Virus record (IMG/VR): IMGVR_UViG_3300010352_001565
Location: 51,055-115,054 of that record
Reading direction: 5' to 3' (one strand)
DNA length: 64,000 nucleotides
From: a virus
Shown here: piece after piece, positions 1-64,000 of the stretch
Layout: every line of letters starts with the position of its first letter
Numbering within the stretch: the stretch's first letter is position 1
Notes under the pieces: generated by a model
Database searches by the model: none
Told to the model about the DNA's origin: nothing
The model's input: only the letters and a program-made list of their open reading frames with translations
Translations under genes and position numbers: made by a program

Positions 1-1
1 C

Positions 2-1432
2 TCTTTCGAGAAGATCGACTATGAGCCTGGAGACGGCGTGAGAGGTTTGAGCTTCGTCCATCCTTTTGACGTCCGCCGCTACTGGCTCGAGCGCAACCGC
101 CAGTGCATTGGTTTCCGTTGGAACAACCACAATCCGCGCCATGACGACGTGTTTGTGCAGCCGGACAACAAGTCCGAGATCCAGCGCGTCCAAATGAGCA
201 CTGGCCAAAATGTCGAGCATCTTTGGTATCCGTGGGACTTCATGCACATGCGCCGCACTTTCAGGCTCCGATCCTCAGAGCACGGCGAACCCATTTTTGA
301 AGAAGCACAAGGCATCTACAAGAAGCTGCGCATGGCCGTTGACATGATGGTCGTGCACCGCGCTCAGATTCAGCCTGACAGGTACGTCGTGAACATCGAC
401 GTCAAAGACCAGGCTCCGATGGAGCAGATGAAGACAGTCGCGCGCTGGAAGCAGTCACTCCGCAGCAAGCTGGCGTTTGGGCCTGGTCAATCGGCGTCCG
501 CAATGACTGACCCATCGTCGTTCGACTCTTTCCATAACGCCATGGCCCTTGACACCATCCTCTGGATGGCCAAACCCAACGGCTTCCAGCATACCGTTGA
601 GAAGCTTCCTGGCACCGCGTCAGTCCCAGACGTGTACGACATTGAGCTCCTTACCGATCTATTCTATTCAATCATCGGCATGCCTAAGGCATGGTTCGGT
701 GTCACGAAAGATGGCCAGAATCCTCCTTCTGGCAAGTCGCTGCTGGCGCAGGACATGAGGTTCTTGCGCAAGATCAAATCGATTCGCCGCCCTGTCATCA
801 ACGAGTACACTCGCCTGGGTTACTTCCATGCCCTGCTCAAAAACAAAGACGTCAGCAAGCTTGAGATCAGAGCTAAGATGTCGCCGATTGGATCTCTTGA
901 AGATCAGATGAAGCTCGAGCTCCTCGCCGCCCAGGCAGATGTCCTTGACAAGCTTGGCGACTTGATGGAGAAGTACAGCCTCCCACGCGAAGCGTGGGTC
1001 GAAGTCATTTTCAAGCGGTACATGCACCTTCCTGATGACGTCGTGAACGTCTTTCTGACGGCGCTTCCTCCCGAAGCCGAAGCTCAAGAGGAAAGCAAGC
1101 GCAAACCAGCTCCTGCTATCGGCAAGATTCTAGCCGAATGTGCCCAGTACGCCACCGGAAATCGTGACGCTCTCATGCGGATGCGACAGCTTCAAGAGGC
1201 AGTCTACGGCGGACCAGGAAACAGCATGGCCGAGAAGCGCGAAGCTCGGCGCATGAAAGAAACCCTGACCAAAATGCCAGAGTTCAAAAAAGACGAGTTG
1301 GTAGTATCATCTTTCGGGACCAACCCGCTTACCCAGCTTGCCGGCACACCTCCAGTGGCAAAGAGCTCTCAGTCAATCAATGAGTCTGCTTCTGCCGAAC
1401 CGGCATGGAGAAAGTGGTCTCCTCTCAAATAG
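2..1432 (+). CDS. hypothetical phage structural/morphogenesis protein, 5'-truncated (reading frame is open to the window edge)
   Basis: ORF 38..1432 begins at a GTG but the same frame has no stop back to nt 2. Its position immediately upstream of baseplate genes suggests a structural role. No family motif recognised. Confidence 0.5.
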   Translation, partial: SFEKIDYEPGDGVRGLSFVHPFDVRRYWLERNRQCIGFRWNNHNPRHDDVFVQPDNKSEIQRVQMSTGQNVEHLWYPWDFMHMRRTFRLRSSEHGEPIFEEAQGIYKKLRMAVDMMVVHRAQIQPDRYVVNIDVKDQAPMEQMKTVARWKQSLRSKLAFGPGQSASAMTDPSSFDSFHNAMALDTILWMAKPNGFQHTVEKLPGTASVPDVYDIELLTDLFYSIIGMPKAWFGVTKDGQNPPSGKSLLAQDMRFLRKIKSIRRPVINEYTRLGYFHALLKNKDVSKLEIRAKMSPIGSLEDQMKLELLAAQADVLDKLGDLMEKYSLPREAWVEVIFKRYMHLPDDVVNVFLTALPPEAEAQEESKRKPAPAIGKILAECAQYATGNRDALMRMRQLQEAVYGGPGNSMAEKREARRMKETLTKMPEFKKDELVVSSFGTNPLTQLAGTPPVAKSSQSINESASAEPAWRKWSPLK

Positions 1433-1435
1433 CTT

Positions 1436-2212
1436 ATGCCTACTCTGGTCTTAAATCCAGTCGCGACTTCGCTCAAAGCAGAGCGGTCGCGGTTTGTTGA
1501 CTTCAAGCTCGGCGATGACAACCAGGCCGGAATCCTGATTACCGAGAACAACAACCAGCTGGCGCACCAGCTTGTCTCAGGGACTATTGACTGGGGTGAC
1601 GGAACTCCTCTTCTTGACGTCGCGACGCGAACGCCGGTTGAGTACACAACAGACGGTTCGGCTGACCTGGCAAAAATCAGAAAAACGCTGGCTGTCAGCA
1701 AGCTAGTTCATCCTTACGCTCCCGGGACCTACACGGTAGTTGTGACTGCCAGGAACTATAGGACGCCAACCCCCGAGATAGTGACGCAGGCCGTTACCGT
1801 TACCGTTGAGGGTGCTGTTGTCGTAGCTCCTAAGCTTGGAACGCTGTTTGGCCCTATCCTTCCGCGCGATAATGGGTTTCCAAACGCTGACCAATGGTCT
1901 CTTCACTCTGGGTCTGGAGTGGCTGTAATTGCATCATCAGTGAAGATGCTGATGGTCACTGGAAAGGGCGACAGGATTGCTGAGCCTGAATACGGCACTA
2001 ACATTGCCAAGATTCTGTTTGATCCCAATACTCCAGACGCTGAATCTCAGCTTCAAGAAGAGATCACTCAAGCTCTCAACCGTTGGGAGCCGAGAGCCTC
2101 ACTCGCGAAACTTATCATTGAGCGAAAAGGAAAAGGGGTAAAGATCGTCGCTGAGTTCAACTCTAACGCCGGCCAGACGTTTCAAGTTGACGCATCCTAC
2201 AACCGTTCTTAG
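1436..2212 (+). CDS. baseplate wedge protein, gp25/GpW-like C-terminal domain fused to an N-terminal PKD-like domain
   Basis: C-terminal ~120 aa carries the GPW/gp25 signature (GKGDRIAEPEYGTNIAKILFDP...ITQALNRWEPRASL). N-terminal half has PKD-like beta motifs (WGDGTP, TYTVVVTARN). Confidence 0.75.
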   Translation: MPTLVLNPVATSLKAERSRFVDFKLGDDNQAGILITENNNQLAHQLVSGTIDWGDGTPLLDVATRTPVEYTTDGSADLAKIRKTLAVSKLVHPYAPGTYTVVVTARNYRTPTPEIVTQAVTVTVEGAVVVAPKLGTLFGPILPRDNGFPNADQWSLHSGSGVAVIASSVKMLMVTGKGDRIAEPEYGTNIAKILFDPNTPDAESQLQEEITQALNRWEPRASLAKLIIERKGKGVKIVAEFNSNAGQTFQVDASYNRS

Positions 2213-2216
2213 TTCA

Positions 2217-2543
2217 ATGAGTAAAAAAGAGACTGTGACGCGTTCCGAGTTCATTCGGAGATACATGGCGTCGGGTTTTACGTATGAAGAAGCCGCAAAG
2301 GCTTACAAGGTAACAGTCTCAGTGATTGAAGACGCCATCATCGCAGGAAGCCGAGTGGGTTTCGGAAAGGTCGGCGCTGTCATCCCAGTCGTGACCAAAG
2401 CTCGTGTGGTTAACATGGGATTTCAGCGCGTGCGCGGAGGAATCAAGCATGTGCAAAGGGAGTACAACATAGGACAGCGGATCCGCTGGAAGTTCTCGCT
2501 GTTTCGCAAATTCGAGGAAACTCACAACTTGCGGTGGGCGTAG
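2217..2543 (+). CDS. hypothetical protein; weak HU-like GFGK motif
   Basis: ATG at 2217 inside ORF 2187..2543. Basic C-terminus. Only a VGFGK motif resembles HU/IHF. Confidence 0.45.
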   Translation: MSKKETVTRSEFIRRYMASGFTYEEAAKAYKVTVSVIEDAIIAGSRVGFGKVGAVIPVVTKARVVNMGFQRVRGGIKHVQREYNIGQRIRWKFSLFRKFEETHNLRWA

Positions 2544-2555
2544 CTATTTAGCTAT

Positions 2556-4109
2556 ATGGCACTAATTGTTAAACCGCTAAGCATTCCTGATGCAGGCGCT
2601 CAGGAGTACGCGCATGGAGATGTCGCCCACCTGACGCAGACCGACGAGCTCGCCTATCCGGCAATATCTTCCGCTACCCGGCAGCTTGCCTACCGCGACG
2701 TCCTGATTTCTGACAAGCTGAACGAAGTCATCGGCGCCATAAACAACCGCGAGCAGCTCATCACTTTGCCGACAGTTCGCACCACGCTTCCCGCTTCGTC
2801 TACCGAGACAGTTGCCAACTTTCGCATCCCAGACGGCTACGAAGCTCGCATCATCAACGCCAAGGTTTTCTCGACCAGCTCTGATGCCACGCTCAAGGTC
2901 CTGTACAACGAATCGTACGGGCAGACAACTGGTCAAGAAATCGTTTCGACCATGTCTGAGGTCAACGCGGGTACGTCCTTCTATGGCGTAGGCGAGTTCG
3001 TCGTCAACCTTACGTCCTCCACGATCGCGACTGACGTAGTTGCCAGCGTAATCATCTCTCTGCGCCCGCTCGGTGTTCAAGCAGGTGGCCTTATCAGTGC
3101 AGGAACGGTTGGACAGACGGGTCCTCGCGGATTGACCGGTGCTCGTGGCGCCACTGGCAACAACGGCACGAATGGAATCAGCTTCATTTGGCGCGGTCTT
3201 CACGACATCACCCAGGCGTATTCCGCAAACGACGTCGTGCGCAAGGCTTTCGGAGGAATCTACTCGTGCTTCATCGCCAAGGTCTCAATTGCCGCGAACT
3301 CTGGGTTTTATCCTCCTGACCCATCAGTCACCGCGTCCACGACTCAGTGGGATCTGTTTGTCGGAGCTGGCGTTACTCAGGGTCCGCAAGGAATTCCAGG
3401 AACAGCAGGAACTCCTGGAGCGAATGGAGCGAATGGAACTAGCATCAATCCGTGCGGTCGGTGGAATCCAGGCCTAACGTACTACAAGTGCGACCTTGTC
3501 ACCATACTTCAAGACGTCATAAATCGCACGTTTGTTGTCTTCTCGGCGTCAGCTCCAGCTGGGCTAAGTCCCATCGACGACGCTGGAACCACTGGCGTTG
3601 GAACATACTGGATGGAGCTTTTTGGGCCGTCTTACACTGGCGTGGCCGTGACTGGTGACACTGTATCCGCCTACTACCTGACTGCCGGATACACCACAAC
3701 AACGGCTCAGGGATCAACGTCTGGAGGCTATCTTGCGCTAACTCGCAATGCGTCCACAGAAACCACAGGATTTTGCAAGGAGTCATTAGTTTATTCGACT
3801 GACGATGCGTCTGGATTCGCAGTCCTCATCGGAGGGGCTTCGCTGCTTGGTAAGGACAACGTCAACAACACCGCATTTACTATTACTCTTTCGCTTCCTA
3901 AGCCAGGCGCAGGCTCAAAACCGAGTAAGGCTACATGGACAACGGACGACGTTAAATGCCTCGCGATTGCCGCGAATAACACGGCTGGCATCTTGAGTAT
4001 CTCAGCAGCTCCTAATGCCTCGAAGGACGCGTTTATTATCACAGTTGACACTGGAACGGCCGCTGAGCAGAAGTTCAACGTGTCTCTCTTTGGGGCGAAG
4101 CCCTTTTAG
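2556..4109 (+). CDS. collagen-like tail fiber protein
   Basis: Two Gly-X-Y runs (GQTGPRGLTGARGATGNNGTNG and GPQGIPGTAGTPGANGANG). Ser/Thr/Gly-rich beta-like remainder. Lies next to the baseplate gene. Confidence 0.75.
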   Translation: MALIVKPLSIPDAGAQEYAHGDVAHLTQTDELAYPAISSATRQLAYRDVLISDKLNEVIGAINNREQLITLPTVRTTLPASSTETVANFRIPDGYEARIINAKVFSTSSDATLKVLYNESYGQTTGQEIVSTMSEVNAGTSFYGVGEFVVNLTSSTIATDVVASVIISLRPLGVQAGGLISAGTVGQTGPRGLTGARGATGNNGTNGISFIWRGLHDITQAYSANDVVRKAFGGIYSCFIAKVSIAANSGFYPPDPSVTASTTQWDLFVGAGVTQGPQGIPGTAGTPGANGANGTSINPCGRWNPGLTYYKCDLVTILQDVINRTFVVFSASAPAGLSPIDDAGTTGVGTYWMELFGPSYTGVAVTGDTVSAYYLTAGYTTTTAQGSTSGGYLALTRNASTETTGFCKESLVYSTDDASGFAVLIGGASLLGKDNVNNTAFTITLSLPKPGAGSKPSKATWTTDDVKCLAIAANNTAGILSISAAPNASKDAFIITVDTGTAAEQKFNVSLFGAKPF

Positions 4110-4120
4110 TTCTTAGCAGC

Positions 4121-5458
4121 ATGCTGAACCCTGTAGTGCTTGCCCGGAACGACAGCGGGCTCGGGACCCTGGCTTACCTAGTAAACCAGGGTCTTCCTAT
4201 TTTCATCCCAGACCTTCGTGTTGATGACAGCCTTGTCCACGCTGAGTTCTCAGAAATCGAGGCGCTTAAACCATACGCTGGGTTGCTCAGTCTCAATCAC
4301 CGTCGCGCATGCCAAGGTCGAACAAGGCACGACGTGGTGAACAGGAATATACCTTTGACCCTCATGGTTGTTCCTACTCTGGCGTGCAACATGTCCTGCA
4401 GCTACTGCTACGCAAAGTCAAAGAAACCTCAAAAAGGAAGCCAAGCTCTTTTTTCATTCCTAGAAAAGCACGGAAAGAAGTTCAAACGCGCCACCGTGTT
4501 TGGCGGAGACTCTCTCATGATCGACGAGATGCCTGAGATCATGAGGTCGTGCACGGCAGAAGGAACTGAGTTGATTTTCATGACTGGGCTAGGGTTTGAG
4601 GAGTCTGATTTGGTCCGAAAGGTCGAGAACCTCGTTAAGCACGATTGTGTGATAGGAATGTCGATCGATCCTCCTCCGCAGCCTGGATTTTCGTACTCTA
4701 GAGTGTACTCTGGGTTTAAGGGAGATTGGTACAAAGAGACAATAAGAAGGGTTGGAGTCATTCACAAACTTGGAGCCAGGTGGAGAGCCGGCGCAACGTC
4801 ATCTGACGCCTGCTGCGATCACAGAATCCTAAGGTCTGATCTTTCTGCTGCGACTGGAGTTCCGGTGGAGAAGGTGGTCCTTAATGCCGGTCACGTTAAG
4901 CAGGACTCATTTTTGACAAATTTGAAAGTTGTTGAAAAAGCTCTTGAAAACGACGCGAACGATGCTATAAACGGGCGGCTCAACCTAAAGCTGATGGGGC
5001 ACTTTAAGCGAGTCTTTGAGCTCCTGATGCCATCCGCGTTTATGCAGCAGGGATGCGGAATGTATTCTCAGATCGCTATCGGTCCAGACGGAAATCTGAA
5101 CTACTGCCCAGAGGTACCCACTCTTCTCGCTTCAGAAAAACAAAAATTTGAGTTTGGAACTGAGGTGGATCCGTCGAAGTACGCAGTCGCCTACGAGCAG
5201 TACTTTAAAAGTTCCGAGTGCAGTCAGTGCTGCTACCGAAACGCGTGCCGGTCACGCTGCCCTCTTCTGACTGACGAGAAATGCGCCTTTTATAAAGTCG
5301 TCGCCAAGCAGGTTTTTAGGATCCTTGCTAACGTCGACGACCCGTCACTGTTTGAACACCAGCTTGCGGAGCGCGTTGAAAGCACCGCCAGATGGATGGA
5401 CGAACCGGTGCTAACGCGCGAAGAGATCGAGTCCTACGGCGCAGAGATCTTGGCGTAA
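4121..5458 (+). CDS. radical SAM enzyme with C-terminal SPASM domain (anSME/peptide-maturase-like)
   Basis: Canonical CX3CX2C (TLACNMSCSYCY) near the N-terminus. C-terminal cysteine cluster CSQCCYRNACRSRCP fits SPASM CX2CX5CX3C, and upstream there is GCGMYSQ...YCPE. Confidence 0.8.
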   Translation: MLNPVVLARNDSGLGTLAYLVNQGLPIFIPDLRVDDSLVHAEFSEIEALKPYAGLLSLNHRRACQGRTRHDVVNRNIPLTLMVVPTLACNMSCSYCYAKSKKPQKGSQALFSFLEKHGKKFKRATVFGGDSLMIDEMPEIMRSCTAEGTELIFMTGLGFEESDLVRKVENLVKHDCVIGMSIDPPPQPGFSYSRVYSGFKGDWYKETIRRVGVIHKLGARWRAGATSSDACCDHRILRSDLSAATGVPVEKVVLNAGHVKQDSFLTNLKVVEKALENDANDAINGRLNLKLMGHFKRVFELLMPSAFMQQGCGMYSQIAIGPDGNLNYCPEVPTLLASEKQKFEFGTEVDPSKYAVAYEQYFKSSECSQCCYRNACRSRCPLLTDEKCAFYKVVAKQVFRILANVDDPSLFEHQLAERVESTARWMDEPVLTREEIESYGAEILA

Positions 5459-6114
5459 GAAACAAGGTAACTGGTTTCGATTTGATTCCTGCGACAGCGC
5501 ACAGTAAGGAACGTTCTTTCTTTGAAGATTCTCTCTCCCACAATCTCAGCGACTGGAACTTCTCCAATTCCTAAGAAGGCTTTAGCGCAGTCAAACCTGT
5601 GGGCTTCGTGAACATACATCGACTTTTCATTGATATTCGTGCAGTGACCACGCATTGCAACACACACCGCAAGATTGTCAGCTGAGCACAGAAGGTGAAC
5701 CGCCGCAGCAGTTGACACCTTGCATGGAACTCGAGTTACAGCATCAACGCGCCGAACCGGCTGAGCTTGACCTTCGCTGCACACCGCGTGGAATTGAAGC
5801 TCTCCAGCGGTGGTTGAGCACGTTCCGCAGAATGAAGAGTGGGGATGCTTTCCAACAGCAATAGAGACAAGTCCGCTTGACGGGCGATTCCATCTGCACT
5901 CGATCTCTAATACTGGCCCGAATGATTTCTCTAGCTTTGCAATCGCGAAAGAGATAAGGTCTCTTCCGTGAAGACGCCCAGACCCAGTACCGGTTCTCGA
6001 GCAGTAGTCTCCGTCAAGCCAGCGCTCAAGAGAAAGTATGCTATCCAAGTCCTCCATAGCAGCAGCAGTCGTCGTCGCATGGAGGAGTGTAGCACGGACC
6101 ACCCGACTTTTCAC
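5434..6114 (-). CDS. hypothetical protein
   Basis: 226-aa ORF convergent with the rSAM gene. Overlaps the stop region of 6041..6472 by 74 nt in another frame. No clear motif. Confidence 0.4.
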   Translation of the reverse strand: MKSRVVRATLLHATTTAAAMEDLDSILSLERWLDGDYCSRTGTGSGRLHGRDLISFAIAKLEKSFGPVLEIECRWNRPSSGLVSIAVGKHPHSSFCGTCSTTAGELQFHAVCSEGQAQPVRRVDAVTRVPCKVSTAAAVHLLCSADNLAVCVAMRGHCTNINEKSMYVHEAHRFDCAKAFLGIGEVPVAEIVGERIFKERTFLTVRCRRNQIETSYLVSYAKISAP

Positions 6115-6472
6115 ACGCCGGAAGATAGTACTTCTGACCCCCTATCGAAATCATAATGACGTGATTCGCGTTGATGACCGTGTTTCCTCCGGCGCTGTAC
6201 GTCATGTTACCTCCCCTGAATCCTATCGGAAGAAGCGTGCCAGTTCCGCTTGGGGCTGCTGAGTGGGCGCTGAGGTAGCTTGCTGACGCATGAGATGAAA
6301 GGCTTCCTGAAACTGACGCATCCGCGGGTCCTCCGTTTCCAACAGCTTGAAGTATTGCAAGCTTCGCGGCATCGACAGAAGGTCCTATGACTCCTACTTT
6401 CGAATCGATGCAGTCAAGCTTAGTGAGCAATCCGCTAACCGCAGCCTGGGTAATTAAATTCGTGGTGCTCAT
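6041..6472 (-). CDS. small fiber-like protein with Cys-rich C-terminus (paralog 1 of 3)
   Basis: N-terminus (TTNLITQAAVSGLLTKL) resembles the N-termini of the two upstream genes. C-terminus is PACEKSGGPCYTPPCDDDCCCYGG. Confidence 0.5.
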   Translation of the reverse strand: MSTTNLITQAAVSGLLTKLDCIDSKVGVIGPSVDAAKLAILQAVGNGGPADASVSGSLSSHASASYLSAHSAAPSGTGTLLPIGFRGGNMTYSAGGNTVINANHVIMISIGGQKYYLPACEKSGGPCYTPPCDDDCCCYGGLG

Positions 6473-6799
6473 CTAGGTAACTCCGAGTATTGTGCTTGCT
6501 GGAATGTACATCGTCGTGCCGTTGCATTCAACCCTTAAGACTCTTTTTCCAACTAGTCCTCCTGCCGCGTATTTGTATGTCGAAGTATTGATTTGGCACG
6601 CATGGCCGTCGACTGCAGCTTTAGCTGCGTGCGCTGAGATGTCGCTTGTGGCACTCACGATCATCGCGTTTACGTCGTCTATCGCTTCTTGGCACTTTGC
6701 GATAAATGAGTCCTCTGCGTTTGAAAGGCTGTTTGACACCGTGTCAACACCCGACGTGAGACCGGCTATAATTGCTTGGGTTGTTAGCGCAGAGTCCAT
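6473..6799 (-). CDS. small fiber-like protein (paralog 2 of 3)
   Basis: N-terminus (LTTQAIIAGLTSGVDTV) is similar to the neighbouring genes. Confidence 0.5.
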   Translation of the reverse strand: MDSALTTQAIIAGLTSGVDTVSNSLSNAEDSFIAKCQEAIDDVNAMIVSATSDISAHAAKAAVDGHACQINTSTYKYAAGGLVGKRVLRVECNGTTMYIPASTILGVT

Positions 6800-6800
6800 A

Positions 6801-7418
6801 TTACAGTACTAGTATCTTTTCAGAAATCATTCTCGCCTGAGTTGGAACTTTCAGCGAGGTTCCAGCAGCAACAACAGCAGTCACGTTCGTGATGTTATTG
6901 ATCTTTGCAATAACCCACCACAGATCGGGAACAGTATAGTAAATCGTCGATATTTCCTCTAGCGTCTTTCCGCCAGCTGGCACGACATACGTGACGTCTG
7001 ACGCTTTAGAGGAAACGTTCCCGTTTGGTCCTGACGGAACGTAAGAGCAGGGAACGTACATCGTCACAGGAGCCTTGCTTGTATCGATTGAGCCGTCGTC
7101 AAGCCTGCGCGGAACGTTAAACACAAACACCCAGTATCCTACGACTGAACCGTATGAATTCCGGTACGGCGTGCTCGGAGCTTTAAGCGTTACCCCATGC
7201 GCCTCCACTAATGAAAGGCTGGCGTGCTGGTTAAGGCGTGCGTCAGCTCTAGACTTGAAATCGTTTATCGCTCCAGTGACGTCGCTGATCAAATTGCCTA
7301 TAATCGCCTGAAGCTGAGCCACTCCAGCCGAAGACGCGCTCGTTAGTGCGCTGATGTCGCTCGCTGTATTGTTCGTTATGACCCCGACCGTGTTAGGCAT
7401 AGCATACTTACAGAACAA
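6801..7418 (-). CDS. tail-associated protein with LysM-like C-terminal domain (paralog 3 of 3)
   Basis: C-terminus (YVVPAGGKTLEEISTIYYTVPDLWWVIAKINNITNVTAVVAAGTSLKVP) matches the LysM pattern. N-terminus (SDISALTSASSAGVAQLQAIIGNL) resembles the paralogs. Confidence 0.55.
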   Translation of the reverse strand: MFCKYAMPNTVGVITNNTASDISALTSASSAGVAQLQAIIGNLISDVTGAINDFKSRADARLNQHASLSLVEAHGVTLKAPSTPYRNSYGSVVGYWVFVFNVPRRLDDGSIDTSKAPVTMYVPCSYVPSGPNGNVSSKASDVTYVVPAGGKTLEEISTIYYTVPDLWWVIAKINNITNVTAVVAAGTSLKVPTQARMISEKILVL

Positions 7419-7430
7419 GTTCTAGGCTCT

Positions 7431-7754
7431 ATGCGCCTGCTACAGAAAGAAGTCATTGATAGGTTTAAGTTTGATTGCGTTGCTGGAAGCTCGTTCGTTG
7501 AGGTTGACAGGTTTCTTCATTCAGGAGGAAGCGAAATCAAATTCCTTCTAGTTCTTACACCAACGCCTACTGGCAGGTCATCGTCCATCATCGTTATTTT
7601 GTCAGTTCCCGCACCGGATGGCGACGGCGTATGGTGGCTGTTAAACCCATTCATGAGTGACGAGATCGTCACACACCTGTGCAAGCTAGCTCCTCCTTCA
7701 GTACTGCAAAGCAGAATTCCCGACGATCTGAAAGTGGAGCTCGGGATCAAGTGA
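7431..7754 (+). CDS. hypothetical protein
   Basis: ATG-initiated 107-aa ORF between two minus-strand units. It ends just before a bidirectional hairpin. Confidence 0.3.
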   Translation: MRLLQKEVIDRFKFDCVAGSSFVEVDRFLHSGGSEIKFLLVLTPTPTGRSSSIIVILSVPAPDGDGVWWLLNPFMSDEIVTHLCKLAPPSVLQSRIPDDLKVELGIK

Positions 7755-7755
7755 C

Positions 7756-7784
7756 TAAAAAGGCGTCCTCGTTTCCAAGGACGC
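7756..7784 (-). terminator. rho-independent terminator for the minus-strand helicase operon (possibly bidirectional)
   Basis: Stem GGCGTCCT/AGGACGCC with loop CGTTTCCA. On the minus strand it is followed by TTTTTAGT. It lies immediately after the stop of gene 7807..8199. Confidence 0.6.
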
Positions 7785-7806
7785 CCCAAACAAACCAACA
7801 GCCAAA

Positions 7807-8199
7807 CTATTTCTCGTCGTCTTCAGGGGGAGGCGCTTCATCGCCTTCTCCTTCATCCTCACCAGCAGCGTCTTTCGGGGCAGGAAGCTCGCGGTCCAAA
7901 TCAGCGAGAGAGTTGATCTCACCAGATGCTCCACCAGGAGATTTAGGAGCGCCAGGACCCGCGGAAATCGGTTGAGAGCCTCCAGTCTGAATGTTTTCTT
8001 CACCGTCGCCCTCTTTGCTGTCTTCATCTTCACCTGGCTTGGGAAGTCGTTCCATGCTCCAGATGATGCCGGCAAAAAGCTCGTCGGCAATCGGACCAGT
8101 GTGGTGTTGGGACAGCGCATCGCGAATGGCTTCAAGTTCGCCCCACGACATGTTCAACTCGTAGTCGTTGAATGATCCTTTTTTCTTTTTAACTTGCAT
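7807..8199 (-). CDS. small protein with strongly acidic C-terminal tail
   Basis: ATG (MQVKKKKGSF) at 8199. C-terminus is AGEDEGEGDEAPPPEDDEK. Immediately downstream of the helicase with an overlapping stop/start. Confidence 0.5.
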   Translation of the reverse strand: MQVKKKKGSFNDYELNMSWGELEAIRDALSQHHTGPIADELFAGIIWSMERLPKPGEDEDSKEGDGEENIQTGGSQPISAGPGAPKSPGGASGEINSLADLDRELPAPKDAAGEDEGEGDEAPPPEDDEK

Positions 8200-8206
8200 G
8201 CCATAA

Positions 8207-10003
8207 CTACGCGCCAGCGTAAGGTTCAGCGGCCTTGAAAGTTTCGGCGGCCTGGGCAGACTCTGGCTCGGTGCACGGATACTTGAACTCGTAAGCCCTG
8301 AACTTCTCAAGACCTTTGATAACATCCATAGATCCGCGGTAGTAGGTTGGGTGCTGGCGTTCCACAAACATTGTGATGCGACCGACGTTCTCGCCGGTAT
8401 ACTTCTTGCGAATCATGCGACCGATCATCTGATTTAGCAGCTCAAACGAGGCCACATAGTCAGCGATCACGCCTGCTCGTATCTCATTAACAGACACGCC
8501 TTCTTTGACCACACTCGAGATCAGGATGCAGCCTGGTGTGGCTCTCAGCCAGTCGAACGTCTCGTCGCGCTGCTTGGTGCTGTGCTCAGAAAATAGTATC
8601 CTCACCTTATCGGCGCCGACCAGCTTGGAGATCATCGCCTGGAGAATGTAGACGTGGAGCGTTCTTGTGGCAACCACAAGAGTCTGTAGACCCTGGTCCG
8701 CGTAGAACTTAGCCCACCTGGCAATGAGCTGGTTGCGCTCCTTAAACGATATGATGCTCTTGTCATACATGCGCTCAAGCAGGCACCACTTTGACTCAAC
8801 CTCAAACTCTCCCATCTTTCCATTCGGAGCTGGAAGTGAGAGGCGGTGGCAGTTTGGCACCTTGACCAGCTCGCCGTCTTTGTCACGAAGCAGCCCATCC
8901 TCGTATTTCTGATCTGGATCAGTTTCGTAGACTGGACCAAGATATGTCCCTCTCTGCCAGACCCCTTTGATCAACGCCCAGGCGTCAGTCTCCTCGGTCG
9001 GAAGCTGGCTGACTCCCTTGAACTTGTTTTTCCACGCGCGGATGTCGACCACATGCACGATGGGCTTCGCGATGCGTCCGACGTGAATGAGCGGCGCCGC
9101 CTCGATCTTCTCAAGGATGGGACCGACCAAACCGTGCATGTCGCTGCACCGCGTCTTATCTTCGGAAAGCGTGGTGTCTGAGGCACCAAGACGATAGAAG
9201 GCAGGGATGGCCATTATAGCCTTGGACCAGGAGTCACTCGGAGCGTGGTGACACTCATCGACGAGGATTCCCGCGAAAGTGTTGAACCAGCCGTCGCGTT
9301 TCAGCTTGATGAAGTGGCGAGAAAGCATTGAGCCAGTCACGACAACCATATCGCGACCTTTGGACAAGGTCCAAACCTCGTTTCCACTCGAGTCTTTCTT
9401 CATCAGTTCATTCTTGCCACCACCAAATTGGGCGATGTCCCACGACGGAAGGAACTTCCTGGCTTCTTTGATAACCTGGTTGGCCAGACGCTCAGACGCC
9501 GTGAAATAAATGAACCGAGCGTCAGGCATCTCTTTCTTGATCATCGCCGCGGCGGCGCAGAAAGTGACAGTCTTACCACCTGATACAGTGACCTGGCACA
9601 TCCCGATCGCTTCAGAGAGCCACGCGCAGATGCATCTACGTTGACCCTCGTCTAATTGGAACTCAGAGGCCACTATGTCGTCAGGGACATCATCTGGAAC
9701 CATTCCCTTGAATGACCTTGGAAGAAGCTTTGAGGTGTTAAGATCAAACCGGTGTATGCGGCAGAGATCGAGGACGTCCCTTAGCCATCCGCGTCGAGCC
9801 TCGGCGCTTGTCGGGCTGGTTTTCTCGACCGGGTAGAGGTATCCACTCCAGCCTCGCTTGCCCTCCGTGAGCTTATACATCTGGTAGGAGTCGGCCCTCC
9901 AATAGTTCTCAGGACGGAACTTAAAATGATCCGTAATCGTGTTGATCTCTTCGTTCGAGCCGAAGATCCTTATCCGCGATGCAGTTTCTGTTAACGTGAC
10001 CAC
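8207..10003 (-). CDS. superfamily-2 DEAH-box DNA/RNA helicase
   Basis: Walker A (VSGGKTVT), motif II (ILVDECHH), motif VI (QMIGRMIRK). GTG start. Confidence 0.85.
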   Translation of the reverse strand: MVTLTETASRIRIFGSNEEINTITDHFKFRPENYWRADSYQMYKLTEGKRGWSGYLYPVEKTSPTSAEARRGWLRDVLDLCRIHRFDLNTSKLLPRSFKGMVPDDVPDDIVASEFQLDEGQRRCICAWLSEAIGMCQVTVSGGKTVTFCAAAAMIKKEMPDARFIYFTASERLANQVIKEARKFLPSWDIAQFGGGKNELMKKDSSGNEVWTLSKGRDMVVVTGSMLSRHFIKLKRDGWFNTFAGILVDECHHAPSDSWSKAIMAIPAFYRLGASDTTLSEDKTRCSDMHGLVGPILEKIEAAPLIHVGRIAKPIVHVVDIRAWKNKFKGVSQLPTEETDAWALIKGVWQRGTYLGPVYETDPDQKYEDGLLRDKDGELVKVPNCHRLSLPAPNGKMGEFEVESKWCLLERMYDKSIISFKERNQLIARWAKFYADQGLQTLVVATRTLHVYILQAMISKLVGADKVRILFSEHSTKQRDETFDWLRATPGCILISSVVKEGVSVNEIRAGVIADYVASFELLNQMIGRMIRKKYTGENVGRITMFVERQHPTYYRGSMDVIKGLEKFRAYEFKYPCTEPESAQAAETFKAAEPYAGA

Positions 10004-10520
10004 GCTTATGAGAACCTAAGAGTTTTGAGGCTGGCTTAAAAAGTCCAGTTCTTTAAACAACTGTTGTTGTTCGCAGTGCGAAGTGACAAGTCAGCGGCCA
10101 TAGAGCCCAAAGGTCCACATACTTCGTGAGTCGATTCAACACCCGTGGATGGTCGGCATATTATGGAGCAATGAGTGACTAGAGGACATTCCCAGTCCAG
10201 TCCAAGAGACTCCCAGGCCCACATGACCACCACGGTTTTTTAATTCCCGTTCGAGATGTCCTTTGGCAAGACTTTAAACATATGCCTGGCGCTCTGTCGC
10301 GTTGTTGTTAACGCAACCATGTCGATAACACCTGAGTTGTCTCTATCTCTCAGACGCCAAATCGCCGCTCGTGAGTTGGCTAATCCAACACGACCGGTTG
10401 ACCGGGGGCTGACCACCCCCACGCGTTCAGGCACCCCCACGCCCGCTCCCCGCGCTCCTGAAATAGGGGTCGCCAGACCCATTGGTCAACACACCGTGAT
10501 CTTTTTTCTCTTGATCACTA
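10004..10520. promoter_or_regulatory. divergent intergenic control region with direct repeats and palindromes
   Basis: 517 nt between the divergent minus helicase operon and the + block. Contains CACCCCCACGC x2 (10414-10424 and 10432-10442), GACCGG x2, and the palindrome TTCGCAGTGCGAA (~10067). The only long ORF here is low-complexity. Confidence 0.4.
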
Positions 10521-11876
10521 TTGCCCAAGGCATACCGAGTGCTTGTGGCTCATCCGTTAGACATTTCATCCTTTGCATCTCACTTGGCTCATTTCTTGGG
10601 CCGTAACGGGGCTAGTTATGGCGTGGACAAATCTCAACTCAAAGACCTTGTTACGAGTCAATCCTTAGTGCGCGACACGAAGCACAATCGCACGGTAGTC
10701 TTCGTGGGCTATGCTGACGGGTCAGACGTGAACGTCTTCTCTGGCGAGCCTGTCGGGGGTGGTCTAAAGGTGCTAGTGCGCTGGCAGAGACGGCGATACT
10801 GGCTGGATGCTGCTGACTGCGAGGCTACCGAGACTCCTAAGGCATCTAAGGTACGCGGCAAGGTCCTTATCGGGGTAGTTCATCAGGGAGAGGTGCGCGC
10901 TGCTAGCGTCACAGGTGACAGAGAGGACAACCACACTAAGCACTTTGGGAAGTACAACCCTGCTGAGCGCTGGCGTTACGACGGCAAGGGAGTGGTAGTC
11001 TGGTGGGATTATCCTAAGGACGATGACAAGTTTGCGGTGGAGGACTATCTGGCTAGGTCAGGAGGTCAGAGCTTCAGGCACACGATCGTGACCAACCAGA
11101 ACTTTTACGCGACCCATCCGAAGATTAAGCAGTCAGAGTCCATAGTTATTGGCATGACGAACGAGAAGATTGCACAGAGCGTGGTTGAGTCTCTGCTTGG
11201 CGAGGACGAATATTACGAGCCCAAGCCGAAGCCCGCTCCTTCCAGAGACGAGGTTGACGACGCCATTAACGCTCTCCTGAAGCCATGGGTAGACGAGCAC
11301 ATCGGCGATTCGGTCACTGCTTGGTCTCACCTCGGGGGCGAAGAGATCGGGATGCGCTACCGGGAATACAAACACCAATGCGATAAGAGCGAATGGGAAG
11401 ACGTGGCTCACGGGCTGACGAAGCACCTGGAAGAGCAGGGCTACACTGGGTACGAAGTCTACAGCCTGAGTACGCGGGGCTTCCTGCTGCGCAAGGCGTC
11501 TACCAGCGAAGCTCTGATTGCCGAATACGATCTCGCAGGTAGCGGAGGCTCATCAGAGCCCGAGTACCTTGAGGGCGTAGACATCGGTGACATCGTGGAG
11601 GTGGACGGCGAGCAATTCGTGGCCATTGACGGCATTACCAGAGGCGGCGCTACTATGTGGTTTGTCTCGCTTGCTAAAGGTGGCCTGTACTACGCCGGTG
11701 AGGATCCCTCTGAACCTTCTGACGGCATGTCAGTCGATGACCCTTACGCTTCAGCCGAGCTGCTCAGCGGGGAATTTAAGGTGGTGGGCAAGGCTGACGA
11801 GCATACTATGAACCGCATCGATAACTCTTTCCCAGGTGTCACCTGGAGCGACACAGACGGGGATGGAGACGAATAG
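10521..11876 (+). CDS. hypothetical protein
   Basis: 451-aa ORF with a non-ATG (TTG/GTG) start, so the start is uncertain. Acidic C-terminus SDTDGDGDE. Confidence 0.5.
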   Translation: MPKAYRVLVAHPLDISSFASHLAHFLGRNGASYGVDKSQLKDLVTSQSLVRDTKHNRTVVFVGYADGSDVNVFSGEPVGGGLKVLVRWQRRRYWLDAADCEATETPKASKVRGKVLIGVVHQGEVRAASVTGDREDNHTKHFGKYNPAERWRYDGKGVVVWWDYPKDDDKFAVEDYLARSGGQSFRHTIVTNQNFYATHPKIKQSESIVIGMTNEKIAQSVVESLLGEDEYYEPKPKPAPSRDEVDDAINALLKPWVDEHIGDSVTAWSHLGGEEIGMRYREYKHQCDKSEWEDVAHGLTKHLEEQGYTGYEVYSLSTRGFLLRKASTSEALIAEYDLAGSGGSSEPEYLEGVDIGDIVEVDGEQFVAIDGITRGGATMWFVSLAKGGLYYAGEDPSEPSDGMSVDDPYASAELLSGEFKVVGKADEHTMNRIDNSFPGVTWSDTDGDGDE

Positions 11877-11883
11877 TTAGCCC

Positions 11884-12060
11884 ATGCGAGCAAGACAAAT
11901 TATCGAAGCCATGTGCAAAGGACCCGCCTGCAAAACCGGTAAAGGTTTCAAAGGCGCCGACAAAGAGATGAAGAAGGATCTCAAAAACAAGGACCGCGAA
12001 AACAAGTTTGCAGCAAGGTGGTCCAAGAAAACTGGCCGCACTCCTGGCAAGGAAAAATAA
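11884..12060 (+). CDS. small basic hypothetical protein, N-terminal paralog of the next gene
   Basis: ATG at 11884. MRARQIIEAM resembles MKARQLIEAA of the downstream gene. Below the ORF-track size cutoff. Confidence 0.3.
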   Translation: MRARQIIEAMCKGPACKTGKGFKGADKEMKKDLKNKDRENKFAARWSKKTGRTPGKEK

Positions 12061-12653
12061 TGAAGGCTCGCCAGCTCATTGAGGCCGCGGTACCGGGAGC
12101 ATCCGTGTTCCCGCCAGTGCCATTGAAGGATGTCACCTACGAGGTGGCAGTCTACCTCAATGACCTGCTTGGCAAGCACACCTTAAAGTGGTCCGGAGGG
12201 GCCCCAGGGCCTGGTCCTCTTGCCGGCTATGGTGCAAGGCAGTATCGTGACTACGACCTGCCAGAGGTCAAATACCTAATCGGAATTGACCCCGTAGAGG
12301 GCAAGTGCATCCAATTCGACGCCACCGCATACTTCGGCGAGAATCCTCCACGAGTTACCGGCCACCCGAAGCCATCACAGGAATACGTCGACTTTGTCCG
12401 CCAGTATGGCACCTCCCATTGGGACCCAAGCTTCAAGTTCCTGGCGCATTGCGCCAATCAGTGGCTTGCGGCCTCCAAGATTCAGATGCCAGGATACATC
12501 TTCCAAGATGACGAGTTCGAGATGCCTGAACCATTCAAGTCTCAGCTGATACAGCCTAGCGGAGACTGGTGGAGAGCTGACTCAGGACGGCTGTACAAGG
12601 GAAACCGGGCATCAGGCAAGATACCGCTGACTTTTTACATTTACAAGCAATGA
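12060..12653 (+). CDS. hypothetical protein
   Basis: ATG at 12060 preceded by AAGGA at -7..-11. Shares an LIEAAVPGA motif with gene 14839..15552. Confidence 0.55.
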   Translation: MKARQLIEAAVPGASVFPPVPLKDVTYEVAVYLNDLLGKHTLKWSGGAPGPGPLAGYGARQYRDYDLPEVKYLIGIDPVEGKCIQFDATAYFGENPPRVTGHPKPSQEYVDFVRQYGTSHWDPSFKFLAHCANQWLAASKIQMPGYIFQDDEFEMPEPFKSQLIQPSGDWWRADSGRLYKGNRASGKIPLTFYIYKQ

Positions 12654-13102
12654 ACGACAACTGGATTCCAAAGCGCGAGGACGGCAACGTCTACATCCCC
12701 ACCAAAGGCCACGAGGCCACGTTTGACGACCTCGCGCAGCTGTTTTGTTTAGATGCTGACGAGCACGCCGCTGAAAATGCGGACCACTGCGATCTCCGTC
12801 TGCTGCAAAATGGCAAGCCAGTTCGCCATGACCCAGAGGAGTACGACTTCAGCTTCGATCCAGGCTTGGAATACGTCCTTTATGACGGCCAGCATGACAA
12901 CGAAGCCAACATGGTCAAAGTCATCTTCGACTCAAGCGGCAAGGTGGCGAGAGGCGAGATCATCTGGTGGAACGGCGACGACAACGCCATGGCTGGAATG
13001 CTCATGGCGCTGCAAGATTGGAACTGCGACACTCCTCCGACTCCTGCCAAGCAAACTTCGGAGTCAAAAGCAGACGAGCTCGTAAGGCGACTGATCGACT
13101 GA
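12650..13102 (+). CDS. hypothetical protein
   Basis: ATGA start/stop overlap with the upstream gene. Confidence 0.5.
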   Translation: MNDNWIPKREDGNVYIPTKGHEATFDDLAQLFCLDADEHAAENADHCDLRLLQNGKPVRHDPEEYDFSFDPGLEYVLYDGQHDNEANMVKVIFDSSGKVARGEIIWWNGDDNAMAGMLMALQDWNCDTPPTPAKQTSESKADELVRRLID

Positions 13103-13115
13103 CCGTAGTTAGAGC

Positions 13116-13415
13116 ATGCCCGCGCGCTTGCTCATCCGCTTTGATTTTGTAGCCGCGATTGACGGCACACCGTTCAGGTTCATGGTGCATCGCAACCCAA
13201 AGCCAGGCGAGGCACCATACCGAGTCACCCGCGTAAGCGACGACGGACTGGAGGTCATTTCTCACATCGACATCTCAGCTGAAGACGCACTAGCTGTTGT
13301 CACCCAGGGTCCATCCCTTCATCTCCTGAACCGCAAAGGAGTATCAGTACAGGCCCCTCTCGCAAAGTACCGCTACGCGTCAATCCTGTCACAGAGCGAG
13401 CCTCGTTTCAAATAA
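13116..13415 (+). CDS. hypothetical protein
   Basis: 99-aa ORF. Confidence 0.45.
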   Translation: MPARLLIRFDFVAAIDGTPFRFMVHRNPKPGEAPYRVTRVSDDGLEVISHIDISAEDALAVVTQGPSLHLLNRKGVSVQAPLAKYRYASILSQSEPRFK

Positions 13416-13450
13416 GAAATGTTTACATTTTGGCGGTCTTGGGGTATCAT
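13411..13450 (+). promoter_or_regulatory. variant copy of the repeated promoter (TTTACA-N17-TATCAT)
   Basis: CAAATAAGAAATGTTTACA then 17 nt then TATCAT. ATG of 13460 lies 9 nt downstream. Confidence 0.45.
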
Positions 13451-13459
13451 AAGTAGTGT

Positions 13460-13660
13460 ATGCGAAATGAATCCAAGGCTGACCAGCTGGTAAGAGCCCT
13501 TCTCGAGGAAGATGGTGGCAAGATTGAAAATGGATCCCTTTACTATTGCGGCCACTGCGACGACGTAGTGCTTGCTGCGTTTAACAGCAAGACCTGCCCA
13601 AGATGCGAGCGCGAACTTGATCCAGCCAGCAAGCGCGAAAGAAAGCCAAAAGCAAAGTAA
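13460..13660 (+). CDS. small zinc-ribbon protein (ESKA-motif family)
   Basis: CGHC...CPRC. N-terminal MRNESKADQLVRALLEEDGG is paralogous to the N-terminus of 14478..14837. Confidence 0.5.
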   Translation: MRNESKADQLVRALLEEDGGKIENGSLYYCGHCDDVVLAAFNSKTCPRCERELDPASKRERKPKAK

Positions 13661-13664
13661 TCCC

Positions 13665-14468
13665 ATGAATGAGAAACAAAAACAAGCGACTGCTAAGAAA
13701 GTGGTCGAGCACCTTTTGGACGAGTACGCACTAAACCCGAATCCTGGCGCACCTCCAGCGGACGACCAGTGGCGTAAATCAAACGAGCTTGACGGAGCGC
13801 AGTCAGGGAAGTTTAAATTCAAAATACTCCGACCGATCGAGGCGTTTCACTGCGACCAAGACCCTGAGAACAGCCGAGACATCGGACGCGTCAGAAAGCT
13901 GAATCCTGGGACTTACCAGAAAGGATCAGCCTACATCTCTCCGGCGTACGGCGAAGAAAGAGGCGGTCCAGGCGAGCTTGATTCAGTGTACTTCCACGCT
14001 ACCCAGGAATACAGCCAAAATTGGCGTCACGTCGTCGATCCGGCAGCTAAGGAGTGGCTCAAGCAGAGCACCGAGCTTTACCCATGCATCCCAGAAGGCG
14101 AAGACACTTCTACCACCAACATCTACTGGGTGCGAATGAACGACATTGTGGCAAACGGAAAGATTCTGACCCCGCTCAAAGGATTTGCAGACGCGGAGGA
14201 CGAAGTTGTTGGCGACGTTAAGGGACAAGTTGACGAGCTTAGAAGGCTCCTTATGGCCGATCTCGTCACGCATGCCGTCAACGTCAAGGACCCTGAAGAT
14301 GTTTGGAAGGCTTTCGATCGCTTCGAGAAGATTGTCATTGAGAGGTTTGAAAACATCTACGACTCTGGAAAGCGAACTGACGAGCTCATGGATTTCCTTG
14401 AGCAAGAGGTGTTCAACTACGTGCTCAAAAACGAGTTCGGCGCAACCGACGAGGATCTCGAGGTGTAG
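13665..14468 (+). CDS. hypothetical protein
   Basis: ATG at 13665 inside ORF 13572..14468, directly after the stop of the upstream gene. Confidence 0.55.
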   Translation: MNEKQKQATAKKVVEHLLDEYALNPNPGAPPADDQWRKSNELDGAQSGKFKFKILRPIEAFHCDQDPENSRDIGRVRKLNPGTYQKGSAYISPAYGEERGGPGELDSVYFHATQEYSQNWRHVVDPAAKEWLKQSTELYPCIPEGEDTSTTNIYWVRMNDIVANGKILTPLKGFADAEDEVVGDVKGQVDELRRLLMADLVTHAVNVKDPEDVWKAFDRFEKIVIERFENIYDSGKRTDELMDFLEQEVFNYVLKNEFGATDEDLEV

Positions 14469-14477
14469 TTAACCAGC

Positions 14478-14837
14478 ATGAAAATAAACGAGTCAAAAGC
14501 GGCACGCGTGGTGGCCGCCCTTCTTGAGGACGGAACACCTGATTTCAGGGATGATCCACAACACCAGCAAAAGGATCCTCAAGAGCTCGCCGATGGCACG
14601 CGGGTGCGGTTTAACCTGAGAGATATTAGCCCGAGGGAATTTGGCGACCTTTCCGACATCGGAGGAGAAGGAAGCATCGAAGAATTTGAGGGCGCGACTG
14701 GCACTATCGAGAGCCTGGATGTCTGCTCAGGTAACGAAGAGCCTAACAAGGACTTCGAGTATTACACTGTCAAGTTTGACAATGGCACCACGCTGCACGC
14801 TGTCTCTGGCTACCATTTTACCCCCATTCAGCAATAA
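14478..14837 (+). CDS. hypothetical protein (ESKA-motif family)
   Basis: N-terminus MKINESKAARVVAALLEDG. Confidence 0.5.
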   Translation: MKINESKAARVVAALLEDGTPDFRDDPQHQQKDPQELADGTRVRFNLRDISPREFGDLSDIGGEGSIEEFEGATGTIESLDVCSGNEEPNKDFEYYTVKFDNGTTLHAVSGYHFTPIQQ

Positions 14838-14838
14838 C

Positions 14839-15552
14839 ATGAAACCCAAGAAAGCGCCTGTGGCTGTATGGCCTCCTCAACCTGCAGCTCCTCCCAAAAA
14901 GAGCACAGCAGATAGGATTGTTGACCGAGTTGAACAGTTTCTCGGCGATGTAATCGACGCCGATATGAGCCCAGAAGACCAGAGTGAGGAATGCTGGTCG
15001 CTGTGCATCGACGCCGCTAGAGATATGGGTCTCGAAGACGAAGCTGCTCAGAGCGCGGCTAAAGAGGCTTGCAGGATTCTGGGGTATGAGCGCGGCGTGA
15101 ACGAGTCGCTAAGCGTTGGCCAGAAAGTTGTAACAAGGACAGGACTTGTTGGCGTGGTGCGCAAAATCAAGGGAGAAAATGCTACTGTGGCAATCCACAA
15201 CCGCTTGTGCACGTACCGCGTTGGAACTCTAAAGCCGAAGGGAAAAGCGGAAGTTGAAGAGTCCGTCTCTCGTAAGCTCATTGAGGCCGCTGTTCCAGGT
15301 GCTGAACAGGTCAAGCTGACGCGCCCGTTCATCGGCATTCCAGCTGGAACAACCGGTCAGGTCGTGAAGCGCCACGAAACCCAAGGAAAGGTTCTGGTCA
15401 AATTCACCGTAAAAGAGAGCCCGTCGTGGGTCCCTCTGTCGGCGCTGACGCGCGCCGGAGATTCAGACGCGTCTGAGGACCAGGAACGCAACGACCTTGA
15501 GGCGCGCCGAGATGGACCGCACGGCAGAGGCCGCAACGCTTCTTGCGAATAA
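14839..15552 (+). CDS. hypothetical protein
   Basis: ATG at 14839 (MKPKKAPV). Contains SRKLIEAAVPGAEQV. Confidence 0.5.
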   Translation: MKPKKAPVAVWPPQPAAPPKKSTADRIVDRVEQFLGDVIDADMSPEDQSEECWSLCIDAARDMGLEDEAAQSAAKEACRILGYERGVNESLSVGQKVVTRTGLVGVVRKIKGENATVAIHNRLCTYRVGTLKPKGKAEVEESVSRKLIEAAVPGAEQVKLTRPFIGIPAGTTGQVVKRHETQGKVLVKFTVKESPSWVPLSALTRAGDSDASEDQERNDLEARRDGPHGRGRNASCE

Positions 15553-15553
15553 T

Positions 15554-16234
15554 ATGACTGACTCCCAATATCTCCAATCGATCGTCTCTGCGGTGGATTC
15601 AACAGGACAGGACATCAAAACGACTTCAACGTGGTCCTACGTCGGCATCACCACCAGAGGAAGCAAGGACTATCTCACGTGGGCGTCGGAGATTGGCGAG
15701 TTTCAAGTTAATGTAGTCCCGAGTGGAATCATCTACTCCTTCAGGCCGAAGAAGAAAAAGCTTGGAAACCACGGATCGGGCGGCCTTGGGCCGATCAGGT
15801 ACTCTGGGAACAGGGACGAAGACCTTGGAAATTTGTATGAGATCATCCACGGTGTGGTCGAGTACATCGAAGGTCAGTGGTTCGGAAACGAGCACGGAAG
15901 CCCTGAGCCTGAAGCGGCGCCAGAACCTGAGCGCCAGGAGAAAGCTCAGACATGGCGGGATGCCAAGACTGAGAATGAAATCATCAGGCTGTTTCCATTC
16001 CGCCCAAAAAGCGACGACATCATAGATTTGGTCCAGAAGGCCAGGGAGATGAAAAGCAATAAGTTGATCAACCTGGCAAAAGAACGTTCATCTAGGGTTG
16101 AAAGCCTAACACCAGAGAAGCAAGCGGAAGCGCTGGTGAACCAGCTTCTTGACTCTGACGGCCCTCCCAAGCCGACGAAGTTTGGCTTCAAAGTCAAGGA
16201 CGGCCTTATCAGCTTCAAGCGCAAGAAGAAATAG
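15554..16234 (+). CDS. hypothetical protein
   Basis: ATG at 15554, 2 nt after the upstream stop. Confidence 0.5.
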   Translation: MTDSQYLQSIVSAVDSTGQDIKTTSTWSYVGITTRGSKDYLTWASEIGEFQVNVVPSGIIYSFRPKKKKLGNHGSGGLGPIRYSGNRDEDLGNLYEIIHGVVEYIEGQWFGNEHGSPEPEAAPEPERQEKAQTWRDAKTENEIIRLFPFRPKSDDIIDLVQKAREMKSNKLINLAKERSSRVESLTPEKQAEALVNQLLDSDGPPKPTKFGFKVKDGLISFKRKKK

Positions 16235-16266
16235 CTCGGAAGGGCTAACCGACCTGTAGATATGGC

Positions 16267-19200
16267 ATGAGCTTGCAGCCACTGCCAGAAGATTTTCTTT
16301 TTAACAAGATCCCTGAGGGAGTTCAAAACCTCGATTCACGAGGAGTGCTTCAAGCGCTGTGCGGTGGTTACCAGGACCGCCTCGAAGATCTGCGCTCGTA
16401 CGTCAAGAAGTACGAACAGCTGCTCGATCCAACTGCGCCATTTCCTGAGACTTCAGACAACGTCATCTTTGCCACTTACACCAGCTCTCAAGGACGAACT
16501 GTCATAAGGACCCTCACGGTGGACAGCTCGACTCCAAAGCTTCCTGAAGGCACCGTTCCTGGATCTGGACCGTGGAAGCTGTGGTACGGAAATGTCGCAG
16601 AGTGGGCCGCTGAGCGCATGGGAATGAGCTCAGACCTGCTGACAAGCGTCTCGCTTGGGACTGACTTCCTGCGCGCTGTCGACGCCGACATCATCCAGTA
16701 TCTGGCTTCGACTTTCGGCACCGTCCTTTATCAGACCAACAAGAGCAAGCTTCGTGCGTCTGAGCAGCGGCGCATCGTGGCAGGTTACTTCCCGCGGCTC
16801 AAGATCAAAGGAACATCGCAGAGCTTTGAAGTGCTCGGCAGGTTGATGAACTTTGGCGAAGTGAAACTGACTCCTCTATGGGGGCGACTCACGCCGCGCC
16901 TTCCAAACGACGTAGGCTCTCCTGCTAACGACAAGGACTTCAAATTCTCGCCTGACATCGAGCCCACGGTTGCTGTTAGTACGCCTGAAGACATTCAGCC
17001 GTACGATCCGTTTGACTATACTGATGGAGGAGAGCTCTTCGGGTGGCCTGCGGTTCAGAACGGAACAGACTGGACATTTGGAAGCTACGCCACCCTGAGT
17101 ACCAGCCGAAACACGCAGAGCTTTTACCCGACCGCGGTGAATGGCTACAACCCATTTGTAAAGATCTTTGTAAGCGAGACAGGAACAGTAAGCCACCCGA
17201 AAGCAGGAACCGCTTACGTCCTGTCAGGTGGAGCAAACCACAGGAAAGCGTCCGTGGAGCTGGTTCAAGGCCCAACTGAGATCAACACCGACGCTTTGCG
17301 CAGTCTTCCACTTTCAAGCGCGCTGCATGCTGTTGCTGGAAAGGGAGCAGTCATCTATGGAGGAGTCAACTACGCTCAAGACTCGATCTTCACCGGAGCA
17401 AGCGGAATTGAAGTCGGCACGGCATCCGGAAGTGTTGAAGTCTACGCCGTGACAGACTCAGGGAACGACACCTCAAAGAGTTACGTCGTGACAAACCAGT
17501 TCACGGGAGTGGTCGGAAAGACCTACGCAGTAATCACTGGCAATGTGATTGCAAGAGACTCGAGTGGAAACGTAGTTGCACACTCAGTGGTCTCAGACTC
17601 GCTTGGAAACGAGATTCCAACTATCCCGGTGCAAGTCGGAGAGACATACACCATTCAATCTGGGTCTGGAAGCGCCAACGACTACGCGACGTACAACGGG
17701 GTGGACATCGGAGGTCGAAGCGGCTCCTCAGGCCCTCTGTATCTTGGGTTGAGGGTAGCGGGTATCAAACAAGGTTTCAAGTACGCGGTGGTAGGAACAG
17801 GAGTCGTTTTGTACAACGGCGTCTGTTATGCGGCCAGCAGCAGGTTTACCGGAAATGGAGGAATTTTTAGTCGCGTCTTCAACGTAGGAGGCGCAGACGC
17901 AGATTCATCTGACCTGTCAGTGACCAGCAACCCCGACGGCGCCAGGATGTGGGCAGAAGCAATTGCAGAAGGTCCAGGATTTAACGGAGTGACACTTACA
18001 ACTGGAGCGCTAGGACAACTAAGGATTGAGCCTTACTACCTGTCTGCGGTCAAATACCGAACAAGCTACTACAACCTGTCGCTTACTATCGACTTTGAAA
18101 AGTTCGTGAAAGCGTACGGAGCTTCAGCGGTTACCAAAAACAAGAATCTTGCCGAGAACCCGTCACTGTGCTCTGATGGAACAGCCCAAGCTCCATTTCG
18201 GCCGTGGACTGGAGTAAGACCGCGCGTCCAAGCGTCACCAGCAAATAAGGACGTGCAGATCGACATGGCAAAGCTCAGCGAGATCGGGCTTCAGTCTACT
18301 CAGCACTTTGAGGAGGTCCGCGCTGCAACTCGTGCCCCTCGTCGATTATCGTTTGGATTCTCGCTTGCGGACAACGTGATCTACGCTCCATTTCCGAATA
18401 AAACAACCTTGGCAACCTACGCCGAAGGCGACGAGATGACGGGAAACGGAGATGCTCTGGCCATAAGTCCAAATCCTCCTGAACCGCCTTACAGCGCTTC
18501 ACTCGTGCTTCTTTGCGCAGACGGCGAAACGCAAGTTGCAGCCACAGGTGAAACTGACCCGAACGACCAGCACACTATCAACTACACGGCTACCGTTATT
18601 GACAAACTAGGCGTGACTCGCGGGTTCACAGCCACATTCCGCTTTCCAAGCGGAGACTCTGGCGCAGATAGCGTGACAACTCCGATTCCGATCAACACGT
18701 TCAAGTATAGCTGGTCTGGAGATGTCGCAGTTGGACAGCAGATCATCGCAAAGTGGATTCCTGAAACTCCAGACAAGTTGCGTCCTGAGCCGACAAACGC
18801 TCTCAAGGAACAAGACTTGGTGGGATACCAGGGGAGACCTGAAGATGAGCAAGATCCGACTGAAGGACAGTATGCTCAGAATGAGGACGGCTCTGTGCTT
18901 AGCAGCCTGTGCGCTGGCGGGGACATGGTCGACCTTGACACTTATCTTCCTGACAAACCTGACGCGTCATTGAGAGCTGAGACCTCAAAGCTGACAGTGC
19001 TAGATCAAAGCGGAGTTGAGTTTGACGTGATCGGTCATGACATCATGTCTCAAACTCAATCGCGCCCAATCCGCATCTCGCTTGCTCCTCGAGTTCCGAA
19101 TGGTAGCGGAGAATACATCCAGGGACGCACGGCAGTCGGTGTGATGGGGGACAAGCTTTACCACATTGGATCTGTCAACGGGGTACTTGTCGGGGATCCC

Positions 19201-22014
19201 TCTAAATTTTATTCAAAGACGCACACTGAAGGCCTCGTCTGCTGGATCCCATTCAACAGGCACCCTGAAGAAACGGCGGACATTGCGGACATTTCGCCGA
19301 CAAAGTCGAAACAAGACCTGATTGGTACGATCGCACGAAGCGACCGCCCGTGGGATTCCAACAGGGGATGGTACACAAAGCTCAACAGCGGCGTATCTTT
19401 GGTGTCCAGCGCTGGAAAGGACATTAGCGGAGCTTTTACACTCGCAGTGTGGATTAAGCCAGGACCAGTCGGAGCGAACTCAACCATTATTGAAGTAGGG
19501 TCAGCGCGCACTCCAAGCGGGTACATCTTACCAGGTGTTCCTTACGCAGCAATGGGCGGTACAGTTCGCTACGCTGGAAAGGATTACACTGGAGGATTTG
19601 TCGGCATCGATGGAATAACTGAATACCAAGCGGTCGGAGCGGCGTACGTGATCAAAGTTTCTGCGATGGTGTCTCCAAACATACCCGTAGTTTCTGCTAC
19701 CACTAACGGAAGCTCAATTCAGTGGTGGGTAAAGGGAGCTAACGGAGTGCTCGCGCTGCTTCCAACCGCGCTGCCTCTGACTGCGGGACAGTTTAACTTT
19801 GCCACTCTCACCATCACCCCCACATCAGCTGGATATGCAGGCGTGACAGCCAGCGTCGGAGCTTCGCAAGCGTCATATCCAAGTGTCAGCTACATCGGTT
19901 TCAGCGGAGACGACACGTTTACACGAATCTCTGGGTCCTCAACCGGATTTGGAATACACGACTTAAGGATGTGGGGAGTGGTTAAGACTTCAGCACAGCT
20001 CGCATCTTTGCTATCTCCAAAACTGCGCGACACAAAAGTTGTTCAGGCCGTGCCTTACTTTGAGACACTGGTGCGAAAAGAAAAATGGAGAATTGAGGTG
20101 CTGCCGTCTGGATTCGCTTTCCCAACAAGCAACGCGGTTGCTCCATTCCCACACCTCAAGAATGTCGACGTGGCCACCACAGCAACCTGTCAGCTCGCGT
20201 CACCAGTTACTCCTGGATCGGTGGTAGTGCGCCAGGGATCAAACACCATCACTGACGTTCCTAACGCAGGAAATGAGACAGGGACAATAGGTCTGTCAGG
20301 TCTCGTGACTGGAGGGACGATCAACTACTACACCGGAGAGCTTACGCTGAACTCGAGCGAGAAAACTCGAGTCACTGTTGAGTACGTCAAGAAGTCTACC
20401 ACGTCTGGAGCAGACCGCCGCGGAAGAGCGATTCGGTATCTTGGTAGCGGACGGTACTACGGATCAGATCTAAAACGAGAGGTTGGAATTGGAGGCGGAC
20501 AAGGACTTCCCGCATCTTCGTGGAGGCTTGGAACTCGCATGTGCGATGTTCCGGCAAGCGGAAAGCTAGTTACCACTCCAATCAATCCATGCGCTTCGCA
20601 CGTATGGACAAGGGGTAACGACGGGTTTGTATACAAAATTGGAGCAGAAAATGGGGTATGCACCGCGACTGTTTCGCGCTACCTTAGAAGCCAGCGCGAA
20701 ATATTCCTGGCTCACAGCGCCACGCAAGAAGAGATGAACAACCTGGCAGTCGCAGCCTACAGGACTCCTCCAGCCGAGTACTTTGGTGACACTGGAAACC
20801 TTATCACGGTGGCAAAAAGGATTGGATCGGTTGTTCCTGGAGAGCAACAGTTCCTCGACACCAGTGGCCTTCCTCAGATCGCAACAGGGTTGGGCGAAGT
20901 CTCTGTAGAGTTCAGCCAGATCGACTGCATCTTAGAGCCCGGATCAGACGTGATTCTCATCACGCAAGGAGCCGCCGGACTTAAGAATCCTCCTGCTGTT
21001 GAAGACAAATATGGTTTCGTAGGATCGGTAAAACAGGTAAGCGCTCCTGCGCTTGGACGCTACAAGGTAATCGTGTCGTTGACCGGGCTATCTTCTGACA
21101 AGGTCAACCCAAGCGGAAGAGGGGTCTACCCAAAAGACAGCACGTGGGAACTTCGCTACATGGACAACAAGGTTGTTGGCACACCTTCTGCTGGAATCAT
21201 GATCGATGACGATCACTCATTCGATGACGCAAGGACTGATGGCGAGTACACCAGCCCAGTCGGAGCTCGCAGGCCAGCATACCTCTACTCAACCCAGCGA
21301 AGCGTCTGCTCGATTGTTGGAAAGGACGTCTACTACTCATGGGACGACCCTGAGAGCGAGTTCACCGGTCAGGACCTTCCGTACGCCACAAGAGACGACG
21401 CGGGTCTGTTAAGCTTCACATTTAACACTGACATTCCAAAAGGAAGCTACGCCGTTGAGATTGATGCTGGAAACGTCGGGCGCCCTGACCCCGGTTTCGA
21501 CGGGTTCGCTGTCGAGCTGAGCATTGGAGACGCTGTGGTGGTCGGGAAGTTGCTACCTGGGTCTTTGAACTACCGCGCCACGACAACTCTCGAGTTCACG
21601 CTCAACGCTGCCTTGACAAAGCCGTGGTCACTTGTGGTCAACTGGACAAACGACCGTGACTTCCCTGAGAAAGGATTCAAGCGTCAGATTGCGATCTACG
21701 CGATTCGAATCTTCGAGCGTACGGTTCGGATGTACCAGGTCAGCCCAGCTAACGGCACCCTTACCGAAGTCGCCATCACACCGTCAATTGCCTCAACTCC
21801 GGGTGGAGTCATGGCAACCATTGGAATGGATGGATCAGCAACGTCATACTCGCACGAAGGAACGGATTACCCCAATCCAGGCTACCCTTCTGCGCTTCTT
21901 ATTACTGGATCAACGTTCGAAAGACGCGAGCATATTAAATCTGAAAGCGCGGCGAGCTATCAGGCAGATTCATCTCCTGCTGCTCCGACCGCACAAACGC
22001 CTACACACTCATGA
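16267..22014 (+). CDS. giant (1915 aa) tail fiber/adhesin-like structural protein with LamG/ConA-like lectin segment
   Basis: Beta-rich, Gly/Ser/Thr-rich throughout. Segment around aa 1050-1200 (FTLAVWIKPGPVGANSTIIEVG...) matches the LamG/ConA-like pattern. Followed by an Ig-like gene. Confidence 0.75.
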   Translation: MSLQPLPEDFLFNKIPEGVQNLDSRGVLQALCGGYQDRLEDLRSYVKKYEQLLDPTAPFPETSDNVIFATYTSSQGRTVIRTLTVDSSTPKLPEGTVPGSGPWKLWYGNVAEWAAERMGMSSDLLTSVSLGTDFLRAVDADIIQYLASTFGTVLYQTNKSKLRASEQRRIVAGYFPRLKIKGTSQSFEVLGRLMNFGEVKLTPLWGRLTPRLPNDVGSPANDKDFKFSPDIEPTVAVSTPEDIQPYDPFDYTDGGELFGWPAVQNGTDWTFGSYATLSTSRNTQSFYPTAVNGYNPFVKIFVSETGTVSHPKAGTAYVLSGGANHRKASVELVQGPTEINTDALRSLPLSSALHAVAGKGAVIYGGVNYAQDSIFTGASGIEVGTASGSVEVYAVTDSGNDTSKSYVVTNQFTGVVGKTYAVITGNVIARDSSGNVVAHSVVSDSLGNEIPTIPVQVGETYTIQSGSGSANDYATYNGVDIGGRSGSSGPLYLGLRVAGIKQGFKYAVVGTGVVLYNGVCYAASSRFTGNGGIFSRVFNVGGADADSSDLSVTSNPDGARMWAEAIAEGPGFNGVTLTTGALGQLRIEPYYLSAVKYRTSYYNLSLTIDFEKFVKAYGASAVTKNKNLAENPSLCSDGTAQAPFRPWTGVRPRVQASPANKDVQIDMAKLSEIGLQSTQHFEEVRAATRAPRRLSFGFSLADNVIYAPFPNKTTLATYAEGDEMTGNGDALAISPNPPEPPYSASLVLLCADGETQVAATGETDPNDQHTINYTATVIDKLGVTRGFTATFRFPSGDSGADSVTTPIPINTFKYSWSGDVAVGQQIIAKWIPETPDKLRPEPTNALKEQDLVGYQGRPEDEQDPTEGQYAQNEDGSVLSSLCAGGDMVDLDTYLPDKPDASLRAETSKLTVLDQSGVEFDVIGHDIMSQTQSRPIRISLAPRVPNGSGEYIQGRTAVGVMGDKLYHIGSVNGVLVGDPSKFYSKTHTEGLVCWIPFNRHPEETADIADISPTKSKQDLIGTIARSDRPWDSNRGWYTKLNSGVSLVSSAGKDISGAFTLAVWIKPGPVGANSTIIEVGSARTPSGYILPGVPYAAMGGTVRYAGKDYTGGFVGIDGITEYQAVGAAYVIKVSAMVSPNIPVVSATTNGSSIQWWVKGANGVLALLPTALPLTAGQFNFATLTITPTSAGYAGVTASVGASQASYPSVSYIGFSGDDTFTRISGSSTGFGIHDLRMWGVVKTSAQLASLLSPKLRDTKVVQAVPYFETLVRKEKWRIEVLPSGFAFPTSNAVAPFPHLKNVDVATTATCQLASPVTPGSVVVRQGSNTITDVPNAGNETGTIGLSGLVTGGTINYYTGELTLNSSEKTRVTVEYVKKSTTSGADRRGRAIRYLGSGRYYGSDLKREVGIGGGQGLPASSWRLGTRMCDVPASGKLVTTPINPCASHVWTRGNDGFVYKIGAENGVCTATVSRYLRSQREIFLAHSATQEEMNNLAVAAYRTPPAEYFGDTGNLITVAKRIGSVVPGEQQFLDTSGLPQIATGLGEVSVEFSQIDCILEPGSDVILITQGAAGLKNPPAVEDKYGFVGSVKQVSAPALGRYKVIVSLTGLSSDKVNPSGRGVYPKDSTWELRYMDNKVVGTPSAGIMIDDDHSFDDARTDGEYTSPVGARRPAYLYSTQRSVCSIVGKDVYYSWDDPESEFTGQDLPYATRDDAGLLSFTFNTDIPKGSYAVEIDAGNVGRPDPGFDGFAVELSIGDAVVVGKLLPGSLNYRATTTLEFTLNAALTKPWSLVVNWTNDRDFPEKGFKRQIAIYAIRIFERTVRMYQVSPANGTLTEVAITPSIASTPGGVMATIGMDGSATSYSHEGTDYPNPGYPSALLITGSTFERREHIKSESAASYQADSSPAAPTAQTPTHS

Positions 22015-23075
22015 GTTTAAAGATTGGAGATACACTGCACGCTGCGTGCACTGCGACCGGAACAAACTTGACATTCGTTTGGAAATGGTGGGACGGCACA
22101 GTGTCCGTCACAAACGTCGGTCAGGCAGACAAGATCGTCAACCGTCCTGGGCCGCTCAGTTACAGCGTCTGCGTGGTCGACGAGCGTGGTCAATCTGTTG
22201 AGAAGAGCGAGACTGGGATCGTCGTGTCCGCCCCGCCGTTGGTCACCAATGTGTCATACGCAGCAGGAGCGCTACGGTTCAACGTGGATGGCCCGTGCAC
22301 ATGCACGTTCAACTCTGTTCAGCAGAATGTGGTTGGAGCTTCTCTGGTCACCATCAACACCACGCCGTCATCTGGGCTGTACGACTTGGTAGTCTTTAAC
22401 GCAAACGGTTCGACCACGATTAAGGTCCCGGTTTGTGGGGTAACCATGCTCCCGCTGATGGTCTCTGAGATCGACTACGACTGGACAGAGATGCGGATCG
22501 CTGACGCGAGCACGTCCGACACAAACATGAAAGTGTCGGTGTACGCCTCTGATCCAAATGGAGGAACAATAAACAGCATCGCGTGGGTGGTAAAAAGGAC
22601 AAGCGACAGCTCTGTTATCTCCATTCCAGGTCTTTCAGCAACGCTGACGGCGTCTGGAAAGGGATGCAAGAGCTTGCTGTCCATGCCAATCACGACGGCA
22701 GTTGCGGCAGCGGCAGGGCTGGTTGATAAGTCAACTGTGCTAGTACAGATTACCGTCTCAAGCACATCAGGGGCGTCACTCGTGACAAGCAAGTATGTGA
22801 CCGTCAACGGAAACTCTAATCCTCAGATCCAATCTCCAACCGCGTATCCAACATCGGTCGCAACGGGTCGACTCTTTGTATTAAGCGCGAACGCTACCCA
22901 TCCGCAAAATAACAAGCTTACCGCCTCGTGGTCTCTCGCGGGTCCTGGGACAGTCACCTACGGAAATGGGTTCTGTGTCATTGGACGCCGAACTGCAGCA
23001 GGAACCATCACTGCCACAATTACAGTGCGAGATGAACATGGGGCTCAAACGCAGGCGTCAGTTCAAATCAACTAG
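22011..23075 (+). CDS. Ig-like/PKD-like repeat protein (fiber-associated)
   Basis: ATGA overlap with the giant gene. Repeated beta-sandwich-like segments (TFVWKWWDGT..., ITATITVRDEHG). Confidence 0.6.
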   Translation: MSLKIGDTLHAACTATGTNLTFVWKWWDGTVSVTNVGQADKIVNRPGPLSYSVCVVDERGQSVEKSETGIVVSAPPLVTNVSYAAGALRFNVDGPCTCTFNSVQQNVVGASLVTINTTPSSGLYDLVVFNANGSTTIKVPVCGVTMLPLMVSEIDYDWTEMRIADASTSDTNMKVSVYASDPNGGTINSIAWVVKRTSDSSVISIPGLSATLTASGKGCKSLLSMPITTAVAAAAGLVDKSTVLVQITVSSTSGASLVTSKYVTVNGNSNPQIQSPTAYPTSVATGRLFVLSANATHPQNNKLTASWSLAGPGTVTYGNGFCVIGRRTAAGTITATITVRDEHGAQTQASVQIN

Positions 23076-23087
23076 CGGAGGGGCCTT

Positions 23088-23136
23088 AAAAATAGTTGCA
23101 AAAAAGTGTTTACAATTTTCCGCAGAGTGATATAGT
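23088..23136 (+). promoter_or_regulatory. repeated promoter cassette copy 1 (UP-like AAAATAGTTGCAAAAAAG, -35 TTTACA, extended -10 TGATATAGT)
   Basis: TTTACA 23109-23114, 16-nt spacer, TGATATAGT ending at 23136. ATG at 23186. Confidence 0.7.
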
Positions 23137-23185
23137 GTATCCACGATTGCGGTTAATTTAACAACTAACAAATATACAACAAATT

Positions 23186-23929
23186 ATGGCCCTGAAAAAA
23201 GCAAATGTAAATGTTCAAGAAACTGCGGCTCCTAAGAGCGACATTCCGGTGATTAACATTCCCGGAACGCTGGTTTCGCGCTTCAACGCCGCCGATGCTA
23301 AGGCCAAGGACGCCAAAGCTGCTCTCGACGAAGTCCGTCCTGAGATCGTATCTGCCGCTCTGTGCCGCTTGCTTAAGCACAACGTCGAGAATCCTACATC
23401 CACCATCGATTCCATCAAGCTCGAAGATACCACCGGTTCGCAAGTCCGCATGTCTTTCACCAGCAAGTACAAGCAGTGCGATGGTGAAGCTGCTGACGCC
23501 GCGTTCAACGCTCTCAACGCCCAGTATCCTGATCTCAACGCCGACATCAACGACTTCGCGCAGGAAACCGTGGCTGCCTCCTTCGACAACAAGGTCTTCT
23601 TGGACAGCAACGGCAACTTCGACGAAGCGATCTTCGCAGCGTTCAGCGAAGCAATGGCCACGGTTGCCAAGCGCTTCAACAAAGCCAACCCGCTCTCTAC
23701 AAAGAAAGTTGTGCTTCCGAAAGACTCGTTCCACACCGCTCGCTGGACCAAGTTCGCGAACGTTGAACAGCAGAAAGCACTCTGCGAAGCTCTTCCAAAC
23801 ACCATTCAAGTGGTTGCTGGCAAATACGTGCCTGTGGCTGTTCCTGCTCCTGAGACCAAAGCAGAAGCCTCTCGCGAGACACTCGTCGCTTCGTCCGCTC
23901 CTGCGCGCCTTGCCCGCAGCAAGAAGTAA
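23186..23929 (+). CDS. early hypothetical protein (Ala-rich)
   Basis: First ORF after promoter copy 1. Overlapping alternative-frame ORFs are disregarded. Confidence 0.6.
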   Translation: MALKKANVNVQETAAPKSDIPVINIPGTLVSRFNAADAKAKDAKAALDEVRPEIVSAALCRLLKHNVENPTSTIDSIKLEDTTGSQVRMSFTSKYKQCDGEAADAAFNALNAQYPDLNADINDFAQETVAASFDNKVFLDSNGNFDEAIFAAFSEAMATVAKRFNKANPLSTKKVVLPKDSFHTARWTKFANVEQQKALCEALPNTIQVVAGKYVPVAVPAPETKAEASRETLVASSAPARLARSKK

Positions 23930-23961
23930 TTAGGGGTTGAACACATTTGACAAACAACGTG

Positions 23962-23990
23962 CGGCGCCTTCATCGGCGCCGTGTTTCTTA
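23962..23990 (+). terminator. rho-independent terminator
   Basis: CGGCGCC-TTCATC-GGCGCCG hairpin followed by TGTTTCTT. Confidence 0.6.
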
Positions 23991-24005
23991 CGGATTAAAG
24001 AAACT

Positions 24006-24737
24006 ATGAACCCCAAATTCAAGGCCCTGAAGCAGGCGGATGACACTCTGCCTCCTCAGGCGAAGGTTATTGTGTCAACACTAGCCTCGAGACCAGAAGG
24101 TGTCTCTCGGCCAATCCTCGTTGCAATGCTTGAAGGCTGCTTGAACACTCAGCAGCCCGCCGCTCGAATACTCTCGTTCTACACACAGCGACTGATTAGC
24201 GAAGGGTTTATCAGCCGCGAAGACGACGGCGAAACCCCGGCAAAGCCAGCAGCAAAGAAAGACGAGATGAAAAAGGTCGCTACAGTCAGCATCAAATTGG
24301 CTGACCTCAAGCTTAACGAAGCCCAGTTCAAGAGGCTTAAATCAAGCCCAACTGTTGAAGTGGGTGCCGTTGCACTCCCAGTGATTCGCGCGTTCGAGCT
24401 GGAGAGTTGGAACGAGATCATCCTGATTTGCGGCGAGGACGCCGACGACCAGGACGTCTGGATACTTCAAACAGGTCCAAAGACGGCGACGCTTGTCGGG
24501 ACGCTCAACGCCACGGCACTCGCCGAAGTCTTGAAGACCAAAGAGCTTAACCTTAGCTGTTCGGATGACTTCGAGTGGTTGAATGAATCGATGGTCGAGA
24601 AGACTGTCTCGCTACACGGAAAGCACTGCGGAGCTCCCGCCTTGAAGAAGCACATCGACGGAGTTGAGTTCCGGCAGATCGACCTGGCGTCAGAAACACC
24701 GACAGGCGAAGTTGTCGCAGCCCACGAAGAGGTTTAA
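24006..24737 (+). CDS. hypothetical protein
   Basis: ATG at 24006 inside ORF 23937..24737, after the terminator. Confidence 0.55.
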   Translation: MNPKFKALKQADDTLPPQAKVIVSTLASRPEGVSRPILVAMLEGCLNTQQPAARILSFYTQRLISEGFISREDDGETPAKPAAKKDEMKKVATVSIKLADLKLNEAQFKRLKSSPTVEVGAVALPVIRAFELESWNEIILICGEDADDQDVWILQTGPKTATLVGTLNATALAEVLKTKELNLSCSDDFEWLNESMVEKTVSLHGKHCGAPALKKHIDGVEFRQIDLASETPTGEVVAAHEEV

Positions 24738-24928
24738 TGGACGCGAATTGCCAAGTAAACATCAATGGTCAGTGGCACGACGCCAAATGGTCTCGTCGCA
24801 AGAAAACGTGCCGGCGCACCTGGCACGTTGTTCAGCTCGTGGTAGATCGCGAAGGCCACGACACGCTGTTAATCCCGGCGGGTGGCATGTACGTTCCGCG
24901 GAGCTGGATACGCGGCCTGCATGAGTAG
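24737..24928 (+). CDS. small basic hypothetical protein
   Basis: TAATG overlap with the upstream gene. Confidence 0.4.
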   Translation: MDANCQVNINGQWHDAKWSRRKKTCRRTWHVVQLVVDREGHDTLLIPAGGMYVPRSWIRGLHE

Positions 24929-25334
24929 TTACTGCGTGAACGAAAAGACAGCCATTTCAGGTCCAGTTAAAAAGCTCCTCGGCATTCGCGAAAGCGAGAG
25001 CGGGTATCACACGTCCGTCAAGCAGCTTGATATTCACGGGCTCGGCGACGCAGTGACTGCTGAAGGTACCGCTGAAGTGGATTGGGAACTGGCAATGGAA
25101 GGGAGATCGTGGGGAGTTAAGGGACTTGACGTCTTAGTCAGAGCGGTCAAAATCCGCGCCGTTGCGACCAACGTCGAAACCGGCAACGAGAGCGACTGGA
25201 ACTTCGACTGGACGTCTGAAAACGCCGAATACAAGGTGCAAGTCGACGCCGGCAAAGCGTCGTTTCCGCTCGACATCTATCCTAAATCGGTCTCTGTAAG
25301 CGTACAGGACCGCCGCATTTCTGTTGAGTTCTAA
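24921..25334 (+). CDS. hypothetical protein
   Basis: ATG at 24921 (MSSYCVNEK) overlapping the upstream stop. Confidence 0.5.
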   Translation: MSSYCVNEKTAISGPVKKLLGIRESESGYHTSVKQLDIHGLGDAVTAEGTAEVDWELAMEGRSWGVKGLDVLVRAVKIRAVATNVETGNESDWNFDWTSENAEYKVQVDAGKASFPLDIYPKSVSVSVQDRRISVEF

Positions 25335-25446
25335 TCAGAACGGCAGAAAATTCATCAAAATTGGTTCATCGGGCTAAACTTTTGCTTGGAACTTGAAACG
25401 TCCAAGTGAGCGAAATGATGTCCTGGCTTGGCTCCGACTGAGCTGT

Positions 25447-25495
25447 AAAATAGTTGCAAAAAAGTGTTTACAATTTTCCGCTCCGTGATATAGTT
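25447..25495 (+). promoter_or_regulatory. repeated promoter cassette copy 2
   Basis: AAAATAGTTGCAAAAAAGTG, TTTACA ~25468, TGATATAGT ~25487-25495. ATG lies ~7 nt downstream, so the transcript is leaderless. Displayed numbering and ORF-track numbering differ by 1 nt here. Confidence 0.7.
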
Positions 25496-25501
25496 TCTAC
25501 C

Positions 25502-26458
25502 ATGATTACGAAACAACAACTTGTTCCTGGCATGACGGTAATGGTTAACCTCCGCGGGGTCCCCACCCAAGCGACTTACGTCGACTGGAGCGCCAAATAT
25601 GACATGCCGACAGTTCGCATCGGCGACCGCGAAATGCCTCGCAAGGTTCTGTCGATCGTCTCCGGCGGCGCGACGAGCGAAGCTGCTGTTTCGGTAATCA
25701 CAGACGTCGCTGTTGCTGCTCCTGAGATCGTCGAGACCGAGACCATCGTTCCAATCAACACTCGCTTTGCTTACCTCTCGATGATGGTCGGCATGGTTGC
25801 CACTGCTACTCCTACCTCGCTGATTATCACCGGTTCGGGCGGCCTTGGAAAAACCTTCACCGTGCTTGACAAGCTCACTGAACAGGGTCTTGAAGAAGAC
25901 GAAGACTACGTGTTGATCAAAGGTTACACGACTCCCAAGTCCATGTATCGCACAATGCACGACAACCGCGACAAGATCATCGTGTTCGATGATTGCGACT
26001 CCGTGCTGACCAATGAAACCGCGGTCAATCTGCTCAAAGCCGCTCTTGAATCAATGCCCACGCGCCGCGTCGCTTGGATGACTGAACGCGGCGGCGGTGA
26101 GAGCGAAGACTCGCTTCCTAGCAGCTTTGATTTTATCGGCAAAGTTATCTTCATCAGCAACAAGCGCCTGAACCAAATCCCTCAAGCTCTCCTCTCCCGC
26201 GCGCTCTATGTTGACGTGACCATGACTGCTCCTGAGAAAATCGAACGCATGCGCAACATCGCTCCGAACGTTCGCCCTGAGCTTCCGCTCTCTGACAAGC
26301 TTGAAGTGATCGATATGCTTGACACTCTCAAGACCCGCACCAAAGACCTCAACATCCGCACGATGCTCAAGTGCCTCGACATCCGCCAGTCTGCTCCTGC
26401 TGACCAGTGGAAAGCGGTTGCTGAATACGTCGTCACCACCGGGACTGCCACTGAATAA
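25502..26458 (+). CDS. AAA+/P-loop ATPase
   Basis: Walker A (IITGSGGLGKTFTV), Walker B (IIVFDDCD), sensor-like SRALYVDVT. Start taken at ATG (MITKQQ); the track starts earlier at a TTG inside the promoter. Confidence 0.75.
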   Translation: MITKQQLVPGMTVMVNLRGVPTQATYVDWSAKYDMPTVRIGDREMPRKVLSIVSGGATSEAAVSVITDVAVAAPEIVETETIVPINTRFAYLSMMVGMVATATPTSLIITGSGGLGKTFTVLDKLTEQGLEEDEDYVLIKGYTTPKSMYRTMHDNRDKIIVFDDCDSVLTNETAVNLLKAALESMPTRRVAWMTERGGGESEDSLPSSFDFIGKVIFISNKRLNQIPQALLSRALYVDVTMTAPEKIERMRNIAPNVRPELPLSDKLEVIDMLDTLKTRTKDLNIRTMLKCLDIRQSAPADQWKAVAEYVVTTGTATE

Positions 26459-26465
26459 CTCAACC

Positions 26466-26490
26466 GGGGAGAGGGAAACCTCTCCCCTTA
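26466..26490 (+). terminator. hairpin, weak terminator candidate
   Basis: GGGGAGAG-GGAAAC-CTCTCCCC followed only by TTA. Confidence 0.35.
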
Positions 26491-26494
26491 ACGC

Positions 26495-26761
26495 ATGAAC
26501 ATTAAAGCTCTTACCATCGTCACTTTGATTCTTGCAACCGGAGTCACTCTTGGTCTTATCTGCGCGTCAGCCAGCCACTCAGCAGAAAAGCCAAACCCAA
26601 AACCCGATCCAAAGAGCGAGTGGTGGATCACTCAGAACGACACTCGCCAGCGCTGGAAAGCAGATAGCAGACCACAAGACTGCGTGAGCAGAGTTGAATT
26701 TAAATCACAAGGAAAAACCGTGATCCTTTACGGATCGCTAACAATAGAGGAAATCAGATAA
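26495..26761 (+). CDS. small secreted protein (signal peptide)
   Basis: N-terminal hydrophobic LTIVTLILATGVTLGLICASASHSA. Confidence 0.55.
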   Translation: MNIKALTIVTLILATGVTLGLICASASHSAEKPNPKPDPKSEWWITQNDTRQRWKADSRPQDCVSRVEFKSQGKTVILYGSLTIEEIR

Positions 26762-27237
26762 TGCAAAAACCTGGACAAAAGATCAAGATCGAATACCCTG
26801 AATTGCCTGTGCTGCTGTTCGTTTACGGCACGCTTAAAAGAGGCTTTCACAACCACCACTACCTGCTTGGAGCCAACTTCAAGACTGCGGCGACAACCGT
26901 GGAGAAGTTCCCTATGGTGGCTCGTGGAATCCCATACCTTTTCAACACCCCAGGCGAGGGCACGAACATCATCGGCGAGATCTACGAGATCACCGACATC
27001 AACATGCTCCGCGCTATGGATCGTCTCGAGGGGCACCCTGACTGGTATCGCCGCTCTCCTATCAAGGTGACTGACGGAACCACCGAGATGGAAGCTCTGG
27101 TTTACTTCTCGCTTGACCAGAGATTGATGCAGAGCGTTAAGGCCAACCCAGAGATGTTCTATGCCAATGTGCCTGAGTTCACGCGGATGCACGCTGGATA
27201 CGAGACCAGCGGCGAATTGACCGCACGACGCAAATGA
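26761..27237 (+). CDS. gamma-glutamyl cyclotransferase-like (AIG2/GGCT fold) protein
   Basis: Hallmark LFVYGTLKRG motif near the N-terminus. Size ~158 aa. GAGGA Shine-Dalgarno ~10 nt upstream. Confidence 0.7.
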   Translation: MQKPGQKIKIEYPELPVLLFVYGTLKRGFHNHHYLLGANFKTAATTVEKFPMVARGIPYLFNTPGEGTNIIGEIYEITDINMLRAMDRLEGHPDWYRRSPIKVTDGTTEMEALVYFSLDQRLMQSVKANPEMFYANVPEFTRMHAGYETSGELTARRK

Positions 27238-27551
27238 CCAAGTACGACATCACAACGAAAATATCGGACGCGACTGGGATGACTCAGAAGGACGTGAACA
27301 CCGTTCTAACGCAAGCCCTCGACATCATCTCAGCCGCGCTTCTCGGTGGTGACCACGTTGAACTGCGCAACTTCGGCACATTCCTGGTGAAGACGCGCAA
27401 GCAGATGATTGGGCGCAATCCGCACAAGCCGGCTGGTGACATCATCATCCCGGCGCGCGCCTTCGTCAAGTTCAAGCCCGGCAAGGAGCTGAAGCATGGC
27501 GTGATCAAGCTCACCAACAAAGACAAACCTCTTCGCGTGATCGAGAAGTGA
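27234..27551 (+). CDS. HU/IHF-family histone-like DNA-binding protein
   Basis: ELRNFGTFLVKTRKQMIGRNPHKPAGDIIIPARAFVKFKPGKELK is the canonical HU arm. Confidence 0.85.
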   Translation: MTKYDITTKISDATGMTQKDVNTVLTQALDIISAALLGGDHVELRNFGTFLVKTRKQMIGRNPHKPAGDIIIPARAFVKFKPGKELKHGVIKLTNKDKPLRVIEK

Positions 27552-27702
27552 AAAAGTCTAAAGGAAAGGTAGAGGACGCGGCTCGTTCGGCTGCGTCCAA
27601 GCACATCCGCACGAACATGCGCGGCAAGCGCGCTGTGATGTATGAAAAAGCAGTCGGATGCGCTCTTGATACTCTCTTCAAACACCTCCGTTCTTAGGAG
27701 TT

Positions 27703-27996
27703 GTGGAATTCAAACTAAGCAGACACATCGCCGTCAACCGTTGCGGCCTTGGAAAAGGCGCGCAGTGCTGCAGCTACTTGGTTGCGACATCTTCTGGAAT
27801 GTGCGCGGACTTCGTCTGCGCCAAGCAAACCCCGGCAGAGCCAGAGATCATGCTGAAGCGGATCTCAAAGTCAGTCGAATCGATGGGCGACAACTGCACT
27901 GGGTATCCTCACTGGGCGCCGACCATTCCAGGCGGAAAGTTCGCCAGGGTAAAGGTCAGCCGCAAGAGATCCACTCTCCCACCTCTTCCGAGATGA
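27703..27996 (+). CDS. Cys-rich hypothetical protein
   Basis: Preferred over the overlapping Arg-rich frame 27642..28028. GTG start. Confidence 0.3.
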   Translation: MEFKLSRHIAVNRCGLGKGAQCCSYLVATSSGMCADFVCAKQTPAEPEIMLKRISKSVESMGDNCTGYPHWAPTIPGGKFARVKVSRKRSTLPPLPR

Positions 27997-28008
27997 GTTC
28001 TCAGAGCC

Positions 28009-28173
28009 ATGCTCAAGAGATTTATTGAAGATTGCATGGACCTGATACAACAGGCTCGCAACCAGGGAGCGACCATGAAGCAAGTTCACGAGATCTTCGT
28101 CGACGCCGGTGTTCCCATCAGGTTCTCCACGTTCAAGTCCTATTACACCGAGCTAACAGCTCCTCCGTTTTGA
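28009..28173 (+). CDS. small hypothetical protein (54 aa)
   Basis: ATG at 28009 (MLKRFIEDCMDLIQQARNQG...). Below the track cutoff. Confidence 0.3.
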   Translation: MLKRFIEDCMDLIQQARNQGATMKQVHEIFVDAGVPIRFSTFKSYYTELTAPPF

Positions 28174-28326
28174 TTTGGCGCGGACGCGCAAGCCGTAGTA
28201 ACTATGACGAGGAGGGTAGTCGTCAATCGAGCCCGTGGCTATGCAGAAAATCGAGTTGTTAGTGACGCACACACTGCGAACCCACGATCCGGCGCAAATA
28301 CACAATACTCCTGTCCGCGCTGTTCT

Positions 28327-28374
28327 AAAATAGTTTCAAATAAATGTTTACAATTTTCCGTGGCGTGATATAGT
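28327..28374 (+). promoter_or_regulatory. repeated promoter cassette copy 3
   Basis: TAAAATAGTTTCAAATAAATG, TTTACA 28347-28352, TGATATAGT to 28374. ATG 28381 lies 6 nt downstream. Confidence 0.7.
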
Positions 28375-28380
28375 AGCGCC

Positions 28381-36396: not shown

Positions 36397-36869
36397 AACA
36401 CCCCATCCGTTGCCGCCAAGACCTGATTCCAAAAGGGGCAGTTGGAAAGATTGTCTGCATTGACGACGAGCCGGAGCTCAAGGAGTGCTTTCCAAAGCTG
36501 CAGGCGTTTATTGGAGGAGCTTACTTGGCCGTGAAGTTCGAGGGATTTTGCGCCATGCTCATCCACCCGAGCGAGGTCGCCGTCCAGCACCAAAACACCC
36601 CGTGCGGAGAGGTCAGCCTTGGAGAATCGAAGGTCTGCAGCACCACCCCTCGCCTGAGAGACTGCGTCTGTGGAAACTCGATGCACATCGATCTTGACGC
36701 CACTCATGCCTCTTCAGGACGCGAGTCTTTCCTCTACGTTCTGTGCCCAAACTGCGGCAAGACCGGGACGAAAGGCAAGACAATTTTCGAAGCCGTCCAT
36801 CTCTGGAATGACGAGATTGAAGGCCTCGCCGTGCTGGCCTCTCAGCACATCACTAAAACCACCACATAA
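36369..36869 (+). CDS. protein with C-terminal Lar-like restriction-alleviation zinc domain (second copy)
   Basis: CVCGNSMHIDL...LCPNCGKTGTKGKTIFEAVHLWNDEIE. ATG at 36369 inside track ORF 36318. Confidence 0.55.
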   Translation: MNTPKIVVAKHPIRCRQDLIPKGAVGKIVCIDDEPELKECFPKLQAFIGGAYLAVKFEGFCAMLIHPSEVAVQHQNTPCGEVSLGESKVCSTTPRLRDCVCGNSMHIDLDATHASSGRESFLYVLCPNCGKTGTKGKTIFEAVHLWNDEIEGLAVLASQHITKTTT

Positions 36870-36885
36870 CCCCAAAGGACAAAGT

Positions 36886-37191
36886 ATGGCAAATGAAACC
36901 CTGATCGCTCAAGTCAAGGCGATCATAAAAGCAACCCTGGAGACTGAAGAAGCCGCACTGCGCAAGCAGATGAACGAGCTTGCAGAGCAGCGCAAATACA
37001 GCGAAATCGTCTTTGACAAGGAGCACAACATCGCGGGCGAAAGCCTCCGCAACGGCTTGAACAGCCGCTGGCTCAACGTGCTGCGCATGCTCTCGGTCGG
37101 TGACTTCTCGATCACCTGGATCGAGCGCGAGCTTCGCGGGGACATGACTACCCTGCGTAAGATCCACGTCGCATTAGGGGACAAGGTGTGA
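36886..37191 (+). CDS. hypothetical protein
   Basis: ATG at 36886 with AAAGGA at -9. Confidence 0.55.
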   Translation: MANETLIAQVKAIIKATLETEEAALRKQMNELAEQRKYSEIVFDKEHNIAGESLRNGLNSRWLNVLRMLSVGDFSITWIERELRGDMTTLRKIHVALGDKV

Positions 37192-37382
37192 GAAGACCGA
37201 AACCAGATCGCCGTCTCCCGTCAGCTTACGCGAAGATCAAGCTTGACCCGTATCCGAACCACTCTAAGGAATGCTGCATTCGACAGAAGCCACACGGCAG
37301 ATGCGACTGCGTCTGGGACTTCCTTTCGAAGATAGAGGCCGAAAGCCAGAAAATCTACGCGAGGACGGTAGTAAGAAAGTGA
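37188..37382 (+). CDS. small Cys-containing hypothetical protein
   Basis: GTG start overlapping the upstream stop. Confidence 0.4.
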   Translation: MRRPKPDRRLPSAYAKIKLDPYPNHSKECCIRQKPHGRCDCVWDFLSKIEAESQKIYARTVVRK

Positions 37383-37546
37383 AATACAAGCGTCAGTACA
37401 AGGTTGAGTTTAGAGACCGTAAGACGAACCAGCTCACGCACGAGGTGTTCGACGGCTTCGAAGAGTTCGACGCGTACATGGACGCTCACGAGCACGAGGT
37501 CGAGGTTGCCAGCATCGATGTGAGCAACGTGCCTGACTTCAGCTAA
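37379..37546 (+). CDS. small acidic hypothetical protein
   Basis: GTG at 37379. MKYKRQYKVEFRDRK... Confidence 0.4.
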   Translation: MKYKRQYKVEFRDRKTNQLTHEVFDGFEEFDAYMDAHEHEVEVASIDVSNVPDFS

Positions 37547-37845
37547 CCAGTTAACCCCTACCGCGTTTCCACAGTTAATTGGCTCTATAACCAGTTAAGA
37601 ATCATGCCGGTAGCCGCGAAAGCGGTAGCAAACTCACCCGTGCTGTCCTCGCCGCTCACCCAGGATCATTTCAGGCATGCCAGAAGCCCAGCGAACATAT
37701 GAAGATACTCCCTGCAGCACAAAATGTCCTTAAGGGCATTTTAGGGGCCTCATTTCCTACCGGTTTCCTACCGGCTTAAGCTTTGACTTCCCCATCCCTA
37801 CCGGTTTTTAGCCCAAGTCAAGGAAAAACGTTTCTACCCACCACT
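37547..37845. promoter_or_regulatory. 300-bp noncoding region with iteron-like direct repeats (candidate origin or regulatory hub)
   Basis: CCTACCGGYTT at 37756, 37767 and 37797, with a related CCTACCGCGTTT at ~37561. CAGTTAA x3 (37548, 37574, 37594). Near-palindrome AAAATGTCCTTAAGGGCATTTT (~37719-37740). TTGACT at 37783. Confidence 0.5.
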
Positions 37846-38439
37846 ATGGACACTCCAAAATTCATCAGGACCGAACTCCTCCAGCTCTCGCCCAAGGCCA
37901 AGGCCTTGCACATCTACGTCGAAGGCGAGGTCGATCTCAACCAGTTCCTCAAATACGCTGACGAGGTCTACCACAACTTTGGCAAGGACGGCGTCATGCA
38001 GGTCTCGGTCTGGGTCACCGGCGGCGTCACGGCCTTCATCGACCAGCGCGACATGGGCTATTGGCTGATCGGGCTTACCACCATGAACACCCTGCTCGCC
38101 CAGGAGACCGCCCGCGTCCTCAAGCTCCCGAACCTGGCAGTCGAGAGCGACCTAGTCGGCCACAACATCATCCGCTCCCAGAGAGACCGCGACATCTTGC
38201 AAGTCCTGGCTACCGCCCGACCCCCGAACTTCGAGCAGATCATCAAAGAGGAATGCGACCGCTTCTACAAGGGCATGATCAAGGCACCCGCCCACTGCCC
38301 GACCTGCAAGCTCCAGTTCACCAACCCGACCACGGGCCTGGTTCAAGCCACCTGCCACCAGTGCAACAAGCCCCTCGTCGCCGGACCCCCTCTGGCACAG
38401 CCCAGGAGCTCCCCGAAGACCACGTCCCTACGACGCTAG
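37846..38439 (+). CDS. hypothetical protein with C-terminal zinc-ribbon (CPTC...CHQC); possibly continues by -1 frameshift to 38765
   Basis: ATG at 37846. After a CCCCC run (~38385) the -1 frame continues as natural-looking Pro/Thr-rich sequence ending in CPMCGRTWCECG. Confidence 0.5.
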   Translation: MDTPKFIRTELLQLSPKAKALHIYVEGEVDLNQFLKYADEVYHNFGKDGVMQVSVWVTGGVTAFIDQRDMGYWLIGLTTMNTLLAQETARVLKLPNLAVESDLVGHNIIRSQRDRDILQVLATARPPNFEQIIKEECDRFYKGMIKAPAHCPTCKLQFTNPTTGLVQATCHQCNKPLVAGPPLAQPRSSPKTTSLRR

Positions 38440-38779
38440 ACGAAGCTCCCCAGAGCCCTTCAGAGCCCCTCCTGACCAAAGTCATCCTCCCTACGCCCCT
38501 TGACCACGTCGTCACAAGCATCCTGACAGCCCCAGAGGCACCCGTCACCCAAGCCCCTGTGGAACCTAGCCCTGCCCTCTCTGTCATCCCTGACTCATGC
38601 CTGGGCTTCAAGGAAACGCCCCCTACGCAGAAAGGCTTCGGCATGGACATCTTCGAGATCGGCAACCGAGGCCCCAAGGAAACAGGCTCTAACGACTACC
38701 CGGTCTGCCCCATGTGCGGCAGAACCTGGTGTGAGTGCGGCAAGGGCCCTGAACACCGGCCCTAACCATAAGAAACCCT

Positions 38780-38971
38780 ATGAGAACCTCTACCTGCCGC
38801 ATCTGCGGCGTAACCTTCAATAAGAAGACCCGCAAGTACCGTGGCGCCCGTAGCAACGCCTGCGACGCCCATAACAGATACTTCACCCTCCCTAAGGGCC
38901 TGTTCGAGGAGATCGCAGGCCACTACGATGCCTCCGTAAGGCCCTCAGAGGCTGCAGAGATGGTGGGATGA
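38780..38971 (+). CDS. small zinc-finger-like protein
   Basis: CRICG...CDAH. Confidence 0.4.
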   Translation: MRTSTCRICGVTFNKKTRKYRGARSNACDAHNRYFTLPKGLFEEIAGHYDASVRPSEAAEMVG

Positions 38972-39166
38972 TAGTGGACGAAGAGCTCTATTGCCACGCC
39001 ATAGCAGTCCCTGAATCCATCTACATTGACTTCAATGCGTATGACGTCTGCCTAGACGGGAAGAGGGTGCGCATCATGCGGCCTAAGAGCACCTGGGACT
39101 GATTAACGGACTGACATGCCGTTCTCTACGCGAAAGCGGTCCAACATCTAAATCGTAGACAAATTT

Positions 39167-42100
39167 ATGCCTGAAAATTTTGCTGAGCCCATCGGAGCGG
39201 CTGCTAATGAGAGTCAAGTCGCTGACAGTCAAGCACTTACGACGCGAGCCCAGGTACGCGAAAACCCCCTGCTTCGGCGACCCGCGCGAGCCCGTAGACA
39301 AGCCGGAGCCCCCGAGCCCGCGCCCTCGGTTGACGCAACGCCCACGATCCCGGGAACCCTTGAGGGCGCTGTGGAAGCCCGGGTAGCCAGTCCTGGCGAG
39401 CTCGTCCCGCCCATCCGAGCCCCGTTCAGACGCGCAGATTCAGCGAGGGTGCGGTCGTCGTACCGTGAGGTCTCGGACGCGGTTCGCGAGACATCGAACC
39501 GTTTGCAGGCCACCATGGCATCCGCGCCAGCTCCAGCGACCCCAGAATGGCCCCACGATGACATGGGCGACATTGACGAGGCTCCTGCTCAAGTCTCTGA
39601 GCGCCCCAGCTCTGATCGTCCCAGACCGCATCCTAGCGTGCTCGAGCCTCCCTCTCGAGCTCTAGACAACGCGCGGGTTGGCCAGGTTCAGGCCCCGTTC
39701 GACGAGACCATGGTCAATACGAACGACCCGACGCCTACCCCAGTGGTGAACGTGCGGGTTGAGCGCAGCCAGGTAGTGGAGCGCCCGCGCCGACTCGATG
39801 GAACGTGGACAGCTGAAGCTGAAACGACTCTGGCTACACACGCGCCACCCCAGCCCGTCCTGAGCGAGCAGGTCATAGCGCAGATGCGCGAGCTGTCTAA
39901 CCAGGTTCAACGGGTGCACGAGGTGGTGAACCCGGAGACGGGAGAGACCATGCGCCTTCCTGCTGCGACTATTGGACCAGGTGAGATCGCGAACCGAATC
40001 CAGCTGGTGAACGACATGATGGCAGCTTCCGCGGATGCAGTGACACGGCGAAACAACATCGTTGAAACAATCGGACGAACGATCAGGCGGATGCGCGAGT
40101 CCAGGAACCAGCTCGCCCAGGTTAGCCACAACCAGCCCACTAGCCATAGACGAGATGAGGCAACGAACGCGGTCAGGGTATGCGACCAGCTCTTGAGCGC
40201 GTTCGACGAGGTGAGACCGACGATCAACAACGTATCCGACGTAAGCGACCGGCTGCTTATGGACTTCCAGGCAGCGTGCGAAGGCCAGACCGAGAACATG
40301 GACAGGATGCGCGATCAGTTTGACGCAATAACTGCTGCGGGTGCTGCGTTTAACTTTGACCCGCAGGCTCAGGCTCGGCGCCGCTCAGGGGCCTCTCCCA
40401 CGCCCACCAATGAAGACCAGGTAGTCATCAACACAAACCTGTTGAGGCAGCTACGCGAGACCGTGAGCGCAGCGAGGACCATCCGCTCTTCGAACGTCAT
40501 CACCCCTGAGCAGTGGAACCAATACGAAAACACTCTGAACGAGGCCGCAACCATCCTGTCAGCGAACAACGTCAACAGTCCTATCACCGCGATGGACGCT
40601 TTGACGAGCTACGCAGAGGCGATCAGAAGGGTTGACCACACCCTGGCAGCCCTGAACAGTCAGATAATGCACACTCGCTACGGGGCTCCACAGTCACAGT
40701 CACAGTCACAAGAGACGCCTCCTATTCCTACCCCGATGCCACCCGTCGCTCCAATGAGCGAGCCACCTGGCGTAGTCCACTACCTGGACCGCATCACTCC
40801 TGGCGAACCTCAGTTACGAATTTCTGGATCACCACGCACCGTCCGAAGCAACTTGTCTCTGGGTGAGGCAGCCCGCCAGTTCGCTGCGAGCCAGGAGACC
40901 CAGCGAGGAATTGACCTTCTTACCGAGCAGCTGAACTCGTACAATGCTGGCCTGAGAACTTCAGCCGCTGAACGCACTCAGTCTTGCCAAGAGCTGTCCT
41001 CGCGCATTCGAGGCTACTACACTGAGATCGACACGATGAGCAGTCGACTGGTGGCGCTTATCGCAGAGCATGGCACCAACCAGCGCTTGAACCCCGACGT
41101 CCTATCTGCGATGGCGCGAGCTGAAGACGCACGGCGCATGCAGGCCATGGTAGAACAAGCCGTAGCAAGCCAATCTGATGTGGTCCTTGAGACGATACTC
41201 GACACCTGCAGCATTGCCGTATCGCGTCTAGGGACGGCCATTGGCATGCTAACCCAAGTCGAGGTTACGGAGGATCCCACTGCGCCCGTCACTGTCGAAT
41301 CAGTGCGTGCTGACATCCGCCGCTTGAGGGATTTAATCAACTCCAACAACGTGCTTCTGCCTCCTGCCGTTCTGCGCGAGGTGCTAGGAGCCAACCAGCG
41401 CGCTCAGACCATCTACAACGCGAACCCTGCAAACATTGGAGAGCTTATATCTGCGCGTGAAGGGTTGCAGAGAGCGCAGTCCATGATCCAGCATGTAATG
41501 ACCCCTGCGACGCCATCACCCACTGCTGCACCAGTTCCTCAAGCGCAACCTGAACCTCCTGCCACTCTCAGGAGCGCACCGAACCTCGTGGCTCAGCAAG
41601 CCACCGCGGACGCTGCTAACCAAGACTTCGTAGTCACTGCAGGCTACTCAAACTCGAACTCACTCACTATGGAAATCCCTGTCCCCACAACCACCACGGT
41701 TCACACAAGCGCTGGCGTGACTGGAACATCTGGCACTCCTGGCATTCGAGGCGTGCGCGGATCTAACCGAGCCGCTACTGATTACGACGAGGAAGCTACT
41801 GATTACGGCGAGGAAGCAGACGCGCCCGACACCAACCCGTATCAACCTGCGACCACCCTGCGCCAGGGCGATGTCTTCATCATCGTGGACACCGCCCAGG
41901 GATCTCCTAACCTGGAGACCAAGCAGCTGTGCGAGTGCGTCTCAACCTCCAGCTTTGGGATCCACTACAACGAGATCGGCCAGATGGGTGTGCCTACCCG
42001 GTCGCTGTCTCCCACACGGATGATCAGCAAGCTGCAAGTCACGAACCACTGGATGGTCACTCCCACATCTCAGCGCGACCTGCTCCACCGCATGTGGCAC

Positions 42101-42307
42101 ATCTACGCCACGGCCACCGAATATCCGCTCTCTGTGTCAATCATGCAGAGGGAGCCGTCTGATGCAAGCAGCCCAATCAGGTCTGAGGCTGTGCGTCCCT
42201 CGATCGCCGAGCGCATGGTCTATACCAGCAAGCGCGATCTCTCACTCGCTTTGAACGCGCTCCGCGTGTTCGACCGTACCGAATGTTTTACACGTTCTAA
42301 CCGCTAA
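39167..42307 (+). CDS. large (1046 aa) alpha-helical hypothetical protein (candidate internal virion/ejection or scaffold-like protein)
   Basis: Ala/Gln/Arg-rich. Internal repeats (AATDYDEEATDYGEEA and a QSQSQSQ microsatellite). No enzymatic motif seen. Confidence 0.7.
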   Translation: MPENFAEPIGAAANESQVADSQALTTRAQVRENPLLRRPARARRQAGAPEPAPSVDATPTIPGTLEGAVEARVASPGELVPPIRAPFRRADSARVRSSYREVSDAVRETSNRLQATMASAPAPATPEWPHDDMGDIDEAPAQVSERPSSDRPRPHPSVLEPPSRALDNARVGQVQAPFDETMVNTNDPTPTPVVNVRVERSQVVERPRRLDGTWTAEAETTLATHAPPQPVLSEQVIAQMRELSNQVQRVHEVVNPETGETMRLPAATIGPGEIANRIQLVNDMMAASADAVTRRNNIVETIGRTIRRMRESRNQLAQVSHNQPTSHRRDEATNAVRVCDQLLSAFDEVRPTINNVSDVSDRLLMDFQAACEGQTENMDRMRDQFDAITAAGAAFNFDPQAQARRRSGASPTPTNEDQVVINTNLLRQLRETVSAARTIRSSNVITPEQWNQYENTLNEAATILSANNVNSPITAMDALTSYAEAIRRVDHTLAALNSQIMHTRYGAPQSQSQSQETPPIPTPMPPVAPMSEPPGVVHYLDRITPGEPQLRISGSPRTVRSNLSLGEAARQFAASQETQRGIDLLTEQLNSYNAGLRTSAAERTQSCQELSSRIRGYYTEIDTMSSRLVALIAEHGTNQRLNPDVLSAMARAEDARRMQAMVEQAVASQSDVVLETILDTCSIAVSRLGTAIGMLTQVEVTEDPTAPVTVESVRADIRRLRDLINSNNVLLPPAVLREVLGANQRAQTIYNANPANIGELISAREGLQRAQSMIQHVMTPATPSPTAAPVPQAQPEPPATLRSAPNLVAQQATADAANQDFVVTAGYSNSNSLTMEIPVPTTTTVHTSAGVTGTSGTPGIRGVRGSNRAATDYDEEATDYGEEADAPDTNPYQPATTLRQGDVFIIVDTAQGSPNLETKQLCECVSTSSFGIHYNEIGQMGVPTRSLSPTRMISKLQVTNHWMVTPTSQRDLLHRMWHIYATATEYPLSVSIMQREPSDASSPIRSEAVRPSIAERMVYTSKRDLSLALNALRVFDRTECFTRSNR

Positions 42308-42320
42308 CAAATAAAAGCAT

Positions 42321-42554
42321 ATGCCAAACAAAGACAGATACCCGGACAACGTCCCTGGAAAGTTCTACACCGACAACAACTGCATTGACTGCGATCTCTG
42401 CCGCGAGGCAGCGCCCGCTCACTTCGACCGCAACGAGGAAGGATTCTCGTTCGTGAAGAAGCAGCCCACGACTCCTGAAGAGATGGCGGCCTGCGTCGAA
42501 GCGAAGGACGGTTGCCCGGTGGAAGCCATCATGGACGATGGCGACGACAAGTAA
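42321..42554 (+). CDS. bacterial-type [3Fe-4S]/[4Fe-4S] ferredoxin
   Basis: CIDCDLC...CPVEAI cluster-ligand motif. Acidic. 77 aa. Confidence 0.8.
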   Translation: MPNKDRYPDNVPGKFYTDNNCIDCDLCREAAPAHFDRNEEGFSFVKKQPTTPEEMAACVEAKDGCPVEAIMDDGDDK

Positions 42555-42588
42555 ACCGCAACACTCAACCCAAAGAAACAGAAAGAAA

Positions 42589-42765
42589 ATGCAACTCGTT
42601 GAATTCACCCTCACCAGCGGCGGAAAGATCGCCGTTAACCCCAGTCAAGTCGCCGCAGTCGAAGTGCTCGGTGACTGCTCCAGAATCGTAATGGAAGGCG
42701 GCGTAAAGTACGACGTCACCACGCCGTTTGAAGACGCCATCGACGAGATCAATGGCGCCCTGTGA
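42589..42765 (+). CDS. small hypothetical protein
   Basis: ATG at 42589 after a purine-rich AGAAAGAAA. Confidence 0.45.
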   Translation: MQLVEFTLTSGGKIAVNPSQVAAVEVLGDCSRIVMEGGVKYDVTTPFEDAIDEINGAL

Positions 42766-42965
42766 GCGACGAAGCTCCAATCCGTAACGGTGGTCTCTTG
42801 CTGCTGTCCACCCCGCAGCTCGAGATGATCAAGCCCGGTGCAAAGATTCCTGCAGAGGACGGCACCGAGGCCACCATCGAATCCGTTGACAAGCCGAGCT
42901 TCATCGTTCGGTTTGTCGACGGTCGAAGGACCAAGTACATGGCAATGGGGGTGGTAGGAAAATAG
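42762..42965 (+). CDS. small hypothetical protein
   Basis: GTG overlapping the upstream stop. Confidence 0.4.
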   Translation: MSDEAPIRNGGLLLLSTPQLEMIKPGAKIPAEDGTEATIESVDKPSFIVRFVDGRRTKYMAMGVVGK

Positions 42966-42969
42966 GAAT

Positions 42970-43332
42970 ATGAAAAAGAAGCTAGCACTAATCGGTATCG
43001 CAGGAGCGGTTGCTCTTGCGGCAGTCGCATCCACCAGCATTGAGCTGTACAGCCGGCAGGTATCATTCGCCTGGGACTATCCCACGAACGCCCCGGTCGC
43101 TGGGTTTCATCTCAACCTGTACACCAACGATCCTCAGGTGACGGCGTCGCTCCCGTCGATCATGGTCACCTCAACCAACCTGTCGGCCACGGCCACTAAC
43201 CTGGCGGTCGGCACGAAGTACTGGGCAGCAGTGACAGCATTCAGCGCTGAAGGCCTGGAGAGCCCGCCCTCGAACGTGATCACCTTCCAGGTCCCTGCTC
43301 AGCCCACGAACGTCCGCATCCTCGTGAGGTAG
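42970..43332 (+). CDS. secreted Fn3-like protein
   Basis: Signal peptide MKKKLALIGIAGAVALAAVA. AGGAA Shine-Dalgarno. Fn3-like WDYP...GFHL. Confidence 0.6.
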   Translation: MKKKLALIGIAGAVALAAVASTSIELYSRQVSFAWDYPTNAPVAGFHLNLYTNDPQVTASLPSIMVTSTNLSATATNLAVGTKYWAAVTAFSAEGLESPPSNVITFQVPAQPTNVRILVR

Positions 43333-43333
43333 T

Positions 43334-43585
43334 ATGACCAAGACCATCTGCGACATCTGCGAGGAAGAGACAACGCATCCGTTCCGCGTCGAGGTGCTTG
43401 ACGGCGAGCACCCGCACAACGGATCTACCATGACCAAAGACATCGACGTCTGCGATGACTGCATCAGGCGGCTGAAGCTAAGGTGCAACGTGGAGTTTGA
43501 CGAGCTTCGCCAGAGCCACCAGGAGCGCGAGCTAGTCAGGAACACCATCAAGTCCTCAACCGCCCCAAAACGGAAGCGCAAGTAG
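43334..43585 (+). CDS. zinc-ribbon protein
   Basis: CDICEE...CDDC. Confidence 0.5.
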   Translation: MTKTICDICEEETTHPFRVEVLDGEHPHNGSTMTKDIDVCDDCIRRLKLRCNVEFDELRQSHQERELVRNTIKSSTAPKRKRK

Positions 43586-43586
43586 C

Positions 43587-43934
43587 ATGAGCAACCAACC
43601 TGTACCAGGCCCTGGCTTCCCGAACGGATGGGGTCACCACACAAACACACCAGAGCGCCGCACCCTGACCTGCGTCTATTGCGGTCAGGAATATCCCAGT
43701 GGCACTCCATCGTGTGGAGCAGACGTGAAGGTACTGACTGACCACATCAAGGTCTGCGAGAAGCACCCGATGCGCAAGCTCCAAGCGGACTATGACGCAG
43801 TCCGGAATGCGTTCGCGAAGTTCGTCGAGGATTATGGTAAAGAAAACCTTCAAAAACTTCTTGTGAAGGCGACTACCGAGAAATGGGACGAGGACCGCAT
43901 TGAAGCGATCAAAGTTCTGATCTCTATCTCGTAG
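43587..43934 (+). CDS. hypothetical protein
   Basis: 115-aa ORF. Confidence 0.5.
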   Translation: MSNQPVPGPGFPNGWGHHTNTPERRTLTCVYCGQEYPSGTPSCGADVKVLTDHIKVCEKHPMRKLQADYDAVRNAFAKFVEDYGKENLQKLLVKATTEKWDEDRIEAIKVLISIS

Positions 43935-43941
43935 TTAGCGC

Positions 43942-44592
43942 ATGGCCAAATACATTGCCGATCCGCAAGCAGCTCCTGACGACGAGACACCCGATGTGCT
44001 AAGCGCTGACGGGTCGGTACGTTTCCCCTTCTCACCTCACCCCACCATGCAGAAGGCTGAGGTGCGCTACGCGGGAATCACTACCACGGTCAAAGTTCCT
44101 AAAGAGGTCGCGGAGCAGATCTACGACGCCATAAGCAGCGATGAGGCTGCGCGCGTCCTAGATCAGTGGGTCAAGACAGTCAAGCAGGGTTACCCCTTCA
44201 ACGACCGTCCTAACCGCACCTTCGCGACCAATCCCCCGTCCGCTCGCCCTCGCCGCCCCCGCTACGAGTCCAAGTCTAGCAAGCTCATTGAGAAGCTTAT
44301 TACTGAAGGCAGCAGCGACTGGATCTGCGCTCTTCCCAAGGCCAAGTTCCCCGACGCTGCGAGCCTCCAGAAGTGGTACCGCACCAGCGTGGAGCAAGCC
44401 AGAGCTGAGAGCGGCAACGACTCCTACAACGGCACCATCAGCACGACGCGTGGCATCCAGGTCACCAGCCTGGAGTTCCCTGGCAGACGCACCGCTGAGG
44501 AGTGGCTGCTGGCCAATACCCAGAAGTGGGGACCGCTCAAGGTCGTTACGGTCGGCGCCAATTGGATCGTGGGTGGCTGGGTAGCTTGTTAA
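43942..44592 (+). CDS. hypothetical protein
   Basis: Its stop codon lies within an 18-bp tandem duplication. Confidence 0.55.
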   Translation: MAKYIADPQAAPDDETPDVLSADGSVRFPFSPHPTMQKAEVRYAGITTTVKVPKEVAEQIYDAISSDEAARVLDQWVKTVKQGYPFNDRPNRTFATNPPSARPRRPRYESKSSKLIEKLITEGSSDWICALPKAKFPDAASLQKWYRTSVEQARAESGNDSYNGTISTTRGIQVTSLEFPGRRTAEEWLLANTQKWGPLKVVTVGANWIVGGWVAC

Positions 44593-44613
44593 CACTGGGT
44601 AGCTTGTTAACAA
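44578..44613 (+). repeat. perfect 18-bp tandem duplication CTGGGTAGCTTGTTAACA x2
   Basis: Copies at 44578-44595 and 44596-44613. Contains the GTTAAC palindrome. Confidence 0.8.
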
Positions 44614-44653
44614 TACTTTGCCCGTTCGCGCGCCACGCGCTGTTCTATCAGCC

Positions 44654-45078
44654 ATGGCTACTAAAGGCAAGCACAACCCTGTATTCACTACTCCAACCCA
44701 GGAGTTCGTAAAAGCGTTCCTCCTCGCTTCACCCACCTGCAAGGCTAATCGCCACGAATGCGCCTGCGGCAAAATCTGGTTCGACGACTCGGATCTCGAA
44801 AACTGGACCTGGGAGGCTGGCGAACGCGAAGGCTCCGTGAACGAGCCACCGCCACTCCCAACCAGGTCGGCTCTCAAGACCGCGCCATCGAATACATCAC
44901 CTTCTACGACCGCGACATTGTGGTGGGCTGCGCCTGCCAGTACGGCGATCACCTGGCTGAATTCGAGAAGATGGTCCTCCGCTACGGCAAGGCCATTGCA
45001 AACTACCTGAACGGCGTCTCGGCGCGTGCCGCCCAAACCGCCATTGACCTGAACATCGAATCATCCAACCTGAGGTAA
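44654..45078 (+). CDS. hypothetical protein, apparently frameshifted (frame switch between ~44840 and 44880; ORFs 44618..45010 and 44758..45078)
   Basis: ATG at 44654 (MATKGKHNPV). The first frame reads plausibly to ...VNEPPPLPT and then turns to junk. The second frame reads plausibly from ...NQVGSQDRAIEYITFYDRDIVVGCACQYGDH. Confidence 0.4.
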
Positions 45079-45081
45079 TCT

Positions 45082-45621
45082 ATGAAACCATCTGGAATCG
45101 CATTTTTCATGCTGTGCGGAGTGCTGGCTATCAGCATCGCATTCGTCACATCTGAAGCCATCACCCACAAGGAGAAGCTCGAGAAGCTCAAGCTGACGCT
45201 CGCTGAGCTGAAGCAGAAAAATGAAGAGCTTGATGCCAAGCGCGCCGCGGTTGAAGCTGACGCCAAGAAGGTGGCTGAAGCCATGGAGAAAGCGGTAAAC
45301 GCAACCAGCAATACCACCGCGATCATCGAGCAGATCATTAGCAATACGATCGCGGTGGCAACCAACATGATTGTGCCTCCTCCGACCAACAGCCTGTTCA
45401 ACACGAACTTTTATGCCACAAGCAGCAACAGCATGTGGTTCAGCACAAACGTCATCAAGTGGCAGGAATACAGCGCGAAGGTCGTGACTCGCTACCATGT
45501 GTATGAGGGCTTGCGGCTCGATCAGCTTCATTTCTGTGAAGGTTTCGTCTGGTGGCGCCAAGGCAACCAGAAGATCTTCGAGAGTGGCGACATCGAAATC
45601 ATAGCCACGGAGATCCCATGA
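45082..45621 (+). CDS. secreted coiled-coil protein
   Basis: GAGGT Shine-Dalgarno. Signal/TM FFMLCGVLAISIAFV. Coiled coil KLEKLKLTLAELKQKNEELDAKRAAVEADAKK. Confidence 0.6.
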   Translation: MKPSGIAFFMLCGVLAISIAFVTSEAITHKEKLEKLKLTLAELKQKNEELDAKRAAVEADAKKVAEAMEKAVNATSNTTAIIEQIISNTIAVATNMIVPPPTNSLFNTNFYATSSNSMWFSTNVIKWQEYSAKVVTRYHVYEGLRLDQLHFCEGFVWWRQGNQKIFESGDIEIIATEIP

Positions 45622-45845
45622 TAACAGTCAAGACGGCGCACCCCGCGTGGGACAACAATCAGTTGGACGAGATCCTTAAAAACGGCAGTGACAAGCCGAT
45701 CACCGACCTTGAGCTGATTGACGAGCTGATCAAGCGGGCAAAAGAGACGGGAGCCGACGTCCAGTTCGTGAACGCACACGGTCGCGCGCTATCATTGGAC
45801 ATGGCACATCGAATCCGCTACGATCGAGGACTGGACATGCGCTAA
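45618..45845 (+). CDS. hypothetical protein
   Basis: ATG at 45618 (MITVKTAHPAWDNNQ). Confidence 0.5.
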   Translation: MITVKTAHPAWDNNQLDEILKNGSDKPITDLELIDELIKRAKETGADVQFVNAHGRALSLDMAHRIRYDRGLDMR

Positions 45846-45854
45846 CCGAATCTT

Positions 45855-46142
45855 ATGACGAAACTATCAAATGACATCATAAAGGCAACCGACGATTACT
45901 CCACACACGTGATCAATCGAATGGTTGCGAGTGGAGTTCCTAAGGACGAAGCTGAAGCCACGAGAGATCACCTTAAATCGGCAGTCCTTTCGGGTATCTC
46001 GCTGTGCTGCAACTACCAGATCTCGAACGATGGTAACAGCTCGGTCAATCCGCACGTGATCTACACCGCTGTGCGCGAGGCCGCCGACTCGATGGGAAAC
46101 CAAGTTCATCATCGCCTCATTGATCCTAACCAAATCCCATGA
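45855..46142 (+). CDS. hypothetical protein
   Basis: 95-aa ORF. Confidence 0.5.
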   Translation: MTKLSNDIIKATDDYSTHVINRMVASGVPKDEAEATRDHLKSAVLSGISLCCNYQISNDGNSSVNPHVIYTAVREAADSMGNQVHHRLIDPNQIP

Positions 46143-46339
46143 TTGAAGACCTTCTAATCCTACTGGCGAGCGGCAACCGCGAGGTCCGCATCGGCTACAC
46201 CAGAGACAACATGCCGATTGTCACCGTCTACAAAGACGGAAAGATGGTCGTGACGCGTCATGACGAGTCGATGCGCGGCGCCCTGCTGGAATGCGCACTA
46301 ACACTTGCAAATTCAAGCGAGATGCTTAAGAGGAGCTAG
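46139..46339 (+). CDS. hypothetical protein
   Basis: 66-aa ORF with ATGA overlap. Confidence 0.45.
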   Translation: MIEDLLILLASGNREVRIGYTRDNMPIVTVYKDGKMVVTRHDESMRGALLECALTLANSSEMLKRS

Positions 46340-46341
46340 AC

Positions 46342-46692
46342 ATGTACAACTTCAAGCATCTCAATCAAAACGTCGTAGAGATCACCACGGGAGCAGCGGA
46401 CCTGGTCCCGTGTGGAAGCCTCCTCAAGTGCGAGGACGGCTACTTCTACTTCTGGCCATTGGACCTGCCTGGCAAAAACAGCGGGTGCTACAGCGAGCAC
46501 TTCATGCGGTGTGTGGCAGACAAGCTGGCAGAGCTGAACAAGGACTGGGACGAGACGGTCAAGCGAGAGCTCGCCCCTCTGTGCCCAGGAACCGACTGCG
46601 CGCTAGTGCGAAACACCACCAACAACAAGCTAGAGTGGGTTGGGGTCGGACTTGGCGAGCCTAAAGGACTTGAAGGAGCCACGGGACAATGA
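46342..46692 (+). CDS. hypothetical protein
   Basis: Strong AAGAGGAG Shine-Dalgarno upstream of the ATG. Confidence 0.55.
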   Translation: MYNFKHLNQNVVEITTGAADLVPCGSLLKCEDGYFYFWPLDLPGKNSGCYSEHFMRCVADKLAELNKDWDETVKRELAPLCPGTDCALVRNTTNNKLEWVGVGLGEPKGLEGATGQ

Positions 46693-46825
46693 CTGCCATC
46701 AGCGTCCTCATTGTCATCTTTGGGCTCGGCTTCTTCTGGCGCATCGCTCACGCTCCGAGACCCGGTCCTGAGATGCCTCCACCGACTCGGCGAATTCGTT
46801 AACAAAAGCGCGTTCTATACCACGT

Positions 46826-47119
46826 ATGAAATCATCTACGTTTATCGCGCTTATCGTGGTTTGCATGTTCGGGCTCTGCTACGGCTTCTACAAGACACTT
46901 CCAGACCCGCAGTACAAAAACGGCCAAAACAGCTATGTCTCGGCAGTCGAACACTACCACGACGGCATCACCAACCTCTACACCACTCGAGCCACGGTGC
47001 ACGTTGGCGCGAACTACGCCTATTGGACCGAAGGGGAAATGGAAACCTTCATCAGCGGCAGCTTCAAGGTCGTGTCCATCAAATACAAAATGCACACCGG
47101 CTTGTTGAACGCCAAATGA
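46826..47119 (+). CDS. small membrane/secreted protein
   Basis: N-terminal hydrophobic FIALIVVCMFGLCYGF. Confidence 0.5.
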   Translation: MKSSTFIALIVVCMFGLCYGFYKTLPDPQYKNGQNSYVSAVEHYHDGITNLYTTRATVHVGANYAYWTEGEMETFISGSFKVVSIKYKMHTGLLNAK

Positions 47120-47243
47120 GCATCGTCCAAACAATCTGGTGCGCACTGTTCCACAGGAAGCACCATCACTCCGTGTGCCAAGGCTACCCTGGCTGGATCC
47201 TGTACAAGTGCAGCAAGTGTGACCGCACGTTCTGGAGGCAAGT

Positions 47244-47516
47244 ATGAGCAAAAGTACGAGCAATCAATCAGACCCATTCGTAGAAGTGCGCGAAGGAGCA
47301 GGATCAACCTGCCGCGACACAACCCCTGAAGAGCTCGCTGCGTCCGAGAGCTTGAAGAAGCAGATCGCCGACGCTCGCGCCGAACTAGAAAAAGCGGAGA
47401 GCAAGCTTAAGGAGCTGGAGCAGGGATGCCAGCACATCGTGCGAGTCGACACCGCAGGTTGGCCCTACGACCTGCGCCACTGCCACGCTTGCGGAGAGCT
47501 TTTAGGAAGCATATAG
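47244..47516 (+). CDS. hypothetical protein with coiled coil and C-terminal CHAC pair
   Basis: 90-aa ORF. Confidence 0.5.
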   Translation: MSKSTSNQSDPFVEVREGAGSTCRDTTPEELAASESLKKQIADARAELEKAESKLKELEQGCQHIVRVDTAGWPYDLRHCHACGELLGSI

Positions 47517-47517
47517 C

Positions 47518-47904
47518 ATGGAAACCACCATCAAAATCGAGCTGCCCCTCAACCGCGTCCCGCGCAACGACAAGTTCCGCCACCTGCTGCCACTGAAGAC
47601 CCGCTTGACTGACTGGCTCTTCTATCACACCTGCTGTGGCATCGGTGAGTTTGGCGGCTCGCGCATGAATCGCACCCACCGCTTCTACCTGTTCCGCTAC
47701 CGCATCCTCACGATACACCGCAATCAGTACCACGATCGCAGCGACAAGGAACGCGCTGACGAGTATCTGAAGAAGTGGTCCGAGTGCGAGAAGGAGCTGA
47801 AGATGTTCAGACTCGCTGCTCTCGGAGAGGGAGTCGCTGACGACGTCAAGAAGGTAATCCGCGAATCGTGGGGTGTGGACCTGGATGAAGGAACGGTACG
47901 ATGA
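47518..47904 (+). CDS. hypothetical protein
   Basis: 128-aa ORF. Confidence 0.55.
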   Translation: METTIKIELPLNRVPRNDKFRHLLPLKTRLTDWLFYHTCCGIGEFGGSRMNRTHRFYLFRYRILTIHRNQYHDRSDKERADEYLKKWSECEKELKMFRLAALGEGVADDVKKVIRESWGVDLDEGTVR

Positions 47905-48007
47905 AGATTAAACCAAGCTACGAAGCAGCCATGCTGGTCGCGACGTGCGGCATGATCCTAGTTGGGCTTGTGGTAATCGCCTGCGTGACAAGCTTGATGC
48001 TGTCAAA

Positions 48008-48334
48008 ATGAGCCCATCAACGCTAATCAAGCATGGTGACCGCAAGATCCTCGTGATCTTCTCGTGCACCACGCACTACAAGCGCGATACGCTCGGTAGA
48101 CGGATCAGAGGCACGGATCGATCTGGTCCTTGCGAAAAGATCTTGGTTGGCTGGTACGATCCCAAGGTTCTTCACGTAAAGCATCGCGAATACGCACCTC
48201 CAATGGGAGCGCAGGAAGCAGCGCGTAAATTCATCGAAGACGAAAGCCATGAGCAAATTCGAGCAAATCAGCGGGATGATGTGGAGCCTGATGGAGCCAG
48301 ATCCTCGCTACAACCGACAGACGGAGCCAACTGA
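48008..48334 (+). CDS. hypothetical protein
   Basis: ATG at 48008 inside ORF 47945..48334. Confidence 0.4.
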   Translation: MSPSTLIKHGDRKILVIFSCTTHYKRDTLGRRIRGTDRSGPCEKILVGWYDPKVLHVKHREYAPPMGAQEAARKFIEDESHEQIRANQRDDVEPDGARSSLQPTDGAN

Positions 48335-48500
48335 TTGCACCGTCATAACCGTTGAGATCGAGAGCGACCGCGAGCGCGTCTGGTTCAGCCACCCGCTGCG
48401 CAAGCTAACGACAAACGAGCGCAGTCAGCTCACCCAGATCCTTGTGGACAACGGGGTGGAGCTGACTGTCGCAAGAAGAGAGGAGATTGACAGACTATGA
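48249..48500 (+). CDS. hypothetical protein
   Basis: 83-aa ORF. Start may be at a later Met. Confidence 0.45.
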   Translation: MSKFEQISGMMWSLMEPDPRYNRQTEPTDCTVITVEIESDRERVWFSHPLRKLTTNERSQLTQILVDNGVELTVARREEIDRL

Positions 48501-48796
48501 TGCTTTTCAACCCACACCATGCTAGCGTCGATGGAGCCTGCATCGTCTGCCGTCAGAAGACCCAAGTGAACCACCTGACCAGCATCTGCGTTCAGTGCTC
48601 CTTGGTTGTAACCATCCCAAATGAGGTCAAGGAAAAGCTAGACCGGCTCCACCGCTATCTTGACGAGCTCGACCACGGCGTGACGCACACCGCATCGTAC
48701 AAGCGCCGAATGGGAGACGCACAAAATGCCATTTCCACATGGAGGGAAGAGTACAGCCGCACCGCGGCCGAATGGAAGGAGCACCCGAGTCTATGA
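48497..48796 (+). CDS. hypothetical Cys-containing protein
   Basis: CIVC...CVQC. Confidence 0.5.
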   Translation: MMLFNPHHASVDGACIVCRQKTQVNHLTSICVQCSLVVTIPNEVKEKLDRLHRYLDELDHGVTHTASYKRRMGDAQNAISTWREEYSRTAAEWKEHPSL

Positions 48797-49170
48797 AGCC
48801 AGATCTCAGCCTAAACAGCAGCACCGTGGTAACGGACTTCTCGCTGCACCTGCTACCTGTGATGATGGATGCAGTAGCTGAGTACGGAAATCCTAACGTG
48901 GTTGTGGTTGACCAACCCACCGAGAAGATGCGCGGCCAGCCAGGTGGAAGTCTTCATTGCAATGGACACTTTGATCTCGCGGATTTCTGGACGATCTACC
49001 ACCGGCTCGCGCTTACAAAGTACGTCCACGTGGTGAATCACCGCACGAGTGACAACCTGCTCATTAGGAGTTATTTCAGAGGAGCGTTCAGCTTCAAGCT
49101 GACCGACGAGCAAGAAAATACTTTGCGGCTCATCCTTGAGGCCCGAGATGCAGAGAAATCAAGCCTATGA
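48793..49170 (+). CDS. hypothetical protein
   Basis: ATG at 48793. Confidence 0.5.
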   Translation: MKPDLSLNSSTVVTDFSLHLLPVMMDAVAEYGNPNVVVVDQPTEKMRGQPGGSLHCNGHFDLADFWTIYHRLALTKYVHVVNHRTSDNLLIRSYFRGAFSFKLTDEQENTLRLILEARDAEKSSL

Positions 49171-49523
49171 ACGTTGACCACCTCTTAATCGGCATCCTGA
49201 TCGGCGTCCTAGTAGGAATGTGGCTTGCAAACGCGACGTGCACGTCTCGCAAGAAGCGGCCAGAGCGGACGTACCAGGACGACCTGAACGACGCCGCTGA
49301 GAAAGGACCTGACAGGCAGCCCATCATGCCAAAGCCCGGCGAGACCTGGAGGCCAAAGACTGGCGGAGGTTGCGACATTCAAGTCCTGGACACCGACGAC
49401 TTCTCAGTTAGGCTTGCGATCAACGGCAAACCAGCAGGGATGCGCTCCAAGCGCGGGTTCATGAAAAACTATCGCCGCATCCTCACCGTGGACGACATCT
49501 CAAACTCTCTTAAACCGAAATGA
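49167..49523 (+). CDS. membrane-anchored hypothetical protein
   Basis: N-terminal TM LLIGILIGVLVGMWLA. Confidence 0.5.
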   Translation: MNVDHLLIGILIGVLVGMWLANATCTSRKKRPERTYQDDLNDAAEKGPDRQPIMPKPGETWRPKTGGGCDIQVLDTDDFSVRLAINGKPAGMRSKRGFMKNYRRILTVDDISNSLKPK

Positions 49524-49723
49524 AAATCTTGCTCATATTCCTAGCCTCGTATACCCTCTGGCTAGTTCTGTTTCTGGCCTACTTCAAGGAAGAGCTGCAC
49601 CGGGTGCTCCCACAGCGCCGCCACAAGGTCTCGTTCCTCCTGCTGTCACCGTTCCTGTGCTTCGCCGTTGGGGTGCTTGGAATCTTGTTCGCTTTATATA
49701 GGGCAGTAAGATGCATACGATAA
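49520..49723 (+). CDS. small two-TM membrane protein
   Basis: Hydrophobic throughout. Confidence 0.45.
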   Translation: MKILLIFLASYTLWLVLFLAYFKEELHRVLPQRRHKVSFLLLSPFLCFAVGVLGILFALYRAVRCIR

Positions 49724-49977
49724 ACATTGAGGCCGTTGAGGCAGGGTTGCGAGAGCAGATGCGCGGGTTTATCGGACTCAGCGCCTCTCAGGATACGCTG
49801 CGCCATGTTCGCATCATTGTCGACGAGTTCCTCAAGAGACGCCATTCTGGCTACGAGAGTCACTTCGTAGCGGTCGGGATCGACACCCTTGACAACACCA
49901 AGCTCCACGTCATTCCGCAACCCCACGCACCACCCTGGGTTCACGAGATCTTTGACCGAATCTACGACCTTAGTTAG
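49711..49977 (+). CDS. hypothetical protein
   Basis: 88-aa ORF. Confidence 0.5.
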   Translation: MHTINIEAVEAGLREQMRGFIGLSASQDTLRHVRIIVDEFLKRRHSGYESHFVAVGIDTLDNTKLHVIPQPHAPPWVHEIFDRIYDLS

Positions 49978-49982
49978 GTCGT

Positions 49983-50417
49983 ATGATGACCAGCTCTGAA
50001 TTGGACAGCTTCATTGGGCGCGAGCTGAACTACCCTGACAGCCAGGTGGTCGACGCCAAGTACTCACTCATCGACAAGGACTGCTTCTTCGACGAGTGCG
50101 CGCGCATCCTACAGACCGATCTCTTCTCATTCCGCGCCCGCTATCGGAAGGAAGTCTTCGACTGCGACGACTTCGCGCTCCTGACTGTCGCCATCCTTCG
50201 CCTCGCTTACGCCAACACCAAGGATCGCCCAGAGGGCACCGCACTCGCGGTCGGCTACATGTTTTACGAGTCTGAGCAGGGACCGCACGCCATCATCTTC
50301 GCCGTCTGTCGAAGCAAGTCAGGCGAGCGCGAGCTGGTGTTCATGGAGCCGCAAACTCAACTCGAGATAACCCTCACCAAAGATGAAAAAGCTTCTACTC
50401 GTTTCTATTACGTTTAG
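49983..50417 (+). CDS. hypothetical protein
   Basis: 144-aa ORF. Confidence 0.55.
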   Translation: MMTSSELDSFIGRELNYPDSQVVDAKYSLIDKDCFFDECARILQTDLFSFRARYRKEVFDCDDFALLTVAILRLAYANTKDRPEGTALAVGYMFYESEQGPHAIIFAVCRSKSGERELVFMEPQTQLEITLTKDEKASTRFYYV

Positions 50418-50505
50418 CCTCTTGGTCCTGGCGGGATGCAAGACCAGAGAGCCGGTCCAGACCTACCCGGTCGCGCTCCCTCAGATCAAGCTGAGCGAAC
50501 CGTAG
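50383..50505 (+). CDS. candidate small lipoprotein (40 aa) overlapping the 3' end of the upstream gene
   Basis: MKKLLLVSITFSLLVLAGC has the lipobox LAGC. Alternative frame. Confidence 0.25.
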   Translation: MKKLLLVSITFSLLVLAGCKTREPVQTYPVALPQIKLSEP

Positions 50506-50512
50506 TTAGCGC

Positions 50513-50812
50513 ATGAATAACGCTGCGCGCGCTGCTAAACTGATCGGTGCTCTTCTCGAAGACGAATTTCATCCTGACGAGTTCGGTCAGTACGCCGACC
50601 TGGCTCGCGAAAAGTCTAAGAGCGGAAAAGCCGATGTCTCGCTCCCTCCCATGCAGTCTGACGGCGAGATTGCCGACGATCTTCTCCAGGTTGCTGAGCG
50701 CCTGACTGGGCTGTCTAACCGCGTCAGGTCGAATCCCCGCGTCCAAGCCCTGTTGCAACAAGCGCTTGATGCCGCCGATGAAGCCTGCGAGATCCTCGAT
50801 AACGAGCTTTAA
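50513..50812 (+). CDS. hypothetical protein
   Basis: 99-aa ORF. Confidence 0.5.
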   Translation: MNNAARAAKLIGALLEDEFHPDEFGQYADLAREKSKSGKADVSLPPMQSDGEIADDLLQVAERLTGLSNRVRSNPRVQALLQQALDAADEACEILDNEL

Positions 50813-50815
50813 CCC

Positions 50816-52018
50816 ATGAACTACCTCGACAACTCTGCCCCAAAAGGAACGCACTGCCTGTACAAAGTGGTCGCCACCGCAGGCGCAGGTGGAACTGGAG
50901 CGCAAAGCGCTGATTCGAACATCGTCGACCTGCTCACCACACCTGCGGCTCCGCTCACGTGCCAGGCAAACGGGACTATCACGGATGGAGCAACTTCAGG
51001 ACCCATGGACATTCAGTGGCCTCCATCTTCATCGCCTGTGGTCGAGCTGTACCGCGTGCTTGAGGGGACCACAACTGGAGGTCCTTACACCGAAGTCGCT
51101 ACTGTCCCAGCCGGAGACAGCCTGCATGTCGTTCTCTCGCGCCCTCTTGGAACATACTTCTATGTCGTCGTAGCGCATAACGCTTCTGGTGACTCCACTT
51201 ACTCTCAGGAGTCATCCTCGAGTATCATAAATGGCGGGTTCTCAGGCGGATCAGTTCCAGCTCTGACCGCCGTAATGGGACCGAACGGACACCCTGTCCT
51301 CACGTGGACTGGAGTTGAAGATGCCACTGGCTACAAGCTTCGCATTTGTGATCCTGGCCTGAACCAAGATTGGGACGAGACGCTGAACGACGGAGAGGGA
51401 GGAATTGTCTACACCCAGATTCCGTACAGTGTCGGTGCAGAATCCGCGGTTGGAGAGTTTGACGCTACTGACCGCACTTACTACGACTCTGCCACGTCAC
51501 GGTGGACTGACGACGGCACGGACCGCAAGGTCTGGTACCGCATCTGCGCCGTGAGAGAAGGTTTCGAAGACGAGTACTGCGCGCCAGTCGAGCTTGACAT
51601 CGCTCCCTTGCAGTACGGACTTGACGCCCCAGTTATTACAGTCCAGCGCTTAGATCCTGCGCTCAACGGCGGACGCCACTTCCTCATCAGCTGGCCTGTG
51701 GTTGACGGAGCGACATACTATACGGGTCAGAGGTTCACATCTGGTGGAAGCATGCCGCTCACTTCACAAGGAACAGGAGCGGCGACAAACCAGAACGTCA
51801 TCGATGGCGCGGACAACGACCTTGAATCTGCTGGTGGTGGAGCGTGGGTTGTTTCACAAACGCCTGATGGGATGTGCCATGTCTACACCGCAAGCGGATC
51901 CAGCATGACGAGTGGAACAGGAATTGGAGACGAATTCTGGGTATTTGCATGGAACGGGAACCTGAAGAGCCATTCGTCAAACCGCATTGACGGCTGGGCA
52001 CTCCCGCCTCTCACCTAA
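50816..52018 (+). CDS. protein with three fibronectin-type-III-like repeats
   Basis: Repeated W-x-P/T...Y-x-V Fn3-like units (IQWPPSSSPVVELYRV, LTWTGVEDATGYKLRI, ISWPVVDGATYYTGQRF). Confidence 0.6.
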   Translation: MNYLDNSAPKGTHCLYKVVATAGAGGTGAQSADSNIVDLLTTPAAPLTCQANGTITDGATSGPMDIQWPPSSSPVVELYRVLEGTTTGGPYTEVATVPAGDSLHVVLSRPLGTYFYVVVAHNASGDSTYSQESSSSIINGGFSGGSVPALTAVMGPNGHPVLTWTGVEDATGYKLRICDPGLNQDWDETLNDGEGGIVYTQIPYSVGAESAVGEFDATDRTYYDSATSRWTDDGTDRKVWYRICAVREGFEDEYCAPVELDIAPLQYGLDAPVITVQRLDPALNGGRHFLISWPVVDGATYYTGQRFTSGGSMPLTSQGTGAATNQNVIDGADNDLESAGGGAWVVSQTPDGMCHVYTASGSSMTSGTGIGDEFWVFAWNGNLKSHSSNRIDGWALPPLT

Positions 52019-52065
52019 AAATAGTTGCAAAAAAGTGTTTACAAATTTCCGTGGCGTGATATAGT
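52017..52065 (+). promoter_or_regulatory. repeated promoter cassette copy 5
   Basis: AAAATAGTTGCAAAAAAGTG, TTTACA 52038-52043, TGATATAGT to 52065. ATG 52072. Confidence 0.7.
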
Positions 52066-52071
52066 CGTGCC

Positions 52072-52329
52072 ATGGTTACGAAAAACTCTATCACGCTGAA
52101 CGAAGCGCTTGACGCTGGTTTCATCGGCGACGACTGCTACGTCACATACGACATCGTTCGTCCTGACGGTAGCCGCTGCGGTCAAGCTCAGTTCCACTAC
52201 GACACAACCACCTGCGGTTTCTACGCGGGCCAGCTGTTCCGGAACGAAGACGGCAGCATCAAGACGGTCATCCTCGGCGAGGATGGAGTGAACGCTGTGT
52301 TGGTCAAATCCGCTAACCCCCTGAAATAA
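52072..52329 (+). CDS. hypothetical protein
   Basis: Leaderless ATG. Confidence 0.55.
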   Translation: MVTKNSITLNEALDAGFIGDDCYVTYDIVRPDGSRCGQAQFHYDTTTCGFYAGQLFRNEDGSIKTVILGEDGVNAVLVKSANPLK

Positions 52330-52331
52330 CC

Positions 52332-52766
52332 ATGAAACTCGTATCTTTAAATGGCAGAGAGCTCAAGGTCGGTTCGCGCGTGATGGCCGATTTTGGCGGT
52401 GGCACCGCCTGCAATATCGTCTCAATCGACGGTTCAAACATCGGGATCGAAACTGTCCGCGGTGGCGCTGACTACGGCGCGTGGGACCACATCGAGCCAG
52501 AGCAGATCGGCGCCAAGTGGGTGGTAACCGGAGAAGACACCTGTGGCAAGTGCGTTACGACCTCTGAATACGTTTTGGCCGCGTGGTTCTCAGACGAGAA
52601 TGCGCAGTTCAGGTTTCACTGCTCGCTTCCGAAAAGCCTCAAGGCTTACCGGACGCGCTGCGCCAAATACAAAAAGTCGCGGTTCGGCGTCGCGGTTAGC
52701 GCTGACGAACCCAACGCCAAGCGCATCACTGAGTTCCGCAAAATCGTGGAGGCGCTGAACAAATGA
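52332..52766 (+). CDS. hypothetical protein
   Basis: 144-aa ORF. Confidence 0.55.
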   Translation: MKLVSLNGRELKVGSRVMADFGGGTACNIVSIDGSNIGIETVRGGADYGAWDHIEPEQIGAKWVVTGEDTCGKCVTTSEYVLAAWFSDENAQFRFHCSLPKSLKAYRTRCAKYKKSRFGVAVSADEPNAKRITEFRKIVEALNK

Positions 52767-53098
52767 ACAACAAACCAGCAACCCACGCGGACGTAATCAA
52801 GGTGCTTAAAGGGCTGATTGAAGCTCAGGCCAAGGGAGAGAAGATCTACGCTTACATCCCAGTAACCTTCATCGTCAACAACGTCGAGATGAACAGCTGG
52901 ATTCCTGTTGATCCTGCGAGATACATCGAGCTCTTGCAGTGCTGCGACGCCGAGACCAAGTATGCCTGCCACGTCGAGATCGAGCCTGACGGCGAAGTCT
53001 TCTTCCACCCGCATGCTGCGAACTTCGGCATCGACGACCAGCGTGCCTTCTTCCACCCGCATGACGCGAACGCCCAACCTACCGAGTTATGGCAATGA
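52763..53098 (+). CDS. hypothetical protein
   Basis: Internal duplicated FFHPHAAN/FFHPHDAN motif. Confidence 0.5.
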   Translation: MNNKPATHADVIKVLKGLIEAQAKGEKIYAYIPVTFIVNNVEMNSWIPVDPARYIELLQCCDAETKYACHVEIEPDGEVFFHPHAANFGIDDQRAFFHPHDANAQPTELWQ

Positions 53099-53280
53099 AA
53101 CAGCAATTCGTAGTGTTCAACACGGTAACCAAGCGCTACGTCGGCAAGAGGCAGGCGCCAAACGCCCGCAACGTCGACGATGCGAAGAAGTTCGCAACAT
53201 CTGACGAAGCCGCGACCAAGTGCCGCGAGCTGACAAACGAGACGGGTCAACCACACTCAGTCGAAACCATTTACCAATAG
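53089..53280 (+). CDS. small hypothetical protein
   Basis: 63-aa ORF. Confidence 0.45.
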   Translation: MAMKQQFVVFNTVTKRYVGKRQAPNARNVDDAKKFATSDEAATKCRELTNETGQPHSVETIYQ

Positions 53281-53694
53281 ATGAAAACAGACCTCTTTAC
53301 ACTGAAGCAGATCGCCTACCGCGCCGGTCTCTACAGGCGCGACAACGAGCCAGTTCCGGCCCACATGGTCAACGAGCTTCTTGACGCGATCTCGAACCTG
53401 GGACCGACGTCGGTCGACCTCACACCCGCCCAGTTTATCGAGTTCCTGTGCAGCAGGGACTTCGTTATCGCGTTTTCCGATCGCGATGGAGGAAACGGCG
53501 AGCTATGCGACGGCATCACCAACTTCAAGATGTCCAAGCACGGGAAGGTCGAGATCTTCGAGAGACTTCCGAATCGCATTGAGGTAGAGATCGCGGGTGA
53601 GAAGGTCACAATCTCATCAGACAACCGCCTGGAAGACGAGGACGTCAAGGACATCCTTTCGAATCCCATGGCTTACATCGACGGTGGCGAATGA
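53281..53694 (+). CDS. hypothetical protein (paralog of the partial gene at 63761)
   Basis: FVIAFSDRDGGNGELCDGITNFKMSKHGK vs FVILFEETAGTETCEGFTNFRLSTSPNMHRG. Confidence 0.55.
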   Translation: MKTDLFTLKQIAYRAGLYRRDNEPVPAHMVNELLDAISNLGPTSVDLTPAQFIEFLCSRDFVIAFSDRDGGNGELCDGITNFKMSKHGKVEIFERLPNRIEVEIAGEKVTISSDNRLEDEDVKDILSNPMAYIDGGE

Positions 53695-54014
53695 ACTTCT
53701 TCGAGAAACATGACGCTATCGCCCTTTACGGGCTGGCGGTATTCCCGCGGATCACACTGCTGATCGGGTCGTTCGCGACTGGCGGCGCACTCTGGTGGCT
53801 CACTTGGCTAATTGCCCCTCATGTCCTCGTGGCAATACTGGCGATTCCGTTCTTTGGCGATCACCCGATACTCGTCACATACGCCTGGGTCTGCGCCTTC
53901 TACGGCACAAGCGGCGAGCACAAAGCAGTGAACGTGATTAAAGGCGCTCACAAGAAACGCCAACTTAGAAAAGCAATTCAGAAACTTGCAAAACAGGGCC
54001 ATGCGAAAAACTGA
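53691..54014 (+). CDS. multi-TM membrane protein
   Basis: Three hydrophobic segments. Confidence 0.5.
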   Translation: MNFFEKHDAIALYGLAVFPRITLLIGSFATGGALWWLTWLIAPHVLVAILAIPFFGDHPILVTYAWVCAFYGTSGEHKAVNVIKGAHKKRQLRKAIQKLAKQGHAKN

Positions 54015-54279
54015 ACAAAAGCAATACTACTCGTATGACGGCGCGAGCAGCGAGGTAACGCACCGCGCTGGGTCTCTTGAAGAGCTACTGGAAAAGATCT
54101 TGAAAAGCGCGGGTAAAGAGTGGACCCGACTCAAGGTCAGCGGGTGGGTCAAAGGCGACCCAAGCTCAGAGCCTCTCTGCTTTTTTGTAAAAAGCGTCCA
54201 CTCAGCTGACGACAGCGCGAGGCAGCTGAAGCTGGCCACCGTGCAGCGCGCAGCAAAACAATTGAAAATACTCGAATAG
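54001..54279 (+). CDS. hypothetical protein
   Basis: ATG at 54001. The track ORF starts at a TTG at 53986. Confidence 0.45.
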   Translation: MRKTEQKQYYSYDGASSEVTHRAGSLEELLEKILKSAGKEWTRLKVSGWVKGDPSSEPLCFFVKSVHSADDSARQLKLATVQRAAKQLKILE

Positions 54280-54282
54280 CTT

Positions 54283-54849
54283 ATGTGGATCAAATGGAAA
54301 TATAATGATCACGGCCACCCTGACTTCAAAGAGCTGGAGATTCCAGACGATCTTGACGGGTGGGAAACAGTTGAAGAGTGGATCTGTGAGCGAGGTCTCG
54401 TGCCTCAATACAGCGAACGGTTCAGCACATCACGGATCAAGTGGGAGAAGCTTGAGCTGACCACTGAGGAGCTTAAAACGCGTAGGATCGCAGGGCTTGA
54501 GGCGTGCATCGCGAGCCACGAGAGCGCTTTGAAAGAAGCGAGGAGCCAGCTGGCTGAGCTGAAACCGGCAAAACTGGTCTCATTCAGCAACCTGCCGCTT
54601 GGCACCCGGTTTCGCTACCCAGGCAGCGACCGAGTCTACACCATACTCGAGCAGAGACGCCACCGCAAAGACAGCGAGCCGTGCCACGGCGTGGTCGCAG
54701 TGTGGGAGCCAAACATGGTGGACAAGGTGAATGAGACCTTCGATCCGCAACACCCGCACGTTGGCCGCTGGCATGGACAAAACATCTTCAGGCACGCTCC
54801 TGTTGAATGCGGCGGCGATTGCCCAGACATGGTTGAACCGATCGACTAG
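54283..54849 (+). CDS. hypothetical protein
   Basis: 188-aa ORF. Confidence 0.55.
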   Translation: MWIKWKYNDHGHPDFKELEIPDDLDGWETVEEWICERGLVPQYSERFSTSRIKWEKLELTTEELKTRRIAGLEACIASHESALKEARSQLAELKPAKLVSFSNLPLGTRFRYPGSDRVYTILEQRRHRKDSEPCHGVVAVWEPNMVDKVNETFDPQHPHVGRWHGQNIFRHAPVECGGDCPDMVEPID

Positions 54850-54850
54850 C

Positions 54851-55189
54851 ATGAAGACAAAGATATTTTACAAAGTGCGCCGCAAGGACGGGAAATACTA
54901 CAACCCGTCGAAACCAGGAAACCGAGTTGACCCTGCGTTCGACGACAAGGGGAAGCCATACGCCTCGTTCAAGCATGCGCAGCGAGCTCAGGAATTCTGC
55001 GCGTCTGCGGTAAACAACCACTGGGTCCCTGCCGTACCAAAGACGCCGGTCGAGACTGACATCATCAAGTTCTCGTTTGAAATCAAAGAGATTGGCGTGG
55101 TCACAGAGAAGATGCTGAAATGCTTGCATAAGCACAAGAAAGCAAGCAGCGACACCATCTGGTGCGAAGACTGCGGAAAGGCTTGGTAA
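54851..55189 (+). CDS. hypothetical protein
   Basis: ATG at 54851 (MKTKIFYKVRRKDGKYYNPSK). Confidence 0.55.
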   Translation: MKTKIFYKVRRKDGKYYNPSKPGNRVDPAFDDKGKPYASFKHAQRAQEFCASAVNNHWVPAVPKTPVETDIIKFSFEIKEIGVVTEKMLKCLHKHKKASSDTIWCEDCGKAW

Positions 55190-55192
55190 ACC

Positions 55193-55438
55193 ATGAAACT
55201 GAACCCCACACTCCGCCATTACATCTGGAACTTCTTGATGTTCGCCATGCTGCTCCTGGCGCTCCCGCTGTTTTACTGCGTGGTAGTGCTTCCAACCCAC
55301 GTCCTCACCTCTTACATCGCGCTCGTAGCGTCAGCAGTCGGTGTGCTTGCGGCGTTCACCGCATTTTACGAGCGATACCGCGTCTACAAATTGAACGAAG
55401 CCAGGCGAGCCCGCAAGCGCCGTTCTGCTCTGAAATGA
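55193..55438 (+). CDS. small two-TM membrane protein
   Basis: Hydrophobic FLMFAMLLLALPLFYCVVVL and IALVASAVGVLAAF. Confidence 0.5.
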   Translation: MKLNPTLRHYIWNFLMFAMLLLALPLFYCVVVLPTHVLTSYIALVASAVGVLAAFTAFYERYRVYKLNEARRARKRRSALK

Positions 55439-55558
55439 AGACAAATGGCAAAGGCGACGACTGGCGCAAATCAACCGACTTTAAGGCGTATCGCGACAGA
55501 TTCCCCAAATCGATGGGGCCGAAGCCACAACCGAAACAAAAAGTCCGAGTAACCCGTA

Positions 55559-55891
55559 ATGAAAGCAACGTTCCAAAAAATCCCTAAACCCACTGGAAAC
55601 GCCGGCGTAGGTCGGCTGCATCACCACGAAATCAAGGTCAAAGGCAAGAAGTGCGGCACGATCACCTTTGACGGCCAAGACAACGCCAACCCCAAGGGCA
55701 CCAACAAGTGGATCATCCGGCTCACAACCGTTGACCCGACTGCCCCGTGCGGATGGCGCTGGGTGACGATGCGCACCCGGTTCGACAACGACAACCTGGC
55801 CAAGAACTTCGTCGAGGAGAGCCTTGGCACGATCAACCGGGAGTACAAGCTCCACTTCATCCACGAGGGCCCGCAGCAACAAGCAGCATAA
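55559..55891 (+). CDS. hypothetical protein
   Basis: ATG at 55559. Confidence 0.5.
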   Translation: MKATFQKIPKPTGNAGVGRLHHHEIKVKGKKCGTITFDGQDNANPKGTNKWIIRLTTVDPTAPCGWRWVTMRTRFDNDNLAKNFVEESLGTINREYKLHFIHEGPQQQAA

Positions 55892-55897
55892 ATCTGT

Positions 55898-56458
55898 ATG
55901 GAAACATTCCCGCCTAATCCCGGCTCCCCTAAACCAATCCTGGGAGCAGCGTTCACTGCCGAGAAGTATGATCCAGCTCCTCCGACTGCGGCTGTTCCTC
56001 GCAAGGAGTTCAAGAGCTCTGATGGGTTCACCTTCGACGAGCTTGTCGAGCGCCGGCGCATCGCGGAGAAGGTCCAGCGCGAAGCCTACGAGCATCTGCA
56101 GCAGAAGATTAGCGAGCTGACGCCCGCCCAGTCTGCGCTCGCCGTGGCATGCCACAACGTGGTTCGGGAGGGAGTGTACATGCACCGCTGGATGAAGCAG
56201 TACGAGGCCCAGGAAGCGCAGCCGTGCCAATCATGCGGCTGCACGCCCGCCGAGAAGAATCCAGGCGAGTGCCCGCGCTGCTACGCCGAAGACCAGCTCC
56301 AGTTAGCCACCGCCATGCCAGACTGCCTCGCTGCGACGTTCAATGTTGCCCACGAATACATCGGTCATTTGAAAGGGGTTAGCGTCTCTGGCGCTGACCG
56401 AATCGCCGCTCAGGCGATGGTCGAAGCATTAACCAAATTCCTAGACGGACGCTCATGA
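55898..56458 (+). CDS. hypothetical protein
   Basis: 186-aa ORF with Cys pairs CQSCGC...CPRC. Confidence 0.55.
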   Translation: METFPPNPGSPKPILGAAFTAEKYDPAPPTAAVPRKEFKSSDGFTFDELVERRRIAEKVQREAYEHLQQKISELTPAQSALAVACHNVVREGVYMHRWMKQYEAQEAQPCQSCGCTPAEKNPGECPRCYAEDQLQLATAMPDCLAATFNVAHEYIGHLKGVSVSGADRIAAQAMVEALTKFLDGRS

Positions 56459-57327
56459 AAACCAAGAAAGTTATATTCCCATCGCAGATCACGCTGGTGG
56501 TCAATCGCAAAAATCTGAAGGACATCGGGCCGGTCAAAAACATCTTCATGGAGCTGGTCAAGCTCTGGATGAAGAAGCGCGGGTTGCCGATGCTCGACCA
56601 GTTTTCAAACCCGATGTACAAGGCATTTTCAGCAGCGTCGCTCGAGGTTACACAGTTCGACCCGAGGGTAGCTCCGAGAAAGCGCTGCTTGCACAACGGT
56701 TTCACCGCGCTGTACGTCTCAGGTAAGGGAAACGAGGAAGCAATTGCGGCAATAAACCGCTTCTATAAGGATGCTCAAGTTGGAAGTCTCGACCATCAAG
56801 CATTTCAAAAGGTTATCAAGCTGGTTGGGGACAGCGAATACGTCCTTGTGTACAACATCTTGCCGCCGATGAATGGGCTACCACGTCCATACGACGTCGT
56901 TCATGACACCGTCGACGCTCAGCTCGTGGAGCTCAGAGCTAGAACCGCGCAGCTCGAGCAGCTTAACAAGCAACACAACGAGCTTTCTCACTACGTTCAC
57001 AAGTCGTTTGACGAGTTTGCAGAGACGTTCAACCACTACATTCGTGCCCACGCGGAAAAGTTGCTGCGCTTCTCCCCGAACTACTGGGCAAAAGCTGTTC
57101 AGCTTCCAGAGCTTGGCAGAGGACGCGTTGCGATAAGACTTCCAGAAGAAGGACAGAGCGTTGTATACTTCACATTCGAGCTTGCTGGAGCGTACGGCGT
57201 CAACCTCCAAAAGTTTGCCAGCATCGAGATGGTCGCCAAATGGGTGCAGAACCTGATCCACAGCAAAACGCCGAAGAAGGAGCTCGATGCCTGGATCAAT
57301 CGCGGCTGGGTGACACCGATCAAATAA
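56455..57327 (+). CDS. hypothetical protein (paralog A of tandem pair)
   Basis: N-terminus MKTKKVIFPSQITLVVNRKNL...LVKLWMKKRG parallels that of the next gene. Confidence 0.6.
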   Translation: MKTKKVIFPSQITLVVNRKNLKDIGPVKNIFMELVKLWMKKRGLPMLDQFSNPMYKAFSAASLEVTQFDPRVAPRKRCLHNGFTALYVSGKGNEEAIAAINRFYKDAQVGSLDHQAFQKVIKLVGDSEYVLVYNILPPMNGLPRPYDVVHDTVDAQLVELRARTAQLEQLNKQHNELSHYVHKSFDEFAETFNHYIRAHAEKLLRFSPNYWAKAVQLPELGRGRVAIRLPEEGQSVVYFTFELAGAYGVNLQKFASIEMVAKWVQNLIHSKTPKKELDAWINRGWVTPIK

Positions 57328-57358
57328 GTGTTTACAAATTTCCGTAGATTGATATAGT
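57321..57358 (+). promoter_or_regulatory. repeated promoter cassette copy 6 (UP part overlaps upstream stop)
   Basis: CAAATAAGTGTTTACA, TTTACA 57331-57336, TGATATAGT to 57358. ATG 57368. Confidence 0.65.
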
Positions 57359-57367
57359 AGGGGTCGT

Positions 57368-58282
57368 ATGAAGAAATCATTCCCATCACGGGTGGTGCTG
57401 AAGGTGAACCGCAAGGTCCTTCTTGCAATGAACCAGTCCGATAGCTCGAATCTAGTTGTGGCTCTCCTGAAGCGCTGGATGGCTGAGCGCGGCTACGCTT
57501 TGAAGGACAGGCACGGAAACGCATGCTACAACCACTGGACGTCCGGTCGCGTAGCTGTGGCGCAGCTTGACTACCGAAAGGAGATGAAGTTCACCGCCAT
57601 CTACGACAAAGTCGACGGGAACATTCATGCAATCAACGCCCTCCAAGGAATGATCAACGAGGCGAACACAAACGTCAAAGGGTCTTACACTCCAGCCGAC
57701 ATCGTCAAGAGCTACCGCAAAATGGCAGAGCTGATCGGCAACATCGAGTATCACATGGAGTTCATCGCCAACCCGAACCCACGCTTTGACTTTGTTCCAG
57801 ACAACGTCGAGGACGGCATCGGGTCTGGCAATGGCAGATCGATGGCAGAACTTCAGGCGTGCTACGCCACAGCGCAGCGGGCTGAGCGCGAACTAACCCA
57901 GCGCATGGAAGCGGCGGCTGTAAAGCTGCGCAAGTTCATCGCTGATCTTAACAGCGCTCTCGGGAAGCTGAGCACCAGCGACACCACTGACCACGGCTTT
58001 TTGTGCGAGAACGGGCACGGCGACAGCAACCCATTCTTCAACCCATCCTATTTCAACCACCACAACAACAAGATCTACTTCACCGCCGGTATCCCGCGCA
58101 CCGGCCAGTCAATGCTGCTGCTCAACGTAGCCGACCGCACAGGAGCAATCTGCGCGAATGGCCGACACTTCGTGGACCTGAGCCGCTTCGCGAGCATTAA
58201 GGAGCTCGCCCGCGAGATCAACTCGCTGATGAATGACACGTCGACCCTGACGCAGTGGAAGGAGAAAGGTTACATCAAATGA
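57368..58282 (+). CDS. hypothetical protein (paralog B of tandem pair)
   Basis: MKKSFPSRVVLKVNRKVL...LLKRWMAERG. Confidence 0.6.
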   Translation: MKKSFPSRVVLKVNRKVLLAMNQSDSSNLVVALLKRWMAERGYALKDRHGNACYNHWTSGRVAVAQLDYRKEMKFTAIYDKVDGNIHAINALQGMINEANTNVKGSYTPADIVKSYRKMAELIGNIEYHMEFIANPNPRFDFVPDNVEDGIGSGNGRSMAELQACYATAQRAERELTQRMEAAAVKLRKFIADLNSALGKLSTSDTTDHGFLCENGHGDSNPFFNPSYFNHHNNKIYFTAGIPRTGQSMLLLNVADRTGAICANGRHFVDLSRFASIKELAREINSLMNDTSTLTQWKEKGYIK

Positions 58283-58497
58283 AATCGCTCGCGGCTTTAA
58301 TGGACGACGCAAAGAGGCAGCGGGACTGCATGGACAACCCACGCACCTTCTTGGCGCTGTTTCCGACAGGACCACGCAACGGAAGATTCATCGACCCGTA
58401 TCTCGCGCTAGTCGAGATTGATGGGATCGGGATCTCTTCGTTCCCGCGTGACCTGTTACACGAAACTCAAGCAACCTGGGCAGACGAAAAGGACTGA
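58279..58497 (+). CDS. hypothetical protein
   Basis: ATG at 58279. Confidence 0.45.
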   Translation: MKSLAALMDDAKRQRDCMDNPRTFLALFPTGPRNGRFIDPYLALVEIDGIGISSFPRDLLHETQATWADEKD

Positions 58498-58498
58498 T

Positions 58499-58777
58499 AT
58501 GAAAAACAAACAGATGTCGCGAGACGAGCTGATTACGCTGCGAGACCAGATCAAGGACATCCTTGACCAAGTCGAGCGATTGATCTCTCCAGACTGCGAG
58601 TGCGGGCACGACTGGGACAATCCTGGTGGAACCGAGCGCCGTCGCAACAAGGGCGGAAACTGGGTCGAACACACTGGAGGGAAGACAGGCCACTGGGAAG
58701 GCGGCACCAACATCGTCGAGTACGTCCGCACATGCAAACGTTGCGGAGTCGAAGAGGTCGTTTCAACCTACGCATAA
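58499..58777 (+). CDS. hypothetical zinc-binding protein
   Basis: ATG at 58499. CECGHDWDN...CKRCG. Confidence 0.5.
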   Translation: MKNKQMSRDELITLRDQIKDILDQVERLISPDCECGHDWDNPGGTERRRNKGGNWVEHTGGKTGHWEGGTNIVEYVRTCKRCGVEEVVSTYA

Positions 58778-58781
58778 TGCT

Positions 58782-59504
58782 ATGAAAGAAGCCTGTGAAA
58801 TAAGCCCAATGTTCAGAGACGTCATTCTCGACAGAGAGGAGTTCCAGGCGGCGCTGTACGCGAGAGCCAAGGTGCCGCACTACCCGACACTCAGCTTCCA
58901 CGCTGATGTACCTGGGAATCCTGACCACCGAGGAGGTCTAATCCTTGAAGGAGTCATCGTCGACTCTCTGACCGTGCGCTATTCAACGACCGACGGGCGC
59001 CCAGTCCTGAGCGTCAACCTGAACTCGCCCGAAAGAGTCCAGCTCAGCGTCAACAACATCCGCTGTTTCCAGGTCAGGACCGCGCGCTACTGGAACGAAG
59101 CGCATCCACTGACAGCAACGTTCCACCGCATCGTCGCGCACAAGAGCTCTCAGCCTGGACGTCCTGATTGGCTCAAGACGCTTGTCGAGCGATTCAATGC
59201 TGCGCATCCACGCCAGGAAAAGAAGCGCGTGCGAAAAGCAGCGATGCCGAAGAAATGGAGCCGTGAAAAGATCCAGGACCAGTTTACAGGATTGCTTAAA
59301 AAGGATGGCACTCCGATGTCCCGCCAGCAGCTCCACATCCTGCGCAAGAAGGCCAAGGGTCTCTGTGTAGTGTGCAGCAAGCCTGCTCTCGGCATCCACT
59401 GCCTGGAACACTCAGTCGAAGCCCGGGAGCGCCAACGCAAGATCAACAAGTCCCGCAAGCGCCTGAAAAACGCCATGAGCTACAAAGCGGAAAGGGAAGC
59501 ATGA
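58782..59504 (+). CDS. hypothetical protein with basic C-terminus
   Basis: ATG at 58782. Confidence 0.5.
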   Translation: MKEACEISPMFRDVILDREEFQAALYARAKVPHYPTLSFHADVPGNPDHRGGLILEGVIVDSLTVRYSTTDGRPVLSVNLNSPERVQLSVNNIRCFQVRTARYWNEAHPLTATFHRIVAHKSSQPGRPDWLKTLVERFNAAHPRQEKKRVRKAAMPKKWSREKIQDQFTGLLKKDGTPMSRQQLHILRKKAKGLCVVCSKPALGIHCLEHSVEARERQRKINKSRKRLKNAMSYKAEREA

Positions 59505-59695
59505 ATGGAATGACTCCAACTAGAGACGAAAATGAGATGTTCACCGAGGCCGACAGCATCACCTATTATGACCCAGGACAGGGCTCAATTCTAAGGAGAG
59601 ACTCGGACAAAGAGTTTGTTCTGACGCTGGGGAACGGAGGCCACATCAGGCTTGTCAGCGAAACTCCGATTAAAGCTTTTTTAAAGGCTGAGTAA
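59501..59695 (+). CDS. small hypothetical protein
   Basis: ATG at 59501. Confidence 0.45.
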   Translation: MNGMTPTRDENEMFTEADSITYYDPGQGSILRRDSDKEFVLTLGNGGHIRLVSETPIKAFLKAE

Positions 59696-59907
59696 TGAGC
59701 GGATTCTTATTTGACAGCTTTGAAAACCTGCGCCAGCGCGTCAACGAGCTGCTTCCTCAAGAGCAGGACGCACTGCGCGAGCACCGCTCGCTTTACCTGG
59801 AATGCATGTGCAGCCCGGGCAAGCTGCTGAAGGACCGCGAGACTCTACAGGAACTAAGGGACGGCATCCTGCTGTTCGGCGTGTACGAAACCTGCAAACC
59901 AAAATGA
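59695..59907 (+). CDS. small hypothetical protein
   Basis: 70-aa ORF. Confidence 0.45.
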   Translation: MSGFLFDSFENLRQRVNELLPQEQDALREHRSLYLECMCSPGKLLKDRETLQELRDGILLFGVYETCKPK

Positions 59908-60116
59908 ACCAACTAGTCAAGCTTGAAAACTCGCAGGGACGCCACGTCTGGCTCAACCCTGAAACAGTCGCAAGTATCCAGGTCACAGAGAGATCTCGCG
60001 ACATCACCGAGGTGAAGCTCATGAGTGGCGAGGTCGGGAATTACAGAGGGACTCCGGACGCATTCCTGCTGACTCTGCGCTTGGGTGTAAGTCAGATGCC
60101 AACCTCTGAGAGATGA
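59904..60116 (+). CDS. small hypothetical protein
   Basis: ATG at 59904. Confidence 0.45.
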   Translation: MNQLVKLENSQGRHVWLNPETVASIQVTERSRDITEVKLMSGEVGNYRGTPDAFLLTLRLGVSQMPTSER

Positions 60117-61498
60117 TTGCAAATCCGTGCAGGTTCGATTCCTGCCGCGTTCGCCATAGTTATGGCATGCCCGCAAAGGACATTCTAGCCCAGCTGATTG
60201 GAGAGTCGGTCACATACCGGCTTCCCCAATCTAAAAACGTCCTCTTCTACGATTTCTACGTTCTCTCGTACCTTCGCAGCCTGAACCTCGATCCCACGTC
60301 AAAGGACTCCAGGGCGTCATTCTTCGGCGGCGAGGTGAAAGAGGATGTCGATCACGCCGTCCAGGTGCTGGTCCCCTACCTCCGTCAGAACCTCCTCGAC
60401 GCTACATTCCTGAGCATCTGCGCTGAGATCCGCCACAGCCTCACTGAGCTTCCTGAGTGGAAGCAGTTGGCCAGGAAAATGCCAATGATGTTTGACTACG
60501 CTCGGAACTATCTTTCCAAGCACGCAGGCATGCTTCGCCATACTGGAGAGCCATACCCGGTCAGAGGGAATTCAAAGAGCTATGACGATTCAGTCGTGGC
60601 GGCGCTTCGCACGATCAGAGACAGGCAGTCAAGCAAGCGCGAGTTCGTGTTTAATTGCCGCAAGATGTTCGCGTCAGGGGGCTGGTCGGCTGATTACGGC
60701 GGCAGACCGTGGGCCGGCATCTGCGACGCCTGGATTCGCTTGCACGACACCAACCCTGGAGATCCGAGCGCGAACTTCGTCAGCATCGACCACCTGTTCG
60801 ATATGCAGCACAACACGGGCACGGTGCTCAACAAGGTGAAGGAGTACGCGATCGACGGAGGATATAGCTGGCTTTCACGCGGTCTCGACAACAAGGCCAA
60901 GGTCTCGTCTATCCGGCTGCTGCTTCCAAACTGCTCAAGCGACATGCAACGTCTAGCGGCGAAAACGCTGAAGACGGGCGGAGAGCCAGAGATTCAAAAG
61001 CCTAAGGACTGGCCAAAGTACTTCCAATACGGAGCAACGCTGTTCAAAGCCGAATCTGCAACGTGCAAAGGTTTTTGGTACAAGGACGCGACAAGTGAGT
61101 GGATCCCACGGTTGTCACCAGAGTCGCTCTTTGACTACGCGAAGAGGCACAACTTTAGGGCGCTTACTCCTAAGGACGTGGCCGTAAGCTTTCCGTGCGC
61201 TATTGGCTACAGCAAGCAGTACACTGGGTATGACGCCAAGAAGGCAAAGTATACCAGCGCCGAAGATGAAGAAGAGCGGCGCGATCCTCCGCCTCGCGTC
61301 CACGGCCACGCGCATGTAACATTCCTTCACGACGGAAAGACCTATGACCTGGTGTACTCGCACTTCTGCGGCGGGACGCTGATCCGGCTTCCGAAAGAGC
61401 TCGGTGGAAATTGGGGAACCTACTACAAGGGCGAGATCAAGGACGGAAAAGTGATTCACAGGATCGGCCCAGTTGACTTCAACAGCGGGCACAAGTGA
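60113..61498 (+). CDS. hypothetical protein (461 aa)
   Basis: Long ORF. No motif recognised. Confidence 0.6.
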   Translation: MIANPCRFDSCRVRHSYGMPAKDILAQLIGESVTYRLPQSKNVLFYDFYVLSYLRSLNLDPTSKDSRASFFGGEVKEDVDHAVQVLVPYLRQNLLDATFLSICAEIRHSLTELPEWKQLARKMPMMFDYARNYLSKHAGMLRHTGEPYPVRGNSKSYDDSVVAALRTIRDRQSSKREFVFNCRKMFASGGWSADYGGRPWAGICDAWIRLHDTNPGDPSANFVSIDHLFDMQHNTGTVLNKVKEYAIDGGYSWLSRGLDNKAKVSSIRLLLPNCSSDMQRLAAKTLKTGGEPEIQKPKDWPKYFQYGATLFKAESATCKGFWYKDATSEWIPRLSPESLFDYAKRHNFRALTPKDVAVSFPCAIGYSKQYTGYDAKKAKYTSAEDEEERRDPPPRVHGHAHVTFLHDGKTYDLVYSHFCGGTLIRLPKELGGNWGTYYKGEIKDGKVIHRIGPVDFNSGHK

Positions 61499-61506
61499 TT
61501 CTCTAG

Positions 61507-62892
61507 TTGGTGAGAATCTTAGTTTTAGCCATTGCTAGCATCGCGCTCGTCTGCAACGCGTCCACGAACATCGTCATCGACTGCTCTAAAATTGTCGGCG
61601 AGTTCAAACCCCTAAACAGCATCAACGGCGGCATCCTCGTTAAGGATGGCACATACGACCTGACCGAGCCGAGCAAGAAGGCTGCTTTCCCGATGTTCCG
61701 CCTCCACGACTGCGTCTTCGCCTACCACGAGGTGGTTGATGTCCACTGCATCTTCAGAGACTTTAGGAACGACCCGTCGAATCCGGACAACTACTTCTTT
61801 GCGAGGACTGACGATTACCTGCTTCCAATCCTGACCAACGGCTTCAAGGTGGTTTACCGGCTTGGAGAGAGCATCGAGCACACTCCCAAGAAGTACTTCA
61901 TAAACGCGCCTGATCCGCACAAGTGGGCTGAGATCTGCAAGGGAATCATCCGTCACTACAACCACGGCTGGGCTAACGGGTTTCACTACGGAATCGTCTA
62001 CTGGGAGATCTGGAGCGAGCCAGAGAACTACCTCAACTGGAAGGGAAGCGATGAGGCGTACTTTCAGCTGTACGACATCGCCTCAAAGGAGATCAAGAAG
62101 GAGTTCCCGTACGTGAAGATAGGCGGTCCGTCAATGGGTAACCCTTGCATTCCTAGAGACAACTACTGGGTCATCCAGTCGTTCACTGCATCATTTTTGG
62201 AATACTGCCGTGCGCGCAGGTCTCCGATCGACTTCTTCTCGTGGCACAACTACTCTAACAGCCCTTACGAAGTCTGCTCAAAGGCCAAGGTCATCAGAGA
62301 GGCGCTGAACAACTACGGATACACCAACTCTGAGTCGCACCTGAATGAGTGGGGCCACCTGCCTGGAAACAGCTGGGAGGGACACATCTCTAAATCTCAC
62401 AAGGAGGCTCAGAAGTGGTCAGAACGTGTGAACAGCTTCGACGGCGCCGCTTATACAATGGCGGTCATGCTGGATGGCCAGGATGCACCAATAGACGCTG
62501 CGTTCACCTTCAACTCGGACACCGGAAGATTCGGCATTTACGACCAGTGGGGAACGCCGCGGCCGACGTGGTACGCGCTGCAAGCCTTCAGCTGGGTGCT
62601 GTCTGGCACCAACATCAGGATCAAGACCACAAATCAGGACCGCGTCTCGGTCGGTGCTGGTGTTTCAAAGGATAAGAGTAAAGTGCAAGTCCTCGTCAGC
62701 CACCGCGCCAACCCTGAGAAGCTCTCGCTGAGCGTCACCAACCTGCCGTGGTCTGGGCAGTCTATCGTCGAGGTGTTTGAGGTGACAGAGGACAGCTTGG
62801 CTCCGATCTTCAAGCGCAGCATGGGAAGCGTCTCCGTTCCGCTTACTCTCTCATCCTCATCTGTCGTGCTCATTCGGGTCATGCCAAAATAG
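61507..62892 (+). CDS. secreted glycoside hydrolase, clan GH-A (GH39/GH30-like) - candidate polysaccharide depolymerase
   Basis: Signal peptide ILVLAIASIALVCNAS. Clan-A catalytic acid motif VYWEIWSEPEN. TTG/GTG start. Its stop TAG lies inside the next promoter's UP element. Confidence 0.65.
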   Translation: MVRILVLAIASIALVCNASTNIVIDCSKIVGEFKPLNSINGGILVKDGTYDLTEPSKKAAFPMFRLHDCVFAYHEVVDVHCIFRDFRNDPSNPDNYFFARTDDYLLPILTNGFKVVYRLGESIEHTPKKYFINAPDPHKWAEICKGIIRHYNHGWANGFHYGIVYWEIWSEPENYLNWKGSDEAYFQLYDIASKEIKKEFPYVKIGGPSMGNPCIPRDNYWVIQSFTASFLEYCRARRSPIDFFSWHNYSNSPYEVCSKAKVIREALNNYGYTNSESHLNEWGHLPGNSWEGHISKSHKEAQKWSERVNSFDGAAYTMAVMLDGQDAPIDAAFTFNSDTGRFGIYDQWGTPRPTWYALQAFSWVLSGTNIRIKTTNQDRVSVGAGVSKDKSKVQVLVSHRANPEKLSLSVTNLPWSGQSIVEVFEVTEDSLAPIFKRSMGSVSVPLTLSSSSVVLIRVMPK

Positions 62893-62933
62893 TTGCAAAT
62901 AAATGTTTACATTTTTGCGTATCGTGATATAGT
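62886..62933 (+). promoter_or_regulatory. repeated promoter cassette copy 7
   Basis: AAAATAGTTGCAAATAAATG, TTTACA 62906-62911, TGATATAGT to 62933. No ATG follows for ~117 nt. Confidence 0.7.
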
Positions 62934-62939
62934 GCTCCC

Positions 62940-63050
62940 ATCGACGGTGAAAGTAGTCGGGTGACTACACCTGAAAGCATCTCCGCCCGAAAGGACGGAG
63001 GGATGAACTGAGGGAGAGCGGGTTCGAGTCCCGGTATCGTCGTCATTAAC
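62940..63050 (+). ncRNA. structured ~110-nt leader or small RNA with tRNA-like T-arm
   Basis: Hairpins GTAGTC-GGGTG-GACTAC and CTCCGCC-cGAAAg-GACGGAG. T-arm-like GCGGG-TTCGAGT-CCCGG at 63018-63034. The flanking GACGGTG (62943-62949) can pair with TATCGTC (63035-63041) as an acceptor-like stem. No anticodon arm. Confidence 0.25.
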
Positions 63051-63758
63051 ATGAAACGCTATTACTACGCCATCCTGCACACTCCGAGTCCTTATATGAA
63101 ATCGCCTGAGGCGGTTATCATGGACCAGCACCCCATTGACTGGCTGATCGCGCGCAGCAAGCTCGCGCCAGACGAAGAAGCCATCCCTCCTGCAGAGGTT
63201 GAGTACACTGTCTCATTCTGGTGCGAAGTCACTGAAGAGCAGTTCAAAGCCTGGAACGGCGAGCGCGTCAAGAACATCTTGAACCAGATTCCATTTGAGT
63301 TCAACACCGGTGAAGTTATTGACCCGCAGGGATGGAGCGACGACCGCTCTCCGTTCACCGTCGTCCACCGCACGCGATACAAGGATTTTGACGAAGAAGT
63401 CGACATCTACTTCCTGTCGTCCAACGCCGCCGAGAACGGCGACGCGTTCAACAACGCGATCCTGAAGCACCGCCGCGAGAAAGGCACGTTCGAGCTTCTG
63501 GACTTGGACGGTCAGTTCGTTTCTCCATCACTCGAGATCTTCGACACATCCATCAAAATCGACTCAAGCGTACGACCCGCGGACATGAAAAAACCTGCAG
63601 AGGAGAAAGCGATCGACGCGGAAACCGTGGACTTGCACGCCATGTCGAGCGACGACCTGGTCCAGGACTTCGTGGACGAGCTTGCCAGCGATTCAATTGT
63701 CACTAAAAACCGCGCCAACAAAATCCGAGCTGAAATCCTTCGCCGCCTGAAATCCTAA
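63051..63758 (+). CDS. hypothetical acidic protein
   Basis: 235-aa ORF after the structured leader. Confidence 0.55.
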   Translation: MKRYYYAILHTPSPYMKSPEAVIMDQHPIDWLIARSKLAPDEEAIPPAEVEYTVSFWCEVTEEQFKAWNGERVKNILNQIPFEFNTGEVIDPQGWSDDRSPFTVVHRTRYKDFDEEVDIYFLSSNAAENGDAFNNAILKHRREKGTFELLDLDGQFVSPSLEIFDTSIKIDSSVRPADMKKPAEEKAIDAETVDLHAMSSDDLVQDFVDELASDSIVTKNRANKIRAEILRRLKS

Positions 63759-63760
63759 TT

Positions 63761-64000: not shown

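Follow-up and report, generated by a model that had tools for sequence, protein, structure and literature searches.

The window analysed here, a 64,000-nucleotide stretch of DNA from an uncultured giant phage, contains a gene for a radical SAM/SPASM enzyme and, converging on it, a group of small genes, one of which encodes a protein with a Cys-rich C-terminal tail. The features considered are as follows, each with the evidence for its assignment.

1436..2212, plus strand: gp25-like baseplate wedge protein, given as context (PF04965, E 3e-12; phrog_43, E 1e-17)
2556..4109, plus strand: fibre-like protein of 517 aa with two collagen-like runs (G-X-Y triplets)
4121..5458, plus strand: radical SAM/SPASM enzyme of 445 aa (P0001), proposed maturase (ORF and motifs)
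4121..4345, plus strand: N-terminal add-on domain of the enzyme, aa 1-75 (AlphaFold secondary structure)
4385..4408, plus strand: CX3CX2C stretch of the enzyme, C89-C96 (motif reading and alignment)
5054..5284, plus strand: SPASM domain of the enzyme, aa 312-388, with seven Cys for two auxiliary clusters (motif read directly)
5434..6057, minus strand: Cys-rich ORF of 207 aa with 11 Cys, downstream of the 143-aa gene (codon score; gene callers)
6041..6472, minus strand: 143-aa protein (P0062), proposed substrate (family alignment A4; homologs P0058-P0063)
6044..6115, minus strand: its Cys-rich C-terminal tail CEKSGGPCYTPPCDDDCCCYGGLG, aa 120-143, with six Cys, the proposed modification site (sequence)
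6473..6799, minus strand: tail-less paralog of 108 aa (paralogy with the 143-aa protein)
6801..7418, minus strand: 205-aa paralog, or 199 aa from the ATG at 7400 (paralogy; phrog_7145)

The first-pass annotation had placed these genes in a tail-fiber module. This description is loose: fibre-like and baseplate genes do lie on one flank, but together with portal and HU-like genes, and the other flank carries a helicase. The 517-aa protein has runs of 9 and 7 G-X-Y triplets (aa 183-209, 3102..3182, and aa 276-296, 3381..3443), which are kept in its homologs. It matches Pfam Collagen with an E value of 2e-4, under the gathering cut-off, and its tail-fibre PHROG matches sit mainly on the collagen region. 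The enzyme gene, earlier described as directly following this collagen-like gene, indeed starts 12 nt downstream of it. It was also said to converge on three small paralogous genes; the orientation and the paralogy are borne out, but a likely fourth gene between them, 5434..6057, had been missed. This ORF has a codon score of +0.069, the other five frames there being negative, was called by gene callers in 5 of 6 samples, and overlaps the 3' end of the enzyme gene by 25 nt. No homolog in related loci and no family match were found for its product, and it is likely a real gene. The enzyme gene and the 143-aa gene, which flank it, are not co-transcribed in the window.

The CX3CX2C motif of the enzyme is formed by C89, C93 and C96, and a Gly-rich, SAM-binding GGDS motif lies C-terminal of it at residues 128-131. 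The cluster Cys residues are kept in all 11 family sequences spanning that region, and the GG is invariant in the alignment. A relative, P0003, has an intein inserted exactly at the position matching 4385..4408 of the window enzyme. The SPASM domain shows the full seven-Cys pattern (C312-x11-G-x4-C329 ... C367-x2-C370-x5-C376-x3-C380 ... C388), all seven residues being invariant in the 12 aligned family members; both Cys clusters noted on first reading are thus present and conserved. The fold is a partial TIM barrel like that of solved radical SAM members. The N-terminal domain, modelled by AlphaFold as four beta-strands and two helices, is possibly a substrate-docking domain; a Pfam search gave no PqqD/RRE match to it, and it is missing from the shorter enzymes of RSL2-type phages.

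Classification with radical-SAM and SPASM profiles, which had been suggested as a check, supports membership of the enzyme in a peptide- or protein-modifying radical SAM/SPASM clade. Its best matches are CteB, PapB, anSME and SkfB, in line with the anSME-type or peptide-modifying architecture first suggested. The window enzyme scores 22.0 bits against PF04055 (gathering score 29.5) and 26.6 bits against the SPASM model TIGR04085 (cut-off 27); the former is matched by all 12 family members (best E 3.8e-8) and the latter, at E<=1e-3, by nine. By sequence, the family profile is closest to CteB (E 2.2e-16). PapB is the top NCBIfam model for 10 of the 12 members, and its alignment to the window enzyme is full-length with a score of 36.9 against an equivalog cut-off of 340. 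The SCIFF model TIGR03974 weakly matches 3 of 12 members. The anSME model TIGR03942 scores 14.6 on the window enzyme against a cut-off of 349, and anSME is its second-best structural match. Because the enzyme scores far under every curated equivalog cut-off, its chemistry is not transferable by homology. Assignment to a tRNA, cofactor or DNA-modification family was rejected.

The 143-aa protein consists of a long N-terminal helix, a beta-hairpin, a conserved Gly and the Cys-rich tail, and its C-terminal end is PACEKSGGPCYTPPCDDDCCCYGGLG. Six of its last 24 residues are Cys, against a background of 1.06% (P about 2e-7), and the first 119 residues hold only one; the Cys-rich ending noted earlier is therefore genuine. 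Homologous tails are rich in both Cys and His, typically CHSxCHSxC, and the window tail, which has no His, deviates from this CHSx consensus. In the family alignment, an invariant Gly directly precedes the first tail Cys, in AG, EG or GG contexts. The AlphaFold model is poor (pLDDT 51), with only the long N-terminal helix, the hairpin and a disordered tail; the predicted disorder of the tail (pLDDT 31-44) fits what would be expected of a peptide-like substrate.

The three small proteins are true paralogs, with 23-25% identity, H..H and Y.P motifs common to all of them, and cross-matches to one another's orthologs in other phages (E 1e-12). In L028, L029, L030 and L031, too, the gene immediately upstream of the tailed one encodes a tail-less paralog. 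Pfam, PHROG and structure searches gave no structural or family match for the small paralogs, except that the C-terminal part of the 205-aa protein (6828..7013) is similar to the LysM-like region of baseplate wedge proteins, with aa 136-197 matching phrog_7145, 'baseplate wedge subunit', at E 2.2e-7; a Pfam search gave no LysM match there. Their earlier interpretation as virion fibres or receptor-binding proteins is unproven.

An exhaustive HMMER search of 1.84 billion representatives returned only 13 relatives of the enzyme below E 1e-10. Flanking genes are readable in five other places (L027/L028, L029, L030, L031 and L024). In every one of them, a homolog of the 143-aa protein that shares its pre-tail domain and ends in a Cys/His-rich tail is encoded next to the enzyme gene or within two to four genes of it, while orientation, intervening genes and wider context vary. 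In L030 an intein is inserted inside the tail, and CNCTCEFW, the predicted L030 splice product, is exactly the end of the intein-less ortholog P0059. Since a single diverged phage lineage accounts for most A2-family loci, part of this linkage could be inherited synteny.

We also scanned by motif alone, using 120 IMG/VR loci that match a CHSxCHSxCHSxC DNA pattern. Only three of these (L072, L107 and L126) encode a credible protein carrying the motif, and a SPASM-type radical-SAM gene is adjacent in all three versus 3 of the 117 others (Fisher P 7e-5). The tailed proteins and the SPASM subfamilies in these cases are unrelated, and the phages range from 24 to 52% GC. Together, the five places and the independent motif-only cases, some of which are in cultured phages, give strong comparative support to the 6041..6472 product, one of the two candidate substrates named on first reading.

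Similar pairs occur in cultured phages of four host genera, Ralstonia, Burkholderia, Agrobacterium and Pseudomonas. Three 'hypothetical proteins', RSL2 ORF068, Atu_ph07 gp170 and pPa_SNUABM_DT01 PA10_00065, are each encoded directly downstream of a SPASM radical-SAM gene (ORF067, gp171 and PA10_00066, respectively), and all end in C-H-[ST]-S-C-H-x-S-C-H-x-[SA]-R-[SG]-R-R. These unannotated pairs share with the window the order of a SPASM radical-SAM gene and then a CH[ST]SCHxSCH... protein near virion structural or fibre-like genes. Their enzymes, however, belong to another subfamily (phrog_1802), which is about 350 aa long and lacks the N-terminal domain, their tailed proteins to another family with a shorter three-Cys tail ending in RxRR, and a cupin gene lies upstream. 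In RSL2, it is the neighbour ORF065 that is annotated as a virion structural protein and the tailed ORF068 only as hypothetical, so the annotation does not place the tailed protein in the virion.

Several known systems resemble this arrangement. SCIFF/ranthipeptide systems (CteB-CteA, Tte1186, PapB-PapA/freyrasin) combine a full-SPASM enzyme with a short C-terminal sequence of about six Cys at roughly CxxxC spacing, and CteB, Tte1186 and PapB-type enzymes make Cys-to-beta/gamma-carbon thioethers (PMC8326336). As in PapB and SCIFF systems, a candidate Cys-rich target lies beside or near the enzyme: the six-Cys tail in the window, tailed homologs in the five other places. The differences are that those systems reside in Clostridia or Paenibacillus and the present one in a phage; that the 'precursors' here are 105-488 aa long, with a folded-looking N-terminal part and tail-less paralogs; that His is frequent in the homologous tails; that no recognisable RRE was found in the phage enzyme; and that its PapB score is low. 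QhpD, a SPASM enzyme, installs intramolecular Cys-Asp/Glu thioethers in QhpC, a subunit that stays in a larger assembly (PMC8326336), and so is a precedent for an enzyme that modifies a protein instead of making a natural product. Its similarity to the window enzyme is weak (E 1e-4 to 1e-7, far under the cut-off), there is no dehydrogenase context, and the proposed target in the window, unlike that of QhpD, is a C-terminal tail. Predicted Haft-type maturases (those of the TIGR04115 CXXX-repeat target family, the Cys-every-fifth CefB, TIGR04463 and CcpM) are likewise defined by the periodic-Cys peptides with which they pair. CHSx is itself a form of CXXX repeat, and such models are among the weak matches of the enzyme. 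These models are bacterial and mostly uncharacterised, and their matches cover the cluster-binding N-terminus only, none at cut-off.

We propose that the window encodes a maturase-substrate pair, in which the radical SAM/SPASM enzyme modifies the six-Cys tail of the 143-aa protein; on sequence and gene context, we put the probability of this reading at about 0.6. The modification is probably cross-linking through thioethers. A radical would take a hydrogen from a tail residue, and a tail Cys, placed by an auxiliary SPASM cluster, would close an intramolecular thioether, in the manner of QhpD and the SCIFF/ranthipeptide maturases. Several such rounds might compact the disordered tail into a cross-linked knob. 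This tail would remain on the helical, probably oligomeric 143-aa protein, which may act with its 108-aa and 205-aa (LysM-like end) tail-less paralogs near the baseplate and fibre genes. Against this reading count the low equivalog scores, the deviating, His-less tail of the window, the convergent arrangement of the two genes with the 207-aa ORF between them, and the share that inherited synteny could have in the linkage.

Alternatively, the 143-aa protein could be a RiPP precursor with a 119-residue leader, whose modified tail is cut at the conserved Gly and freed, for example as an antibacterial, signalling or anti-defence product. The position of that Gly, the variable core and the classic layout of L027, L029, L030 and L031, with the precursor first and then maturases, all suit such a product, as do a Trp halogenase near the L030 genes and, in RSL2-type phages, the cupin gene beside the pair and 2OG oxygenases elsewhere in the genome. 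We nevertheless consider it unlikely: no leader protease or exporter was detected in the window or in any related locus, the 'leader' has tail-less paralogs that are conserved next to the tailed protein, the same tail occurs on unrelated, larger proteins of 178-488 aa, and several loci lie among structural genes.

Quite unlikely, in our judgement, is that the tail is a metal site (Zn, Fe, Cu or an Fe-S cluster) needing no enzyme, with the enzyme acting elsewhere and its adjacency reflecting inherited gene order. CHSxCHSxC does look metal-chelating, the tips of phage spikes and fibres are known to carry His-coordinated metals, and most A2-family loci share a lineage. The linkage, however, persists through inversions, insertions and changes of neighbourhood, extends to the unrelated tailed proteins and SPASM subfamilies found by motif alone and to the cultured phages of four host genera, and the window tail lacks His altogether.

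The collagen-like 517-aa protein is a very improbable substrate, whether for epimerisation, hydroxylation-like chemistry or a C-C cross-link: a homolog adjoins a family enzyme, in either orientation, in the window and in L029, L030, L031 and L032, but in L027 and L024 the enzyme and the tailed protein occur with no 517-aa homolog within the sequence there, the nearest characterised enzymes act on Cys-rich peptides, and Cys-based cross-linking is excluded because the homologs carry 0-5 Cys, none conserved, one being Cys-free. Oxidation of one Cys or Ser to formylglycine, also raised in the first-pass annotation, would be chemistry like that of anSME, a SPASM radical-SAM enzyme acting on a protein substrate, but it is equally improbable because no C/S-x-P/A-x-R motif occurs in the tail and the handful found in neighbouring proteins are not conserved, no sulfatase was detected among the neighbouring genes scanned, and the anSME score is far below cut-off.

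Enzymatic cross-linking of Cys-rich tails is, to our knowledge, not described for phage structural or accessory proteins. Phage radical-SAM genes have been catalogued for about 15 years and were either assigned vaguely to a role in host metabolism or labelled 'unknown function' (PMC2853527, PMC8066314, PMC11898562), the latter being the case for the pair genes of RSL2-type phages, Atu_ph07 and DT01 (PMC8066314; PMC11898562). No substrate link for such genes was found in the literature searched. The conserved pair of enzyme and proposed substrate suggests a concrete, testable function, cross-linking of a Cys-rich tail on a phage protein. If correct, it would carry SCIFF/ranthipeptide-type chemistry over from small bacterial peptides to the tails of larger viral proteins and add new SPASM enzyme subfamilies, maybe useful for peptide stapling. 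A broader proposal, which we hold to be less likely than not, is that in many jumbo phages the Cys/His-rich C-terminal tails (CHSx repeats) of virion or virion-associated proteins are cross-linked by radical SAM/SPASM enzymes dedicated to this task, with the window pair as a divergent member. Such cross-linking would represent an unrecognised RiPP-like maturation step of phage particles and would account for radical-SAM gene clusters that were noted long ago but left unexplained, in phages such as RSL2/FLC, Atu_ph07 and pPa_SNUABM_DT01. The presence of the pairing in cultured phages puts it within reach of genetics and mass spectrometry.

The window comes from the genome of an uncultured jumbo phage. 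Contigs that carry the enzyme gene reach 222 kb, and identical sequence, with at most one mismatch across 12 kb, was assembled from six samples (ENA, JGI, Logan). The portal is about 24% identical to portals of T4-like cyanophages and Flavobacterium phages. No deposited phage matched the 12-kb region at the DNA level, and nothing was found in the deposited-phage collection with the enzyme, the 517-aa protein, P0058 (a homolog of the 143-aa protein) or P0002 as queries. Scans for promoters and terminators stayed at or below chance level. The genes are arranged as follows.

Gene order in the window
38..1432, plus strand, portal, cut by the window start
1436..2212, plus strand, gp25-like baseplate wedge
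ending at 2543, plus strand, HU-like protein
2556..4109, plus strand, 517-aa protein with two collagen-like runs
4121..5458, plus strand, radical SAM/SPASM enzyme
5434..6057, minus strand, 207-aa Cys-rich ORF
6041..6472, minus strand, 143-aa protein
6473..6799, minus strand, 108-aa protein
6801..7418, minus strand, 205-aa protein
8207..10003, minus strand, helicase, farther along

The first-pass annotation had described 4121..5458 as a radical-SAM protein with a C-terminal SPASM cluster, and both elements are present: C89-x3-C93-x2-C96 together with GGDS, and the complete pattern C312-x11-G-x4-C329 / C367-x2-C370-x5-C376-x3-C380 / C388. An exhaustive HMMER search of 1.84 billion representatives yielded 13 relatives below E 1e-10, 28-35% identical and mostly full length. 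The seven SPASM Cys are invariant in their alignment, and the three cluster Cys are conserved in 11 of the 11 aligned sequences covering that region. A word-indexed protein search returned the enzyme alone (such searches overall gave the query itself or two members), neither the enzyme nor alignment A3 gave a match in IMG/VR scans, and a metagenome scan gave, among the matches listed, generic radical-SAM N-termini only. Classification by profile places the enzyme among peptide- or protein-modifying SPASM enzymes, but with scores under every curated cut-off: the PapB model aligns over the full length (E 2.4e-9) at 36.9 bits against a cut-off of 340, and the SPASM domain model reaches 26.6 bits against 27. 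The nearest PDB sequence to the family profile is CteB, a SCIFF thioether maturase (E 2.2e-16), followed by SuiB, TigE and SkfB. Residues 1-75 form an additional domain of four strands and two helices, and a Pfam scan of the family detected no PqqD/RRE. Since it falls short of every curated family cut-off, we assign the enzyme only to the SPASM peptide/protein-maturase clade, as a new family there.

The 143-aa protein has the Cys-rich end reported for it, PACEKSGGPCYTPPCDDDCCCYGGLG, with six Cys in 24 residues (P about 2e-7 against a background of 1.06% Cys). This tail is predicted to be disordered (AlphaFold, pLDDT 31-44); the model of the 143-aa family has a pLDDT of 51. Paralogy of the 143-, 108- and 205-aa proteins, also proposed earlier, holds. 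Searched against PDB sequences, the 205-aa paralog and the family alignment of the 143-aa protein gave chance matches only. The 205-aa paralog carries a LysM-like end (phrog_7145, E 2e-7). Taken with the long N-terminal helix of the 143-aa protein, this end could, we infer, belong to an oligomeric assembly at the baseplate or fibres. The 207-aa minus-strand ORF, absent from the first-pass annotation, is situated between enzyme and paralogs. Its codon score is positive and those of the other five frames are negative, gene callers predicted it in five of the six samples, and the stretch is open for 226 codons, which would be very unlikely in non-coding DNA. The ORF has 11 Cys (P about 2e-5 versus background) and overlaps the 3' end of the enzyme gene by 25 nt; a search for a homolog or family found none. 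A role as redox or accessory partner is conceivable.

Genomic contexts of the enzyme relatives, obtained by exact-sequence look-up of the exhaustive-search matches, were scanned for proteins with a Cys-rich C-terminus or with homology to those of the window. A homolog of the 143-aa protein lies beside or near the enzyme in all five other places with readable flanks, which supports the Cys-rich product of 6041..6472 as the probable substrate. Each homolog has a common segment, I.IGG..Y.LPAS...G, followed by a Cys/His-rich tail.

Tailed homologs near relatives of the enzyme
L031: GVCHSQCHSACHSDCNCHSACDGFF, two tandem family enzymes directly downstream
L027/L028: CHSNCHSDCHSNCGCYGGW, two radical-SAM genes downstream
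L029: CHGDCHYNCHSNCDCDSDSSYGFI, two radical-SAM-like genes downstream
L030: GVCHSQCHSACNCT, intein, CEFW, then a homing endonuclease gene and a pair of radical-SAM genes
L024: GACHSKHSSHSSCHTGRMCHAW..., carried by a 488-aa protein, the most distant family member two genes downstream

In L028, L029, L030 and L031 a tail-less paralog lies just upstream of the tailed protein, the same arrangement as in the window, and genes for a large virion structural protein and for an endolysin lie close to the L024 pair. The L030 intein (17037..17816, minus strand) is placed within the Cys-rich tail, immediately ahead of a Cys, and adjoins a LAGLIDADG gene; P0059, an ortholog without the intein, ends exactly CNCTCEFW, confirming the splice prediction. 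A related intein interrupts the CX3CX2C motif of the enzyme relative P0003 (L032, 249..2789, plus strand). The tails resemble SCIFF cores in spacing (six Cys, roughly CxxxC), in agreement with the placement of the enzyme near CteB and PapB. As separate observations, a bona fide flavin-dependent tryptophan halogenase (PF04820, E 1e-86; L030 11500..13014) directly follows a family radical-SAM gene in this related jumbo phage, whose Cys-rich tail ends CEFW, and a 75-aa ORF with two Trp (9777..10004) precedes that radical-SAM gene.

The collagen-like fibre had been put forward as the other candidate substrate. In four other loci, and in either orientation, homologs of the 517-aa protein adjoin the enzyme; they have 0-5 Cys, none conserved, which makes them implausible targets of Cys-based chemistry. 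That the enzyme modifies this protein is highly improbable, and it is perhaps a functional partner in the particle, as a conserved neighbour. Formylglycine formation, also suggested earlier, was rejected on a sequence-motif check and is just as remote.

Because most of these relatives' loci represent one diverged phage lineage, IMG/VR was also searched by DNA pattern for CHSxCHSxCHSxC alone, giving 120 loci. Most were 12-nt tandem-repeat artefacts, and the match in L057 was rejected as an antisense artefact of a 915-aa gene. The motif occurs in a credible protein in only three loci, and SPASM-type radical-SAM genes are adjacent in all three, versus three of the 117 others (Fisher P 7e-5). On a 231-kb viral contig of 25% GC (L072, 290..8938, minus strand), the gene for a protein ending WCHSNCHSNCHSNCHTNRSRR precedes a 246-aa gene and, after it, seven tandem radical-SAM/SPASM-like genes. 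In L126 (24% GC) the tail ends CHGSSGGW, with radical-SAM genes nearby. In L107 (52% GC) the order is a tail-fibre-like virion protein (phrog_2163, E 8e-161), a SPASM enzyme (phrog_1802, E 4e-54) and a CHS-repeat protein. The latter (1642..2865, minus strand, 407 aa) continues from its repeat segment into a PTEAP-repeat linker and a Hint-like domain ending ILHHN, an arrangement suggestive of self-cleavage, after which the repeat could form a new C-terminus.

The L107 enzyme has homologs, 34-54% identical, in cultured jumbo phages. In three of these, the enzyme has the full SPASM motif and lies directly upstream of a gene annotated as a hypothetical protein, within a conserved trio of a small gene, the SPASM radical-SAM gene and the hypothetical protein ending CH[ST]SCHxSCHx[SA]R[SG]RR.

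Trios in cultured jumbo phages, with the end of the hypothetical protein
RSL2 (L153), 6511..8632, ...VCHSSCHTSCHGSRGRR
Atu_ph07 (L154), 5406..7934, ...FCHSSCHASCHNSRSRR
pPa_SNUABM_DT01 (L155), 5495..7576, ...ICHTSCHTSCHSARGRR

The small gene is cupin-like in RSL2 and DT01 and hypothetical in Atu_ph07, and further radical-SAM genes lie downstream of the trio. The combination of a SPASM enzyme and a CXXX-type Cys/His tail is therefore modular, recurring on carrier proteins that are unrelated, with two subfamilies of enzyme and in phages that differ greatly. It is not universal: in Ralstonia phage RP12, four radical-SAM genes come after fibre genes, and a CHS tail is lacking. Between its two fibre-like genes and these four (L156, 19418..29153) is a 126-aa protein ending SHTHYSPDGSY, His-rich and without Cys, which may be a Cys-free variant of the tail-enzyme theme.

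We propose that the radical chemistry of the enzyme would most likely cross-link the disordered tail into a compact knob. The bonds would most probably be Cys-to-carbon thioethers, as in SCIFF/ranthipeptides and QhpD-QhpC, in the latter of which the modified protein stays in a complex (PMC8326336). Release of the tail as a free RiPP peptide is unlikely; the tail probably remains attached to the 143-aa protein, because tail-less paralogs are conserved beside the tailed one, neither a protease nor an exporter was detected in the window or the related loci, and the tail also occurs on large proteins. The Cys/His composition might also suit a metal site needing no enzyme, with the enzyme acting elsewhere; given the recurrent adjacency of tails and SPASM genes, we regard this as quite unlikely. 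For cross-linking of the tail, the enzyme class and a Cys-rich substrate are supported by the comparative evidence, and a virion role of the pair is conjectural.

Bacteria are known to have systems of this kind, in which a SPASM radical-SAM enzyme acts on a Cys-rich target, but the setting here is new. A phage encodes the pair, amid portal, baseplate and fibre genes; the proposed target is a tail borne by a larger protein that has paralogs; and in one lineage an intein has inserted into that tail. Phage radical-SAM genes have been treated as unexplained or metabolic (PMC2853527, PMC5468394, PMC8066314, PMC11898562), and the available literature held nothing relevant linking phages to RiPP, SCIFF or SPASM. 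The hypothesis of a cross-linked tail generalises and is directly testable in cultured phages.

Several other features of the window were observed. One protein (31365..32705, plus strand) combines a Major Vault Protein shoulder domain (PF11978, E 5.5e-22), a vault repeat and an SPFH/Band 7 domain, and a second SPFH/Band 7 protein is encoded nearby (29027..30160, plus strand). The region 38000..42000 has a GC content of 0.58-0.62 versus about 0.54 elsewhere and contains a 1046-aa ORF (39167..42307) without a Pfam match. A glycosyl hydrolase family 39-like protein (61507..62892, plus strand; E 2.6e-16) is possibly a depolymerase or lysis-related enzyme.

Follow-up and report, generated by a model that had tools for sequence, protein, structure and literature searches.

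A family of near-identical putative promoter cassettes, most of them abutting a start codon, in a phage genome

The window analysed here, 64,000 nucleotides of the IMG/VR virus record IMGVR_UViG_3300010352_001565, comes from an uncultivated giant phage and contains seven near-identical modules of about 50 bp and one weaker variant. An initial annotation had listed the seven modules, and all of them were recovered at the positions that it gave.

13411..13450, + strand: weak variant, AAATAAGAAATG-TTTACA-N17-TATCAT, without TG; ATG at 13460, 9 nt past the -10
23088..23136, + strand: promoter cassette 1, AAAAATAGTTGCAAAAAAGTG-TTTACA-N13-TGATATAGT; TTTACA at 23109; 82 bits
25447..25494, + strand: promoter cassette 2; TTTACA at 25467; 79 bits
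28327..28374, + strand: promoter cassette 3; TTTACA at 28347; 82.5 bits
34181..34228, + strand: promoter cassette 4; TTTACA at 34201; 81 bits
52017..52065, + strand: promoter cassette 5; TTTACA at 52038; 83 bits
57321..57358, + strand: promoter cassette 6, truncated, without the distal AAAATAGTTG half; TTTACA at 57331; 60.6 bits
62886..62933, + strand: promoter cassette 7; TTTACA at 62906; 77 bits

The search with the 19-nt core returned 6 matches against 0.01 expected. When a 50-column weight matrix was run over both strands of the window, the seven copies scored 60-83 bits and the next-best site -8.5, and the - strand contained no cassette copy. A motif search beyond the window, which the initial annotation had proposed, uncovered an eighth strong copy on the same contig, 4.6 kb past the window end (L002 20673). 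All eight strong copies are co-oriented with the genes. This strand bias is at odds with the picture of a repeat scattered over both strands without gene association, which the same annotation had named as evidence against its reading. Six further contigs of the same phage are 99.99-100% identical, and an identical copy of cassette 3 lies on an independent contig (L019). At 13411, the sequence TTTACA-N17-TATCAT is present as described, but it has only AAATAAGAAATGTTTACATTTT in common with the cassette family, of which it is a weak relative.

All strong copies follow the layout TTTACA-N13-TGATATAGT, with a 16-nt spacer from TTTACA to TATAGT and the TG of an extended -10 at -15/-14. The pattern originally written as TTTACA-(16 nt)-TGATATAGT does not occur literally, although 16 nt does separate the two hexamers. 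The -35 element TTTACA (8/8 copies) matches TTGACA at five of six positions, as TATAGT does TATAAT. Upstream lies the A-tract CAAA(A/T)AA(A/G)TG; its form AAAAAAGTG corresponds to the consensus of the proximal UP subsite, AAAAAARNR (PMC4132738), in three copies without a mismatch and in the remaining ones with a single mismatch. In every copy CAAA(A/T)AA is followed by (A/G)TGTTTACA, and GTTTAC is exact. The UP-like A-rich element, near-consensus -35 and extended -10 ascribed to these modules were thus each found in the strong copies.

Judged from sequence, the cassettes carry every recognisable element of a strong promoter for a housekeeping sigma factor, and established promoter biology suggests how each element would be read. 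We infer that host RNA polymerase with its housekeeping sigma would read them without need of a phage factor: the alpha C-terminal domains would contact the A-tract, and (G)TTTACA, TG and TATAGT would be the targets of sigma regions 4, 3 and 2, respectively, with the 16-nt spacer between the last and the -35. About 40 of the 50 positions are nearly invariant, spacer and distal half included. The distal TAGTTGC and the spacer sequence A(A/T)TTTCCG(T/C) are conserved beyond the known contacts of RNA polymerase, which hints at an additional factor or at homogenisation among the copies.

The following genes and elements lie directly behind the cassettes and the variant.

13460-13660, + strand: 66-aa ORF behind the weak variant, annotated as a gene in the public collection
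25502..26458, + strand: candidate leaderless gene behind cassette 2 (ATG 25502), AAA-type ATPase (phrog_1250, 318 aa)
28381..28719, + strand: candidate leaderless gene behind cassette 3 (ATG 28381), 112 aa, no family match
34235..34657, + strand: candidate leaderless gene behind cassette 4 (ATG 34235), 140 aa (DUF6011, phrog_20259)
52072..52329, + strand: candidate leaderless gene behind cassette 5 (ATG 52072), 85 aa, no family match
57368..58282, + strand: candidate near-leaderless gene behind cassette 6, 304 aa, no homologue, predicted 2-3 nt leader
62942..63043, + strand: tRNA-like element of about 100 nt, predicted to be driven by cassette 7, ending 7 nt before the ATG at 63051

Most genes flanking the cassettes have no detectable homologues. 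The 112-aa gene at 28381 opens a series of genes whose products include SPFH and vault-shoulder-like proteins. For the DUF6011 gene, the N-termini of homologues are colinear with the predicted start. The ATPase start is likewise supported by homologues, which begin at the same residue: at the closest ATPase locus (L024) the alignment begins at q10, and the ATG of L024 lies 24 nt upstream.

In six of the eight strong copies, the ATG of an ORF of 85-318 codons follows the -10 at a distance of 6, 6, 6, 6, 7 or 9 nt (7 nt for the copy with TTTACA at 25467; 6 nt at 28347, 34201 and 52038; 9 nt at 57331). The binomial probability of this spacing to an ORF-opening ATG in six of eight copies is 6.5e-7. 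The initial annotation had also counted six of eight copies with an ATG 6-9 nt past the -10; the count holds, with the variant (gap 9) included in its set. From the first T of TATAGT to the ATG there are 12 nt in four copies, 13 in one and 15 in one, and a TANNNT box with its first T some 12 nt ahead of the start codon is a diagnostic signal for leaderless bacterial genes (PMC3160421). All six starts are ATG, and leaderless translation requires an AUG start (PMC8459731). Initiation 6-8 nt past the -10 would fall on the A of the ATG, or 1-3 nt from it, in these six copies. Their transcripts would have no leader or almost none, with the ribosome binding the 5'-terminal AUG directly. Behind cassette 1, the next ATG (23186) follows after a 49-nt gap, which leaves a CA-rich leader of about 43 nt without a Shine-Dalgarno (SD) sequence and agrees with the 43-nt leader proposed for this copy.

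Cassette transcripts would indeed lack an SD, as had been claimed, but this property is not specific to them: SD sequences are lacking throughout the phage and also in its relatives, with an SD core at 16% of all phage genes versus 12% in the background. Because of this, the missing SD is uninformative for the cassette genes, and it is the -10-to-ATG spacing alone that speaks for leaderless mRNAs. Over their initial 30 or 45 nt, cassette-proximal ORFs did not differ from other genes in folding energy (p 0.66).

Comparison with other viral loci shows promoters at the equivalent position. Among 80 IMG/VR loci at which the cassette-driven ATPase has a homologue, about 75 have a promoter of the form TTGACa/TTGCCa-N17-TGTATAAT shortly before the gene. 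The homologues in other phages have leaders of 25-30 nt with AGGAG, and in an SD-free relative (L026) the leader is about 34 nt long. Leaderlessness at the ATPase gene is not conserved among homologues. The closest locus, L024, contains its own two-copy cassette of like layout (A-tract-GTATGTAC-N13-TGATAG); our search for relatives of intermediate distance to this phage found none. The same 25 nt, TAGTTGCAAAAAAATGTTTACAAAT, also occur in an unrelated AT-rich viral contig (L001), where TGgTACAAT comes next and, 6 nt further on, the ATG of a 123-aa ORF. The core with the extended -10 was also found in 12 bacterial genomes, all Clostridia or Bacilli, where we would estimate, without formal computation, fewer than one match by chance. 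These matches precede genes with an SD or leaders that resemble riboswitches. Since Clostridia and Bacilli with such matches depend on SD and the phage is SD-free, the motif does not identify the host. Relatives also conserve another motif, TAGTTA-N4-6-ATG, which may be a more novel lead than the cassettes.

Cassette 7 lies 117 nt before the next gene, the distance reported by the initial annotation, which had described a structured leader of that length. Instead of a plain leader, this interval contains the tRNA-like element of about 100 nt, which folds into an 8-bp acceptor-like stem, a D-like hairpin of 6 bp with a 4-nt loop, a long GAAA hairpin and a perfect T-arm (GGGTTCGAGTCCC). The predicted start of cassette 7, A62940, is 2 nt before the element, so transcription would begin at the 5' end of the tRNA-like RNA. 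Neither ARAGORN nor Rfam recognised the element as a tRNA cloverleaf with an anticodon arm: ARAGORN with default settings found nothing at 62942-63043 and, with relaxed thresholds and an intron allowed, gave a poor model, while the Rfam tRNA-Sec model scored 23.4 bits (E 0.01), below its gathering score of 47. We consider it likelier that the element is an RNA product or serves as a processing signal than that it forms a leader.

Upstream ORFs end within the cassettes at four sites (TAG 34185, TAA 52016, TAA 57325 and TAG 62890), in line with the earlier remark that several genes terminate there. The ORF ending at 52016 encodes 400 aa and that ending at 62890 a GH39-like protein. No terminator was detected upstream of seven of the eight strong copies, that is, all seven in the window; before the eighth (L002 20673) stands a strong terminator hairpin (z -3.6). 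The absence of upstream terminators and the overlap of four cassettes with the preceding stop make the proposed division into at least 8 transcription units an overstatement, and for these two reasons we read the cassettes as probable internal, additive promoters within one long co-directional array. In such tightly packed SD-free arrays, transcripts would reach the distal genes by read-through, and ribosomes would translate these genes by coupling or re-initiation.

Taken together, these features are probably best explained by a single class of very strong host housekeeping-sigma promoters with mostly leaderless starts and a design like that of T4 early promoters. The near-identity of the copies may have a further cause, namely recombination among real promoters that act as PeSL-like mobile cassettes and shuffle ORFan genes. 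This possibility, which we hold only tentatively, would supplement the housekeeping-sigma reading rather than exclude it. It would fit the near-invariance of spacer and distal half, the mosaic combination of A-tract subtypes (AAAAAAGTG or AAATAAATG) and spacer subtypes among copies, the lack of detectable homologues for most flanked genes and the hairpin before the eighth copy, and efficient recombination has been proposed for highly conserved PeSL sets (PMC4122927). However, the stem-loop that defines PeSLs is missing upstream of the other seven copies, and the available strain variants, all identical, offer no comparison of insertions or deletions. Conservation in excess of known polymerase contacts, and the recurrence of the same 25 nt in the unrelated contig L001, could also mean that TAGTTGC and the spacer AWTTTCCGY form the site of a phage or host regulator, by which the class would be turned on in middle infection or switched off after the early phase, instead of being constitutive for the host enzyme. 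We consider this rather unlikely: the cassettes retain an intact, near-consensus -35, in contrast to MotA-type middle promoters (PMC2988021), no candidate regulator was identified, and the copy at 57331 lacks the distal segment yet keeps its geometry unchanged. We give about as little weight to the proposal that the promoters are real and their proximity to ATG reflects genome compaction, with proteins made mainly from read-through mRNAs by coupled translation and short 5' ends translated poorly. The lack of terminators and the stop-codon overlaps speak for this proposal, as do the 5' ends of cassette ORFs, which are not specially unstructured, and initiation without SD throughout the phage, which implies that internal initiation works. 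It gives no reason for a gap of 6 nt in four of the copies, or for the absence of gaps of 0-5 or 10-40 nt among the six, and all six starts are ATG, as leaderless translation requires (PMC8459731).

Two other readings do not assume a bacterial promoter. In an archaeal virus, the A-rich block would be a BRE, TTTACAAATTT would be the TATA box for a leaderless start some 30 nt downstream of it, and TGATATAGT would serve as a proximal element. SD-free, leaderless genes with a TA-like signal about 30 nt upstream are typical of archaea (PMC3160421), and an AT-rich block is present at -34..-24. We nevertheless regard an archaeal origin as very improbable, given that the two most conserved blocks fit the bacterial -35/TGn/-10 spacing exactly, that relatives encode bacterial-host traits (a DnaB-type helicase, a Cpn10/GroES-like protein, a PolI-type 5'-3' exonuclease and an LPS heptosyltransferase), and that the homologues in other phages have an SD and are preceded by sigma-70 promoters. 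Scarcely credible, and already disfavoured, is a repeat other than a promoter, such as a miniature mobile element, replication iteron or recombination site. High conservation and dispersal would suit such a repeat, but the copies all occupy one strand, follow gene orientation, abut start codons and are unclustered; terminal inverted repeats are absent, a hairpin is not a consistent feature (3/7 copies fold), and their content matches the promoter consensus element by element.

The closest parallels to the proposed housekeeping-sigma promoters are found in T4. The portal protein of this phage is T4-type (PF07230), with approximately 25% identity to the portals of cultured T4-like phages, and relatives encode a gp25-like baseplate protein. 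T4 early promoters combine UP, -35, TGn and -10 elements with extra consensus regions and are read by the unmodified host sigma-70 polymerase, whereas MotA-type middle promoters have a MotA box in place of the -35 (PMC2988021). Early promoters of T4-like phages have GTTTAC at -36..-31 and an A-rich segment at -40..-44, and they precede novel ORFs and tRNA genes (PMC1524935). The cassettes share the GTTTAC -35 and adjoining A-tract, TGn, a TAnnnT -10 and further conserved positions, as well as the many copies and the targets, mostly homologue-free genes and one tRNA-like RNA. They differ in their 16-nt spacer (17 in T4), in the -10 TATAGT and in being far more uniform, and their -10 abuts the ATG in an SD-free genome, whereas T4 early mRNAs have SD leaders. 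By this comparison the class resembles T4 early rather than MotA-type middle promoters, a likeness of sequence that does not by itself separate early from middle expression; early timing is what we infer. Near-identical short early-promoter cassettes interspersed among ORFans are also known as PeSLs of T4-type phages, with TTTACW-N17-TAYWAT promoters in T4 and PST (PMC4122927), but the upstream terminator stem-loop that defines PeSLs is found here in only one of eight copies.

With leaderless genes of Actinobacteria, Deinococcus-Thermus and other bacteria, the cassettes share a -10 whose first T is 12 nt from the ATG (four copies), the AUG start and the lack of SD (PMC3160421, PMC8459731). Those promoters usually consist of a -10 alone or with a weak -35, whereas the cassettes fuse a complete UP/-35/TGn/-10 to the start codon and repeat it in a phage. 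Leaderless expression would make this phage a neat example, though not an unprecedented one. The lambda cI mRNA from PRM is leaderless, and the Thermus phages phiYS40 and P23-45 produce leaderless middle and late transcripts. In the latter two phages, as proposed here, an extended -10 class gives transcripts that begin at the start codon. Their promoters have no -35, phage proteins retarget the host polymerase, and the host favours leaderless mRNAs; the cassettes differ in their intact -35 and UP element. Finally, rrnB P1 shares with the cassettes an A-tract UP element and a 16-nt spacer, and in both the -10 is followed by a rather G+C-rich stretch up to the start. Unlike the cassettes, rrn P1 promoters have no TGn and a poorer -35, and they are not fused to a coding start.

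The promoter module reported in the initial annotation is present at all seven of its positions in the window, where the TTTACA elements start at 23109, 25467, 28347, 34201, 52038, 57331, and 62906. A search of the window with a 19-nt core gave 6 matches against 0.01 expected. Scanning of both strands with a 50-column weight matrix built from the seven copies established that they form a discrete one-strand family: all seven score 60–83 bits on the + strand, and the next best site scores −8.5. The spacing had been misread, in that TTTACA-N16-TGATATAGT has zero matches in the window. The true layout is TTTACA-N13-TGATATAGT, which leaves 16 nt from TTTACA to TATAGT and includes a TG at the extended −10 position. 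The consensus reads aaAatagttgCAAA.AA.TGTTTACAa.TtTccGt..cgTGATATAGT. Adjoining the −35 on its upstream side is a CAAA(A/T)AA(A/G)TG block that equals AAAAAARNR, the proximal subsite of the A-rich UP element (PMC4132738), in three copies and has one mismatch in the others. The distal half is missing from copy 57331. Of the family's features, the weak variant at 13411 shares just three: the A-tract, the −35, and the first part of the spacer. Its spacer is 17 nt long, its −10 is TATCAT, and it is without the TG. Outside the window, an eighth full copy was found 4.6 kb past the window end on the same contig (L002, position 20673), followed by a gene of 120 aa, with no further cassette in the next 5 kb. 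Exact scans for the full cassette pattern returned nothing from IMG/VR and, from the metagenome collection, only another contig of the same phage (L019).

An unusual property of the cassette is its short distance to the start codon. The ATG placement claimed earlier, 6–9 nt after the −10, is seen at six of the strong copies, which number eight with the one past the window end (gaps of 7, 6, 6, 6, 9, and 6 nt), and the ORFs opened by this first ATG span 85–318 codons. The probability of at least six such placements in eight by chance is 6.5e-7. With a gap of 6 nt, the canonical start seven nt after the −10 coincides with the A of the ATG, and the first T of TATAGT lies 12 nt 5' of the start codon. 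TANNNT at that position is a signal that marks leaderless genes across bacteria (PMC3160421). All six cassette-proximal genes start with ATG, and leaderless translation requires an AUG start (PMC8459731). No usable in-frame start exists further upstream of these genes, and the homologues of the ATPase and the DUF6011 protein begin no more than a few residues from the corresponding position. The DUF6011 homologues, too distant for comparison, carry Shine–Dalgarno (SD) sequences or ~30-nt leaders. Lower 5' structure was sought in the candidate leaderless ORFs, with no difference found. Copy 23109 is followed by a 43-nt CA-rich leader without SD (23143–23185, ACAACTAACAAATATACAACAAATT). No other member of the family has a long leader, and this one resembles SD-independent translational enhancers.

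The source phage is uncultivated and encodes a T4-type portal, a collagen-like tail fibre, a radical SAM protein, and a helicase. Among deposited phage genomes, no close relation of the window was found (a 14-kb query had no megablast match in 50,697 phage records). The same sequence recurs in several metagenome assemblies on contigs of up to 222,710 bp; because these other contigs of the phage are 99.99–100% identical, conservation within the lineage is uninformative. About 350 portal relatives at 55–68% identity exist, many on 200–260 kb contigs. The cassette is absent from four of them (L020–L023), whose contigs span structural regions only. An SD core precedes 16% of this phage's genes, compared with 12% of random positions, and 0–12% of genes in portal relatives L020–L022 and in L024, a locus with an ATPase homologue. 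Other phages with the ATPase carry SD sequences at 41–68% of ORFs. Regions 5' of starts in the phage and its SD-free relatives are A-rich. The lack of SD sequences at cassette-proximal genes had been noted correctly, but it is not specific to them: since the whole genome does without SD, this lack is not evidence in itself, and it is the −10-to-ATG spacing that argues for leaderless mRNAs. On sequence grounds, an SD-free phage family suggests a host lineage that does not use SD to initiate translation.

As described before, stop codons of upstream genes lie inside the module, with four cassettes holding the stop of the preceding gene. The separate transcription units proposed at the same time did not hold up, because a terminator lies upstream of the eighth copy only. 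Together with the overlapping stops, this makes the cassettes internal promoters of one long co-directional array. Two clear intrinsic terminators occur near the window, both outside it: after a DHFR gene (L111, 17540–17600) and after a patatin gene (L002, 20617–20648). Over the 27 kb of the window scanned (1–13000 and 50000–64000), terminator-like sites did not outnumber those of shuffles. The gene run downstream of cassette 3 includes an SPFH/Band-7 protein (29027–30160) and a protein with major-vault-protein shoulder and repeat domains (31365–32705). Vault-type homologues in metagenomes are annotated "major vault protein", and the contigs that bear them are too short to reveal gene order. 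No homologue was found for the protein encoded at 57368–58282, and none in IMG/VR for that at 63051–63758.

For the cassette-driven ATPase (25502–26458, phrog_1250), about 600 homologues are present in IMG/VR. Of the 80 loci fetched, about 75 have a TTGACa/TTGCCa-N17-TGTATAAT promoter immediately 5' of the ATPase gene, followed by a 25–30-nt AGGAG leader. Across hundreds of IMG/VR phages the homologue is almost always the first gene behind a near-consensus promoter, and many of these loci (L025–L103) have the common leader end TTGATTGATTAAGGAG. Judged from this comparison, the promoter at the ATPase position is ancient, unlike the leaderless arrangement. The closest ATPase locus, L024 (42% identity), is SD-free and has a two-copy cassette of like design with its own sequence:

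L024 9926–9971, cassette AAAAAAAGTATGTAC-N13-TGATAG
L024 11373–11410, cassette AAAAAAAGTATGTAC-N13-TGATAG

One of these has an ATG 10 nt after the −10, and the other precedes a hairpin and a CA-rich leader. Locus L026 contains GTGCAAAAATCGTG...TGGTATAGT and an SD-free leader of ~34 nt. An unrelated AT-rich viral contig (L001, 683–739) carries TAGTTGCAAAAAAATGTTTACAAAT, 25 nt equal to the upstream half of the cassette, then TGgTACAAT, 6 nt, and the ATG of a 123-aa ORF. This site lies directly 3' of a tRNA-Thr gene, and other genes of this contig have SD sequences. The core motif TTGCAAAWAARTGTTTACA-N12-14-TGNTANNNT has 12 genome matches (L007–L018), all in metagenome-assembled genomes of Clostridia or Bacilli and 5' of SD-led genes, where it looks like an ordinary strong sigma-A promoter. 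These matches mark the motif as a generic strong bacterial promoter form. As a guide to the host the matches were rejected, given that those bacteria depend on SD and the phage family does without it.

At copy 62906 the predicted start lies 2 nt 5' of an element of ~100 nt. The "structured leader" described for this copy is structured and of about this length; what it contains is a tRNA-like element with a perfect T-arm. A second element of this kind was found upstream of another gene:

62942–63043, first tRNA-like element, lies between cassette 7 and gene 63051, with 7 nt from its end to the ATG
60056–60156, second tRNA-like element, T-arm GCAGGTTCGATTCCTGC, then CGCGTTC-G-CCA (tRNA-like 3' end)

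Besides its T-arm, the first element has an 8-bp acceptor-like stem, a D-like 6-bp stem with a 4-nt loop, and a long GAAA hairpin; an anticodon arm is absent. It was not accepted as a tRNA by tRNA finders, and Rfam matches it best to tRNA-Sec, with a below-threshold score of 23.4 bits. No RNA genes were detected in the window by ARAGORN or at the Rfam gathering threshold. The second element has a cloverleaf-like 101-nt fold whose stability does not exceed that of shuffles. Its 3' end is 10 nt from the ATG at 60167. A TAGTTA motif overlaps the element, as does, in its 5' half, a called 70-aa gene.

TAGTTA belongs to a second start-proximal motif, (c)G-TAGTTA(G/T)-N3-5-ATG, also written TAGTTA-N4-6-ATG. 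Its sites are as follows:

window 11143, +, TAGTTA site
window 11874, +, TAGTTA site
window 13106, +, TAGTTA site
window 14466, +, TAGTTA site
window 43932, +, TAGTTA site
window 49971, +, TAGTTA site
window 50503, +, TAGTTA site
window 60157, +, TAGTTA site
window 16257, +, TAGATA variant
window 8209, −, TAGTTA site
L111 11908 (outside the window), TAGTTA site
L020 3855 and 14345 (portal relative), TAGTTA sites
L021 3628 and 2724(−) (portal relative), TAGTTA sites
L022 9108 (portal relative), TAGTTA site

In the window, its extension, and three portal relatives, an ORF-opening ATG lies within 2–9 nt after 14 of 29 TAGTTA occurrences, compared with 69 of 1960 (3.5%) for letter-permutation controls. 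The best control is TATAGT, the cassette's own −10 (7/18). The upstream gene's stop codon falls inside the motif at at least 10 of 16 sites, and the motif is conserved in phages with 55–68% portal identity. TAGTTA could be a second-class, −10-only promoter or a stop–restart junction signal. PHROG annotation of the TAGTTA-preceded genes, as a test for late or structural functions, gave no hits. Between the divergent helicase gene and the + strand array lies a 536-bp stretch without called genes (10004–10538); as it contains neither cassette nor TAGTTA, other promoter types must exist.

The core of the initial annotation, that the modules are a phage promoter class, proved real and correct. A non-promoter repeat was rejected on the strand, orientation, and geometry of the copies. 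The most economical reading is transcription by host polymerase with its housekeeping sigma factor, which would read the UP tract, −35, TG, and −10. Transcription would start on or next to the AUG, ribosomes would bind the 5'-terminal AUG directly, and downstream genes would depend on read-through and coupled translation. A class dependent on an additional factor is possible, in that the conservation exceeds the known polymerase contacts, but the −35 is intact, unlike in MotA-type promoters. An archaeal BRE/TATA promoter is unlikely: the bacterial −35/−10 spacing is an exact fit, and the replication, chaperone, and LPS genes of relatives are of bacterial type.

We rejected N4-type promoters, which have a hairpin over the −10, because only three of seven copies fold better than shuffles, and the promoter-early stem-loop (PeSL) cassettes of T4-type phages require by definition an upstream stem-loop that is absent from seven of eight copies. 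The copies' very high uniformity and mosaic subtypes still leave room for recombination between them.

A wider reading, which we consider rather improbable, makes the cassette part of a phage-wide strategy in which three devices would bring the mRNA 5' end to the start codon throughout a ~200–260-kb SD-free phage family. The sigma-70-type cassette would be one device. Another would be the −10-only TAGTTA-N4-6-ATG, read by a phage factor and perhaps a late promoter. The third would be the tRNA-like elements at 62942–63043 and 60056–60156, ending 7–10 nt before an ATG, whose excision would free a near-leaderless downstream mRNA, in the manner of mitochondrial tRNA punctuation.

The cassette overturns nothing: phages with conserved early promoters and phages with leaderless mRNAs have both been described. 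If starts map as predicted, it would be a clean example from nature of bacterial promoters of maximal strength joined directly to start codons, in a phage that makes no use of SD. It would also help explain the takeover of SD-independent hosts by large uncultivated phages, and could be a source of compact promoter and leaderless-start parts. The cassette would further serve as a motif-based marker of likely early genes in a widespread, unannotated family with ~350 portal relatives.

Among known systems, the cassette resembles the T4 early promoters with its GTTTAC −35 and A-rich upstream tract. Early promoters of T4 and T4-like phages have a GTTTAC −35, an A-rich tract at −40 to −44, and a GT/TG element before the −10, and those of T4-like phages also precede tRNA genes (PMC1524935). 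Hinton described the T4 early promoters as "uber" UP/−35/TGn/−10 promoters that carry further consensus regions (PMC2988021). No copy of the T4 late motif TATAAATA occurs in the window. By sequence likeness, the cassettes are a promoter class of the T4-early type, unusual in their fusion to start codons within an SD-free genome.

Follow-up and report, generated by a model that had tools for sequence, protein, structure and literature searches.

A cluster of CTACCGS repeats in a non-coding gap of an uncultured jumbo phage: a candidate transcription control region at an operon boundary

A non-coding gap in a densely packed phage genome

The locus lies within a 64,000-nt stretch of DNA (hereafter the window, meaning the whole stretch that was analysed) from an uncultured jumbo phage, whose genome is at least 222 kb, the 197-aa protein encoded beside the locus being found also on a 222.7-kb contig. 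Its recognisable genes include those for a T4-like portal, 23–25% identical to the portals of the nearest cultured phages, and a gp25-like baseplate protein; nearly all the others are ORFans, and Shine-Dalgarno sequences are generally absent from the genes of this phage. Genes around the locus overlap or sit 1–16 nt apart, and the median spacing elsewhere is a few nucleotides. The 299-nt gap between the stop codon ending at 37546 and the ATG at 37846 (37547–37845) is the longest in the window between co-directional genes, with a small plus-strand gene (91 aa, 37271–37546) upstream and the gene for the 197-aa ORFan (37846–38439) downstream. The sole longer non-coding stretch in the window is a 517-nt divergent junction at 10.0–10.5 kb.

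The gap is truly non-coding, which bears out its description in the initial annotation as a gene-free region of about 300 bp. Public annotations of identical DNA likewise place no gene in these 299 nt, and every one of the six reading frames has codon log-odds below zero (−0.13 to −0.71 bits per codon), compared with +0.31 and +0.46 bits per codon for the flanking genes and a yardstick of +0.14, the 5th percentile among the small genes of the phage. A small protein overlooked in the gap had been raised there as a possibility; the longest ORF inside is 32 aa, scoring of the six frames found no gene with the codon bias of the phage, and this explanation is disfavoured.

A promoter of ~52 nt is exceptionally well conserved in this phage, AAAATAGTTGCAAAWAARTG-TTTACA-N16-TATAGT, in which the spacer, AWTTTCCGYNNCGTGA, is conserved too. 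Copies occur in the window at 13422, 23109, 25467, 28347, 34201, 52038, 57331 and 62906 (seven canonical and one variant), with one further copy in the flank (L057:14992). They score 62–84 bits with the promoter PWM, the next best site scoring −9, and the pattern was absent from IMG/VR. In five copies an ATG follows TATAGT by 6–9 nt, which implies leaderless mRNAs. From 23109 onwards the promoters are spaced 2.4–5.9 kb apart, save for the 17.8 kb between 34201 and 52038. The gap lies 3.3 kb downstream of promoter 34201, and it is the only sizeable non-coding DNA heading a 14-kb block that has no conserved promoter; this block must therefore be expressed by another route. Base composition also shifts at the gap, GC content rising from 0.48–0.55 upstream to 0.59–0.64 downstream and GC skew going from ~0 on the left to between −0.20 and −0.26 on the right.

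Two further observations concern the composition and coding capacity of the window. Its AT-richest spots are the UP regions of the promoters, and an HU/IHF-type DNA-bending protein is encoded at 27234–27551 (Pfam Bac_DNA_binding, E = 8e-24).

Sequence elements of the gap

The gap and its margins hold the following elements, in which S1 to S6 denote copies of the core CTACCGS.

37544–37598, plus strand: left repeat family, with TAACCAGTTAA twice, the first copy overlapping the upstream stop codon, and CAGTTAA within CCACAGTTAATTGG
37557–37567, plus strand: S1, CCTACCGCGTT, core in direct orientation
37569–37582: near-palindrome CCACAGTTAATTGG, with CAGTTAA inside
37603–37628, minus strand: S2 (CCGGTAG, 37607–37613) and S3 (GCGGTAG, 37622–37628), inverted copies of the core
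37603–37628: composite element CATGCCG-N5-CGCGAAAGCGGT, covering S2, S3 and the hairpin of the next line
37614–37625: GNRA-capped hairpin CCGC-GAAA-GCGG, flanked and overlapped by S2 and S3
37633–37681, no strand: spacer with minor repeats, namely CTCACCC twice (37633 and 37655) and the 8-bp palindrome GGCATGCC (37674–37681), of candidate significance only
37721–37742, no strand: near-palindrome AAAATGTCC-TTAA-GGGCATTTT, unique in the window
37756–37777, plus strand: S4 (CCTACCGGTTT) and S5 (CCTACCGGCTT), head to tail with an 11-bp period, one helical turn
37781–37823, no strand: inverted repeat CTTTGACTT (37781–37789) and AAGTCAAGG (37815–37823), enclosing S6
37797–37807: S6, CCTACCGGTTT, within that inverted repeat
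37826–37848, plus strand: start-proximal segment, with the palindrome AAACGTTT and then TTCTACC 8 nt before the ATG at 37846; no Shine-Dalgarno sequence

On the left side of the gap, the three CAGTTAA heptamers listed in the initial annotation are present, at 37548, 37572 and 37592, the last two being 2 nt away from where it had placed them. Two of the three are housed in an exact 11-mer, TAACCAGTTAA, at 37544–37554 and 37588–37598. The heptamer occurs only four times on both strands of the 64 kb, three of these inside a 51-bp stretch here. AT content in the gap peaks over the 40 bp at 37566–37605, where GC is 32.5%, a value among the lowest 1% for 40-bp windows; this segment holds the CAGTTAA copies at 37572 and 37592, the third copy (37548) being 18 bp upstream. 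As RNA, the left repeat family would form a weak 8-bp hairpin (−6.4 kcal/mol, z = −1.72).

The 22-bp near-palindrome reported there is likewise found, as AAAATGTCCTTAAGGGCATTTT at 37721–37742; compared with its reverse complement it departs at two of 22 positions, equivalent to one mismatched T/G pair, and the window has no other copy. Possible roles are a dyad-symmetric operator or, at the RNA level, a weak terminator made of a 9-bp hairpin with only four U residues after it. The composite element that spans S2 and S3, with its match placed at 37603–37626, has a second copy, CATGCCG-N7-CGCGAAAGCGGT, at 39115–39140 (two matches compared with 0.01 expected), located in the next intergenic gap (64 nt), 26 nt before the gene for a 1046-aa protein.

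The TTCTACC near the ATG belongs to a more widespread pattern, TTCTACM, which at 25495, 33377, 33949, 36217 and 37832 lies 1–8 nt ahead of an annotated start. There are 11 plus-strand occurrences in the 64 kb, five of them start-proximal, an enrichment with a hand-estimated P of ~0.01 once the cases that prompted the motif are discounted. Its position is approximately that of the −10 hexamer in the leaderless promoters, and it may be a start-proximal signal or a −10-like element of a second promoter class.

Two other candidate features of the gap were rejected. A 13-nt pair at its ends, TGACTTCAGCTAA and TTAGCCCAAGTCA, was considered as the possible terminal inverted repeats of a mobile element. 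It matches at 11 of 13 positions, but 14 pairs of this quality occur in 600 bp, which is chance level, and it was dropped. Homology to a 213-nt gap at 33.2 kb was also rejected, since the two gaps fail to align.

The CTACCGS cluster is non-random and locally unique

All three copies of CCTACCGGYTT given in the initial annotation were recovered, as CCTACCGGTTT at 37756–37766 and 37797–37807 and CCTACCGGCTT at 37767–37777, as was a related sequence reported near 37561, CCTACCGCGTT, whose exact place is 37557–37567. Beyond these, we identified two inverted copies of the core, CCGGTAG (37607–37613) and GCGGTAG (37622–37628). The array is thus made up of six copies of a 7–11-bp word, four direct and two inverted, with one tandem pair, and the sites aligned on the core read yC-CTACCG-S-(N)-TT. 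Measured from S1, the other direct sites lie at 199, 210 and 240 bp, roughly on one face of the helix, and the centres of S4, S5 and S6 are ~86, ~75 and ~45 bp, respectively, upstream of the ATG at 37846.

Six of the 16 copies of CTACCGS in the 64-kb window fall within a ~250-bp part of the gap. Simple counts of repeats were uninformative: an 11-mer present three times (with at most one mismatch) within 300 bp was found in 29 of 40 dinucleotide-shuffled windows, indicating no excess, and a hexamer present six times within 300 bp in six of 30, which is weak. In a conditional test, the core was defined from the 52-bp tandem block alone and the remaining 247 bp of the gap were then scored. This revealed three further copies; the density in the other 63.7 kb, which has 10 copies, predicts 0.039 (Poisson P = 9e-6). 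The CTACCGS cluster in the gap is therefore non-random, and the clustering of CAGTTAA is independent of it. No second CTACCGS cluster was found in the window or in ~18 kb of extra flank from other assemblies (~82 kb in total).

Promoter, terminator and RNA signals in the gap

The hexamer TTGACT noted earlier as −35-like is present at 37783–37788, but a role in a promoter was not borne out, as no −10 element lies 16–18 bp downstream, where the sequence reads TTTTAG, TTTAGC or TTAGCC. The hexamer sits in the left arm of the inverted repeat (CTTTGACTT and AAGTCAAGG) that brackets S6. The plus strand of the gap was scanned for sigma-70 pairs, extended −10 elements and sigma-54, ECF and Bacteroidota promoter motifs, and had none; the conserved promoter of the phage has no copy in the gap either, where the best PWM score is −33 bits.

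Evidence for a structured RNA was similarly lacking. The gap contains no tRNA or tmRNA and no Rfam family at the gathering threshold, with nothing credible at E <= 10. Folding of the whole gap was no more stable than that of shuffled sequences (z = −1.27 for the plus strand and −0.18 for the minus strand), and sliding 120-nt windows across it, with z from −1.74 to +1.78, disclosed no stable structure. The palindromic hairpin at 37721–37742 has a centroid energy of −8.9 and an MFE of −10.7 kcal/mol (z = −0.69); three G-C, one G-U and five A-U pairs make up its 9-bp stem, which is followed by UUUU and then A, and a terminator scan of the gap did not call it.

Transcription control as the preferred reading

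Our preferred reading, which we hold tentatively, is that the gap is a protein-binding operator or activator array, together with a weak hairpin, at a transcription-unit boundary. Transcription control at an operon boundary is, in our assessment, likelier than replication initiation and the most likely function overall. The initial annotation had offered an iteron-type origin or an operator array; the array half fits as a candidate, because a non-random and locally unique motif occurs in both orientations in non-coding DNA upstream of a gene at a boundary, while the iteron-type origin is a less likely possibility with no positive support.

In the mechanism that we propose, one putative sequence-specific protein, encoded by the phage or its host, would recognise the asymmetric core CTACCGS(N)TT and occupy all six sites, namely S1, the inverted S2 and S3, the tandem S4 and S5, and S6. 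S1–S3 may loop to S4–S6, and the resulting protein–DNA complex would gate RNA polymerase at the gap. The palindromic hairpin and the bound array might stop or attenuate read-through of the upstream operon begun at promoter 34201, and the array could turn on an activator-dependent start, not of sigma-70 type, for the downstream 14-kb block, which opens with the gene for the 197-aa zinc-ribbon ORFan. We infer that a protein binds, that the DNA loops and in which direction expression is regulated.

Several properties of the array are in line with a protein target. One asymmetric word recurs in direct and inverted orientation, a pattern better explained by a protein site than by RNA pairing. The array sits just ahead of the first gene in a block of distinct composition that has no conserved promoter, and a dyad with a weak hairpin separates its two groups of sites. 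The motif is repeated within ~100 bp upstream of a gene start (S4–S6) and, leaderless transcripts being common in this phage, these sites would be at activator-like distances. Moreover, the recurrence of the composite CATGCCG-N5/7-CGCGAAAGCGGT before the gene for the 1046-aa protein fits a locally used regulatory signal, and the start-proximal TTCTACM pattern likewise agrees with this reading. Against the operator reading, the gap holds no recognisable core promoter, and its palindromic hairpin is a poor intrinsic terminator. The presence of a single cluster in ~82 kb fits a dedicated operator, and equally a one-per-genome site such as an origin.

Known phage operators provide a useful comparison. 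The repressor of Bacillus phage phi105 has six direct-repeat 14-bp operators, and that of Mu has the O1–O3 arrays of ~11-bp sites. Like these, the gap presents several short non-palindromic words, direct and inverted, in 200–300 bp of non-coding DNA near a gene start, with a spacing compatible with cooperative binding or looping. The phi105 and Mu operators differ in that they overlap sigma-70 promoters and lie beside the repressor gene, usually between divergent genes, whereas the gap has no recognisable promoter or regulator and its flanking genes are co-directional. A repeat-rich intergenic control or initiation region is a familiar kind of phage feature. If a phage protein does bind the array, the locus would give a handle on regulation or replication in an ORFan-rich jumbo-phage lineage, and the motif could serve as bait for the binding protein; the boundary marked by the array, together with the conserved leaderless promoter, would then define temporal gene classes.

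Replication origin and other alternatives

As an origin, which we regard as less likely, the gap would have an initiator binding the six CTACCGS boxes and opening the adjoining AT-rich CAGTTAA segment at 37566–37605. That the boxes form a single cluster in ~82 kb, in both orientations and with the direct ones roughly in helical phase, would suit such a site, as would the neighbouring segment, with its 32.5% GC (lowest 1%) and two of the three CAGTTAA repeats, and the HU/IHF-like protein encoded at 27234–27551. The repeat units, however, are 7–11 bp, half the length of classical iterons, which are typically 17–22 bp, and the AT-rich patch is modest (67% AT over 40 bp), so that it is DUE-like in a relative sense only. 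Neither a DnaA (TTWTNCACA) nor an IHF (WATCAR-N4-TTR) consensus was found on either strand of 37520–37860. No Rep, DnaA, primase or helicase family is represented among the flanking genes, and the one helicase gene of the 82 kb lies 28 kb off, next to the 517-bp divergent non-coding region. The check suggested in the initial annotation, cumulative GC skew, gave no minimum and no origin-type inflection at the gap when run over the window, and on the right side of the gap the skew shifts to more negative values, opposite to what a rightward-firing origin would give.

Comparison with small phage-related origins leads to a similar balance. The P4 origin carries octamer boxes of either orientation, to which the alpha protein binds. 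The repeats of PLE NCR3, bound by RepA, provide an example of an iteron origin (PMC7145576). The gap shares with these a single non-coding locus, short repeated boxes and a relatively AT-rich, repeat-bearing neighbouring segment, and its layout matches the generic recipe, outlined in PMC7145576 and the review cited there, in which initiators generally bind repeats adjoining AT-rich DNA. It differs from them in having no linked initiator, marked AT-rich element, host-factor boxes or skew signal. A broader version seems to us unlikely. In it the gap would be an origin, or a T4-style origin combining a regulated promoter and an unwinding element, of a deep-branching jumbo-phage lineage that has no database relatives; its 7–11-bp CTACCGS boxes would be bound by an initiator lacking known homologues, which might be the 197-aa zinc-ribbon ORFan itself.

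The divergent region at 10004–10520 is a more conventional candidate place for an origin, or for divergent promoters, than the gap. Its 517 non-coding nt (535 nt if the public GTG start, 10539, is used) lie between the helicase gene, on the minus strand, and a long plus-strand block, and contain CACCCCCACGC twice with 18-bp spacing and a small local minimum of cumulative GC skew. The 9–12-mers common to the gap and this region were at chance level and were disregarded.

There is a slim chance that the gap has no dedicated function and is a decayed gene or a recombination scar between modules, its repeats having arisen through slippage or duplication. The GC step suggests a mosaic junction, the simplest repeat statistics are matched by shuffled sequence, and the S4–S5 tandem could stem from slippage. 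Weighing against this are the enrichment of the core (P ~1e-5), with copies dispersed over 250 bp in both orientations, and the occurrence within the same 299 bp of another repeat family, independent of the first, as well as of the 22-bp dyad that is unique in the window, in a phage whose genes elsewhere are separated by a median of only a few nucleotides.

Action at the RNA level, as a terminator or attenuator, a 5′-UTR or a small RNA in which CGGUAG and CUACCG pair in alternative helices, is improbable and, like an attP site, disfavoured. The MFE fold does pair 37606–37632 with 37750–37777, there is a 9-bp hairpin followed by UUUU, and S3 can pair either within the GNRA-capped CCGC-GAAA-GCGG hairpin or with S4, as in an attenuator. 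Yet fold energies are no better than those of shuffled sequences on either strand or in any 120-nt window, no Rfam family is matched even at E <= 10, the palindromic hairpin fails the terminator scan, and no promoter lies upstream of the putative small RNA; base pairing also leaves the four same-sense copies of the motif unexplained.

Most improbable of all would be another one-per-genome site, be it a lambda-type attP, a packaging site or terminus, or a partition site: the gap resembles lambda attP in having arm-type-like sites around a central dyad (inverted sites on one arm and the ~11-bp, one-turn tandem sites on the other) in a phage that encodes an HU/IHF-like protein, but no gene for an integrase, recombinase, ParA/ParB or terminase was found in the 82 kb examined, and neither an exact copy of the palindrome nor a close relative of the portal occurs in 185,579 species genomes, so that neither an attB nor a prophage is indicated, and the phage has a genome of at least 222 kb and T4-like head genes, including the portal. 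Jumbo phages with a T4-like portal are usually lytic headful packagers.

Neighbouring proteins and the search for relatives

A regulator was not apparent among the products of the flanking genes, which in Pfam (curated threshold) and PHROGs searches had no significant match and no DNA-binding regulator or HTH. The C-terminus of the 197-aa protein resembles a Cys4 zinc ribbon, with a sub-threshold match to IBR (E = 0.005). AlphaFold models of this protein and of a 101-aa neighbour, encoded at 36886–37191, had pLDDT of 45 and 57, too low for fold comparison, and sequence searches of the PDB returned nothing significant. Neither the 197-aa nor the 1046-aa neighbour had homologues among 5.8 billion proteins or 1.84 billion representatives; the lone match, P0003, aligned ~22 identical tandem repeats with a single 50-aa stretch of the query, and its summed score was judged spurious.

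Searches at the DNA level gave a similar outcome. IMG/VR yielded neither the tandem motif nor any close relative of the helicase or the 197-aa protein, phage and plasmid DNA collections held no match to the locus, and a metagenome scan with CCTACCGGNTTCCTACCGG produced 55 loci, none of them related to the window by blastn. A lead from an MVP-like protein ended at an unrelated megaphage of 34% GC. Protein, DNA-pattern and promoter-pattern searches thus found no diverged relative of the locus in any collection searched, and the other assemblies of the locus (ENA, JGI samples) were 100% identical to it, with no polymorphism.

Long 10/11-bp tandem arrays of (A)TCCTACCGGAT were seen in two unrelated marine metagenome contigs (L035:1–240 and L053:600–900), the first AT-rich and with no convincing ORFs. 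These arrays have the same octamer core as the gap, a likeness that is probably a coincidence.

Other features of the window

Downstream of the 197-aa gene, which ends at 38439, a 340-nt stretch (38440–38779) has no public gene call yet looks coding. Codon bias over 38440–38765 is +0.21 bits per codon in the frame of an ORF at 38061–38765, which is −1 relative to the 197-aa gene, and the segment ends in a second zinc-ribbon-like motif, CPMCGRTWCEC. It could be a frameshift fusion or have an unconventional start.

The most terminator-like hairpin near the locus is a perfect 10-bp G+C-rich inverted repeat at 33303–33343, GCGGCGGGTC-N21-GACCCGCCGC followed by AAAATTTT, inside the 213-nt gap at 33175–33387. 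Farther upstream, at ~27,060–27,330, independent assemblies from different samples break (NODE_209 ends there, and NODE_110 and k141_566065 start), which suggests a repeat or a strain-variable spot.

Immediately after the promoter copy at 62906 comes a tRNA-like element on the plus strand (62943–63041). The acceptor stem, the D arm and a perfect T arm (GCGGGTTCGAGTCCCG) are all present, with ~37 extra nt in place of the anticodon and variable arms; the score of the element against Rfam tRNA-Sec is sub-threshold (23.4 bits, E = 0.014), and ARAGORN calls nothing. A weaker T-arm-like sequence, GCAGGTTCGATTCCTGC, is present at ~60129–60145.
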